Shown here in pieces: positions 1-64,000 of a stretch of 64,000 nucleotides of DNA (positions within the stretch are counted from its first letter, which is position 1; every line of letters begins with the position of its first letter). The notes below the pieces were generated by a model, which worked only from the letters and a program-made list of their open reading frames with translations, did no database searches and was not told the DNA's origin. Origin of the DNA: Eledone cirrhosa (Eukaryota); contig OZ024740.1 in NCBI GenBank assembly GCA_964016885.1, positions 204,848,001 through 204,912,000 of the forward strand, in the 5' to 3' direction. The translations under genes were made by a program, and so were the position numbers.

Positions 1-1820
1 GTGTGTTTTTTGTCGTGACACCTACACAATCTCATTTGTTTCGGCCTGGATGTTGTGGCACCAACATAACTTTACATTGAAAGGGGCGGTGTGGATGGGG
101 TGGGGGTGTGGGACGGGGGTGTATTTTGTTAGAGATGCCTACTGACTGTAGTAGGTTTTACTTTGTATTTAGGTAAGGTGGGTCTTCTCTGTTACTGAGT
201 ACCGCCAAAGGTCTCGGTCCAGTGACATTGTCTTGGAGAGGTGTAAGTGTGTGAGGTCGGAATTTATCAGCTCGTCCCAGGTTTTTCTGGGTCTGCCTAC
301 TCCGTGGCTACCATCTATCTTTATTGCCCTGCACTTTGTTATACAGCTGTCGTCTTTCATGCGCATCACGTGACCATACCAACGTAGCCTTCTCTCGAGT
401 AAACAACATCTGATCCCTCTTATTTCTAATTTTTTCCTTAGTTCGTTTATACTTTGCCGTTCACGTATATTACTATTACACATCCAGCGGAGCATGCAAG
501 CTTCGTTCCTCTCTAGTCTGCGTATATCCTCTGCACACAATGCCCAGGTCTCACTGCCCTGCAACATTGCTGTTCGTATGCAGGCATCATACAACCTGCC
601 TTTCATTTTTAGGGAGAACCCTTTAGCGGCTAATAGTGGTATAAGCTCTCTGAACTTTTTCCATCCAGTTCTGACTATAGCTACTGTACTTTCAGAGCAT
701 CCTCCCCCACTGCTGATTTTGTCACCCAGGTAACGGAAACTGTCCACTATTTCTATAGAACCCTCTGCACAATTGAAAGAGCTAGTATTTTGTGGGCACT
801 TGCTGCTACTTATTGCACCAGAGCACCGGCCACGTGTAAAATCTGTGTTCTTAGTTAGCTTACCTGTGATCCCACTACATCTTTTATGCACCCATACTTT
901 GCATTTGGGACATAAAATGGAGTTTCTACCTACGCCTTTCCTACACACTGAGCATGGCCATTTCCCGGAAGGGACCGGCGCCTTATTTTCTTTCCTACAA
1001 ACTAGAACTTTAGTCTTAGCCAGGTTAATTTTAAGGCCTTTTGATTCTAGGCCGTGGATCCATGTTTGGAATTTCTTCTCTAGCTCGGCCATTGATTCAG
1101 CTATGAGCGTTAGATCATCTGCGTATAGGAGTTCCCATGGGCAGCCGGTCTTGAACTCCTCTGTTATAGACTGAAGGGCAATAATAAATAGTAGGGGGCT
1201 AAGAACACAGCCCTGATGGACACCAACTTTTACGCTAAACTCTTCACTATATTCGTTGTTAATTCTAACCTTGCTGACTGTTTCTTTATACATGGTTTGT
1301 ATAGCTCTCACAAGCCATTCATCAACACCTAGATTTCTAAGAGCCCACCAGATAATGGAACGGGGGACTCTGTCGAAGGCTTTCTCCAAGTCGACAAAAG
1401 CTAAGTATAGGGGTTTACTTTTAGCTAGGTACTTCTCCTGTAGTTGTCGTACAATGAAAAGAGCATCTGTGGTACTTTTGCCTGACACAAACCCGAACTG
1501 TATTTCATCTAGATCAATTCTCTCTCTGATTAGTTGTGCTATTACTTTTTCCGTGACCTTCATGACCTGGTCGATTAATTTAATGCCTCTATAGTTACTC
1601 CTATCTCGGGCGTCTCCTTTACCCTTGTAACAGTTAACGATGATGCTGCTACGCCAGTCCTTCAGAACAACCCCATTCTGTATGACTTGGTTTACTATCC
1701 GGGTGACCATGGTGTGTCCCACCATACCAGAGGCTTTCGGCATCTCAGCAACTATTTACGAAGGCCCAGCCGCCTTACCTGTCTTCATATCTTTGATTGC
1801 CTTACTTATTATACTACCTT
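1..1820 (-). mobile_element. RTE-clade LINE family A, 5'-truncated copy (RT + PHD-like finger + C-terminal domain; ORF 169-1743), 3' UTR runs off window start
   Basis: ORF has RT motifs NYRGIKL, QFGF, FVDLEKAFDRV, GVHQG..LSPLLF, LYADD, FRYLG and the RTE tail WYGHVMR..GRPRKTW. Near-identical to copies at 32k and 51k. 5' end joins (TA)n. Confidence 0.95.
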
Positions 1821-1830
1821 ATATATATAT

Positions 1831-2090
1831 ATTAATTCAAAATATTAATAAATGTAGACACGTAGACACAAAATATTAATAAATGTAGACATGATGAGGA
1901 CGTACTGAAAAAACAGCACAGTACCTCCGAAATATATATAATAAAATATATTTTGATTAAGTGAATGTCTACATTTATTAATATTTTGAATTAATATTAA
2001 TAACTCCAGAAAACCCTTTGTTGAGGGCTTCTAATCTATTGTAAAACTATATTCATTGATTAATCAATGAACCTTGTTTAACTTTTGGTT
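1831..2090 (+). mobile_element. Penelope-like terminal-repeat relic: inverted repeat with truncated hammerhead (1892-1948)
   Basis: Arms 1831-1860 / 1966-1995 are reverse complements. Inside: TGATGA-ggacgtactg..cagtacctcc-GAAA-tatata-TA-ataaaata. Flanked by (TA)n. Confidence 0.6.
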
Positions 2091-2139
2091 ATATATATAT
2101 ATATATATAAATATATATATATATGTGTGTGTGTGTATG

Positions 2140-2660
2140 ACATCTGAAGAATACACGAAGGTGATCAGGAGAGGTACAAGACCAGTTTGGATAAGAATGG
2201 CAATGCACAGGAAAAGATGGTAGGGACTTAACAAGGAATATGGCCAGAAGTTGACAGCCATAACTTAAAGAAGATTATCATTGTTGCATTTTTTGTTGTT
2301 TCTGGGTGGGTACATAGAGTATCAAAGAAGGCCAGAAAGAATGGGAATGAGAATGGCCCAGTGGATGAGTGGAGCCTCACTAAGAGAGAAGAAGGCAAAC
2401 AAGGGATTTTAGAGGATAATGGGGATTGGGTCAGTGATAAATATAATGAAAAGAAATAGAATGAGATGGTTGAGTCATGTGTTGAGGAAGGATGAAAGTG
2501 ATAGAGTTGAATGTGGAAGGAAGCAGAAGAAGACCAAGATAGATATAGTTAAAGATAATGGAGGAGGAAATAAAATCCAGTGATGGGAGATGCAGCCTAT
2601 AGGGAAAAGTGGAAAGGCTGGTGAGGCCTCCCCACTCCTTTCCCCGCAAGACAACCCATG
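2140..2660 (+). mobile_element. Highly decayed RTE-like LINE 3' fragment
   Basis: Degenerate match to the RTE C-terminal region (atgagatggttgagtcatgtgttgagg ~ RWxGHVxR; gaaggaagcagaagaagacca ~ G.R.RGRP). Confidence 0.5.
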
Positions 2661-2694
2661 CTTTAGCAGGGGAGGGGGATTGAGATGGCCTTCA

Positions 2695-2908
2695 CCCTTT
2701 AAACATTTAAATCAGCCACATCTGGCCAGAATTCTCTCACCTCTTTATGTTCAAACTGACTGTAACTAGCTGCTCATACTGATGTTAAGGTATTGTTTTC
2801 AGCATAAATAATCTCATAGATTTGATATTATGTGAGATAACTATGTGAGGTAAAGCCTTTGTCATGAAAACATAATAGTAAATATAGTGTAATGTAAATG
2901 TTAAAGGG
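2695..2908. mobile_element. TTAA-type (piggyBac-like) MITE, family M1
   Basis: TIR ccctttaaacattta / taaatgttaaaggg-TTAA; same body as the copies at 3682, 4261 and 4671. Confidence 0.75.
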
Positions 2909-3681
2909 TTAAACTGTTTGTTGTTATCTGGATCTTATTGTTTGTTCTTACAAATGACAAATTGTAATGACAACTCCTTTGATTGTGGAAAAAGCTGCAA
3001 GTTGATATTTTTCTTGTTTACTTAGTGTCATAGTGTTTATAAAAGCAGTTTTTATCTTAACTGGGATAATTGAAATGCCTTTACTTGTTGGTAAATCCAT
3101 GCAAAGCTCTGGCAGTGTTATAATGAAAGATGAAAAGTTTAAAGTCGGTTGGAAAAACAGAGCCAAACACAATATCATCATCATCATTTAATGTCATTTC
3201 CCTGCTAGTAAGGGTTGGATGGGTCATCATATATCAGGTCTGTGCTCCATCAGAACTACTGACATGTCAACCTGAACCATACCCCCCCTCCCCTCCGCAT
3301 CTCACTCATACATTTCCACACTCTACAGAGTGCACCAGCTGTATTTTATTGTGGCACTAGTGAGGTTGTTATGTATTTGACACAAATGAAGTCTCCTCCC
3401 AACCCTTTGTTTGACAGATTTTCTACAGCTGAATGCCCTTCTTATCATCAATCACTTTATCGAGTGCACTGGGTGCATTTAACTCTACAGAGGTTGTTGT
3501 GTCCCTGGCACAACTGAACATTACTCTCTAAAATCTGCTCCCCAGTGTAAAAACAGGCACACTTGTGATATTAGCACTAAATAGAATAAAACAGGTGCTA
3601 TGTTTTCTGGGAAACACACAAAAACAGTGGAAAGAGAGTAGTATGTGTCTTGAATATAGGTTGTACTAGATTGTTGTTTAA

Positions 3682-3889
3682 CCCTTTAGCATTTAAACTA
3701 GCTGTATCCAGCCAGAATTCTCTCACCTCTTTCTGTTCAAACCAGCTATAACTGGCTGCTCATACTGATGTTAAGGTATTGTTCTCAAAATAAATAACAT
3801 CAATATCTCATAGATTCAATAACATGTGAGATAAAGCCTTTGCTGTGAAAATACAATAGTATATCTAGAGTAATGTAAATGGTAAAGTG
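3682..3889. mobile_element. TTAA-type MITE M1
   Basis: TTAA-ccctttagcattta ... taaatggtaaagtg-TTAA. Confidence 0.85.
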
Positions 3890-4055
3890 TTAAGAAGGAA
3901 AATGTTGCAACTGGTTGGTCTTTCTGAACTGATACTTACCAGCTTTTTTGTTTTTGACAGTTAACTGGGAACTAACAAAACAACCATAGTGTGATAGCAC
4001 TGTTGTGAAAAAAATGCAAAAGATGGGTTTAGGAGATAATTTTTAAAGGTGTAAC

Positions 4056-4232
4056 CAATGCCAGATTTAGGACAAATGAGGCCCTGTGCTAGTTAAGTTA
4101 TGAGGCTCCTTATTTGGACCCTGATGGAAAAATTCCTAGTAAGAAATTTTTTGGGCAGGAAGATGGACCCTTCCCTGGCCAATGGGATCCTGTGCTTAAG
4201 CACACCTAAGCACAATGGTAAATTTGGCACTG
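4056..4232. mobile_element. hAT-type MITE
   Basis: TIR caatgccagattt / aaatttggcactg; 8-bp TSD ggtgtaac/gctgtaac. The empty site is visible in the duplicated segment at ~4643-4650. Confidence 0.8.
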
Positions 4233-4260
4233 GCTGTAACTGTACTAAATATAGTATTAA

Positions 4261-4481
4261 CCCTTTAGCATTTACATTACTCTAGATATACTATTGTATT
4301 TACATGGTAAAGACTTTACCTCACATAATTATCTCACATAATATCAAATCTATGAGATATTGATATTATTTATTTTGAGAACAATACCTTAACATAAGTA
4401 TGAGTTGCCAGTTATGGCTGGTTTGAACAGAAAGAGGTGAGTGAATTCTGGACAGACACTGCCGGTTTAAATGCTAAAGGG
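4261..4481. mobile_element. TTAA-type MITE M1 (opposite orientation to 3682)
   Basis: TTAA-ccctttagcattta ... taaatgctaaaggg-TTAA. Confidence 0.85.
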
Positions 4482-4670
4482 TTAAGAGGGAAAATGTTGC
4501 AACTCTGGCTGGTCCTTTCTGAATTCACACTTACCAGCTTCTTTGTTTTTGACAGTTAACTGGGAATTAACAAAACAAACATGGTGTGATAGCACTGTTG
4601 TGAAAAAAAGGAAAAAAAGGTGTTTAGGAGATCATTTTTAGAGGTCTAACTCTACTAAATATACTATTAA

Positions 4671-4878
4671 CCCTTTAGCATTTACATTACTGTAGATATA
4701 CTATTGTATTTTCACAGTAAAATCTTTACCTCACATAATATCAAATCTATGAGATTTTGATATTATTTATTTTAAGAACAATACCTTAACATCAGTATAA
4801 ATGGCCAGTTACAGCCAGTTTGAACAGAAAAGAGTGAAAGAGTTCTGGCCAGATACAGCCAGTTTAAATACTAAAGGG
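4671..4878. mobile_element. TTAA-type MITE M1
   Basis: TTAA-ccctttagcattta ... taaatactaaaggg-TTAA. Confidence 0.85.
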
Positions 4879-5022
4879 TTAAAGATTGTGGTCAATGTGC
4901 CAACTGAAAGACTGACATTTATCCTGAGTAGAATCATCAAACATGCACAAACTAAACCAAAGTATTGCTTGCCATTGTGTATACTGTTCAATATTGTGTA
5001 GGTATACAGGCTTGCTTCTAGT

Positions 5023-5146
5023 TTTCTTATGTGACACAGAGAAGACAGCAATGAGTATGTGACTTTCTTATGTGACACAGAGAAGGCAGCAATGAGTATG
5101 TGACTTTCTTATGTGACACAGAGAAGGCAGCAGTGAGTATGTGACA
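5023..5146. repeat. Tandem repeat, ~41 bp x3
   Basis: tttcttatgtgacacagagaaggcagcaatgagtatgtgac repeated three times. Confidence 0.9.
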
Positions 5147-5319
5147 TATAAGAAGCTTTTATTTTAAATACATATCAACAATATTCAGCATATGTGTGAC
5201 ATATACTCCCCACTTCTGACCAGGTTCCCTTCCAACCAATCAACTGTAAGTCAATAGAGATGTTATATATAGTTATTATATATGTATTATTTATATGTAC
5301 TGTCCTGCAGAATCCAATT

Positions 5320-5530
5320 TATTTTATGTAGAATCGTTAGTGTGTCCAACAAAATAATTTGCAGCATTTAGTTATGGCTATTTGCATTCTGAGTTTAAAT
5401 CCTGCCGAGGTCGATTTTGCCATTCATCCTTCTGGGTTCAATAAAATAAAATATCAGTCACGTGCTGGGGTTGATATAATCAATTTTTCCTGTCCTTCAA
5501 ATTGTTGGTTTTGTGCCTAAATTAAAAAAT
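5320..5530 (+). mobile_element. tRNA-derived SINE family S1, decayed
   Basis: B-box-like gagtttaaatcc followed by the gcc(t)ttcatcct..ggg..caataaaataaa core shared with ~15 copies in the window. Confidence 0.7.
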
Positions 5531-6079
5531 CCTTATACATATGTACCCAGACGAGGCTTTTGCTTCTTTGCGTGTATTTAGATGTAGGAATATTTCAATT
5601 TATATGTTGAAGCATAATGGATGCCAAAAGAAAATGTGTGTGGAAATATATATGGCCATAACTGCAATTAGTTGTAAGTGGCAAAGCCCATATCTTGAGG
5701 AATGTGTGTCGTGTCTAATGTGGGTACATTTGCAATATAACAATGCTTCTAATTTAATTTCCTAGGACATATGAGAGAAATCCCTGTTAAAAATATTCTC
5801 ACCATTTTCTTCTCTTTTTCTTTTTTTTTTTTTACTCAGTAGGACTGAAGGAAGGAGCAATATCCGTAAGACCAGGGAAACCAACACCATTCATGTTTTG
5901 TCGGATTTGTTGCAGTGGCTGTAGTGTGTTGATAAATTAATCTTTACCAATCAGCTGACTGATCTTTTAAGGTCCACTCCTTAAAACAACAAGGGAATTC
6001 CTGAGAACCAACAGGAAAGTCTGGGAATAGTGGAGGTCATGGAGGGGTTGAACAGATCATGAGGACCAGAGACTACTAT

Positions 6080-6535
6080 AATTGTTTCTACTTTAGGCAC
6101 AAGGCCAGCAATCACCCAGTGCATTACTGGTACTTTATTTTATCGACCCCGTAAGGATGAAAGGCAAAGTCAACCTCGGCGGGATTTGAACTCAGATCAT
6201 AAAGGGAGATAACTATGCTGGAAAGGAAAGCATGGCGTCAGACCCTCTACCGATACTCCCAATGGTAGAAGAGGTAGAACAAGAAGATAGCATATCTGTG
6301 GGTCAGTGGCTGGAGTGAAGGTGGTATGTGACTAGCAAGGTCTGATAATGGTTTCTAATTTAGGCATAAGGCCAGCAATTTAGTGGAAAGGGAAGTCTAT
6401 ATCAACCTCAGTATTTGACTGGTACAATATTTTATCAACCTAGGAAGGATGAGGCAAAGTTAACCTTGGTATGTAGAAATCCATAACTAAATACCACAAA
6501 GCATTTTGTCCTATGCTCTTCTGATACTACCAATA
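6080..6535 (-). mobile_element. Two S1 SINE copies (6080-6265, 6350-6535)
   Basis: Reverse complement of the S1 consensus (attgtttctactttaggcacaaggccagcaat...ggatgaaaggcaaagtcaacctcggcgggatttgaactc). Confidence 0.8.
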
Positions 6536-6657
6536 CCCTTCTGAGGGTTAACAATGAAAGTTATCCTATACTAAGCCAATGTGAGATTACATTTATATGC
6601 AACAGATTTTTGTCTAGTGTTGTTCACATAGATTTCACAAACTGTCATACATTTCAG

Positions 6658-6900
6658 TTAACTATTTTGAAACCAAGCCACCTGAAACCATACCTGGATC
6701 TACAATACAAAACTGTTTATTTTTAAGCGTTTATCTAAAAACCTTGCCTAATAATTTTATGTAAGAATATTTATGTTCCAAATACCACCAACTTTACAAT
6801 AAGAAAGTTATATGTCCATCAAAATTATTGTTTATTTTCAAAAATATTTGCAAATCATAAACAGTGTCTTTCATTAGGAATAAGGTAATGAGAGAGTTAA
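6658..6900. mobile_element. TTAA-flanked MITE family M2
   Basis: TTAA ends; body similar to 38179-38760, 39138-39722, 39727-39980 and 41165-41420. Confidence 0.6.
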
Positions 6901-7259
6901 AGGTTATTTTAAATTTTAATGTAACTTAAAACTTGTCATGATCTCACATTGGTTTCAATGTCAAAGGGGCATAATTTGCTGTGAGTTAAACTACATATTT
7001 TTATCATAACAATTGTCCTCTGCATCATCATCATCGTCATAACCATCTCAATCTCCACTGCCATCACCACAATCAACATTACAATAGCAAGTCTACCACT
7101 GAGCTTCCCTTGATAAAATATATATATTTGAAAAAAGAACAGATTAGCACATATATATATTTAGTGGCACTCCGTCAGTTATGACGACAAGTATTCCTGT
7201 TGATATGATCAACGGAACAGCCTGCTTGTGAAATTAACTGCAAGTGGCTGAGTATTCCA

Positions 7260-7930
7260 CAAAACATGGAAAAGATAGACTCTATATTCGGCAGATGCAC
7301 AGGAGAAGTGAGCACAAAGAGCATGCGTGAAATAGATTCCATTAACTGCCAAGGGGTCGGTCTCCTTACAAGTTGTCAACAGCTTTTGCTACTTAAGTAA
7401 TCAAATTAGTAGTGGGGGAGGATGAGCCAACAGTGTGATAGCTAGGATAAGAACAGGCTGGAATAAGTTTAGAGATATATTACCATGGCTAACAACAAAA
7501 TGCTTTTCTCTCCGAGTGAAGGGTAGACTGTATGACACCTGTGTGCGAAGTGCAATGCTACATGGCAGTGAAACATGGGCCTTGACTGCAGAATACTTGC
7601 AGAGGTTAGAAAGAAATGAGTTGAGTATAATCTGATGGATGTGTAATGTTAGTGTGCATGAGCGACATAGCATAAGTAAACTGAGAGAAAAACTTAGTAT
7701 GAGAAGAATTAGATGTAGTGTGTATGAGAGAAGACGGCATTAGTATGGACATGTGATGTGCATGGAAGATAACAGCTGCATAAAGAAATACAGAGAAACC
7801 CCAGTGGCTGGGACCCTAATGTTTAGTGATCTACACAATAAACACACCCAGTACACACTGTAAAGTGGTTGGTGATAGGACGGGCTTCCAACCAAAGAAA
7901 GCGTACCAAACAAAAACTTGAGAAGACCTT
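7260..7930 (+). mobile_element. Decayed RTE family A-related 3' fragment
   Basis: ORF 7435-7635 ARIRTGWNKFRDILPWL...SAMLHGSETWAL; downstream remnants of the 3' UTR repeat. Confidence 0.85.
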
Positions 7931-8169
7931 CAAGCGGGTTGGCTTGCCTCAAATATTCCTTATGATGTGATGTGCAGCTGATTGTCGCACTTGGTGGTGA
8001 ATTGATGGTCGTTTTTGTTTTTGCTTCCCCTTTTTTTCTCTTTTTTCTTTCTTTCTCTCACTCTGGTCATATATTTTGGTACGTTGTTCATTTGAGGTTG
8101 CTAGCTATGGTTAATTGTATTTGTTATATGGGCTTATATTTGTGTTTATCAACATTATGTTTGTAATTC

Positions 8170-8400
8170 TGAAAGAATGGTGAGCAACTTACAATCATAA
8201 TTTTGGGGGTTTGATTCTTGGACCAGTTGATGCATTATGTTCTGGAGAAAAAACATTATATTTCATGTTGTTTCAGTTCACACAGCTGAAAATAAGTAGC
8301 AGCTGTAGCTGGGGGTTAACTCCCAACAATTACTTATTACCAATGAAACTAGGATAAGCATTGGCCTGATGAGCTTCGGGGCTTGGGACAAACTTTTACT
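8170..8400 (+). mobile_element. Decayed tRNA-derived SINE related to S2
   Basis: Degenerate B-box (ggtttgattc) and a central domain resembling 36090-36150. Confidence 0.45.
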
Positions 8401-8429
8401 TTTTTCAACCAAGGTCCTTTATTGGGCAT

Positions 8430-8625
8430 ATACTACTCAATGGTAGAGCCTATAGCAGTGGAGACGTCCAGCGTTCTTGGCTCCCAGACCACATCCCTAC
8501 TTTCAGCTATCGGGGCAGAGTTGGCCGCTTGCAGGTGCGAGCTCCTCAAGGTGGAGTGGCTGTTTCAGCGTGTCTCCCTTGCCATCATCCAGGGCAATGT
8601 ATTCTTCATCCTATTGGCTGGGACC
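8430..8625 (+). mobile_element. Fragment of CRE-like non-LTR element, restriction-like endonuclease C-terminus
   Basis: PIAVETSSVLG...IGAELA...EWLFQRVSLAIIQGNVFFIL matches the P.AVET.G..G / L.QRLS.AIQRGNA pattern recalled for CRE-clade RLE domains. Confidence 0.7.
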
Positions 8626-8719
8626 CAGAGGTGGAGGGCAAGTTACTTGGTGGTGGAGGATGGAGGATACTCATTTGGACATCACTTCTACAGCTAAAGT
8701 ATATTTACATTTATACAAT

Positions 8720-9110
8720 GGTGACAAGACAAAAGTGCCCAGGTCACACTGTAAAGTGGTGGTGTAGGTGACACGACAAAAAGTGCCCAGCCCACACTGT
8801 AAAGTGGTTGTATTGGTGACATGACAATAGTGCCCAGCCCTCACTGTAAAGTGGTTGTATTGAAGACATGACAATAGTGCCCATCAGACACTGTAAAGTG
8901 GTCATGTAGGAATCAAGATAAAAAGCACCCAGTCCACGCTGTAAATGTGGTTGAAGCTAGGAAGAGCATCCAGCTGTAGAAACCTAGTCAAAATCAGTTC
9001 TGTATGAACAAATCATGGTCCCCCGACCAAGCTGTCTCACAATGGGACAACTCATCTAACCCATGCTAGCGTGGTAACTGGATGTTAAACGATGATGATG
9101 ATAATGATAA
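8720..9110 (+). mobile_element. RTE family A-type 3' UTR with ~6 tandem ~47-bp units and (ATG)n tail
   Basis: Repeated gtgcccagcccacactgtaaagtggt units, then ccatgctagcgtgg...ggatgttaaacgatgatgatg. Confidence 0.8.
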
Positions 9111-9233
9111 ACATCAACATCAAGCTCCTTTAACTCATGCAGTCAGTAGTTGGAGTGTCACTCTAGATATTTTCACAGTTAGCAGTTGCCACTGGTCTCT
9201 GTCCTTCATGCCCATAAAGGTCATGGTGTTGTG

Positions 9234-9548
9234 CAGGACTAGATTTAATGAGGGACAAAGGGGGCAATATTCCAGGGCCCTCTACAGTGGGTGGGTGGGA
9301 GGGGGCACCAGTAAAAGCCGTAGCAATTTATTTGTGCCCTCAACTAGGCTTTTTAGTTTTAGTTAAGTTAGAATGTTTGAATTTAATACCTGTATATATA
9401 ACTTTTCAATTCCAATTTCTTGAACCAAGCTAACTTTGATATGTAAAATTGGGGGGTTGCTGTGTATTCTTTTTTTGTGTGTATAATTCCCCCCACCCCC
9501 GAAATGCCCCCCACCCCACCCCACCCCCCAGGGTCAAATCCAAACCTG
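9234..9548. mobile_element. hAT-like MITE
   Basis: TIR caggactagattt / aaatccaaacctg; degenerate 8-bp TSD gtgttgtg/ctgttgta. Confidence 0.55.
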
Positions 9549-9664
9549 CTGTTGTATAACATCTAGTCCACCATGTTGTTAGACACCAGAATTTTCTTTA
9601 TTTGCCTCTTCTTCCCCTCCTTCAACTGTGCCCTAAAGAATGGTTTTGAACAAGGAATTATAGC

Positions 9665-12600
9665 AGGGTATATGTAACTAACAGTACCCACGTTTGGGAC
9701 AGGGGATCATGACTGGGTATATGTAACTAACAGTACCCAGGTTTGGGACAGGGAATCATGACTGGGTATATGTGACTAACAGTACCCAGGTTTGGGACAG
9801 GGGATCATGACTGGGTATATGTGACTAACAGTACCCAGGTTTGGGACAGGGAATCATGACTGGGTATATGTAACTAACAGTACCCAGGTTTGGGACAGGG
9901 AATCATGACTGGGTATATGTGACTAACAGTACCCATGTTTGGGACAGGGAATCATGACTGGGTATATGTGACTAACAGTACCCAGGTTTGGGACAGGGAA
10001 TCATGACTGGGTATATGTAACTAACAGTACCCAGGTTTGGGACAGGGAATCATGACTGGGTATATGTGACTAACAGTACCCAGGTTTGGGACAGGGAATC
10101 ATGGCTGGGTATATGTAACTAACAGTACCCAGGTTTGGGACAGGGGATCATGACTGGGTATATGTGACTAACAGTACCCAGGTTTGGGACAGGGAATCAT
10201 GACTGGGTATATGTGACTAACAGTACCCATGTTTGGGACAGGGAATCATGACTGGGTATATGTGACTAACAGTACCCATGTTTGGGACAGGGAATCATGA
10301 CTGGGTATATGTAACTAACAGTACCCAGGTTTGGGACAGGGAATCATGACTGGGTATATGTGACTAACAGTACCCATGTTTGGGACAGGGAATCATGACT
10401 GGGTATATGTAACTAACAGTACCCAGGTTTGGGACAGGGAATCATGACTGGGTATATGTGACTAACAGTACCCATGTTTGGGACAGGGGATCATGACTGG
10501 GTAGATGTGACTAACAGTACCCAGGTTTGGGACAGGGAATCATGACTGGGTATATGTGACTAACAGTACCCATGTTTGGGACAGGGAATTATGACTGGGT
10601 ATATGTGACTAACAGTACCCAGGTTTAGGACAGGGGATCATGACTGGGTATATGTAACTAACAGTACCCAGGTTTGGGACAGGGAATTATGGCAGGGTAT
10701 ATGTGACTAACAGTACCCAGGTTTGGGACAGGGAATTATGGCTGGGTATATGTGACTAACAGTACCCAGGTTTGGGACAGGGAATTATGGCTGGGTATAT
10801 GTGACTAACAGTACCCAGGTTTGGGACAGGGAATCATGGCTGGGTATATGTGACTAACAGTACCCAGGTTTGGGACAGGGAATTATGGCTGGGTATATGT
10901 GACTAACAGTACCCAGGTTTGGGACAGGGAATTATGGCTGGGTAGATGTGACTAACAGTACCCAGGTTTGGGACAGGGAATTATGGCTGGGTATATGTGA
11001 CTAACAGTACCCAGGTTTGGGACAGGGAATCATGGCTGGGTATATGTGACTAACAGTACCCAGGTTTGGGACAGGGGATCATGACTGGGTATATGTAACT
11101 AACAGTACCCAGGTTTGGGACAGGGAATCATGGCTGGGTATATGTGACTAACAGTACCCATGTTTGGGACAGGGAATTATGACTGGGTATATGTGACTAA
11201 CAGTACCCAGGTTTGGGACAGGGAATTATGGCTGGGTATATGTGACTAACAGTACCCAGGTTTGGGACAGGGAATCATGGCTGGGTATATGTGACTAACA
11301 GTACCCAGGTTTGGGACAGGGAATCATGGCTGGGTATATGTGACTAACAGTACCCAGGTTTGGGACAGGGAATCATGACTGGGTAGATGTGACTAACAGT
11401 ACCCAGGTTTGGGACAGGGAATCATGACTGGGTATATGTAACTAACAGTACCCAGGTTTGGGACAGGGAATCATGACTGGGTATATGTGACTAACAGTAC
11501 CCAGGTTTGGGACAGGGAATCATGGCTGGGTATATGTGACTAACAGTACCCAGGTTTGGGACAGGGAATCATGACTGGGTATATGTAACTAACAGTACCC
11601 AGGTTTGGGACAGGGAATCATGACTGGGTATATGTGACTAACAGTACCCAGGTTTGGGACAGGGAATCATGGCTGGGTATATGTGACTAACAGTACCCAG
11701 GTTTGGGACAGGGAATCATGGCTGGGTATATGTGACTAACAGTACCCAGGTTTGGGACAGGGGATCATGACTGGGTAGATGTAACTAACAGTACCCAGGT
11801 TTGGGACAGGGAATCATGGCTGGGTTTATGTGACTAACAGTACCCAGGTTTGGGACAGGGAATCATGACTGGGTATATGTGACTAACAGTACCCAGGTTT
11901 GGGACAGGGAATTATGACTGGGTATATGTGACTAACAGTACCCAGGTTTGGGACAGGGAATCATGACTGGGTATATGTGACTAACAGTACCCAGGTTTGG
12001 GACAGGGAATCATGGCTGGGTTTATGTGACTAACAGTACCCAGGTTTGGGACAGGGAATCATGGCTGGGTATATGTGACTAACAGTACCCAGGTTTGGGA
12101 CAGGGAATCATGACTGGGTATATGTGACTAACAGTACCCAGGTTTGGGACAGGGAATCATGACTGGGTAGATGTGACTAACAGTACCCAGGTTTGGGACA
12201 GGGGATCATGACTGGGTATATGTAACTAACAGTACCCAGGTTTGGGACAGGGAATCATGACTGGGTATATGTGACTAACAGTACCCAGGTTTGGGACAGG
12301 GAATCATGGCTGGGTATATGTGACTAACAGTACCCATGTTTGGGACAGGGAATCATGACTGGGTATATGTGACTAACAGTACCCAGGTTTGGGACAGGGA
12401 ATCATGGCTGGGTATATGTGACTAACAGTACCCAGGTTTGGGACAGGGAATCATGACTGGGTATATGTGACTAACAGTACCCAGGTTTGGGACAGGGGAT
12501 TATGACTGGGTAGATGTGACTAACAGTACCCAGGTTTGGGACAGGGAATCATGGCTGGGTTTATGTGACTAACAGTACCCAGGTTTGGGACAGGGAATCA

Positions 12601-14540
12601 TGGCTGGGTTTATGTGACTAACAGTACCCAGGTTTGGGACAGGGAATCATGGCTGGGTTTATGTGACTAACAGTACCCAGGTTTGGGACAGGGAATCATG
12701 ACTGGGTAGATGTGACTAACAGTACCCAGGTTTGGGACAGGGAATTATGACTGGGTGTATGTGACTAACAGTACCCAGGTTTGGGACAGGGGATTATGAC
12801 TGGGTATATGTGACTAACAGTACCCAGGTTTGGGACAGGGAATCATGGCTGGGTATATGTAACTAACAGTACCCAGGTTTGGGACAGGGAATCATGACTG
12901 GGTAGATGTGACTAACAGTACCCAGGTTTGGGACAGGGAATCATGACTGGGTATATGTGACTAACAGTACCCAGGTTTGGGACAGGGAATCATGACTGGG
13001 TATATGTGACTAACAGTACCCAGGTTTGGGACAGGGAATCATGACTGGGTATATGTGACTAACAGTACCCAGGTTTGGGACAGGGAATCATGGCTGGGTA
13101 TATGTAACTAACAGTACCCAGGTTTGGGACAGGGAATCATGGCTGGGTTTATGTGACTAACAGTACCCAGGTTTGGGACAGGGAATCATGACTGGGTAGA
13201 TGTGACTAACAGTACCCAGGTTTGGGACAGGGAATCATGACTGGGTGTATGTGACTAACAGTACCCAGGTTTGGGACAGGGAATCATGGCTGGGTTTATG
13301 TGACTAACAGTACCCAGGTTTGGGACAGGGAATCATGGCTGGGTATATGTGACTAACAGTACCCAGGTTTGGGACAGGGAATCATGGCTGGGTATATGTG
13401 ACTAACAGTACCCAGGTTTGGGACAGGGAATCATGGCTGGGTATATGTGACTAACAGTACCCAGGTTTGGGACAGGGAATTATGACTGGGTGTATGTGAC
13501 TAACAGTACCCAGGTTTGGGACAGGGGATTATGACTGGGTATATGTGACTAACAGTACCCAGGTTTGGGACAGGGAATTATGACTGGGTGTATGTGACTA
13601 ACAGTACCCAGGTTTGGGACAGGGAATCATGACTGGGTAGATGTGACTAACAGTACCCAGGTTTGGGACAGGGAATTATGACTGGGTGTATGTGACTAAC
13701 AGTACCCAGGTTTGGGACAGGGAATTATGACTGGGTAGATGTGACTAACATTACCCAGGTTTAGGACAGGGGATTATGACTGGGTAGATGTGACTAACAG
13801 TACCCATGTTTGGGACAGGGAATTATGACTGGGTAGATGTGACTAACATTACCCAGGTTTAGGACAGGGGATTATGACTGGGTAGATGTGACTAACAGTA
13901 CCCAGGTTTGGGACAGGGAATTATGACTGGGTAGATGTGACTAACAGTACCCAGGTTTGGGACAGGGAATTATGACTGGGTAGATGTGACTAACAGTACC
14001 CATGTTTGGGACAGGGAATTATGACTGGGTAGATGTGACTAACAGTACCCAGGTTTGGGACAGGGAATTATGACTGGGTAGATGTGACTAACAGTACCCA
14101 GGTTTGGGACAGGGAATTATGACTGGGTAGATGTGACTAACAGTACCCAGGTTTGGGACAGGGAATTATGACTGGGTAGATGTGACTAACAGTACCCAGG
14201 TTTGGGACAGGGAATTATGACTGGGTAGATGTGACTAACAGTACCCAGGTTTGGGACAGGGAATCATGGCTGGGTAGATGTGACTAACAGTACCCAGGTT
14301 TGGGACAGGGAATTATGACTGGGTAGATGTGACTAACAGTACCCAGGTTTGGGACAGGGAATCATGACTGGGTAGATGTGACTAACAGTACCCAGGTTTA
14401 GGACAGGGAATCATGGCTGGGTATATGTGACTAACAGTACCCAGGTTTGGGACAGGGAATTATGACTGGGTAGATGTGACTAACAGTACCCAGGTTTGGG
14501 ACAGGGAATTATGACTGGGTAGATGTGACTAACAGTACCA
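9665..14540. repeat. 49-bp minisatellite, ~100 units
   Basis: Unit actgggtatatgtgactaacagtacccaggtttgggacagggaatcatg, with only point variants between units. Confidence 0.98.
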
Positions 14541-14712
14541 AGCAAGCTTCAGCCATTTTACTATCACAAGGTTTGGTTCTTGCCTGCTGCCAACATATTT
14601 GTTGACTTGCAGCCTGACAAAGTTACTTTCTTCTGCTCTCTCTACAGGATGGGATGCTTAGCAATATACTACTAGCTAATGGAGAAAAACTTTTTTAAAG
14701 CTTGCATTTTTT

Positions 14713-14735
14713 TAGTAGTGATGGTGGTGGTAGTT

Positions 14736-14816
<81 letters not shown>

Positions 14817-15015
14817 ATACTGGTGGTGGTGGTTGTAGTAGTGATACTGGTGGTAGTTGTAGTGGTGGTGATAGTAGTAGTAGTAGTAGTAGTAGTGATG
14901 GTGGTGGTGGTGGTGGTGGTTGTAGTAGTAGTAGTAGTGGTAGTAATGGTGGTGATAGTAGTAGTGATGGAGGTGGTGGTGGTAGTAGTAGTAGTGATGG
15001 TGGTGGTGGTTGTGA

Positions 15016-15050
<35 letters not shown>

Positions 15051-15421
15051 ATGGAGTAGTAGTAGTAGTAATGGAGTAGTAGTAGTAGTAGTAATGGAGT
15101 AGTAGTAGTAGTAGTAATGGAGTAGTAGTAGTAGTAATGGAGGCGGTGGTAGTAGTGGTGGTGGTGGTGGTTGTGATAGTAGTAGTAGTAGTAGTAGTAG
15201 TAGTAATGGAGTAGTAGTAGAAGTAGTAATGGAGGCGGTGGTAGTAGTGGTGGTGATGGTTGTGATAGTAGTAGTAGTAGTGATGGAGGTGATGGTAGTA
15301 GTAGTGGTAGAAGTAGTAGTATTAACACCAGTAGCAATAGATACAAGTAGTAGTAGTCCATGCCCCGACACTCTACAACCAACACCACCACCACCACCAC
15401 CGCTGCCACTACCACCACCAC
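14713..15421. repeat. Compound (TAG)n/(TGG)n microsatellite ending in (CCA)n
   Basis: Direct inspection. Confidence 0.97.
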
Positions 15422-15699
15422 ATACTGAGATATCTGAATATATTCAGCAGTGGTTTATTGACAAAAACCTGTCCACCTTTTCCTCCTTCTCTGTCCCATT
15501 TGTAAACCCTGACCCTGTCTTCACACCCTTCATGCCAACAAAAAATTGTCTTCTCCTTTCAGAAAAGTATTCCTCTTCCCCCCTCCTCGTTGATATTATA
15601 ATGTTCTACTTGATAGACTTGTCCTTGTTAGCTGACACATGGGATCTGTTAGTAGTGGGCCTTTATAAGTTGTTCATTTATTTTATTATTGTTATTATT

Positions 15700-16202
15700 T
15701 AGGACAGTATATTGGCAGTGCCAGTAGAGCTTCCGGCAACATGCTTTCCAGCATAGAGTTACGGCCCTTTACGTTCTGATTTCAAATTCTGCGGCGGTTA
15801 GCTTTGCCTTTCATCCTTACGGGGTCGATAAAATAAGGTACCAGTAACGCACTAGGATCAATTTAATCGACTTTTCCCTTCCCCCAAATTGCTGGCCTTG
15901 TGCCTATATAAGAAACGGGGTCGATAAAATAAAGTACCAGTAATGTACTAGGATAATTGCTGGCCTTGTGCCAAAATTAGAAACAATTATTATATATATA
16001 TAGATATAAGGCGGTGGATTGGCAGTATCGGTAGAGGGTCGGACGACATGCTTTGATGCAAAGAGTTACGGCCCTTTCCATTCTGAGTTTAAATTCCGCC
16101 GAGGTTAACTTTGCCTTTCATCCTTACTGGGTCGATAAAATAAAGTACCAGTAATACACTGGGATAATTGCTTGTCTTGTGCCAAAAGTAGAAACAATTA
16201 TT
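15700..16202 (+). mobile_element. Cluster of S1 SINEs (15700-15915, 3' fragment to 15990, full copy 16009-16202)
   Basis: A-box-like tggcagtatcggtaga, B-box gagtttaaattcc, (ATT)n tail. Confidence 0.85.
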
Positions 16203-16215
16203 ATATATATATATA

Positions 16216-17737
16216 TCTATACTATAAAGCTGACGGCCGTATGTAAGTAAACTTTCCGCCAGGCGGCTGGACCAAACGGCACCAAATTTGCACCATAGAT
16301 GTAACTTTTTCCAAGTAAGAAAGTGAGGGTATTTTTGTCTACTGAATTTTGTTAAAAGATTAAAGACATTATTTAAATATTCACTTCTTTAAAATTATCA
16401 AATCAACATTTCCGGTTATACGACATTCCTAACGTCTTCACGAACCAAAGTATCATCTTCCTGTTTTCTTTCGGTTGCAACGATTTTCGAAATATTTACT
16501 TCTTCGTTCATAGATTGATTTTTTTAGTTTCAGAAGATCCCGTTAAGGGTGAAAGCAGCGATTCTTTGCTTAAACTTTAATATGTTATTTTAATATATAT
16601 ATAATTATATATTTGTGTACAGATATTTTTGCATACACAAAACGTATTCATTTCCCGAAAGCACAGACGGCTTATCGTCATTGTTACTGCCGAGATGCCA
16701 CCCAAAAAGTCCCAGCCTGGCCGCAAGATCAGATTTTCCAGAAGAAAAAATGTTACTAGAGCAACAGAGAGACTAAGCTTCGCGATTAACATCAACAAAG
16801 CTCAGGGCCAAACCCTAAAAGTGGCTGGCCTTCATCTGGGAAAACCATGGTCAATTGTATGTAGGATGATCTAGGTTGAGCTCGCCAAACAATCTCTTCA
16901 TCTTTGCTCCCAAGGGCCGAACAAAAAATATTGTATACTCTGAGGCTCTAACAATGTAATTTATGTATTTTCTGTTACTTGGAATTTCCATTATGGTTGT
17001 ACAAATTATTGTAAAGTTTGCTAAAAAATTTGTTCTCTGTTCAACCTTTATTGTTGTAACTATCAATTTTCTTTAACGTACTGGCTGTGAAAAGAAACCT
17101 ACAATGAAAGAACATCTTAAAGTTTACCCAAGCCAAATGTAGTATTTATTAACATTTCTATCTGCGGGTTCTTAGCAAGCTTACTGGCGCTTTAGTATGG
17201 TATTCAATTCTCATATCGTTTTTCATTGATATGGTGCATATATCGCAGCTATTCATGTTTTAAACATTAGATAACGATTGCTTATGTATCTTGTACGACA
17301 GAATTAGCTGAAAAATATTTTGAATGAACAAACAAAAGAGATATAAAAGAGATGTTTGTTGGTTGGTTCCTTCGCGTATCTCACAAAAAAAACGAAAAGT
17401 GACAATTGGAAAGTATGTACCGGATTGGGATAAGAGTATATACAGGAAAGTTTATTGCTAACCAACCTGACTGATATTTCTAGCAGGCTGGGAATCAACC
17501 ATAAGGGATTCTCTCTGCATGTTCGTTGTCAGTGATGATCGTGTTTCGCGGCCTATGTCTCTGATTCCAACGGTGGTTTACACACACACACACACACACA
17601 TACATATATATACACACACACACACAAACATACACACACACTGTAAATAAGACAATGCATTCAATACAGATGTTTTCTCTTCTGCCGGTCTTCTCTTATC
17701 ATTTGTTAACCTTGACGAAGCTAGGTACCTCAACTAG
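16216..17737 (+). mobile_element. Internally deleted non-autonomous Helitron with RepHel remnants
   Basis: 5' TCTATACTATAAA; 3' hairpin + CTAG inserted in A|T. Pif1-helicase motifs LSFAININKAQGQTL and HGQLYV..SR...PKGRTKNIVYSEAL at 16770-16955. Confidence 0.85.
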
Positions 17738-17754
17738 TATATATATATATATAT

Positions 17755-18470
17755 CATCATCATCATTGTTTAACGTCCATCTTCCACGCTAGCATAGGTT
17801 AGATGATTTTGTTCCATTTGATGGGAGACGATGTCTCGCTCGCACGGAAGTGTCTCTGGCAGGTTTTTTTTTACAGCTGGATGCCCCCCCCTAACACCAA
17901 CCACATTTACAGTGTGGACTGGGAGCCTTTTCACCATGTCTCCTACACGACCACCTTACAGTGTGGACTGTTGTGTCATCGACACAGTGGACGGAACGGG
18001 ACAGGGAGCATGGGGTAGGACGTGGGGGTGAGGTGTACATTGGGTTAAAAGGTGCCTACTGACTAGGTTTGTATACAATGGCAGTCGCATATATCATCAT
18101 CATCACCGTTTTACGTCCGTTCTTCCACGCTAGCATGGGTTAGACAGGTTGTCCTGTTGTGGGCAGTGTCCGGTTGGCTGACCTTGTCTTGTTCATACTG
18201 GAACTGATTCTGGCATGAATTCTATAGCTGGATGCCCTTCCTAACACCAACCTCATTTACACGTTCATTTTACAGTGTGGGCTGGGTGCTTTTTTTGTCG
18301 TGGAACCTCCACGACCACTTTACAGTAAGGGGGGGGGGGGCATATTGTCTATATGCTTCAGCTTCAGCTTATACCCATGGGAAGTCCGGTCTTCTGTATT
18401 ACTACGTGATCCAGAGGTCACGGTCCTGCGTCATCGCCTTTGAGAGGTGCAATTGGATAAGGTCGGCTTA
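17755..18470 (-). mobile_element. Two short 3' ends of RTE family A (17755-18070; 18092-18470)
   Basis: (CAT)n, aacgtcc..ccacgctagcatgg tail and UTR similar to 43324-43750. Confidence 0.85.
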
Positions 18471-18811
18471 TTTATATATATATATAATTTCTGCCTGACA
18501 GATAGTATTAGCAATTGGAAAAACCAATGGAAACATTGTTTCCTTGGTCCGATTTGTCGAGATCCACTCATTAAGTGAATGATGTCTAGGATCTTGTCAA
18601 TAGACTATTGGTATATATTGTCATCATCATCATCACCGTTTAACATCCATTTTCCATGCTTGCATGGTTTAGATGGGTTGTCCACATTGAGAGAGAAATC
18701 TGGCCAGAACTTGCTATATCGTACCTTGCTCTGATGGAACTGTAAATTTGGTCAGAGTTTTTACAACTATATGCCTTTCCTAACACCAACCACATTTATA
18801 TATATATTATA

Positions 18812-19052
18812 TATCCAAAATTAAATTAAGGGTGTCATGTCTGAGACATGCGCCATATCCACTGTAGAATAAGCTCAAAGATTTCAAATTATCCCCTGTG
18901 ATTGTTTCATGTGTTTATTTTAGCTGTATATGTCAATCAATTTCTAGTTGATATAAAATGCTCGGATCTATTCATTGGAATCGTTGAGCATATTCTACAG
19001 TGGATATGGCGCATTACTCGGACATGACACCCTTAATTTAATTTTGAATATA
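18812..19052. repeat. (TA)n-flanked fold-back element, ~75-bp imperfect arms
   Basis: aaaattaaattaagggtgtcatgtc..gcgccatatccactgtagaata / tattctacagtggatatggcgc..gacatgacacccttaatttaatttt. The spacer sequence recurs at 19462-19525. Confidence 0.85.
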
Positions 19053-20049
19053 TATGCGGACGTAAAATGATGATGATGATAATGATGATGATGATGATAC
19101 GGCCCCTTAATTGTAGAGCTAACTCAGTTGAAAGGACTCGGCTGCTATTTCTAGCTGTCGATAATCCTATTCACGTCACTGGGATGACGCTGGTACGATG
19201 TGTGTATTTTTTTAAAAATGCAACACGTGCGACGGGTCATTTGCAGATTTGCATTTGCTGTGTAAACACAGATAGTTAAATCTTCTCCCTTGTTGAAAAT
19301 CTGGGATTTGGCTACTGTGATTTACGGATTAATAGTGAAATATATTTCTTTAATGAAATATATACAAGGAAGATTAATCATTTTAAAAGGTATCTATATT
19401 TGAAGTTCTAGTTTAACTTTAATTAGTTACCTACCTAGCTGTGTGTGCTTACACACTTTACAAATTATCCCCTGTGATTGTTTTATGTGTTTATTTTAGA
19501 TATATATATATGTCAATCAATTTCAATCAATAATATATTATAAAGATTTTCTGCTCTTTGGTTAAGATTTTACCATTGCTATCCAAACAGTAAAAGCTTA
19601 GCTGAGGGCAGAAAAAAATCTTTATAATATCTACACTCTACTTTTCTTAAATATAGAGTACTAAATTGAATAATAATCTCACTGGTCTTACCTAGTAACA
19701 TCTCATTCATCTATACATAGATATATAATGAAGAAACAACTTATTTATAATGTATGAACATCTAGTTGACTTAAACATTGAGAAATTTTAAAATTTGAAA
19801 TGTAATCATCCTAACGTAAATGACTGTAATAATAGTTGAGAAAATCAAGTAGAGTCCTCTCAGAGATGAAAAAAGGTAGGCACAGGCATCTGTGGAGAGA
19901 CGCCTCTATCCATATTTTTCTGTCTTCCGATGGACTTAAGCAGGTTTTCTCAACTATAATTTATCATTTATTGTTATAAGAGAGTTTTCACTTTATCTTG
20001 ATAAAATCATATTTGTGGAATGATTATATAAACATTAGTGAAAGAACAG

Positions 20050-20108
<59 letters not shown>

Positions 20109-20114
<6 letters not shown>

Positions 20115-20331
20115 AAGAGGGCGTGGTAAGAATACACCAGAGTACTCAATACTTGGGGTAGTAGTGTGGGTAATAGGAAAAGTGTCAGGACCCTGACGGC
20201 TGAGCTCCAACTGTTTCGACAGCTAGATCCGAAATGTTCGGATCTAGCTGTCAAAACAGTCGGAGCTCAGCCGTCGGGGTCCTGACTCTTTTCCCATATA
20301 CATATATATATGTATATGGGAAAAGAATCAG
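20109..20331 (-). mobile_element. Fold-back family P1 copy (hammerhead 3' half), palindrome 20176-20294
   Basis: Palindrome plus conserved tail tactaccccaagtattgagtactctggtg (reverse complement here); in (TA)n. Confidence 0.7.
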
Positions 20332-20416
20332 TATATATATATATGAGTACTAGCAGTGATACTCATGCTAGTCCCGTCAACTTATTATATATATATATAT
20401 ATGTGTATATATATAA

Positions 20417-20608
20417 GAGTCTGGACCCTGACAGCTGAGGTCTTGCCGTTTAAACAGCTAGTTCCAGATTGGAATCAACTGCTGAAACGGCAAGAGCTCA
20501 GCCATCAGGGTCCCGACACTTTCATATAAACATATACTACTACCCCAAGTATTGAGTACTCTGGTGAATAATGGTCTAACCAGTTTCTAACTGAATCGTT
20601 CCTGATTT
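20417..20608 (+). mobile_element. Fold-back family P1 copy, palindrome 20418-20519
   Basis: ggaccctgacagctgag...gaaacggcaagagctcagccatcagggtcc plus the tactaccccaagtattgagtac tail. Confidence 0.7.
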
Positions 20609-20624
20609 ATATATATATATATAT

Positions 20625-20811
20625 AATTGTTTCTACTTTAGGCACAAGGCCAGCAATTACCCAGTGCATTACTGGTACTTTATTTTATCGACCCCGTAAG
20701 GATGAAAGGCAAAGTCAACCTCGGCAGGATTTGAACTCAGATCGTAAAGGGACGTAACTATGCTGGAAAGCATGGCTTCCGACCCTCTACCGATACTGCC
20801 AATCCACCGCC
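20625..20811 (-). mobile_element. S1 SINE, full length, young
   Basis: Near-identical to 58114-58302. Confidence 0.9.
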
Positions 20812-21076
20812 ATATATATATATATAATATTCATATATAAAGGAACAAAAAATCAGTGTTGCATCAGATACATATTTAATTAGATATTACATATGTTTCA
20901 CTGTCGATCAGCTCGAGGAACGATCTATTAATGATCGAACCTGACTCTGGAATCGGAAGCGCCTCAGATATGTTTTAACATGTAGACTCGCGTTTAACAC
21001 GTAGACTCACTCTCAGACGTAGTCTCACTCTCAGTTCGATCATCATCTATGAAGGCAATTAATTTGCACCTTAATA

Positions 21077-21153
<77 letters not shown>

Positions 21154-21259
21154 TACACACATAGAGATAATTTCTAGCTCAGTTGACTACAAAGGTTTAG
21201 AAGAAGACAGCATGAAGAAGATGAGCAAGTAGACAGACCAATGGAGATATGTTGCGGTT

Positions 21260-24200
21260 CTACAACAGAATATTGTGTGTTATGTGTCTCCCTTTGTGTG
21301 TCATCCTATCTTGAGAGGGCAGAGCTCTCAAGTAGAGCAGAACATTGTGTTATGTGTCTCCCTTTGTGTGTCATCCTACCTTTAGAGGGCAGAGCTCTCA
21401 AGTAGAGCAGAACATTGTGTTATGTGTCTCCCTTTGTGTGTCATCCTATCTTTAGAGGGCAGAGCTCTCAGGTACAGCAGAACACTGTGTTATGTGTCTC
21501 CCTTTGTGTGTCATCCTACCTTTAGAGGGCAGAGCTCTCAGGTACACCAGAACACTGTGTTATGTGTCTCCCTTTGTGTGACATCCTATCTTTAGAGGGC
21601 AGAGCTCTCAGGTACAACAGAACATTGTGTTATGTGTCTCCCTTTGTGTGTCATCCTACCTTGAGAGGGCAGAGCTCTCAAGTACAGCAGAACATTGTGT
21701 TATGTGTCTCCCTTTGTGTGACATCCTATCTTTAGAGGGCAGAGCTCTCAAGTACAGCAGAACACTGTGTTATGTGTCTCCCTTTGTGTGTCATCCTACC
21801 TTGAGAGGGCAGAGCTCTCAAGTAGAGCAGAACATTGTGTTATGTGTCTCCCTTTGTGTGACATCCTATCTTTAGAGGGCAGAGCTCTCAAGTACAACAG
21901 AACACTGTGTTATGTGTCTCCCTTTGTGTGTCATCCTACCTTGAGAGGGCAGAGCTCTCAAGTACAGCAGAACATTGTGTTATGTGTCTCCCTTTGTGTG
22001 ACATCCTATCTTTAGAGGGCAGAGCTCTCAGGTACAGCAGAACACTGTGTTATGTGTCTCCCTTTGTGTGTCATCCTACCTTGAGAGGGCAGAGCTCTCA
22101 GGTACAACAGAACACTGTGTTATGTGTCTCCCTTTGTGTGTCATCCTACCTTGAGAGGGCAGAGCTCTCAGGTACAACAGAACACTGTGTTATGTGTCTC
22201 CCTTTGTGTGTCATCCTACCTTGAGAGGGCAGAGCTCTCAAGTACAACAGAACACTGTGTTATGTGTCCCCCTTTGTGTGTCATCCTACCTTTAGAGGGC
22301 AGAGCTCTCAAGTACAGCAGAACACTGTGTTATGTGTCTCCCTTTGTGTGTCATCCTATCTTTAGAGGGCAGAGCTCTCAAGTACAACAGAACATTGTGT
22401 TATGTGTCTCCCTTTGTGTGTCATCCTACCTTGAGAGGGCAGAGCTCTCAAGTAGAGCAGAACATTGTGTTATGTGTCTCCCTTTGTGTGTCATCCTATC
22501 TTTAGAGGGCAGAGCTCTCAAGTACAGCAGAACATTGTGTTATGTGTCTCCCTTTGTGTGTCATCCTATCTTTAGAGGGCAGAGCTCTCAGGTACAGCAG
22601 AACACTGTGTTATGTGTCTCCCTTTGTGTGTCATCCTATCTTGAGAGGGCAGAGCTCTCAAGTACAGCAGAACATTGTGTTATGTGTCTCCCTTTGTGTG
22701 TCATCCTATCTTGAGAGGGCAGAGCTCTCAGATACAGCAGAACACTGTGTTATGTGTCTCCCTTTGTGTGTCATCCTACCTTGAGAGGGCAGAGCTCTCA
22801 GGTACAACAGAACACTGTGTTTTGTGTCTCCCTTTGTGTCATCCTACCTTTAGAGGGCAGAGCTCTCAGATACAGCAGAACACTGTGTTTTGTGTCTCCC
22901 TTTGTGTGTCATCCTACCTTGAGAGGGCAGAGCTCTCAAGTACAACAGAACACTGTGTTATGTGTCCCCCTTTGTGTGTCATCCTACCTTTAGAGGGCAG
23001 AGCTCTCAAGTACAGCAGAACACTGTGTTATGTGTCTCCCTTTGTGTGTCATCCTACCTTTAGAGGGCAGAGCTCTCAAGTACAGCAGAACACTGTGTTA
23101 TGTGTCTCCCTTTGTGTGTCATCCTATCTTTAGAGGGCAGAGCTCTCAAGTACAACAGAACATTGTGTTATGTGTCTCCCTTTGTGTGACATCCTATCTT
23201 TAGAGGGCAGAGCTCTCAAGTAGAGCAGAACATTGTGTTATGTGTCTCCCTTTGTGTGACATCCTACCTTTAGAGGGCAGAGCTCTCAAGTACAACAGAA
23301 CACTGTGTTATGTGTCTCCCTTTGTGTGTCATCCTACCTTTAGAGGGCAGAGCTCTCAAGTACAGCAGAACACTGTGTTGTGTGTCTCCCTTTGTGTGTC
23401 ATCCTACCTTTAGAGGGCAGAGCTCTCAGGTACGACAGAACACTGTGTTATGTGTCTCCCTTTGTGTGTCATCCTACCTTTAGAGGGCAGAGCTCTCAGG
23501 TACAACACAACATTGTGTTATGTGTCTCCCTTTGTGTGACATCCTATCTTTAGAGGGCAGAGCTCTCAGGTACAGCAGAACACTGTGTTATGTGTCTCCC
23601 TTTGTGTGTCATCCTACCTTTAGAGGGCAGAGCTCTCAGATACAGCAGAACACTGTGTTATGTGTATCCCTTTGTGTGTCATCCTACCTTTAGAGGGCAG
23701 AGCTCTCAAGTAGAGCAGAACATTGTGTTATGTGTCTCCCTTTGTGTGTCATCCTATCTTGAGAGGGCAGAGCTCTCAGGTACAACAGAACACTGTCTTA
23801 TGTGTCTCCCTTTGTATGTCATCCTACCTTTAGAGGGCAGAGCTCTCAAGTACAGCAGAACACTGTGTTGTGTGTCTCCCTTTGTGTGTCATCCTACCTT
23901 TAGAGGGCAGAGCTCTCAGGTACAACAGAACACTGTGTTATGTGTCTCCCTTTGTGTGTCATCCTACCTTTAGAGGGCAGAGCTCTCAAGTACAGCAGAA
24001 CACTGTGTTGTGTGTCATCCTACCTTTAGAGGGCAGAGCTCTCAAGTACAGCAGAACACTGTGTTGTGTGTCTCCCTTTGTGTGTCATCCTACCTTTAGA
24101 GGGCAGAGCTCTCAGGTACAGCAGAACACTGTGTTATGTGTCTCCCTTTGTGTGTCATCCTACCTTTAGAGGGCAGAGCTCTCAAGTACAACACAACATT

Positions 24201-25797
24201 GTGTTATGTGTCTCCCTTTGTGTGACATCCTATCTTTAGAGGGCAGAGCTCTCAAGTACAACAGAACATTGTGTTATGTGTCCCCCTTTGTGTGTCATCC
24301 TACCTTTAGAGGGCAGAGCTCTCAAGTACAGCAGAACACTGTGTTATGTGTCCCCCTTTGTGTGTCATCCTAGCTTTAGAGGGCAGAGCTCTCAAGTACA
24401 GCAGAACATTGTGTTATGTGTCTCCCTTTGTGTGACATCCTATCTTTAGAGGGCAGAGCTCTCAAGTACAACAGAACACTGTGTTATGTGTCTCCCTTTG
24501 TGTGACATCCTATCTTTAGAGGGCAGAGCTCTCAAGTACAACAGAACACTGTGTTATGTGTCTCCCTTTGTGTGTCATCCTACCTTTAGAGGGCAGAGCT
24601 CTCAAGTACAGCAGAACATTGTGTTATGTGTCTCCCTTTGTGTGACATCCTATCTTTAGAGGGCAGAGCTCTCAAGTACAACAGAACACTGTGTTATGTG
24701 TCTCCCTTTGTGTGACATCCTATCTTTAGAGGGCAGAGCTCTCAAGTACAACAGAACATTGTGTTATGTGTCTCCCTTTGTGTGACATCCTATCTTTAGA
24801 GGGCAGAGCTCTCAAGTACAACAGAACATTGTGTTATGTGTCTCCCTTTGTGTGTCATCCTATCTTTAGAGGGCAGAGCTCTCAAGTAGAGCAGAACATT
24901 GTGTTATGTGTCTCCCTTTGTGTGTCATCCTATCTTGAGAGGGCAGAGCTCTCAAGTACAGCAGAACACTGTGTTATGTGTCTCCCTTTGTGTGTCATCC
25001 TACCTTTAGAGGGCAGAGCTCTCAAGTACAGCAGAACACTGTGTTATGTGTCTCCCTTTGTGTGACATCCTATCTTTAGAGGGCAGAGCTCTCAAGTACA
25101 ACAGAACATTGTGTTATGTGTCTCCCTTTGTGTGTCATCCTACCTTTAGAGGGCAGAGCTCTCAAGTACAGCAGAACACTGTGTTATGTGTCTCCCTTTG
25201 TGTGACATCCTATCTTTAGAGGGCAGAGCTCTCAAGTACAACAGAACATTGTGTTATGTGTCTCCCTTTGTGTGTCATCCTACCTTGAGAGGGCAGAGCT
25301 CTCAAGTAGAGCAGAACATTGTGTTATGTGTCTCCCTTTGTGTGACATCCTATCTTTAGAGGGCAGAGCTCTCAAGTACAGCAGAACACTGTGTTATGTG
25401 TCTCCCTTTGTGTGTCATCCTACCTTTAGAGGGCAGAGCTCTCAGGTACAACACAACATTGTGTTGTGTGTCTCCCTTTGTGTGTCATCCTATCTTGAGA
25501 GGGCAGAGCTCTCAGGTACAGCAGAACATTGTGTTATGTGTCATCCTATCTTGAGAGGGCAGAGCTCTCAGATACAACAGAACACTGTGTTATGTGTCTC
25601 CCTTTGTGTGTCATCCTATCTTGAGAGGGCAGAGCTCTCAGATACAACAGAACACTGTGTTATGTGTCTCCCTTTGTGTGTCATCCTATCTTGAGAGGGC
25701 AGAGCTCTCAAGTACAGCAGAACACTGTGTTATGTGTCTCCCTTTGTGTGTCATCCTATCTTGAGAGGGCAGAGCTCTCAGGTACAGCAGAACACTG
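21260..25797. repeat. 70-bp minisatellite, ~65 units
   Basis: Unit tacagcagaacactgtgttatgtgtctccctttgtgtgtcatcctacctttagagggcagagctctcaag; shortened units near 22830, 24010 and 25540. Confidence 0.98.
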
Positions 25798-25846
25798 CAT
25801 TTTGACTTAATTTTTATATCTTTTCTCTGAACTGTGCAAACCCTTC

Positions 25847-26190
25847 ACCACACCAACACACATATTTATACCAACACATATATACACATGCAAGCATACA
25901 CACACACCAACACGCACACCCCAACCCATACACACCACCACATACACACATGCAAGCACACACACACCAACACATACACACCACCATATACACACAACCA
26001 CATACACACCACCACATACACACCAACACATTCACACCACCACACACACACCAACATTCACATCAACACACACACACAAACACATTCACACCAAAAACAC
26101 ACACACCAACACATACACTCCAACACACACACACCAACAAACACACACCAACACACACACCACCACATACACACCAAGTCACACACACCA
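25847..26190. repeat. Degenerate (CA)/(CAC) low-complexity tract
   Basis: Direct inspection. Confidence 0.95.
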
Positions 26191-26208
26191 GCAGATACTC
26201 AATTACTA

Positions 26209-26713
26209 TCTTAACTATAATAAAGAAAGGAGTGCGGGATTGCGTCCGTCCAGAATATATTTTTTTACCCCGTTTGTAAAATAAGTTGGATTACTTTGAA
26301 TAAATAATGAATGAATATTACATAATTTATGTGCTAAATTTCGTGGCTGTTGATTAAATATATTTTATAGCTTATTTAAAGACCTTTAAAATTCACTTCT
26401 TTAAAATTTTCAAATGTCAACACTTCCGGTTAGCGGCTGTTATATAATAACACTTATAAAAATATCGCATATATTTCCGTCGCTAATTTTCTCCTAATGC
26501 AGTTTATATATAATAGCGTCTCTTTTTTAAATGTATCATACATTACGTTACTGATTACAGAAGACAGTGTAACATAGACTTCATTCGTGTATAGTGTCAA
26601 TTACGATTTTATTTGATGTATCATATCTACATGTATATATATTTGTGTATAATATCAATATACACACTACACATGCTAGCAGAAAACCAGCCGTAGGGTG
26701 GTTTTTCTGCTAG
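26209..26713 (+). mobile_element. Non-autonomous Helitron family H2
   Basis: 5' TC(ttaactataataaag); 3' hairpin ending CTAG|T; second copy at 34405-34938. Confidence 0.8.
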
Positions 26714-27141
26714 TATTTTTAATGAAGACACTGCCTATAAGTTTCAAAAGAGAATATAATTTTATTGATTCAAAATTTCATATTCAGTTGTATTTATTCA
26801 GAAACAGGGAGAGAGAAAAACTAAAAATGTGAGGAGGGGGGAGTTCACAGAAAAGGAGTCTTATTGTCAAATCCTATTTTCCTATTTATTATAGGCAAAA
26901 AATATGGTATAACCATTCGTGAATTTTATGTCGAATAATAATAATATTCAATTTGTTTTCAAGCAAACAGCCTCACTATGCTATGTTTTTAAAGATGACC
27001 ATCACCATCTTTTTGTTCTAGCGGTGACAGAGAGAAACAACCGACAATATTGTTTCTGGGTTATTGCCCTTTGTCAAGAATGTGTATGTCTCTTTTCTGT
27101 TACTCATTAGAACTCTCGAGAATATTTAGTATTCTCTAAAG

Positions 27142-27320
27142 CAGGCATGCCAAGCATGCAGCCCTTTACAAGCATACCTGCGGCCCACACAAAGGTTTTT
27201 ACAGTGCAAGTGTAAAATAAAATAAAAAATATTAGTTGTAATGTGCGCAATTTGTTGTCATGTGTGGCCCTCAGACAACACATATGTGGTCCTCGGGGGA
27301 CCATCAGTTTGACATGCCTG
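27142..27320. mobile_element. hAT (Charlie-like) MITE
   Basis: TIR caggcatgccaa / ttgacatgcctg; perfect 8-bp TSD ctctaaag. Confidence 0.9.
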
Positions 27321-27582
27321 CTCTAAAGTATACATCTGTTTTATTCGATATAAAACTCCCAAATGCATTTACATATGTTAGAGCAAAAAATGGAATTCTA
27401 ATTTTGTGTTTATTGAATAACCCTTTTTCCTGTTTGAAGGTGTAAACTGCTAATCTAGGATGCCATATGCTCTGACATCTTCTCTGGTACCTATTTCATT
27501 CTTTTGGCCATAAACTTTGGTGTTGCCAGTCACAAGACAGAGGAGCAGAAGATGATTAAATACCAATCATTAATGGACAGAT

Positions 27583-27795
27583 AGCGGTGGATTGACAGTA
27601 CCAGTATTAAACAACATACTTTACTGCATAAAGTACGGTCCTTTACATTCTGAGTTCATATCCCGCTGAGGTTAACTTTGCCTTTCATTCTTACAGGGTC
27701 GATAAAATGAAGTACCAGTAACACACTGGGGTTGATTTAATCAACTTTCCCCTCGCCAAAAATTTGTTGGCCTTGTGCCTAAATCAGAAACTATT
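27583..27795 (+). mobile_element. S1 SINE (longer-tail variant)
   Basis: gcggtggattgacagta...gagttcatatcccgctgaggttaactttgcctttcatt... Confidence 0.8.
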
Positions 27796-28486
27796 TTTGG
27801 ACAGATCCCATTTCATGCTAGTTATCTATGTATAAATTTGAGCCACTTCCGTCCGTCACATAATGTGTGTGTTTGTGTGAATGTATGTCTGTCAGTGTGT
27901 ATTTTTGTGTGTCTGTGTTTGCATGTTTAATTTATATACTCATACATATAAATGTATGCATATGCACATACACACATGCACACATATATATACACAAACG
28001 CGTCAGCCTGTTGAAAAAAATTCTAGTTGTTAAAACTTCCAGTGCTCTTGCTCTGTGAAGAAGGAACCCAATGATATGGAATGACTGATACAGAGATTGT
28101 TATTGTCTGTTCTTCATAACAACATTTTTTCTATCTTGTCCACACGTCATCATAACTGATATACCATTTGAATGAGGGTGTAGTATTTACCTATTCTTTC
28201 CCTTTTTTACTTTTGTATGTGTTTTGCTGTTTTTTAAAAAACTTATATTTTATTTGTGTTTAAATTTGCTACACACCCTGACATGTGAATATGACAAGTC
28301 ATTAATTGCCTTACAGTGGGTCTTTGTTTCATTCCTCTCAACAGAATAGCTACTTGTAATTATATTCGAGTTAGAGATAATGTCTTCAATCTGATAAATG
28401 TAAACAATATTTTATAAATAAATTTCTTGGTATAATTATCATTTATAAAACAAATATTTTCTTTTTATTCATACATACAGGCACAA

Positions 28487-28642
28487 GGCATGGCTGTGTG
28501 GTTAAGGAGTTTAGATTGTAACTATGTGGTTCTGGGTTTAGTCTAGCTGTAAGGCACCATTGGCAAGTGTCTTCTACTATAGCTTTGGGTTAACCAATGT
28601 TTTGTGAATGGAATTTGGTAAATGGAAATTGCAGAAGCTCCT
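28487..28642 (+). mobile_element. tRNA-derived SINE family S3
   Basis: gcatggctgtgtggttaag...ggcaagtgtcttctactatagc...gaagc; related copy at 35352-35515. Confidence 0.65.
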
Positions 28643-29069
28643 CATATATATATACATATAGTGTAGGTACCAATCCTCTACGAAACATGCGTAACAATAC
28701 AAAATAAATATCTTATACATGTAAATGAAACTTTTTCATTTTTTCTAATATAACATCCGTTCTTCCATGCTAGCATGAGTTAGATGCATACATATACATA
28801 TATATATCATCATCATCATCATTTTACGTCCGCTTTTCCCTGCTTAAAATTAGATTAAAGATGCCATGTCTGAGAATATCAGAAGTATATATCAGAAGTA
28901 TATATATGTATATATATATATAAGTATATATATATACAGAGAGAGATACATTGAAGACCTTCAGGGAAAAATAAAGAGAGATGCAGGACAAGTTTAAAGT
29001 GAGCATGAATAAGCTCAATGCAACCATGGAGGAGTAGCATGTTGCTCAGCTGAAGCACAAACACTAACC

Positions 29070-29215
29070 TTCCTGGACAATGCTGCAAGCATTGAAGCAG
29101 AAATGCCATGGAAAGCTGAGCTGTGGTGTCCTGTTTTGCAGGACAATGCACCAGCGCACACAGCACATGAAACTCAGGAAAATACACGACTTTGGCTACG
29201 TATTGTATAGAAGTG
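29070..29215 (+). mobile_element. mariner transposase fragment
   Basis: Frameshifted translation QALKQKCHGKLSCGVL / QDNAPAHTAHETQ / KIHDFGY, the DNAPAH catalytic-D motif. Confidence 0.7.
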
Positions 29216-29335
29216 GGGTAGTGATGCATACTAGAGACCACTAGATGTTTACTTCAACCCATGTACATGGGAAGGTGGGTCTTTAGCATTACTACATAAT
29301 GCCAGAGATCTTGATCCTGGGTCAAAAGTTAACAA

Positions 29336-29407
29336 TGTGTCAGCTGGGAGTCGAACATGGATCGACTACATGGAAGGCAACTATGCTAACCATTACACTA
29401 CTGACGG
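29336..29407 (-). pseudogene. tRNA-Gly(TCC) pseudogene
   Basis: Minus strand ccgtcagtagtgtaatggttagcatagttgccTTCCAtgtagtcgatccatgttcgactcccagctgacaca is colinear with animal tRNA-Gly-TCC; acceptor and T stems are mismatched. Confidence 0.8.
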
Positions 29408-30529
29408 TTACATTTTTCCATGGCACTAGTACTAGAGAGGTTGTCAACTTCCCTCATTGTCTCAGTCCATTTACCAGTCATTTTGTAGGGGTCTACTGAG
29501 TGTATTCCAATGTGCCACCAACACTACAGAAGTGGTCAAGTCCCTGAGAAAACCAAATAGTCTCCTCTATTGAAAGTATTTATTTAAAGCATCAACACCA
29601 AAGAGAGTGTCAAATCCTTGAGTTAAGCCAAAGAGTCACCTCTACCCTCTGTTGTCTGATTTATTTGTCCACCACTTTGCAGGAGGCACCAAGTGCATTC
29701 CTTTGTAGCACCTACACTAGTGAGATTGTCCCATCCACTGTAAACTAAAAGGGACCTCTCCACACCATGTAGCCTCTGATCTTTTTATAATGAAGTTGGT
29801 ATTATCTGGAAAATGCTTCTTTCCTCAATAATATAAGGATATGATAAGTGCAGGCATAATTGTGTGGTTTCATCTTTGGTCAGGTTGATAAAGAAACTAT
29901 CAGCCCATTGCTAGTGCAACCCCACCACCACCTGTTATATCCTTAGTCAACCCAATCCTATTGCAGGAGATACTTGCTCAGGGTGCCATGGTTATTAACC
30001 AAATATTTTAACCATGCAACTATGCCTATGTCTGTACATGATTAAATGCAATTTGATAAAGCTGAACTAATTCATAGAATCTGGTCTACAATAAATTTTG
30101 CAAATTTTAGATAATTTTAATGCATGTCAGTAGGTCTGATTGCCAAACATTCTTAACACATATTAACTACTTACTTGTATAAGCACTGTATTCTCTTGTG
30201 TATAATATGAGAAATTTTGAACAAAAATTAAGGTTAAAAAAGAGGGGAGAGGTTATATTATATATATATATTCTATATATACTCTATCACTGACTGACAA
30301 ATCATATTTAATAGAAAATACATGTCATTGGGAGCTTAAATCAAATTGCATCATTATTCACTGATTGATGCAATACATATACAACCCTGATTAGTCAACA
30401 TGTTTTCCGTAAGTATATATATAGAGAGAGGCAGTTCTTGCAATTCTTGCACTTAATTCAGCCTCCTGCCTTCCATCACTCATAAACACAACTTCGAGAT
30501 ACTTCAACTTTTCCACCTACATCAGTGTT

Positions 30530-30990
30530 CCCTCCTCAACCAGATCTATCTAGAACTCTTTTCCGCTGCCTCTGTTATTGGGCTTTGGTCCTAGTCTTCC
30601 TAGAGACTGAAAGTTGTTTCATGAGACTGTAGGTAGATTTGCCCATAAAGCCTCTGGAGAGAACTTTGACCTAAAAGTCTGCTTCCCTCAGGCTGTTGGC
30701 CAAACTGGCATATGTTTTGGTCTTGAACATGTGTGCTTCTATTCTTCTTTCAAATGGCATGGTAAGTTCAATCAAAACCAGCTGTTTTGATGAACTGGAA
30801 TAGAGTATGATATCTGGCCTTGAGTTACTCTTCCTGGTGATTTCTAGTTGTCTTGTTGATCCTGGGCAGTTTGCTGTACACTTCCAATCTCTTTAGCACT
30901 TAATTGTGTCTCAAAGTGTATCTTCCTTGGGCTAGTGCTACACTGCATGAGCTCAGAACATGTTCTACTGTCTGTCTACTCTGGCAGAGT
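30530..30990 (-). mobile_element. Hero-like non-LTR element RLE fragment
   Basis: Minus translation RPDIILYSSSSKQLVLIELTMPFERRIEAH...RGFMG...EAAEKSSR.IWLRR, a PD-(D/E)xK RLE of Hero type. Confidence 0.75.
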
Positions 30991-31767
30991 GGGCACTCAA
31001 AGTTATTATGTATATATATTATGTATATATTATGTATATATTATATACTATACATGAATGTAAAAATATAATTAAGATTAAATCATATATATATATAAAC
31101 ATACATGTACAAATAAGATCAAATAAGCAAACAGAGATTTGCAAAATTATTTGACAAAAATAATTAAGACCTATCAGATTATACACATCTCCTAAAACGT
31201 GTCTATAAACGAAATTATACCTCCCTTTATATTTACTACTAAAATAGCTATTAGTCTATTCGTGCATTTACTAGCTCCAGCTATAAATCTACACCTATTC
31301 AGCATATCCAGAAGACTCTGGGAACACACATTCTCCTCCTTCAATTGGCAACCACCCAGATCCTCCACTTCATATCTAAGTTTTTCTATCAGCTGATCAA
31401 TATTCCCCAGTCTTAGCTTGTAGGCTCCATTACCATTAAAATTATAATTAACATCACAATATCACCTCTTAACTCCCTAGCTAAAACCAACAGGTAGTAT
31501 TGTTTGCATAATATAATGAAATTACCCGCTGTTTTATCTGCTGGTGTGCGATGATGTACTTATTGTGAAACCCACTTAAAAATTACTTCACCTCAGGCTT
31601 ATTAAGTATATATATATATATTCATAAAATTGTCGAATTCTCAGTGAGTTTTTACTATACATATAGTAATATAGTATCCAGCTGCTTACGGCTACCCTTC
31701 GCACCACAATTTCATGAAAATTCATAATACACTCATCATTTCAAACATCTTCAATTAATGTTTATAT

Positions 31768-33937
31768 ATCATCATCATCATCATCATCGTTTAACGTCCA
31801 TATTCCACGCTTGCATGGGTTTGGACGGGAGTTTTCCCACTTGAGGCCTGGATGTTGTGGCACCAACATAACTTTACATTGAAAGGGGCGGTGTGGATGG
31901 GGTGGGGTGGTGGGACGGGGGTGTATTTTGTTAGAGGTGCCTACTGACTGTAGAAGGTTTTACTTTGTATTTAGGTAAGGCGGGTCTTCTCTATTACTGA
32001 GTACCGCCAAAGATCTTGGTCCAGTGACATTGTCTTGGAGAGGTGTAAGTGTGTGAGGTCGGAATTTATCAAGTCGTCCCAGGTTTTTCTGGGTCTGCCT
32101 ACTCCTTGGCTACCGTCTATCTTTATTGCCCTGCACTTTTTTATACAGCTGTCGTCTTTCATGCACATCACGCGACCATACCAACGTAGCCTTCTCTCGA
32201 GTAAACAACATCTGATCCCTCTTATTTCTAATTTTTCCCTTAGTTCATTAATGCTTTGCTGTTCACGTATATTACTATTACACATCCAGCGAAGCATGCA
32301 AGCTTCGTTCCTCTCTAGTCTGCGTATATCCTCTGCACACAAAGCCCAGGTCTCACTGCCATGCAACATTGCTGTTCGTATGCAGGCATCATACAACCTG
32401 CCTTTCATTTTTAGGGAGAACCCTTTAGCGGCTAATAGTGGTATAAGCTCTCTGAACTTTTTCCATCCAGTTCTGACTCTAGCTACTGTACTTTCAGAGC
32501 ACCCTCCCCCACTGCTGATTTTGTCATCCAGGTAACGGAAACTGTCCACTATTTCTATAGAACCCTCTGCGCAATTGAAAGAGCTAGTATTTTGTGGGCA
32601 CTTGCTGCTACTTATTGCACCAGAGCACCGGCCACATGTAAAATCTATGTTCTTAGTTAGCTTACCTGTGATCCCACTACATCTTTTATGCACCCATACT
32701 TTGCATTTGGGACACAAAATGGAGTTTCTACCTACGCCTTTCCTACACACTGAGCATGGCCATTTCCCGGAAGGGACCGGCGCCTTATTTTCTTTCCTAC
32801 AAACTAGAACTTTAGTCTTAGCCAGGTTAATTTTAAGGCCTTTTGATTCTAGGCCGTGCTTCCATGTTTGGAATTTCTTCTCTAGCTCGGACATAGATTC
32901 AGCTATGAGCGTTAGATCATCTGCGTATAGGAGTTCCCATGGGCAGCCGGTCTTGAACTCCACTGTTATAGCCTGAAGAGCAATAATAAATAATAGGGGG
33001 CTAAGAACAGAGCCCTGATGAACACCAACTTTTACGCTAAACTCTTCACTATATTCGTTGTTAATTCTAACCTTGCTGACTGTTTCTTTATACATGGCTT
33101 GTATAGCTCTCACAAGCCATTCATCAACACCTAGTTTTCTAAGAGCCCACCAGATAATGGAACGGGGGACTCTGTCGAAGGCTTTCTCCAAGTCGACAAA
33201 AGCTAAGTATAGGGGTTTACTTTTAGCTAGGTACTGCTCCTGTAGTTGTCGTACAATGAAAAGAGCGTCTGTGGTACTTTTGCCTGACACAAACCCGAAC
33301 TGCATTTCATCTAGATCAATTCTCTCTCTGATTAGTTGCGCTATTACTTTTTCCGTGACCTTCATGACCTGGTCGATTAATTTAATGCCTCTATAGTTAC
33401 TCCTATCTAAGGCATCTCCTTTACCCTTGTAACAGTTAATGATGATGCTGCTACGCCAGTCCTTCGGAACAACCCCATTCTGTATGACTTGGTTTACTAT
33501 CCGGGTGACCATGGTGTGTCCCACCGTTCCGGAGGCTTTCAGCATCTCAGCAACTATTTCCGAAGGCCCAGCCGCCTTACCCGTCTTCATATCTTTGATT
33601 GCCTTACTTATTATACTACCTTCGACTAACACTGCTGGTCCCTCTATTGGGTCGATGTGGGGGAGACTGTCTTTCTCCCATTTATTCTCCTCATTTAGTA
33701 GCCTTTCGTAGTGACACTTCCAAGCTACCTTCTTATCAGCGTCAGTGATGGCAAGTACGCCATCATCAGTAAGTACACACTTCTCCCCGACAATATCACT
33801 GTTTTCCTTGACACATTGCCTAGCAATCCTGAACACGTTTTTGGTCCTCGCGTTGTAGAACATGCTTGAATTTTCTTTCCTCTGCTTCCCTTCTTACGAA
33901 GTACACTTGTCTCCTAGCTTCCCTCCTGGCCACTTGA
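31768..33937 (-). mobile_element. RTE family A, 5'-truncated, uninterrupted 630-aa RT ORF (31971-33863)
   Basis: RT motifs, PHD-like finger, (ATG)n tail at 31768-31788, 5' junction into (TA)n; 3' UTR has an internal deletion. Confidence 0.96.
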
Positions 33938-34404
33938 TATATATATATATACAGAGAGAGAGAGAGAGATGAGGTGGAGTTGGTTCAGAGTTAAGTGTAT
34001 TTGATTTGACACTTGTTGGTGATATGTTGGAAGGGAAGTATATGGAAGTCTAACTGAGCATGAAATTAAGTTGAAACTGAGCTGTCACTTTGTGGTTAAC
34101 TATGTTGAGAATGATTCACGGTAACAAAACCCAGCAAATATCTTCATAAGTTGTACAAAATGTAAAAACATAAGCATTACAACACATAACAACAATCATC
34201 TTAATGGCCCCTTTTCCTTGTTAAAACAGGGTTAGTTCTGCAGGGCCTTATGATATATTTCATACTCATCATGGGGTGGGGTCCTTTTTTGAGAGAATGT
34301 TTTACAGCCTCATGCTTTTCCTGGAGCCAACCATTTTAATTACCTCTTATGATTTGCACAGATACAGTGTATCTATTCTAATCTGGATACACACATTATT
34401 ATGA

Positions 34405-34938
34405 CTAGCAGAAAAACCACCCTACAGCTGGTTTTCTGCTAGCATGTGTAGTGTGTATATTGATATTATACACAAATATATATACATGTAGATATGATAC
34501 ATCAAATAAAATCGTAATTGACAATATACACAGAAATTGAACGAAGTCTATGTTACACTGTCTTATGTAATCAGTAACATAATCCATGATACATTAAAAA
34601 AAAGACGATATTATATATAAACTGCATTAGGAAAAAATTAGTATGTTTATTTAAGTGATCGCCACCGGAAGTGTTGACATCACACATTCTCTCTTTCTAT
34701 ATATATATGGTAGTTGAAGTGGTGGTGGTGGAAACAATATACCGGAAGTGCAACTTTGAAAAAAGTCAATTTTAAATTATTTATTTTTACGAAATTTTTT
34801 TTCTTTACGAAATTTAGTAGATAAATTATGTAATATTCATTCATTATTTATTCAAAGTAATCCAACTTATTTTACTAACAGGATAACAAAAAAAAAACCG
34901 TACGCAGTCCAGCAGACCTTCCTTTATTATAGTTTAGA
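34405..34938 (-). mobile_element. Non-autonomous Helitron H2 copy
   Basis: Reverse complement of 26209-26713; A|TC start and CTAG|T end on the minus strand. Confidence 0.8.
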
Positions 34939-34959
34939 TTACATTAATATATATATACA

Positions 34960-35135
34960 TTCGTGTAGGTGTCACGTAAAGGACACACTGTAAATGTGGT
35001 TGGCATTAGGAGGGGCATCCAAATTAATTCTGTGTGAGCAAAACACATTCCTCTGACCTAATCACTCACAAAAGGACAGCTCGTCCTACCCATGCTAGCG
35101 TGGAAAATGGATGTTAAACGAAGATGGTGATGATA
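34960..35135 (+). mobile_element. RTE family A-type 3' tail
   Basis: cactgtaaatgtggttggcattagg...ccatgctagcgtggaaaatggatgttaaacg-atg tail. Confidence 0.7.
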
Positions 35136-35351
35136 CATTACAGTTATTATTTTATGTATATTAACAACACATAGAGAGAGCTTTGAAAAGCAACATCAAT
35201 AGCAAAGAAAACTAAGTAATTGAACAGCATGAAGTATAATATAGGTGTAGCATGCTTGTGAAGTTTACTGTGAACATTGCACAGTATGTAAAGAGAGTGG
35301 TATAAAAGTAAAGCAGTTAACTATACACAGTAAATAAACAACTATAGATGC

Positions 35352-35515
35352 AGACATGGCTGTGTAGTTCAAAGGTTTGCATAGCAGTGATACAATTTCA
35401 CATTTAGTCCCACCATTGTGTGGTACTTTGGGCAAGTGTCTTCTACAGATCCAGGGGCAGACAAATGCCTTATGAGGGAAACATATGGTGGACAAAAATG
35501 GTATAGAAAGAAGCC
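35352..35515 (+). mobile_element. S3 SINE
   Basis: Similar to 28487-28642. Confidence 0.6.
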
Positions 35516-36006
35516 TTTAAAATATATATATATATAAGAAATGAAGCAGGCTGTGTGGTTACTATAAACAAAGTTTAAGATGGTAATATGGACGAAACAA
35601 GAGAAGAAACCCTTCATCAGCTGTTAACTGCAGATCATAGATGTTTCGCCAAAATCGATCAGCAGCGTGCCCAAGGCTTTTTATCAATCAAAAGGCCCTG
35701 AGAGGAAGAAAAAATAAGATAGTGAAGAGAGAGGAAGAAAGAGAATAAAGGAAAGAGGAAAAAACGAAGTAAACTAACCGAATGGAAGGGGGGGGACACA
35801 GGACAATGGCACATGCAAGTGAACAGAGGAGAAAATAGAAAAAGTTACAACAAGCGATTGGACTTAAGTCCTGTGGTCAATATAACTGCGGAGTGAGGTT
35901 TTTCCGTGTGATCTAAGCAAAGTGAGTGTAGATAGAGAGAGAGAAAGACGGAGAAACCGGAAGTGAGAAGGGAAAGGGGGATAGGCCAATATATATATAT
36001 ATATAT

Positions 36007-36353
36007 GGAGGCACATGGCTTAGTGGTTAGAGCATTGGCCTTGCAATCAAAAGGTTGTGAGTTCAATTCTCAGACCGGGTGATGTGTTGTTTCCTTGAGC
36101 AAGGCACTTTATTTCACATTGCTCCAGTTTACTCAGCTGTAGAAATGAGATGATAGGGACTGGGGTCCCTATCATTCCACTGTAAAGTGGTCGTGGAGGT
36201 GCCACGGCAAAAAAGCACCCAGCACTCACTGTAAATGAGGTTGGTGTTAGGAAGGGCATCCATCTGTAGAAATCAAGCCAGAATCAGTTCCCGTCCCACC
36301 CTTGCAAGCAGGGAAAAGTGGACGTAAAATGAGATGATGATGATGAGATGATG
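36007..36353 (+). mobile_element. tRNA-derived SINE family S2 with CORE-like centre and RTE family A 3' tail
   Basis: A box tggcttagtgg, B box gagttcaattc, ccttgagcaaggcacttt centre; 3' part near-identical to the 43324-43610 UTR; (ATG)n tail. Confidence 0.9.
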
Positions 36354-36467
36354 ATATATATGTAGGAGGTGAGTTTTATTGTAGTACAATAAAGGAATGC
36401 AGATAAGATATGTTGATTTAAAACTGCACTATCCACAAGTGTTTTTAACCTTCATATCATGTCCTCC

Positions 36468-36538
36468 TATTTTATCTGATGAAAACACAAATGTTATTGC
36501 ATGATGATATTTGTTTTTGAAATGCGCATAATAAAATA
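36468..36538 (+). ncRNA. Type I hammerhead ribozyme (canonical core) in a Penelope-like terminal-repeat relic (36362-36570)
   Basis: tattttat-CTGATGA-[~16-bp stem II]-GAAA-tgcgca-TA-ataaaata: perfect 8-bp stem I and palindromic stem III ATGCGCAT; predicted cut after A36530. Confidence 0.85.
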
Positions 36539-36568
36539 CATGGAACTCATTTAACCATCTTTTGATCT

Positions 36569-36619
<51 letters not shown>

Positions 36620-36774
36620 TATATATATGCAAAAGGCAAACAGAAATAACAAAGCAAACAACACAGTCCAATTAAAAAATATATTATTAGTTTTACGCTT
36701 GATATAGCAGGAAGAGAGTCTTAACGTTTCGGATGCTATTCTTTCATCTCTCTCTCTCTCTCTCTCTCTCTCTA

Positions 36775-36819
<45 letters not shown>

Positions 36820-36827
<8 letters not shown>

Positions 36828-37010
36828 AAACCCTCCATCTCAATTCTACTTTTGAAAAGCATAAGAACTGTGAAACCGGTAAAGGAAACAAATAAATATT
36901 CTTAAAAAGACTCCAGTTGCATTTTCGATTTCATCTTTTTTCCTTATACTTTCACTCATGTAGGGCATCTCGTTTTTTTTTTCATTTTGGAAAAAAAACC
37001 CTCATTTTCT
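36820..37010 (+). mobile_element. Penelope-like terminal relic family P2 with degenerate U3-A8 hammerhead (36849-36884)
   Basis: ctt-TTGAAAA-gca..tgt-GAAA-ccgg-TA-aag; same family as 49935-50305. Confidence 0.6.
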
Positions 37011-37042
<32 letters not shown>

Positions 37043-37043
<1 letters not shown>

Positions 37044-37325
37044 CATCATCATCATCATCGTTTAACGTCCATATTCCACACTTCCATGGGTTTGGACGGA
37101 AGTTTTCCCACTTGAGGCAAGAGTGGTTGTCTTGCTCGCATAGGACTGTCTGGCGGGTTTTCTACGGCTGGATACCCTTCCTAACACCAACCACGTTTAC
37201 AGTGTGGACTGGGAGGTTCTTACCGTGTTACCTACACGGCCACATTATAGCGTGGACTGTGTGTTTTTTTGTCGTGACACCTACACGACCTCATTTGTTT
37301 CAGACTGGATGTTGTGGTACCAACA
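37043..37325 (-). mobile_element. RTE family A 3' UTR only
   Basis: Matches 50557-50965; flanked by (TA)n. Confidence 0.9.
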
Positions 37326-37440
37326 TATATATATATACTGTATATATATATATTAATTTATAGCGCTATAAAGTTAACTCTCTAATATATCTCAATGAAA
37401 GGATAAGATATATTAATAAATTATGTACTCAGTGAAGTAC

Positions 37441-37570
37441 TAAAATATATTAAACTTAAGCCAAAATCAGCTAAAGAAACTCAGGTATTATATAAATCTA
37501 CTTTCTTTTAGCTGATTTGGCTTGTATCTCCACCAAAAATTAGATTTTGGCTTAAGTTTAATGTATTTTA
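37441..37570. repeat. Nested fold-back element
   Basis: taaaatatattaaacttaagccaaaatc / gattttggcttaagtttaatgtatttta, with inner arm cagctaaagaaa / tttctttagctg. Confidence 0.75.
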
Positions 37571-38178
37571 TATAATTGCAAAGAGACAATGTAGATGTTC
37601 AAATTTCCTTTATACATAAAAGAATTTTGAATATCTACATCAGACTTTCATAATTATCCTTATTGTACATATACTCAACCACAAACCAAAAAATTATATT
37701 TGGAAGAAAACCCATAACGTTGAGTGCTTAACTCTAATTGCATCATCCTTAACTGATTGCTGTTTTCCATATACAATCCTGATTAGTCAACATTTTTATT
37801 GTAAATATATATAGGTAGGTAGAAATGCCATAAATAACACAAGGGAAATATGGTGGAAGAAGGGACAGATTGTTGAAAAATGGTAAACAAAAGGTGAAAG
37901 AATAAGACATGTGATGAATAAAATATATAAACAAAAACATAAAAAATGTGCACAATGAAAATATTTATGAGGAATAAAAAGAAGCTGAAGGTCCATTATT
38001 TGCCATTACTCACATAAATGAAATGAAATAGTTAAAATTCAATATAACATCTGCCATCACATTCTAATATAGTAACAGGAAAATGTACTCTTTGACTGTA
38101 TAAATAAGACAAACACTTGCAGAGTGCATGAAATATAGCTTCAGAGAATGAGAGAGAAATACAAGAGATGTACATTAA

Positions 38179-38760
38179 CCTTTCATTACTGTATTTCTAA
38201 TGAGAGACACTGCCTATGATTTTTTTAAAATAATATAGAAAATAATTAAGAATTTGGTGATATTTAGTAATACAACTAACTTTCTCATTATTAACAAAAA
38301 TTAGGGACGGTGATGGATTGGCAGTATTGGTAGAGTGTCGGACACCATGCTTTACAGGATAGAGTCATGGCCCTTTACAGTTTGAGTTCAAATCCTGCTG
38401 AGGTTAGCTTTGCCTTTCATTCTTACGGGGTTGATAAAATAAAGTACCAGTAATGAATGCGCTGGGATCGATTTAATTGACTTTTCCCCTCCCCTAAAAT
38501 TGCTGGCCTTGTGCCTAAATTAAAAACCATTGCTTTGCAGCACAGTTACGTCCCTTTACGGACTCAGTTCAAATCCCGCCGAGGTTAATTTTGCCTTTCA
38601 TCCTTACGGGGTCGATAAAATAAAGTACCAGTAATGCACTGGGTAATTGCTGGCCTTGTGCCATAAGTAGAAACAATTATTAACAAAAGTTCTTATATAA
38701 AATTATGATGCAAGGCTTTTAAATAAATATAAGCACTTGAAAAGTTTGGTGTCAAAAAGG
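38179..38760. mobile_element. M2 MITE interrupted by two S1 SINEs (38305-38680)
   Basis: TTAA-cctttc...aaaagg ends; the SINE pair is flanked by duplicated attattaacaaaa. Confidence 0.7.
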
Positions 38761-39137
38761 ATAAATAAACAGCATGACTTTATGAACATAATGTAGTGCT
38801 CTGCATGGTAATATATTAATACAGATCAAGTGAACACATTGTTTTATGAACAGATATGAAGTGGTTGTGTAGGTGTCACTACAAAAAGTGCCCAGTCCAC
38901 TCTGTAAAGTGGTCGTGTAGGTGACACGATAAAAAGCACCCAGTCTACACTGTAAAGTGATTATATAGGTGTCACAACAAAAAGCACCCAGTACTCACTG
39001 ACTTTAGTGGGATTTGAACTCAAACAGAACACCACAGAGAATCAAAACAATTACACAAAGCATCTATCATCTTGAATAAGCAGTCTTGTCAGTTGGAGGA
39101 CATGCTACTGCTACTTATCACCCTTTAAATGAATTAA

Positions 39138-39980
39138 CCTTTTGACACCAATTTTCCTGAATCATCCTTTAGTTTTATAATACAAAACCTTTACTTTCAA
39201 AATGTTTATATTCAAATTCAAACTATTTATTATGATTTTATGTAAAAAAAACACCAAATTAATAATTGTTTCTACTTTAGGCACAAGGCCAGCAAATACT
39301 CAGTGCATTACTGGTACTTTATTTTATCGACCCCCATAAGGATGAAAGGCAAAGTCAACCTCGGCGGGATTTGAACTCAGATCGTAATGGTTTCTGATTT
39401 GGCAAAAGGCCAGCAATATTGGGGGAGGGGAAAGTTGATTAAATTGATCCCAGTGTATTACTGGTATTTTATTTTATTGACCCCGTAAGGACGAAAGGCA
39501 AAGCTAACCTCGGCGGGAGTTGAACTCAGAACGTAAGGGGACGTAACTCTATGCCACAAAGCATGTTGTCTGATGCTCTACCAATACTGCCAATCCAACG
39601 CTCTAAACACCAACTTAATCACGAGAAGGGCACTTATTTTACTAAAATGTTCCAATCTTTTTTTATTACACAATTGAAATACATAAGCAGTGTATTTCAT
39701 TAGAAATATGGTAACAAAAGGATTAACACTTTTGATACCAAACTGCCTAAAACTGGACTTGATTTTATGATATAAAACTGTTTTAAAGTATTTATATTTA
39801 TCTGAATACCTTCCATCATAATTTTATGTAAGAACCTTTATTCAGTTATGTTCCAGCCACCAACTTGATAATGAAAAAGTTAGTTATATAACTTAAAATC
39901 CTTCCAAATTCTTGATTAATTCCAAAATTATTTGAAAGACATAGGCAGTGTCTTCCATAAGAAATCTGGCAATGAAAGTG
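39138..39980. mobile_element. Two adjacent M2 MITEs sharing a TTAA; the first is interrupted by two S1 SINEs (39263-39600, minus)
   Basis: TTAA at 39134 and 39723; SINEs flanked by duplicated aaacaccaa(a/c)ttaat. Confidence 0.7.
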
Positions 39981-40204
39981 TTGAAGAAAAAAAATCCTCA
40001 AGGCCAATGGAATGTAAATATATCAGTAGTCAAGCTTTCTACAGAGATCAGTAAACAAATATAAAGAAAACAAAATTAAGATTTGGATGAATATCTGTAA
40101 AGATGTGCAGTAAATTGATAAACTGCTGCTGAGAAGTTGGTAAACAGTGTGTAGCAGAGAGATCAATAGAAAGTACTGTCTTCTCCATTTCAGCTATATT
40201 GAAA

Positions 40205-40475
40205 TTAGGTAGTGAATGGTATGGTATGGGAGGGTATGGAATGGCATGGTATGGTATGATATGGTATGGTATGGAGTGGTATGGTATGGTATGGTATGGT
40301 AGGGAATGGTATGGTATGATATGGGATGGTATGGTATGGAGTGGTATGGTATGATATGGGATGGTATGGTATGGTATGGGATGGTGTGGAATGGTATGGG
40401 ATGGTATGGAATGGCATGGAATGGTATGGAATGATATGGGATGGTATGGAATGGTATGAAATGGTATGATATAGT
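40205..40475. repeat. (ATGGT)n pentanucleotide microsatellite
   Basis: Direct inspection. Confidence 0.95.
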
Positions 40476-40774
40476 AAGCAGAGTATATTGGTTACAGCAG
40501 CCTATCAATTTTAAATGGCAGTCCTCGTTTAAAGATAATTTTTGCTCAGATAATTAATTATAGTCCTAATTTCTGGGGAGAGTCATTATCTAATTAGTAG
40601 AAAGAATGTAATTGAAATGTTTATAGAGTAGTAAAGTATAAACAAATAGAGAAGATTATATATAGGAGGTACATAGCAATCGTGGTATTTCTGCAGCACT
40701 AACACAACCATTCACATCAAATTAGTTTAATTCATATCCATAAAAAGTTTTACTTTGTAAAATCAAAGGCTAGT

Positions 40775-41027
40775 GTATCATTGTGTGTGTATGATTTTGT
40801 ATGCGTGTGTGTTTCATTTTTGTGCACGTGAATCATTTTGTGTGTGTGATCATATGTGTGTGCATGATTTTATGTGTGTGTGTGATTTTGTATGTGTGTG
40901 GTGTTTCATTTTTGTGTGTGTGATTTTGTATGTGTGTGGTGTTTCATTTTTGTGTGTGTCATGTTTTATGTATGTGAATCATCTTGTGTGTGTGTTGTGT
41001 GTGCCATTTTGTATGAGTGTCTGTGTA
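40775..41027. repeat. (TG)-rich low-complexity tract
   Basis: Direct inspection. Confidence 0.9.
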
Positions 41028-41599
41028 TAATTAATTTTATTTTTTTTTTGTATATCATTGTAGGAGTCATTTCCAGGAATCTCCAGTTAAGTTAGAACTT
41101 GGGTTTCTGAATCATGTTGCTCCTTCTTCATCATATCTTATATATAACATGATATGTTGCTAGCTAAATGAAGGATTACCATATTTCTAGTGAAAGCCAC
41201 TGCCTATGGTTTTCAAATCATTTTAAAGGTAATCAAGAATTTGAAAGGATTTAGTAATATAACTAACTTTCTCATTATTAAATTTGTGTTTGTAACATAA
41301 CTTAACAATGATTGCTACATAAAATTATGACAGAAGGGTTTTAGATAAATATAAGTACTTTAAAACAAACAGTTTTGTATTTGTAGAACCAGGGATGGTT
41401 TCAGGCAGGTTTTATCATCAACAGTCATTAAACAAGTAAAATGCTGTCACAGACAGCAATGGGTAAAAATGCCTCAGAGGACATGTTTGAGTATGTGTAT
41501 GCGTGTGTGTGACTGTGGTATTGCTAGGACACTACCTTTAAGAGATTTAGTCGATTACATTGATCCCAGTACTTATTTCAATTTCCAATTCAGAGTTTA

Positions 41600-42075
41600 G
41601 TGCACCTATTGACAACAAAGGAGTTATTTCTGAGTGAAGTGTAATGTTGCCTGTGTGCAAAATGCAACGTTGCATGGTAATGAAACATAGGCAGTGAAGG
41701 CAGAATATAAGTGAAGGATAGAGAGAAATGAGTCAAGTATGTTCCAATGTATGTGTAATGTTAGAGCAGATGAGCAGCAAAGCATGAATGAACTCACTGA
41801 AAAAACTGGGCATAAGAGGAATCAAATGTAGCGTGCAAGGGAGAACACTGTGTTGGTATGGACACTTGATGCATATGGATAATGATCATCGAGTGAAGAA
41901 TTGCCAAACAATCCCAGTGGAAGGAAGCTGAAATAGAAGAGGACCAAAGAAGATCTGGCCAATATTTGTGAGAGCTGATCTTAAAACACTGAACCTCTAA
42001 TGGGAGATAATGAAAGAACATGATGAAGGGAGAGAGGCTATGCTGTAAAAGAAGACCCATCCAACCCATGCAAGT
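41600..42075 (+). mobile_element. Decayed RTE family A-related 3' fragment
   Basis: Remnants of MLHGSET, LERNE, KLGIRGIKCSVQ..LCWYGHLM, ending aacccatgcaag. Confidence 0.8.
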
Positions 42076-43323
42076 ACATATAACTAAACATTACACCAAA
42101 ATCAACAAAAGACTAGAATTAAGCACCAATTGGCTATTATAAAGACATGTAAAAAGATGACAAATGAATAGACTTTCATTTAAATTTAGCAGGGCAATTC
42201 TGACTGTATGTATCTAGTTTAGAATAGGTACACTCAATCAAGGGGGTCCTCATTCCATTTTAAATATATATTAAAATATAGTTATGAAACACAACATTTT
42301 GTCAAAATTTAGAACACAATTGTTATAAAATATATTTCTATTTCTGTAGCTATCACCTCTATTTTAGAGGTTGGCATGGATCAAGGGTGGAATCTCTGAA
42401 TTGTTCTATGTGTAGGCCTGCGTTCATGTATTTTCATTGTTATGCAAGCAGACACTGGAAGGTCCAAATATTCTCTAGCCCAGGGCCTTTAATCTGGCCC
42501 TGGCTACACCATTTCCTTGTTTGTCATAAAAGGTAACTTAAAGGATTGGTGCTATAGGAAGAGCATTTGGCTGTAAAACATTGCCTCATAAACGACCCCA
42601 TGATGTGTCTGATTAAGCCAGTCTTAACTGCCCTGCTTTTGATTCAGTGCAGACATCCAATAGGAGTCATCAGTCTTTAATGAGTTGTCATATCATCGTG
42701 TCTTGCCCTACTTTAAAACAAAAACTATCATTTGTGATATTTATGTAACAAGTTGTTGATGATGATACAAGAGTGTGTCCGTGAAACATATACACATACA
42801 CAAGGTCCGAACACAAAAGAACCAAAGTCCCACTGTCACTACCTCCATCTCTCCCGCTCCCCCCATCTCTCACTATTATGAGGAAATGGGGGCCCACGTG
42901 CTGGCCGCTCCACAGCCCCAGCGGACAGAATGGAGAAGGAAGAGTCATTCCAGCTTTCGAGGCTCACACCTGCAGGTAGCCAACTCTGTGCCAATGGTAG
43001 TAAGCAGCTTTAGCAGTAAAAAGAGTCTTAAACACTTGTTGGGTGTGTTGTTTAGTAGGACAATACTGACAAAATATAGAATAAATCTTTTTAAAAATAT
43101 AATTCCTGCTTTTCTGGTCATTCTTCTGCACACGATTCATATGTTTCACTATTTATTGGTTTATTGATCTCTGCAAATTACTATCATTATAATGTTAACA
43201 ATGCTTAATAATTCTATACTTTTCTTGTATAATGGTCCAGTACAACTAACACACACACATATATATATATTTATAACCATATTTATATAAGTACACACAC
43301 CCCAACACTTGTATATATATATA

Positions 43324-46300
43324 TCATCGTCATCATCATCATCATCATCACCGTTTTACGTCTGTTCTTCCACGCTAGCATGGGTTAGACGGGTTGTCCT
43401 GTTGTGGGCAGTGTCCGGTCGGCTGACCTTGTCTTGCTCAGACGGGACCTGATTCTGGCTTGATTTCTACAGCTGGATGCCCTTCCTAACACCAACCTCA
43501 TTTACAGTGAGTGTTGGGTGCTTTTTTTCTGTGGCGCCTACACATCCACTTTACAGTGTGGGCTGGGTGCTTTTTTGCCATGGCACCTCCACGACCACTT
43601 TGCAGTGGGAGGGTCTGGGAGCATATTGTCTATATGCTTCAGCTTCGGCTTGTACCCATGGGGGGTTGGGTCTTCTGTATTACTGCGTGATGCCAGAGGT
43701 CACGGTCGTGTGTCATCGCCTTTGAGAGGTGTGATTGGGTAAGGTCGGCTTTTATCACCTCATCCCAGGTCTTCTTGGGTCTCCCCACTCCGCGGTTTCC
43801 ATCGACTTCTAGTGCTCTGCACCTTTTTATGCAGCTGTCATCCTTCATAAGCATCACATGTCCATACCAATGCAACCGCCTCTCCTGCACACAGCATTTG
43901 ATTCCTCTTATGCTCAGTCTCTCTCTCAATTCATTTATGCTTTGCCGTTCACGTATATTACTATCATACATCCATCGGAGCATGCAGGCTTCATTTCTTT
44001 CTAATCTAGGCAAGTCTTCCACAGTCAGCGCCCAGGTGTCACTACCATGTAACATTGCTGTTTGTATACACGCATCATACAGTCTGCTTTTCATTTTGAG
44101 AGAAAAGCCTTTTGCAGCTAGCAGTGGCAGTAGCTCCCTGAACTTCTTCCATCCTATTCTTACCCTAGTTATTGTACTTTCCGAACACCCACCTCCACTG
44201 CTAATTCAGTCACCTAGGTAGCGGAAGCTGTCTACTGTTTCTACAGAGCCCTCCCAGAGATTGGTGGTACTTGTTTCCTGTGGCTGTTTGCTGCTTGCTG
44301 TCCCAGCACAGCTGCTGTATGTGAAGCCTACATTCTTAGTTAAGCTTCCTGAGATCCCGATACATCTCTTATGTACCCATTGTTTGCATTTGGGGCAGAG
44401 ATGGAGTTCCTACCTACACCTTTCCTACACACTGAGCAAGGCCATTTTCCTGAGGGGATCTGGGTTCTGTTTTCTCATCTACTTACAAGGACCTTAGTCT
44501 TTGTCAGGTTGACTTTGAGACCCTTTCTTTCTAGTCTCTGCTTCCAAGTTCGGAATTCCTTCTCTAGTTCTACCATAGATTCAGCTAAAAGTGCGAGGTC
44601 ATCTGCATACAGGAGTTCCCATGGGCATCCAGTTTTAAACTCCTCCGTTATTGCCTGCAGGACTATGATGAAGAGGAGAGGGCTAAGAACAGAGCCCTGG
44701 TGGACACCTACCTGTACACTAAATTCCTCACTATACTCATTGCTAATCCTAACTTTGCTGACTGCTCCCCTATACATGGCTTGTACAGCTTTCACAAGCC
44801 ATTCATCTACTCCTAGTTTTCTAAGAGCCCACCAGATTATAGCACGGAGAACTCTGTCAAAGGCTTTCTCGAGATCGACGAATGCCAGGTAGAACGGCTT
44901 ACTTTTAGCTAGATACTTTTCCTGTAACTGCCTCACAAGGAAGAGGGCATCAGTGGTGCCTCTTCCTAGCACAAACCCAAATTGCATCTCATCTAGTTTC
45001 ACCCGGTCCCTAATCAACTATGCTATAACACTTTCTGTTACTTTCATAACCTGGTCCATCAGCTTTATACCTCTATAGTTTCCTCTATCTAGTGCATCAC
45101 CTTTACCTTTGTAGCAGTTGACAATGATGCTTCTCCACCAATCCTTTGGTATGTCACCTTCTAGTATTACCTGGTTAACAATACGTGTGGTTATAGTGTG
45201 ACCTACCGATCCAGATGCCTTCAGCATCTCGGCAGCTATACTCGATGGACCGGTTACCTTCCCCATCTTCATATCTTTGATTGCCTTACTTACTACGCTG
45301 CTACTGACTTGTACTGCCGGCCCCTCTATAGGGTCTACTTGGGGTAGGGTCTCTTCTTCCCATGTATTCTCCTCATTTAGTAATCTATCATAATGGCTCT
45401 TCCACGCATCTTTCTTCTCAGCACTTGTGAGGGCAAGCTCAACTTTATCATTCCGGATACACTTCTCTCCAATGACATCACAATTCTCTCTAACACACTG
45501 CCTCGCAATCTTGAACACCTCCTGTTTCTGGTCCTTACGTTATAAAATATGCTTGAATTTTTTATCCTCTGCTTCCCTCCTAGTTAAGTATACTTGTCGC
45601 CTAGCTTCCCTCCTGGTCTCTATGTAATGTACGTTCTCCCATTATTTCTATGCCTGTCTCTTGGCCTTAACTGCCTCATCTACCTTATTGTTCCACCACC
45701 AAGTCACCCTCCTCCTGCCTGTGGTCTTACTGCAGCCACATATCTCATCCGTCACTTCTAGTAAGTTATTTTTTTAGGAACTCCCAATGCTCTTCTACAT
45801 TGAATGTCTGTATCTGTTCTTCTTTACTGTCGTAGGCATCGAGTAAAATATCTTTAAATCTGTTATTGGTTGAGGGGTCTTTCAGCTTCCAGACCTTTCT
45901 TCTCCAGGCTGGCTTCTGTTCCCAGGTTCGTCTAGTTCTGACCGTGAGGTCGCTGACAACTAAGCTATGTTGGGAGGTACATTCCTCACTAGGGAAGGCT
46001 TTTGTGTTTATGACCGTCCATCTGTCACGTCCTCTGATAAAGATAAAATCTATCTGACTAGAATACTCCCCTGATCTATAGGTGGTTGTCGGGTTTTTTG
46101 AAGTTTGTGTTACATATCGACATGTCATTGGCGTCGCAGAATTCTAGAAGCCTGAATCCTTCTTCATTTCCTGTGCTAACCCCATGGCCTCCATGGAGTC
46201 TATAGAAGCCGTCACGGTGTTTACCTACGTGTCCGTTAAAATCTCCTGCAATGATTAGGAAGTCATTGTCGTTTGTTAGAGCAGTAGTGTGCATTAGGGA

Positions 46301-46747
46301 CTTGTAAAATCTATCCATAAGTTCGTCTGGCAACCCCGATTGGGGTGCGTAAGCTGATATTATTGTGGTAATTGTTTTATTCAGGACTAGTCTGAGTTTA
46401 ATGATTCTTGCATTCACCCTGTTCACTGATATTACTTTATCTACCCACTTGTCAGCTAGTAGGACACCTACACCACCCATCCCATCGTCATTTCCCACTC
46501 AGAAAAATTTGTAGCATTGACTTTTTCCTACAAGGACTCTAGCAGACTCTCCTCTCCATCTAGTCTCTTGCATACAGCATACATCAATTTCCTTTCGCTC
46601 TAGCATCTCTACGATTTCTCCTGCTCTTCCTTTCATTGTGCTTACATTGATGGTACCAACTCGGAGTTTTGGGCATTTGTCACCATTCGTGGTGAAGGAT
46701 CGATTTTTGCAGGAGTGTGCGTGTGCTTCCTGTCTCTGAATTGAAGC
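43324..46747 (-). mobile_element. Near full-length RTE family A (subfamily A2): APE endonuclease + RT + PHD-like finger, frameshifted
   Basis: EN motifs VGTINV, QETRW, SAYAPQ, GDFNGHVG, IDFI, QHSLV; RT motifs; (ATG)n tail; (TA)n on both sides. Confidence 0.95.
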
Positions 46748-46803
46748 TTCACATATATATATATATATGTAAAAGGTAAACAGAAATAACAATATATATA
46801 TAT

Positions 46804-46997
46804 ATCCTCATCATCATCACCACCGTTTAACGTCCATTTTTTCCACACTAGAATGGGTTAGACGAGTTGTCCTGTTATGAGAAATGCCAGGTCAGGTGAC
46901 CATGTCTTGCTCATACAAAACTGATTTTGGCTTGGTTTCTACAGCTGGTTCTACGCCAACAACATTTATAGTAAGTACTGGGTCCTTTTTGTCATGA
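46804..46997 (-). mobile_element. RTE family A-type 3' tail
   Basis: (CAT)n-accgtttaacgtcc...gatttt.gcttggtttctacagctgg. Confidence 0.75.
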
Positions 46998-47020
46998 TAT
47001 ATATATATATATATATATAT

Positions 47021-47203
47021 GTAGGAGGTGAGTAATATTGTAGAACAATAAAACTATGCATATATCAGATAAGTAGCACTCGACAGTTGGTAGAACTGGA
47101 GTATATATAAAGAAGAAATTAAAAGATGGTTAAAAAAGTTCCAGCATAATAAAATATATGGAACTTTTTTAACCATCTTTTAATTTCTTCTTTATATATA
47201 CTT
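47021..47203 (+). mobile_element. Fold-back copy of the 36362-36570 hammerhead element
   Basis: Same start gtaggaggtgag; arms 47100-47142 / 47159-47201; the loop retains gcataataaaata from the ribozyme 3' end. Confidence 0.75.
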
Positions 47204-47279
47204 TATATATATATATATATATGCTATTTATGTTAGGTTCTTTACCAATGGGTGGAACTGATCATTCTGGTTAGTAAAT

Positions 47280-47415
47280 AATTGTTTCTACTTTAGACAC
47301 AAGGCCAGCAATTACCCAGTACATTACTGGTACTTTATTTTATCGACCCCGTAAGGATGAAAGGCAAAGTTAACCTCGGTGGGATTTGAACTCAGATCGT
47401 AAAGGGACGTAACTA
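47280..47415 (-). mobile_element. 5'-truncated S1 SINE with ~19-bp TSD
   Basis: attctggttagtaaataat on both sides. Confidence 0.9.
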
Positions 47416-47524
47416 TTCTGGTTAGTAAATAATGATGCAATAAATTAAAGCACTCAATGTTATGCAGATCATCTATCGTCGATGTGGTATCCAGTGATTG
47501 ATGCAGGAACTGAGTGAAATATTT

Positions 47525-47891
47525 ATTAAAAACAACAGAAGGCTTGACTGAAAACTTTATAATTCTAATTCCGCAAAAACTCTATACATATTTCAATGGC
47601 CCAGCTTCATCATCTGAATATGATGCAAGACTGATTCAAGGATGACCTGCCGTTACAATAATATGCAATCGGTGGGCTATCCCTGAATCAAAATCAGTCC
47701 TCTATTTTCCCTTCTCTGTTTGTATTCACCAAAACGTTTTCTTAAATAACAAATTCTGCAATTAACACATGATGAAATCGCCTGGGTCTTGTATCATATT
47801 TGGGCGATGAAGCTGGACTATTGAAATATATATTGCGTTTCCACAGAATTAAAATTATAAAGTTTCCAGTCCAGCCTTCTGTTGTTTTTAA
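47525..47891. repeat. Fold-back element, ~105-bp diverged arms, degenerate hammerhead at 47764-47839
   Basis: attaaaaacaacagaaggc.../...gccttctgttgtttttaat; aacac-ATGATGA-aat..att-GAAA-tatata-TT-gcgtt. Confidence 0.7.
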
Positions 47892-47897
47892 TGCATG

Positions 47898-47935
<38 letters not shown>

Positions 47936-47977
47936 CAAATAAAATACAGAGTTACTAACTCATATTGATAACCTGCA

Positions 47978-48400
47978 ATATAATAATATATGTAGAAATA
48001 AACACAGTAAATTGTGTGTCTAAAATTACGAGGGTTGAAATACATTGGTTTGATAAATTTAACCTGAAGCAAAAGTAAGATATATAATATATATATACAG
48101 ACCGTCTCAATAACTATTTCATCTCTTGGACAGATTAGAGATTTAATCTGTTTTGCCCTGAAAATTGTGTTTGTAACAGATAATCCGTATGCTTTCCTCG
48201 GCGAGAGATAAGATCAAATGGAACAAACACATACAACTAAAAGCCACACAAATGTGTCCGGGAGTTGAAATAGTTATTGAGATGGTCTGTATATATATTC
48301 TATTTGCTTCAGGTTAAATTTATCAAACCAATGTGGTATTTCAACCCTCGTAATTTTAGACACACAGTTTACTATGTTTATTTCTACATATATTATTATA
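47978..48400. repeat. Fold-back element, ~150-bp arms
   Basis: 47978-48131 is the reverse complement of 48255-48400; each arm has GAAA-tagtta-TT. Confidence 0.85.
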
Positions 48401-48412
48401 TATATATATATA

Positions 48413-49168
48413 TCATCATTTTCATCATCATTTCATTTTACGTCCACTTTTTCCCTGCTTGCACGGGTGGGACGGGAACTAATTCTGGCTTGATTTCTAC
48501 AGCTGGATACCCTTCCTAACACCAACCTCATTTACTGTTAGTGCTGGGTGCTTTTTTACCATGACACCTCCACGACCACTTTGCAGTGGAATAATATGGA
48601 CCCCAGTCTCTATCATCTCATTTCTACAGCTGAATAAACTGGAGCAATGTGAAATAAAGTGTCTTGCTCAAGGAAACAACCCATCACCCGGTCTGAGAAT
48701 TGAACTCACAACCTTTCGATTGCAAGGCCAATGCTCTAACCACTAAGCCATATATATATATATATATACATGTATGTATATATATATGGCTTAGTGGTTA
48801 TATATATATATATGTATCATCATCATCATCATCATCATCATCATTTTACGTCCGCTTTTCCCTGCTTGCAAGGGTGGGACGGGAACTGATTCTGGCTCGA
48901 TTTCTACAGCTGGATGCCCTTCCTAACACCAACCTCATTTACAGTGAGTGCTGGGTGCTTTTTTCCCCGTGGCACCTCCACGACCACTTTACAGTGGAAT
49001 GAAAGGGACTGGCGTCCCTATCATCTCATTTCTACAGCTGAGTAAACTGGAGCAATGTGAAATAAAGTGTCTTGCTCAAGGAAACAACACATCACCCGGT
49101 CTGGGAATTGAACTCACAACCTTTCGATTGCAAGGCCAATGCTCTAACCACTGAGCCATGTGCCTCCA
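48413..49168 (-). mobile_element. Two S2 SINEs (48413-48750; 48816-49168)
   Basis: Reverse complements of 36007-36353; in (TA)n. Confidence 0.9.
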
Positions 49169-49176
49169 TACACGTG

Positions 49177-49242
<66 letters not shown>

Positions 49243-49342
49243 TAGAAAACGATCGACTTTCGTCAAATCGGACCAAGGGAACAATGTTTCCGTTGGTCTT
49301 TCCAATTGCTAATACTATCTATCGGTCGCAACTCCAGGTAGA

Positions 49343-49463
49343 AGGAGCAACGTGAAATAAAGTGTCTTGCTCAAGGACATAACGCATCGCCTGGTCCAGG
49401 AATCGAACTCACAACTTTACGATTGCGAATCCAATTCTCTAACCACTCAGCCACACGCCTTCA
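49343..49463 (-). mobile_element. S2-related SINE 5' part
   Basis: tRNA-like head and gtgaaataaagtgtcttgctcaagga. Confidence 0.75.
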
Positions 49464-49510
49464 CATATATATACATATATATACATATATATATATGTAT
49501 ATATATATAT

Positions 49511-49899
49511 AGTATAAAAGAGAAAACACAGGTAAGCATTAAGAGAAGGATTTAATCCAGGTATTTACGACCGTTTCATTGGTAAGTGCAACCTTATATT
49601 GCTATACTGCAAATAGCAGCCACTCAATTATAATTGTTGGACTGTGAACAACAATTATAATTGAGTGGCTGCTATTTGCAGTATAGCAATATAAGGTTGC
49701 ACTTACCAATGAAACGGTCGTAAATACCTGGATTAAATCCTTCTCTTAATGCTTACCTGTGTTTTCTCTTTTATACTTTATACTCCAAGATTGAACGGAA
49801 TTCTTACAAACTTGTGGAGTTACCCCTAACCGTACGTTGAAACCATCCATGAAACTGGCTTTCTTAACCAAAAACTGGATCACAATAAGCAATTTTTTG

Positions 49900-49903
<4 letters not shown>
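49511..49903 (+). mobile_element. Apparently perfect ~128-bp-arm palindrome (49511-49777) with unique tail; hammerhead-like 3' half
   Basis: Arms match base-for-base by eye; GAAA-cggtcg-TA at 49711; (TA)n on both sides. Confidence 0.8.
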
Positions 49904-49934
<31 letters not shown>

Positions 49935-49939
<5 letters not shown>

Positions 49940-50305
49940 GAAAGTGAGGTTTTTTTTACAAAATGAAAAATAACCGAGGTGTCCTACACGAGTGAAAGTA
50001 TAAAGAAAAAGAGATGAAATCGAAAATGCAACTGGAGTCTTATTTTTTTTAAAAATATATATATTTATTTGGTTCCTTTACTGGTTTCGCAGTTCTTCTG
50101 CTTTTCAAAAGGTGAGTTGAGATGGAGGGTCTGTGGTTTTTCTCACATCAGTGTACACACTGATGTGAGAAAAACCACAGACCCTCCATCTCAACTTTTG
50201 AAAAGCAGAAGAACTGCGAAACCGGTAAAGGAACCAAATAAATATATATATTTTTTTTTAAAATAAGACTCCAGTTGCATTTTCGATTTCATCTCTTTTT
50301 CTTTA
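49935..50305 (-). mobile_element. Family P2 fold-back with ~150-bp arms, a U3-A8 hammerhead in each arm (minus 50075-50112; plus 50195-50230)
   Basis: (c)ctt-TTGAAAA-gcag aagaa ctgc-GAAA-cc(g/a)g-TA-aag(g). Confidence 0.75.
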
Positions 50306-50316
50306 TATATATATAT

Positions 50317-50511
50317 GTAATAGGAACGAGTAGGACCTCGACGGCTGAGCTCAAGCCGTTTCGACGGCTAATTTTGGACTAAAATCCAGAATTAGCCGTT
50401 GAAACGGTTTGAGCTCAGTCGTTGGGGTCCTATTACCCACTCTACTACCCTAAGTATTGAGTACTTTGGTGCGTTATGGTCCATCTGGTTCCTTACCACA
50501 TTTCCTTCGTT
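50317..50511 (+). mobile_element. Fold-back family P1 copy, palindrome 50331-50432
   Basis: Left arm read on minus: gtc-GAAA-cggc-ttgagctca-gccg-TC-gaggtcc; tail tactaccctaagtattgagtac. Confidence 0.75.
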
Positions 50512-50516
50512 ATATA

Positions 50517-50556
<40 letters not shown>

Positions 50557-50559
<3 letters not shown>

Positions 50560-52534
50560 TCATCATCATCATCATCATCATCAGGTTTAGCGTCCGTGTC
50601 CCACGCTTGCATGGGTTTGGACGGGGGTTTTCCCACTTGAGGCAAGAGTGGTTGTCTTGCTCGCATAGGACTGTCTGGCGGGTTTTCTACAGTTGGATGC
50701 CCTTCCTAACACCAACCACATTTACAGTGTGGGGCTGGGAGGTTTTTACCATGTTGCCTACACGGCCACATTACAGCGTGGACTGTCTGGCGGGTTTTCT
50801 ACAGCTGAATGCCCTTCCTAACACCAACCACATTTACAGTGTGGGGCTGGGAGGTTTTTACCGTGTTGCCTACACGGCCACATTTACAGCGTGGACTGTG
50901 TGTTTTTTTGTCGTGACACCTACACGATCTCATTTGTTTCGGCCTGGATGTTGTGGCACCAACATAACTTTACATTGAAGGGGGCGGTGTGGATGGGGTG
51001 GAGGTGGTGGGACGGGGTTGTGTTTTGATAGAGATGCCTACTGACTGTAGTAGGTTTTTACTTTGTATTTAGGTAAGGCGGGTCTTCTCTATTACTGAGT
51101 ACCGCCAAAGGTCTCGGTCCAGTGACATTGTCTTGGAGAGGTGTAAGCGTGTGAGGTCGGAATTTATCAGCTCGTCCCATGTTTTTCTGGGTCTGCCTAC
51201 TCCGTGGCTACCGTCTATCTTTATTGCCCTGCACTTTGTTATACAGCAGTCGTCTTTCATGCGCATCACGTGACCGTACCAACATAGCCTTCTCTCGAGT
51301 AAACAACATCTGATCCCTCTTATTTCTAATTTTTTCCTTAGTTCGTTTATGCTTTGCCGTTCACGTATATTACTATTGCACATCCAGCGGAGCATGCAAG
51401 CTTCGTTCCTCTCTAGTCTGCGTATATCCTCTGCACACAATGCCCAGGTCTCACTGCCATGCAGCATTGCTGTTCGTATGCAGGCATCGTATAACCTGCC
51501 TTTCATTTTTAGGGAGAACCCTCTAGCGGCTAATAGTGGTATAAGCTCTCTGAACTTTTTCCATCCAGTTCTGACTCTAGCTACTGTACTTTCAGAGCAC
51601 CCTCCCCCACTGCTGATTTTATCACCCAGGTAACGGAAGCTGTCCACTATTTCTATAGAACCCTCTGCGCAGTTGAAGGAGCTAGTATTTTTTGGGCACT
51701 TGCTGCTACCTATTGCACCAGAGCACCGGCCACATGTAAAATCTATGTTCTTAGTTAGCTTACCTGTGATCCCACTACATCTTTTAAGCACCCATACTTT
51801 GCATTTGGGACATAAAATGGAGTTTCTACCTACGCCTTTCCTACACACTGAGCATGGCCATTTCCCAGATGGGACCGCCGCCTTATTTTCTTTCCTACAA
51901 ACTAGAACTTTAGTCTTAGTCAGGTTAATTTTAAGGCCTTTTGATTCTAGGCCGTGCTTCCATGTTTGGAATTTCTTCTCTAGTTCGGTCATTGATTCAG
52001 CTATGAGCGTTAGATCATCTGCGTATAGGAGTTCCCATGGGCAGCCAGTCTTGAACTCCTCTGTTATAGCCTGAAGGGCAATAATAAATAGTAGGGGGCT
52101 AAGAACAGAGCCCTGATGGACACCAACTTTTACGCTAAACTCTTCACTATATTCGTTGTTAATTCTAACCTTGCTGACTGTTTCTTTATACATGGCTTGT
52201 ATAGCTCTCACAAGCCATTCGTCAACACCTAGTTTTCTAAGAGACCACCAGATAATGGAACGGGGGACTCTGTCGAAGGCTTTCTCCAAGTCGACGAAAG
52301 CTAAGTATAGGGGTTTACTTTTAGCTAGGTACTTCTCCTGTAGTTGTCGTACAATGAAAAGAGCGTCTGTGGTACTTTTGCCTGACACAAACCCGAACTG
52401 CATTTCATCTAGATCAATTCTCTCTCTGATTAGTTGCGCTATTACTTTTTCCGTGACCTTCATGACCTGGTCGATTAATTTAATGCCTCTATAGTTACCC
52501 CTATCTAGGGCATCTCCTTTTCCCTTATAGCAGT

Positions 52535-52535
<1 letters not shown>
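50557..52535 (-). mobile_element. RTE family A, 5'-truncated (ORF 51069-52463)
   Basis: RT motifs, (ATG)n tail, ~110-bp tandem duplication in the 3' UTR (50670-50900). Confidence 0.96.
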
Positions 52536-52589
<54 letters not shown>

Positions 52590-52605
52590 GTATATATATA
52601 TATAT

Positions 52606-55600
52606 CAGGTATATATGTTAGGTTGCTCTCGAGTGCTACTGGTAACATGTAACCCAGTACTACCTGTCTCATGGTCGGGTCGTCGGCGACTAAACCGGCA
52701 ACCCCATCAAGCTTGCTTGGTGAAGAGGGTGATATTTGGACACCCTGCGGGATGAAATACAAAACCTGGCAAAGGACGGAGGAACTCAGCAGTCAATGGC
52801 CATCCAAATAGTACTTTTTTTTTTTTTTTTTTTCTTTACTTTCTATGAGACGGAAAATCTGAAAAAAACCTGCAGCTTTGGAAGCATCCGATGATGTTGA
52901 CCAGTTCTCCTTTTCGGGTAGTGTTTTCGATGCTCAGAGAGTGGGATTGGTCGCATGCAAGGCCTTTCCCCACTTAAAAAACCTTCAAAGCACAGGCATT
53001 GGTCGTTCAGGATCTGTTACAGGTTCATGTGGCTGGCCATAGCCTAAAAGTGCACCAAACTCTATGATGACAGATGATAACCTTGAAGTCAATGGCAGTA
53101 AGGGCTCTGGAGCTTATTGTGAAGGGGTCTGGCTCGGCAGGTGTCCCATGGCACCGCAGCGTGGGCCCGGTCGTCATCCTACAACTGCAAGGAGGTTCAA
53201 ACCTCTGAATATTGGATGTTGGAATTTAAGAACTTTACTGGATTCCCAGTCCAGTAAAACTCGCTCTGAAAGAAGATCTGCTTTGGTGCCGAGGGAACTC
53301 GATTGCCGTAGCATGGACATCGTTGCAGAAACGAGATTGGCAGGTGAGGGTCAATTCACAGAACAAAAGGGAGGATATACCTTCTATTGGAGTGGTGGAG
53401 CAGAGGGTTGTAGGAGAGAGGCAGGGGTCGCATTTGCAGTCAGGAATGGAATCGTCTCAAAGCTGGAAAATCTTCCTTGTGGATTCAATGATCAGATAAT
53501 GTCCATGAGGGTCCCTATGATTCAAAACCGCTTTGTGACTCTGGTCAGTGTGTACACTCCTACTATGTGTGCTAGTGATGATGAAAAACTAAGTTTTTAC
53601 ATGTCTTTGAGAGAGGTCATCCATGGTATACCTTATGCAGACAAGATTGTCATCATTGGTGATTTTAATGCACGTGTTGGTAATGACTGGGAAGCTTGGA
53701 GTGTGATGGGCAGGCATGGAGTAGGTAAGTGCAATAACAATGGCCTACTTCTGTTGCAGATGTGCACTGAGATGGATCTTGTTGTTGGGAACACGCTCTT
53801 TCAGCAGAAAGACAAATATAAGACAAGTTGGATGCATCCAGGTTCCAAGAAGTGGCACCTTATTGACTTCGTTTTAACGAGAAAATGTGATATCAGGGAT
53901 ATCACATTGGTTCATGTATTACGAGGCGCGGAATGTTGGACTGATCATCGTCTGGTGCGCGCCAGGTTTCAATTTGTTGTGAAGCCCAAAGTAAGGGGGA
54001 AGAAGGTTGCACTTCCAAAACAACTAAACGTGGCTCGTCTGAAAACAGAGAAAGTCTGAGCTGTCGAGGTCCCTTGAGTCCATAGAATGTGAAAACACTT
54101 GGGAATCATTGAAGAAAACCGTCTATGATGTTAGTGCTGGAGTTTTGGGTCATACCAATAGAAAGCATAAAGACAGGTTTGATGAAAATGATCCAGTGAT
54201 CCAGACCTTGCTTGAAGAGAAACAAAAAGTGCTGACATCATTGTTGTGTGAGACACGTTCTGACAGGAGTGACCGGACCTTCGGGCAGATCAAGGCACGT
54301 GTGCAACATCGATTGAGAGCCATGCAGGATACCTGGTGGAGCCAAAAGGCTGATGAAATCCAAAAGGCCTCAGATAGACATGATACAAAGCTCCTATACA
54401 GTCTGCTCAGGGAGGTGTATGGTCCGACCAGTTCACAAATATCACCACTTCGCTCCAGGGACGGCAAGGAATTGCTCAGAGATCCGAAGGAAATCCTGAT
54501 CAGGTGGCATGACCACTTTGATGAGCTTCTCAACAGACCATCAGAAATTGATGATGAGTTCATCCGGTCGATTCCATCCAGACCTACAAAGCTGGCAATG
54601 GCTGATCCTCCTTCATTTGATGAGGTGGCGAAGGCCATTGCCAAATTAAACAGCGGCAAGTCACCTGGAATGGATGGACTGAGTGCCAAGATTTTCAAGT
54701 GTGCTGGTGATAATTTCTTAAACCACCTCACTGATCTCTTTGTGAATGTTTGGAATGAAGAAGAAGTGCCACAGGATTGGAAAGATGCACTGATGGTGGT
54801 ACTTTACAAAGGAAAGGGAGCCAAAGATGACTGTGGCAACTACAGAGGTATTCCACTGCTATATGTGGCTGGGAAGATCTTGTGCAGGATATTGTTGGAC
54901 AGATTGATACAGCACATTGCTGTTGAGGTACTTCTTGAGTCCCAATGTGGCTTTAGGAATGGCAGAGGCACTGTTGACATGATCTTCTCGGCCAAACAAC
55001 TTCAATCTGACCAAGGCATTTGACACCGTTAATCGGAAGGCTTTGTGGGTTATTTTAGAGAGATTGGGCTGTCCTGAAAAGTTTCTGAACATTCTGAAAC
55101 TCTTCCATGATGACATGCAGGCAAGGGTGAATGTTGGAGGTAAACTGTCTGAGCCAATCTCGGTTGAAAATTGTGTCAAGCAGGGTGATATACCCGCACC
55201 AACTTTGTTTGCCTTGTATTTCGCGATGGTGTTCTTCATGGCCTTCAAGGATTGTCAACACGGTATCTATCTCAGATATCGCACTTCCGGCAAGCTGTTT
55301 AACCTTAGGCGTCTCACTGCCAACACTAAGATACTGAGTACCTTGATCAGAGAATTTTTATATGCAGATGATTGTGATCTCTTTGCACACTCCCAGAGTG
55401 ACATGCAACACCTTATGGATTCTTTTTCCAATGCGTGCAGTGCTTTGAGACTGACAACTAATCTGCTCCGGATAAAGTTTTCAATGAACCCTGCATACAT
55501 GTATACGGTCAAAAGCTGAAGGCTGCTGACACATTTGTGTATTTGGGGAGTACTCTGAGTGTGACCTGTTCTCTGGATGCAGAAGTTGGTCTACATGTTA

Positions 55601-56420
55601 GTAAGGCAAGTGAGTCATTTGGAAGGCTCAACGACCGTCTTTGGTGCAGGCGAGGAATCACAATGAGGACCAAGGTGAGAGTGTATGCTGCATGTGTACT
55701 GTCAGCTTTGCTGTATGCATGTGAGACATGGGTTGCCTACAAACGGCATATCCACAGACTGGAACGGTTTCACCAGCAGTGTCTCAGAGAGATGCTTGGT
55801 ATCAAGTGGCAGATGCATGTGAGTGATCTTGAGGTCCTTGAGAGAAGTGAGTGTCGGAGCATTGAGAGTATCATCCACCAACGGCGTTTGCGATGGACCG
55901 GACACCTCTGCAGAATGGAGGATGATCGAATCCCAAAACAACTCCGATTCAAGGATTGTGTAAAGGACTCATTGAAAAAAACTGGTTTGATGATGGCTGA
56001 CTGGGAGATAGAAGCTCTTGAAAGAGAAACTTGGCGTGGAATGGTGAATGATGGAGTCCATAATTTTGAGGACAGACGCATAGAGCACAAGAAGATCAAA
56101 AGGGATGTGCGTAAGCAATGCCTTCGTGTATCTTTCGAAACGATCGGTGTCTCCATTGAATTGAAGTGTCCTGAATGTGGAAAAATTTGCTTGAGCAAAT
56201 CTGGTCTCAGGAGCCACAGTTGCAGCCATGTTCAAAGAGAACCAGTGACTTATGATCTCCACGGTGTTGTGATGCGGGACCTCAAGCCAGGGAGATCCAT
56301 AGTTGTCGTCAGTGTGTGAAGGAGTGCAAGTCTCTAGCAGGCTTGAAAAGCCATATCCGAGCGTCCCACATCTGAATCTGACAAGCGATTGCAATACTCT
56401 TGGCAGAGTTTGCAGCCATC
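52606..56420 (+). mobile_element. Near full-length RTE/BovB-like LINE family B (APE + RT + two C2H2 fingers), disrupted
   Basis: GCWNLRTL, ETRL, GDFNARVG, WHLIDFV, TDHRLV; ESQCGFR, KAFDTV, VKQGD.PAPTLF, LYADD, YLGS, RWTGHL.RM; (TA)n at both ends. Confidence 0.95.
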
Positions 56421-56462
56421 ATATATATATATATATATATACATGTATGTATATATATATAT

Positions 56463-57573
56463 ATCATCATCCTCGTTTAACGTCCACTTTCCACGCTAGC
56501 ATGGGTTAAACGGGAGTTGTCCCACTTGAGGCAAGGTTGGCCAGGTGACCGTGTCTCGCTCATATAGGACTATTTGGCAGATTTTCTACGGCTGGATGCC
56601 CTTCCTAACACCAACCACATTTACAGTGTGGAACTGGGAACTTTTTACCGTGTTACCTACACGGCCACATTACAGCGTGGACTGTGTGTTTTTTCTCGTG
56701 ACACCTACACAATCTCGATCTCATTTATCTCATTTATTTGGACTGGATGTTGTGGTACCAACTTTATAGAGGGAGGGTGGTGTTGGTGGGAGTGGGAGGA
56801 TAGGGTAGGGGTAGTGGATTGGGGTGTATATTTGGTTAAGAGGTGCCTACTGACTGTAGTAGGTTTTACTTTGTATTTAGGTAAGGCGGGTCTTCTCTAT
56901 TACTGAGTACCGCCAAAGATCTCGGTCCAGTGACATTGTCTTAGAGAGGTGCAAGTGTGTAAGGTCAGAATTTATCAGATCGTCCCAGGTTTTTCTGGGT
57001 CTACCTACTCCGTAACTACCATCAATTTTGATCGCCCTGCACTTTTTTATACAGCTGTCGTCTTTCATGCGCATCACGTGGCCATACCAACGTAGTCTTC
57101 TCTCAAGTAAACAGCATCTGATCCCTCTTATTCCTAATTTCTCACTTAGTTCATTTATGCTTTGCCGTTCACGTATATTACTATTACACATCCAACGGAG
57201 TATGCATGCTTCATTCCTCTCCAGTCTACACAGGTCCTCTGTACGCAATGCCCATGTCTCACTGCCATGTAGCATTGCTGTTCGTATACAAGCATCATAC
57301 AATCTGCCTTTCATTTTTAGAGAGAAACCTTTTGTGGCCAACAGCAGTATAAGCTCTCTGAACTTTTTCCATCCCGTTCTGACTCTGGCTACTGTACTTT
57401 CAGAACACCCTCCACCACTGCTGATTTCGTCACCCAGGTAATGGAAAGTGTCTACTATTTCTATAGAACCATCTAGGCAATAGAAGGGGCTAGTATCCTG
57501 TGGACACTTGCTACCTATTGCACCTGAGCATCGGCCACATATAAAATCTACGTTTTTAGATAGTTTACCTGTG
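56463..57573 (-). mobile_element. RTE family A, 5'-truncated
   Basis: ORF 56877-57573 is homologous to the C-terminus of the other copies; (ATG)n tail. Confidence 0.95.
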
Positions 57574-57575
57574 AT

Positions 57576-57608
<33 letters not shown>

Positions 57609-57911
57609 CAAATATAAATTAGCGAGAATTGCATTTCGGCTATTGGAAATTAGCGAAAAACAACTTCCGAGATGTGTGGCAAGCGCTCCATAGAAACGAG
57701 TGAACTAGAGCAACAATATACATTAAAAGGCCAAAGACACTGAGATGATGGTTAAACCATTAACCGCAAAACCATAGAAACGACCAAGCTATTCGGGTCA
57801 AACAAATAATAAAATATGATTGAAAATTATACCCGGACCCCTGGAAACGGTGGTAAAATCCAATATGGGGTTTCTGCAACTCCTAAATCAGGTACTGTCT
57901 GCTTAAACAAA

Positions 57912-58302
57912 TAATTGTTTCTATTTTTGGCACCAAGTCAGGTTATCCCAGTGTATTACGGGTACTTTATTTTATCGACCCTGTAAGGATGAAAGGCAAA
58001 GTTAACCTCGGCGGGATTTGCACTCAGATCATAAAGGGAGGTAACTCTATGCTTCAATGCGTGGCGCCCGACCCTCTACCGATACTGCCAATCCACCGCC
58101 CTGCTTAAACAAATAATTGTTTCTACTTTAGGCCCAAGGCCAGCAATTACCCAGTGCATTACTAGTACTTTATTTTATCGACCCCGTAAGGATGAAAGGC
58201 AAAGTCAACCTCGGCGGGATTTGAACTCAGATCGTAAAGGGACGTAACTATGCTGGAAAGCATGGCGTCCGACCCTCTACCGATACTGCCAATCCACCGC
58301 CC
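57912..58302 (-). mobile_element. Two S1 SINEs at one target site
   Basis: ctgcttaaacaaataat occurs three times (57899, 58101, 58303), bracketing both copies. Confidence 0.9.
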
Positions 58303-58534
58303 CTGCTTAAACAAATAATGTTAAGCTTTTGGTATGATGATCGAACAAGAAAGTGACTTTTTCAACAGGCATTTAGTTCTATGCAAAGCTAAGGAACTGA
58401 CCGTTATCTGAACCCACGTGGGAGGTTAGAAGGGAGACAACCCCTAGTCTTGGCGGATGAATTCAGTATGTGTGGTTATTGCAAAATTGCAAAATATCAC
58501 AAAACGAATTAAGCTCTTGACAGATATATATATA

Positions 58535-58697
58535 TATTATGGATAGTTTTAGCGTACGGCGTTGCTTGACTCAACGTAGATGACGAGTTTATGATTTCAT
58601 CTACGTTGAGTCAAACAACGCCGTACGCTAAAACTATCCATAATAAGTATTCACAACCTCTAATTGGATTACCTATAACGATATTTCGTTATCCTTT
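58535..58697. repeat. (TA)n-embedded fold-back element, palindrome 58535-58644 plus tail
   Basis: tattatggatagttttagcgtacggcgttg..ctcaacgtagatga / tcatctacgttgag..caacgccgtacgctaaaactatccataata. Confidence 0.85.
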
Positions 58698-58722
58698 ATA
58701 TATATATATATATATATATATA

Positions 58723-59378
58723 TCATCATCATCATCAACGTTTAACGTCCGTGTTCCACGCTTGCATGGGTTTGGACGGGGGTAGTCCCACTTGAGGCAA
58801 GAGTGATTGTCTTGCTCGCATAGGACTGTCTGGCAGGTTTTCTACAGTTGGATGCCCTTCCTAACACCAACCACATTTACAGTGTGGGTCTGGGAGGTTT
58901 TTACCGTGTTGCCTACACGGCCACATTACAGCGTAGACTGTGTGTTTTTTTGTCGTGACACCTACACGATCTCATTTGTTTCGGCCTGGATGGCGCGGCA
59001 CCAACATAACTTTACATAGAACGGGGTGGGGGGTATTTTGTTAGAGATGCCTACTGGCTGTAGTAGGTTTTACTATGTATTTAGGTAAGGCGGGTCTTCT
59101 CTGTTACTGAGTACCGCCAAAGGTCTCGGTCCAGTAACATTGTCTTGGAGAGGTGTAAGTGTGTGAGGTCGGAGTTTATCAGCTCGTCCCAGGTTTTTCT
59201 AGGTCTGCCTATTCCGTGGCTACCGTCTATCTTTATTGCCCTGCACTTTGTTATACAGCTATCGACTTTCATGCGCATCACGTGTCCATACCAATGTAGC
59301 CTTCTCTCGAGTAAACAACATCTGATCCCTCTTATTTCTAATTTTTTCCTTAGTTCGTTTATGCTTTGCCGTTCACGT
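58723..59378 (-). mobile_element. RTE family A, short 5'-truncated copy
   Basis: Last ~100 codons plus 3' UTR and (ATG)n tail. Confidence 0.95.
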
Positions 59379-59572
59379 ATATATATATTATTCAAAATGT
59401 TAACAAATGAAAAATATTCTCATAATCAAAATATATATTTTATTATACATATTTCAAAGGTACTATGTTTATCTCTGCAGGATTAGATAAGCTCAGGCAT
59501 AGATACTAATTAATTAGGTTCTATGGCGGAAATCATTCAAAAGATGTCATGTTATCATTATTATTGAGCGTA

Positions 59573-60170
59573 ATAAAGTACCAGTAATGCACTGGGTAAT
59601 TGCTGGCCTTGTGCCTAAAGTAGAAACAATTATTATTGAGCGTAATGGCAGTGGATTGGTAGTATCGGTAGAGGGTCGGACGCCATGCTTTCCAGCATAG
59701 TTACGTCCCTTTACGATCTGAGTTCAAATCCCGCCAAGGTTAACTTTGCCTTTCATCTTTACAGGGTCGATAAAATAAAGTACCAGTAATGCACTGGGTA
59801 ATTGCTGGCCTTGTGCCTAAAGTAGAAACAATTATTATTGAGCGTCAGACACCATGCTTTGCAACATAGAGTTATGGCCCTTTACGTTCTGGGTTCAAAT
59901 CCTGCCGAGGTTAACTTTACCTTTCATCCTTATGGGGTCGATGAAATAAAGTACCAGTAATGCACTGGGATAATTGCTGTCCTTGTGCCAAAAGTAGAAA
60001 CATTATTATTAACAGTTAAGGCAGTGGATTGGCAGTATCATCGGTAAAGCGTCAGACATCATGTTTTGCAGCATAGAGTTATGACTCTTTACCTTCTGAG
60101 TTCAAATCCCGCCGAGGTTAACTTTGCCTTTCATTCTTATGGGGTCAATAAAAGTAGAAACAATTATTAT
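59573..60170 (+). mobile_element. Cluster of four S1 SINE copies/fragments
   Basis: Repeated S1 bodies separated by duplicated attattattgagcgt and attattattaacagttaa. Confidence 0.88.
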
Positions 60171-60778
60171 TAACAGTTAATTTTAATATTTGGCTATATT
60201 CAATACATCATCTTTATTCAGACCACTATGTAATTAATTTGCATAATTTATGCATAAGCTCTTGCTTGCGTTTCTTTGACCTTGTATTATGACCTGTTTC
60301 GTAATCAGAAAGATCATTTTCAGTTAAAACTTCTGCTATAGGCATCAATTAATTTTCATTCTTTTATATATTACCTTTTTTTTATATCGCAGTAAATTTA
60401 TTCACACAAAATATTTTTAGCACATGGAAATTGCTGCCTACTACGAGAACTGAATATTATATATACATGTGTATATTAATACTACTTGTTGGTTATCTGT
60501 CATTAAGTAAACGAAATTACTTGGGGAGGGAAGAAAAGTAAAAAAAGAAAATTCAACTAAACATTAATTAAAAAAACACAAGAGGAGAAAAGAAAAGGAG
60601 AAGAGAGAATGAAGTAGTTTTTAGAGAAAGTTGCATTTTGCTGAAGCATGTGCCTAACTGCCCACACATCTGCCTACCGTATTAGCTTACAGTTATAAAC
60701 ATACTGATAAATAAATATATATATCTATTCATCATCATCGTTTAACGATATATATATACACACATTTATATATATATA

Positions 60779-60963
60779 TATGAAAAGATTCAGGGGGCCG
60801 ACGGCTGAGCTCCGTCCGTTTCGACAGCTAGATTTCGACGTCGAAACGGCCGAAGCTCAGCCGTCGGCCTGCTGAATCTTTTCATATTACCCACCCTACT
60901 ACTCCAAGTATCGAGTACTCTAGTGGGTTATTGTCTACTTGGTTTTTACCACACCCTATCTGA
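60779..60963 (+). mobile_element. Fold-back family P1 copy, palindrome 60779-60886
   Basis: gtc-GAAA-cggc-cgaagctca-gccg-TC-ggcc; tail tactactccaagtatcgagtactc. Confidence 0.75.
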
Positions 60964-61338
60964 TATATATATATACACCCATATATTATATATATGTATA
61001 TATACACACACACACATATACATATATATATAAATACACACACACATATATATATGTATATACACACACACACATATATTCGGAGACAGTGTCAATCTTT
61101 GTTAAATCTATTCCTGAATATTTATTTTAATTTCACTTTAAAAACTTGTTTTCCTTATATAAATTTCTCTCCTGTTAAAATTCAATCTACAACAGACCAG
61201 AGCAACAACAAAAAATATTTCTTTCTCATATTTTCCAATCTTCATAAATATCTGGTTTGTTTATTTTCAACTTTTTGGATATGTTTATAACATAGTTTCA
61301 TTGAAATCGTGGTCACTGCTTTTAAATTCTTTCACATA

Positions 61339-61623
61339 CAGTTGTTCCTCGGTATCGCGGGGGTTACACTCCTAGAAGAGTGAAAAACCGCGAATATAGG
61401 ACGTGGTCCATAAAAATGCTTATAAACGTCAAAACAACGTAAAATATAGACCGGTAAATATGGTATATTGTTATTAATAATTTAGCGTTAAAAAATATAT
61501 ATTGCCACGTAAAAAGTAATTAAAAAATCACGGAAGATATTTACGATTCCGCGAATAATTAATAATTAGATTCTAAGTTAAATCCCGCGAATAACCGGGA
61601 CCGCGAATGCCGGAAGTACACCG
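61339..61623. mobile_element. Tigger/pogo-like MITE
   Basis: TA-cagttgttcctcggtatcgcggggg start; repeated cgcgaat sub-terminal motifs; degenerate right TIR. Confidence 0.6.
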
Positions 61624-62929
61624 TCACCGTATATATTTTAATTATCTTTTACTTAGATTCTATTTCTTCCCCTCTTAATTATCTACCTATCTGTAAGGTA
61701 TTTATTTCTACCTCCTTATATATCTATTTATTTCTATCTACCTCAATATATAATTTAAGTTATTTGTCAGCCAAAATTCCCCAGCGCCGATTGAACTGAA
61801 AACTGAATATCAGTGTGTTTTTATAAAAGAACAAAAAAAAAAAAACAGCAGCCGAACGAAATAAAATACATTTGTCATGCCTGGTGTTTGTTTGACAGGA
61901 ACGATTTCCTTATTCCCACTAAAAGGACACACATAACCATACACATTAGTTATATATTAAACACAAATAATATGGATGTATTTATTAATTATTGAACTGT
62001 TACTCTTACAGGACTAGTTCTATTTCTTTCGGTGAAAAATCGTCAGAGAATTATTTTCTTTATCGAAACAGAACTAGTCCTGTAAAGGTTACAGGTCATC
62101 TTCCAATAAAACGAGTACCCTTACTCTCTCCACACAAACACATGCCCCAGCATAGCCGTCCTCTAATACATGCGTTACAGTAAAAGTAATACAAAATTTG
62201 AATAGTTTTAGTTTATTCATATTAGCTATTTAAACTATAAATAAATTTTGTCCACCGTTTTAAAAAAAAATGTGTGTGGGTATGTATGTATGTATGTATA
62301 TATATATATATGTGTGTGTGTGTATAGTCGTTTGTTGCACTGTAAAAGGGGAAAAAAGCCTCTGCTATTTTATAAGTAGCCCGCTCCTAGGCCAAGATTG
62401 AATAAACCGTTTATGAAGGACACTTATGTTTTAAACTGTTTACAGTAGTTAGATAGCACAGCTATATATTATCATCGTTTAATGTCCGTTTTCCATATAT
62501 ATATATAATGTATGCATAGTGTATGTAGTAAATGGAGAGTTTAGATTGAGGGATACCGTCATATTTTTTCTCCATTTTTCCTTGTCTTTCACCTGCATTT
62601 TGCTAATTTCCCAATACTCCCACTGATATTTAATTTGTTTGTTTTTTTTAACTTATAATCCCTCTTTTCTCATTTTTCAAATTCTTTTCGTTCGTGCCTT
62701 ATAGGTTTTGAAATAATGTTCATCCTGTCTCATCACTTAGCTCAAATCCTCCTTTCTCGCGTGTATGAATGCAGAGCAGAAAACAAATATAAGAGTTTGA
62801 AATATTTAAAAAAATAGGTAGGGAGGGAGACAGAGAAAAAACAGTTACGGAATGGAACATAAAAGTGAAAATAAGGGACATTTATTAGATGTAAGCAAAG
62901 AGATTTAAGAATGACTGAAAGGATCGAAC

Positions 62930-64000
62930 AATAATAAAGAAAACGGAGAGACTAGAAGATAGAGAGGAAGGGGGAGAGAGAATAGTAGGAGGGTAGCAGT
63001 TAGTAATTAAGGAGGGGGAATAAAGACAGATAGAGAGAGAGTAGTAGGAGGAGTGAAACAGCATTAGTAATTAGTAAGTGAAATATAGTTAGTAATTAGA
63101 GGGCGATAACGAGAGTAAGTTGCTAGGTTAAGAGTGAAAAAGAAGAATGATATAAGATAGATAGAACAGAGTGAGAGTAAGAATGAAATAGAGTTGGTAA
63201 TTAGGGAGGGAAATAAAAAGAGTAGGTTGCTATGTTAAGAGAAAATGGAGAGAAACTATAAATATAGTGGGAGAGTAGTGGAAGGATGAGTGAAAGATAG
63301 TTAGAAATTAGAGAGGGAAATATAGAGGGTAGGTTGATAGGTTAAGAGAGCAAAAGAAGACAAGACTTATATTAAGACACTGAGACAGCGTGTAGTGTAC
63401 GCATGTGAACTTATTCACAATTTATGTTAATAGATTTGTAAAAAGAATTATACCAAGAACAAGAGAGAGAAAATCAGCGGCGATGGTGGTCAAAAGAAGA
63501 TAGTGATGAAGGTGTAGAGAAAAAGAATGATGGTATAGAAAAGAGAGAGAAAGATATAGGCAGGAGTGACGAACGTATCTATGAGAGAGACACTGATGAA
63601 AGTCTAGGGAGGGAGAGAGTAATGAAGGTGTAGAGAAAAACATGGTATATAGAGAGAGAGACGAAGATACAGAAAGAAAGAGTGATGAAGATATAGAAAG
63701 AAAGAGTGACGAACGTGTAGATGAGAGGGAGAAAGACGATGGTGTAGAGAGAAAGAGTGAAGATGTAGAAAATGACGAACATGTAGAGAAAGAAAGAGTA
63801 ACGAAGCTATAGAGGGGTAAAGATAGTGATGGATATGTAGAGAGAGAGAGGCGAAGATAGAGAAAGAGAAAGAGTGACGAAGCTATAGAGGGGAATATAG
63901 TGTCAGATATGTGGAGAGAGAGAGAGAGGTGAAGATATAGAAAGGGAAAGAGTGATAAAGACGTAGAAAGAAAAAGATTGACAGTAGAGCTATGTAAAGA
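62930..64000. repeat. Purine-rich (GA) low-complexity region with degenerate ~25-30 bp periodicity
   Basis: Recurring gagtgacgaa..tagag(a/g)ga motifs. Confidence 0.85.

What the first reader, a model, noticed from the sequence alone, without database searches (positions are those of the whole stretch)
20176..60963. Family P1: four palindromes that each fold back at the hammerhead stem II, replacing the CUGANGA core
Seen: copies at 20176, 20418, 50331 and 60779 share a unique tail (tactaccccaagtattgagtac). Each is a palindrome whose arms read GAAA-CGGC-(gagctc loop)-GCCG-TC-ggggtcc, a textbook hammerhead 3' half with a GUC site. The centre is a variable, imperfect stem-loop directly upstream of GAAA (the stem II position). 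Where CUGANGA should lie there is instead the inverted copy. Arm lengths differ per copy. Inference: reverse transcription runs from the tail through stem II, the cDNA snaps back on it and self-primes, giving an inverted terminus and a dead ribozyme. This would be a sequence-visible mechanism for PLE inverted ends, or a distinct non-autonomous fold-back retroelement class.
Basis: partly seen in the sequence, partly recalled or inferred. Interest (0 to 1): 0.8.

Follow-up and report, generated by a model that had tools for sequence, protein, structure and literature searches.

The report
Retrotransposon stubs joined head to head
These palindromes are head-to-head stubs of a very abundant Penelope-like retrotransposon whose copies mostly stop at one point inside its hammerhead-ribozyme motif, likely the start of its RNA, which would help explain how such elements rebuild their repeated ends.

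Summary
The four palindromes are real. They are the shortest products of a ~3.1-kb Hydra-clade Penelope-like element (RT plus C-terminal GIY-YIG; an intact ORF lies in locus L347), which inserts into (TA)n and has at least 23,808 arms genome-wide. The arms are the 3' half of a type I hammerhead, but the parent core is UUGANAA (U3-A8 variant), not CUGANGA. Stem II snap-back is not supported: 0 of 100 listed copies that span stem II show that junction, and the tailless arm is often the longer one. Instead, arms end sharply about 18 nt upstream of GAAA, at the A of a conserved T(T/C)AGT(C/T) inside loop 2. Some ends carry untemplated poly(dA), and 10 of 30 ORF-containing copies join that exact point to unrelated ORF positions. 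Best reading: both target strands prime at the two known PLE start sites, both cDNAs run off an RNA 5' end inside the ribozyme, and they are joined or jump templates. No RNA data were available, so the start site and ribozyme activity are inferred. The inverted-copy-plus-tail architecture and U3-A8 cores are published; the strong-stop and jump signature was not found in my paper searches.

The parts
20110..20294 (-). Copy 1 (subfamily C): palindrome 20176-20294, tail 20110-20175; first G of GAAA at 20217 (tail arm, minus) and 20253 (tailless arm, plus)
20416..20607 (+). Copy 2: older, decayed palindrome plus tail; first G of GAAA at 20484 (+) and 20452 (-)
50318..50510 (+). Copy 3 (subfamily B): palindrome 50331-50432 plus tail; first G of GAAA at 50401 (+) and 50362 (-); tailless arm reaches -21, tail arm about -16; 10-nt deletion in the tail arm
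60781..60963 (+). Copy 4 (subfamily C): palindrome 60778-60887 plus tail; arms trimmed to -4 (tail arm) and -11 (tailless arm)
50401..50423 (+). Hammerhead 3' half in copy 3: GAAA, stem III with the palindromic GAGCTC loop, and the cleavage triplet position (GTT here, GTC in most copies), followed by the stem I 3' strand
50362..50401 (.). Head-to-head junction of copy 3: both arms end in loop 2 of the parent hammerhead, around the conserved TTAGTC
50433..50510 (+). PLE tail: the stretch between the two 3' end points; both are followed by TAT in the parent, matching the (TA)n target

Best explanation
The palindromes are two short, head-to-head copies of the same end of a Hydra-clade Penelope-like retrotransposon, likely made when both strands of a (TA)n target each prime reverse transcription at one of two start sites and both cDNAs run off an RNA 5' end inside the hammerhead's loop 2. 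Shown: the parent element, its intact ORF, the two fixed 3' ends, the U3-A8 hammerhead topology, the sharp stop about 18 nt upstream of GAAA, poly(dA) at some stopped ends, and direct joins from that point to unrelated ORF positions. Inferred: that the stop is the physical 5' end of the RNA; that it is a Pol II start at an initiator-like T(T/C)A+1GT(C/T); that the RT adds untemplated bases there; and that the two cDNA ends are then joined (giving the palindrome) or the RT jumps to another RNA position. A transcript starting there would lack the catalytic core at its 5' end, so only the 3' copy of the ribozyme could cut. The genomic palindromes are then dead-end by-products, not mobile units.
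For: Parent found by walking upstream: RT, C-terminal GIY-YIG and 3' UTR. L347 holds a 3,118-nt unit with a 719-aa ORF. Position 0 is the first G of GAAA. Of the first 100 of 23,808 arms, classed by eye: 30 stop at -2 to -16, 47 at -17 to -22, 2 at -23 to -44, and 21 pass -45. Scripted on 101 arms not chosen by length: 38 at 0-15, 39 at 16-22 (mode 18, 13 arms), 7 at 23-59, 17 pass. Read contigs agree: 8 of 11 listed opposite-strand joints fall at -19 to -15. Position -18 is the A of TTAGTY, conserved at 1.4-1.8 bits in an otherwise variable loop (78 copies). A hairpin would block RT at its 3' base (-1 to -11), not 7 nt into the loop. T-runs of 6-21 nt sit directly before AGTC in 6 of the 47 stopped arms and 0 of 21 passing arms. 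Of 30 copies in which the tail continues into the ORF, 10 join ORF positions +208 to +941 straight to -18 (6), -17 (2) or -16 (2), and 9 themselves start at about -15 to -28. The tailless arm is longer in 7 of 11 long pairs and at least 4 nt longer in 20 of 72 short pairs, against 13 for the tail arm. An Anolis PLE nicks and extends both strands from two internal start sites that bound the tail (PMC11167929, parts 1-2 of 4).
Against: No RNA run holds the sequence, so the start site is not observed. Of 10 junctions made only of A and T, 6 have equal A and T runs (by eye), which fold-back at the cDNA end predicts better than independent ends. The two arms of one long element are each other's closest relatives or tied in all 8 tested, which fits one RNA primed twice but also fits fold-back or gene conversion. 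Passing the stop is correlated: 56 of 100 listed passing arms sit in long-long pairs, so many long copies may come from a different template class rather than from independent jumps. TTAGTY may be conserved as a loop-loop contact of the ribozyme rather than as an initiator. A cap-derived G at -19 is ambiguous in palindrome junctions. About a third of arms end short of -16, which needs trimming or later deletion.
Confidence: 0.62

Rival explanations
1. Run-off at about -18 is real, but the second arm is made by fold-back: the cDNA 3' end, with its untemplated bases, self-primes on itself and is copied back.
For: 6 of 10 pure A/T junctions are symmetric. Arms of one element share private variants. 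39 of 72 short pairs have arms within 3 nt of each other. Self-priming was proposed for PLE palindromes (PMC3846280, passages).
Against: A copied arm cannot hold parent sequence that its template lacks, and the tail cannot be copied from a tailless cDNA. Yet the tailless arm is longer in 7 of 11 long pairs and 20 of 72 short pairs. Tailless single copies occur on their own, so the short end is a priming site.
Confidence: 0.2
2. The RNA continues upstream, and RT stops at -18 because the folded ribozyme (a loop 2 to stem I contact) blocks it; or the 5' end is left by a stalled 5'-3' exonuclease.
For: The stop lies inside a conserved structure. Loop 2 AGUYC could pair with GGAMU upstream of stem I (sequence). 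About a fifth of arms pass seamlessly.
Against: RT copies through the whole AGUYC before stopping, whereas a helix there should block at -13. Poly(dA) ends and non-homologous jumps from one base are what a template end gives (NTA and jumping by R2 RT: PMC8857657, passages).
Confidence: 0.1
3. One reading: the cDNA crosses stem II, snaps back on it and self-primes.
For: Stem II is self-complementary, 9 bp, and conserved. Centres lie near it.
Against: 0 of 100 listed stem-II-spanning copies have the predicted junction. Only 1 of 101 arms ends between -34 and -59. Centres lack the 32-nt loop 2.
Confidence: 0.03
4. Long head-to-head insertions collapsed after insertion by deletion of the palindrome centre.
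For: Long palindromes are unstable (established knowledge). Some arms show microhomology deletions.
Against: Collapse gives no reason for a one-sided edge at -18, for poly(dA), or for ORF-to-(-18) joins. Long pairs 99% identical persist.
Confidence: 0.03
5. A MITE or a separate non-autonomous fold-back element.
For: Fixed outer ends and very high copy number.
Against: The inverted repeat is not terminal (a tail lies on one side only), each copy has its own centre, and lengths form a continuum up to full RT-EN copies.
Confidence: 0.02

Closest known systems
Hydra clade of Penelope-like elements, including Hydra-1_Obim (PMC8557442: passages, section 11, supplement searches)
   Same: C-terminal GIY-YIG, DKT, CxCx5C linker, CxxC and CxH, (TA)n target. 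The published Hydra-1_Obim protein resembles the L347 ORF motif for motif by eye. An inverted 5'-truncated copy plus tail is described as typical of PLEs.
   Different: Published Hydra hammerheads are canonical (Hydra-1_Obim core CTGAAGAG, short loop 2, minimal stem III). This family has U3-A8, a 32-nt loop 2, a 5-bp stem III and an ~80-nt tail instead of 30-40 nt. The unit is 3.1 kb rather than under 3 kb, with RWR for RWK.
PLE hammerheads of Schistosoma Cercyon (PMC4209133, parts 1-2 of 4)
   Same: U3-A8 core variant, long helix II, palindromic loop 3, and motif pairs on opposite strands 100-700 bp apart.
   Different: Those are minimal motifs. No pile-up of 5' ends inside the ribozyme is reported in the parts read.
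Anolis Poseidon PAc in vitro (PMC11167929, parts 1-2 of 4)
   Same: Both target strands are cut and extended; two internal RT starts bound the tail; uncleaved RNA is the template.
   Different: Joining of the two cDNAs, run-off inside the ribozyme and template jumps were not shown there.
Drosophila virilis Penelope promoter (PMC2377424, passages) and Adineta PLE palindromes (PMC3846280, passages)
   Same: The start site lies within the pLTR with an initiator; head-to-head inverted junctions are common.
   Different: Penelope starts upstream of its intron and ribozyme. The Adineta paper favours self-priming on an antisense template. [quoted passage not shown]
Retroviral minus-strand strong-stop DNA and R2 end-to-end template jumping (recalled; R2 from PMC8857657, passages)
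   Same: Works like it: a short cDNA is made near the RNA 5' end, then must transfer to continue.
   Different: Target-primed, no tRNA primer, and no RNase H or integrase seen in the ORF. Failed transfers stay in the genome as palindromes.

Membership tests
EN+ Penelope-like element | Single ORF with RT and GIY-YIG endonuclease | tested here: met
   719-aa ORF with GATD, YRDDG and VIY..YIG. Pfam gave no hit on the whole protein and only RVT_1 at E = 0.003, below cut-off, on one fragment, so this rests on motifs and likeness to published proteins.
EN+ Penelope-like element | pLTR partial tandem, inverted 5'-truncated copy and tail | tested here: met
   L095, L347 and L337-L346
Hydra clade | DKT, CxCx5C, CxxC and CxH around E/N, C-terminal EN | tested here: met
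   DKT 116, CNCPDRSIC 571, CNLC 669, CKH 697 against section 11 of PMC8557442
Hydra clade | RWK motif and length under 3 kb | tested here: inconclusive
   RWR instead of RWK; unit 3,118 nt in L347
Hydra clade | (TA)n insertion | tested here: met
Hydra clade | Placement in the RT phylogeny | not tested
   No tree built; reference proteins were seen only in a paper supplement
Type I hammerhead | Three-way junction: stems I, II, III, G10.1-C11.1, GAAA, NUH | tested here: met
   94.4% of cells paired in 31 copies. Stem II covaries across three subfamilies (GC 42 / AT 30; TA 26 / GC 30 / AT 8; TA 46 / AT 26), partly pattern-selected. The minimum-energy fold gives the junction in 2 of 3 copies, z = -2.3, -0.2 and 0.0.
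Type I hammerhead | Canonical CUGANGA core | tested here: not met
   0 of 54 C3-G8, 47 of 54 U3-A8; 92 of 100 TTGANAA, where C3 was excluded by the pattern; no Rfam hit in the window
Type I hammerhead | Self-cleavage | not testable with these tools
   Only a weak hint: 2 of 30 joins start right after the GUC site; the tail-arm scan was inconclusive
MITE | Terminal inverted repeats, fixed interior, target-site duplication | tested here: not met
   One-sided tail and copy-specific centres; duplications cannot be read in (TA)n
Non-LTR retrozyme | Tandem units each with a whole hammerhead | tested here: not met
   Short copies are inverted and lack the core; definition from 10.64898/2026.07.22.740005, part 1 of 5

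The most novel reading that the evidence does not exclude
The element starts its RNA inside its own ribozyme (loop 2, -18) and ends it at the ribozyme cut of the 3' copy (+22). That gives a 41-nt terminal repeat, like a retroviral R region. RT makes strong-stop cDNA from the 5' pLTR and transfers through this repeat to the RNA 3' end. This would explain why PLEs keep a hammerhead in the pLTR, how pLTRs are rebuilt, and why inverted ends form, with tens of thousands of failed transfers recorded in this genome.
Probability: 0.3. Interest if true: 0.85.

Novelty: new variant of a known kind. Interest (0 to 1): 0.62.

Why it matters
How Penelope-like elements form pLTRs, inverted copies and tails is a stated open question (PMC2377424, PMC8557442). 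This family gives single-base genomic footprints of the intermediate steps: a fixed stop, untemplated tailing, and template jumps from that stop. They argue for two primings over self-priming. A young copy with an intact ORF (L347) makes the model directly testable in vitro. U3-A8 cores with long loops also escape CUGANGA searches and Rfam, so such ribozyme motifs are undercounted.

Tried and rejected
CTGANGA within 6-24 nt of GAAA: 31 genome hits, 30 inspected, all palindrome centres or chimeric junctions without stem I; that spacing was too short for the real motif. A tail-only DNA search found nothing because very common words are skipped. Rfam on the window: no hit. Pfam on the ORF: no hit above cut-off. 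Sequencing runs: no RNA holder listed; four contig runs of one study, possibly the assembly's own sample, so not independent support. In one search the reference copy carried a variant at the stop, so one search repeated the test. The 13,447 versus 128 pattern counts overstate the drop because the upstream pattern was a minority variant; the sampled counts are used instead. Cap-G test: G precedes A-18 in 5 of 6 ORF jumps, post hoc, and unreadable in palindrome junctions. A 3' splice site reading of TTAG was rejected because the upstream sequence is not constant and the peak includes AG. Naiad membership was rejected because the EN is C-terminal. Earlier findings: two look-ups returned nothing. 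Paper searches found no report of a strong-stop or start site inside a PLE hammerhead; the library lacks most subscription papers. PMC12029980 (abstract, passages) maps a plant retrozyme start upstream of an intact ribozyme, which is a different layout.

Full report
Observation. The four palindromes and their shared tail are in the window as described, with small corrections: copy 1 is on the minus strand, the outer ends are fixed, and the centres differ. The window lies in a 3.0-Gb, (TA)n-rich genome, octopus-like by inference. The family is abundant: 23,808 exact matches to a degenerate arm pattern, none to the reversed control, and 25 arms in 1.0 Mb sampled at fixed intervals outside the window, roughly 75,000 arms if extrapolated. 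Below, position 0 is the first G of GAAA.

Parent element. One chimeric locus exposed upstream sequence. Walking from it gave long copies with a 3' UTR, a C-terminal GIY-YIG and an RT. L347 holds a 3,118-nt unit with a 719-aa ORF and arms 99% alike. Its motifs (DKT, RWR, CxCx5C, CxxC, CxH) and its (TA)n target match the Hydra clade of PLEs (PMC8557442 section 11), and it resembles the published Hydra-1_Obim protein by eye. No tree was built, and Pfam did not score the protein. Copies end at one of two points about 80 nt apart, both followed by TAT in the parent. In Anolis PAc the tail is the stretch between two RT start sites and both target strands are extended (PMC11167929). Long copies are head-to-head pairs with one tailed and one tailless arm, so the palindromes are the short end of a known architecture.

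Ribozyme. The parent folds as a type I hammerhead: stem I ACCCC/GGGGT, core TTGANAA, G10.1-C11.1, a 9-bp stem II, a 32-nt loop 2, GAAA, a 5-bp stem III with a palindromic loop, and GTC. Of 54 copies scored, 47 were U3-A8 and none C3-G8. Stem II covaries across three subfamilies, although part of it was fixed by my patterns and three subfamilies are few independent events. U3-A8 cores in PLEs are published (PMC4209133). That the swap keeps some activity is recalled, not read. Cleavage is untested here.

Where arms stop. By eye, the first 100 arms listed split 30 / 47 / 2 / 21 for stops at -2 to -16, -17 to -22, -23 to -44, and beyond -45; the pattern slightly favours passing arms. A script on 101 arms not selected by length (of 301 held; query-selected arms were dropped) gave 38 / 39 / 7 / 17 with a mode at -18. 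Read contigs put 8 of 11 listed opposite-strand joints at -19 to -15 (one study, perhaps the assembly's sample). Position -18 is the A of T(T/C)AGT(C/T), the best-kept part of loop 2, which resembles the initiator TCAGT (consensus recalled). Six of the 47 stopped arms have 6-21 T's directly before AGTC, that is poly(dA) on the cDNA end; none of 21 passing arms does. One end at -18 plus a few added A's would also explain the shoulder at -19 to -22, where the parent has T's.

Jumps. Of 89 copies in which the tail runs on into the ORF, 30 were fetched. Ten join an ORF position between +208 and +941 directly to -18 (6), -17 (2) or -16 (2). Of the rest, 7 run on through the ORF held, 3 join upstream of the stop, 4 join downstream of it (2 right after the GUC site), and 6 end in other sequence. 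Five further such joins near the start codon were found with a pattern that required GTCC (one is the same locus as L308). At their own 5' ends, 9 of the 30 start at about -15 to -28, 8 pass, and 13 start downstream. A single donor base with scattered acceptors is what a template end gives; untemplated addition and jumping are linked in R2 RT (PMC8857657).

Snap-back tests. Folding on stem II predicts the full loop 2 in the centre; 0 of 100 listed stem-II-spanning matches have that junction. Any fold-back from the tailed cDNA predicts that the tailless arm is never longer. It is longer in 7 of 11 long pairs that I picked for size, blind to arm length, and by 4 nt or more in 20 of 72 short pairs, against 13 the other way and 39 within 3 nt (11 against 5 among 31 pairs not selected by a query). 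Against my reading: 6 of 10 pure A/T junctions are symmetric, the arms of one element share private variants, and passing is correlated between arms (56 of 100 in long-long pairs). The last two fit one RNA primed twice, but they also leave room for fold-back at the cDNA end and for a second template class (tandem or circular RNA) behind long copies.

Mechanism. Most likely (0.62): the RNP nicks both strands of (TA)n; each 3' end pairs with a UAU next to one start site; both cDNAs run to the RNA 5' end at -18 and gain untemplated bases; the ends are trimmed and joined, or the RT jumps. A start inside loop 2 leaves the 5' ribozyme copy without its core. If the 3' copy cuts at +22, the RNA has a 41-nt terminal repeat that could guide a seamless jump; this last step is speculation (0.3). 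No RNA holder was listed, so the start site is inferred from DNA alone.

Comparison and novelty. Membership in EN+ PLEs is met and in the Hydra clade met by motifs; MITE and retrozyme are not met. Inverted truncated copies, tails, U3-A8 cores and the self-priming idea are in print (PMC8557442, PMC4209133, PMC3846280). The sharp stop inside the ribozyme, the tailing and the jumps from it were not found in nine paper searches, and PMC2377424 calls pLTR regeneration unexplained. Supplements were searched only for PMC8557442; those of the other papers could bear on novelty. Verdict: a new variant of a known kind, interest 0.62.

Noticed in passing
window 49937-50307: A second palindrome-plus-tail element in (TA)n. 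Both arms carry a whole minimal hammerhead with the same U3-A8 core (50198 on +, 50108 on -), and its centre lies about 45 nt upstream of the core.
   Followed up: partly
window 49506-49899: A third family: 134-nt arms, 99% complementary, plus a ~110-nt tail. It has a GAAAC-GGTC-GTA hammerhead-like 3' half with no core seen in the arms.
   Followed up: no
window 58535-58697: A fourth palindrome-plus-tail element between (TA)n runs, with no hammerhead motif recognised.
   Followed up: no
window 9545 onward (99 copies at 49-nt spacing): A 49-bp satellite array with strong GC skew.
   Followed up: no
L329, L331, L334, L324, L312, L348-L352: Template-jump acceptor sites cluster within about 15 nt of the ORF start codon (+208 to +223); unexplained.
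   Followed up: partly
L307 and L309, downstream of the tail-ORF junction: Two joins begin at the G-run right after the predicted cleavage site, a weak hint that cleaved RNA is sometimes copied.
   Followed up: partly
L096 minus strand, 510-aa frame: A related but different PLE ORF with an asparagine-rich insert in the RT-EN linker.
   Followed up: no
G000:C4:351.97-352.45 Mb (L241, L242, L245-L247, L253): Several near-identical loci, apparently a segmental duplication carrying a truncated copy.
   Followed up: no
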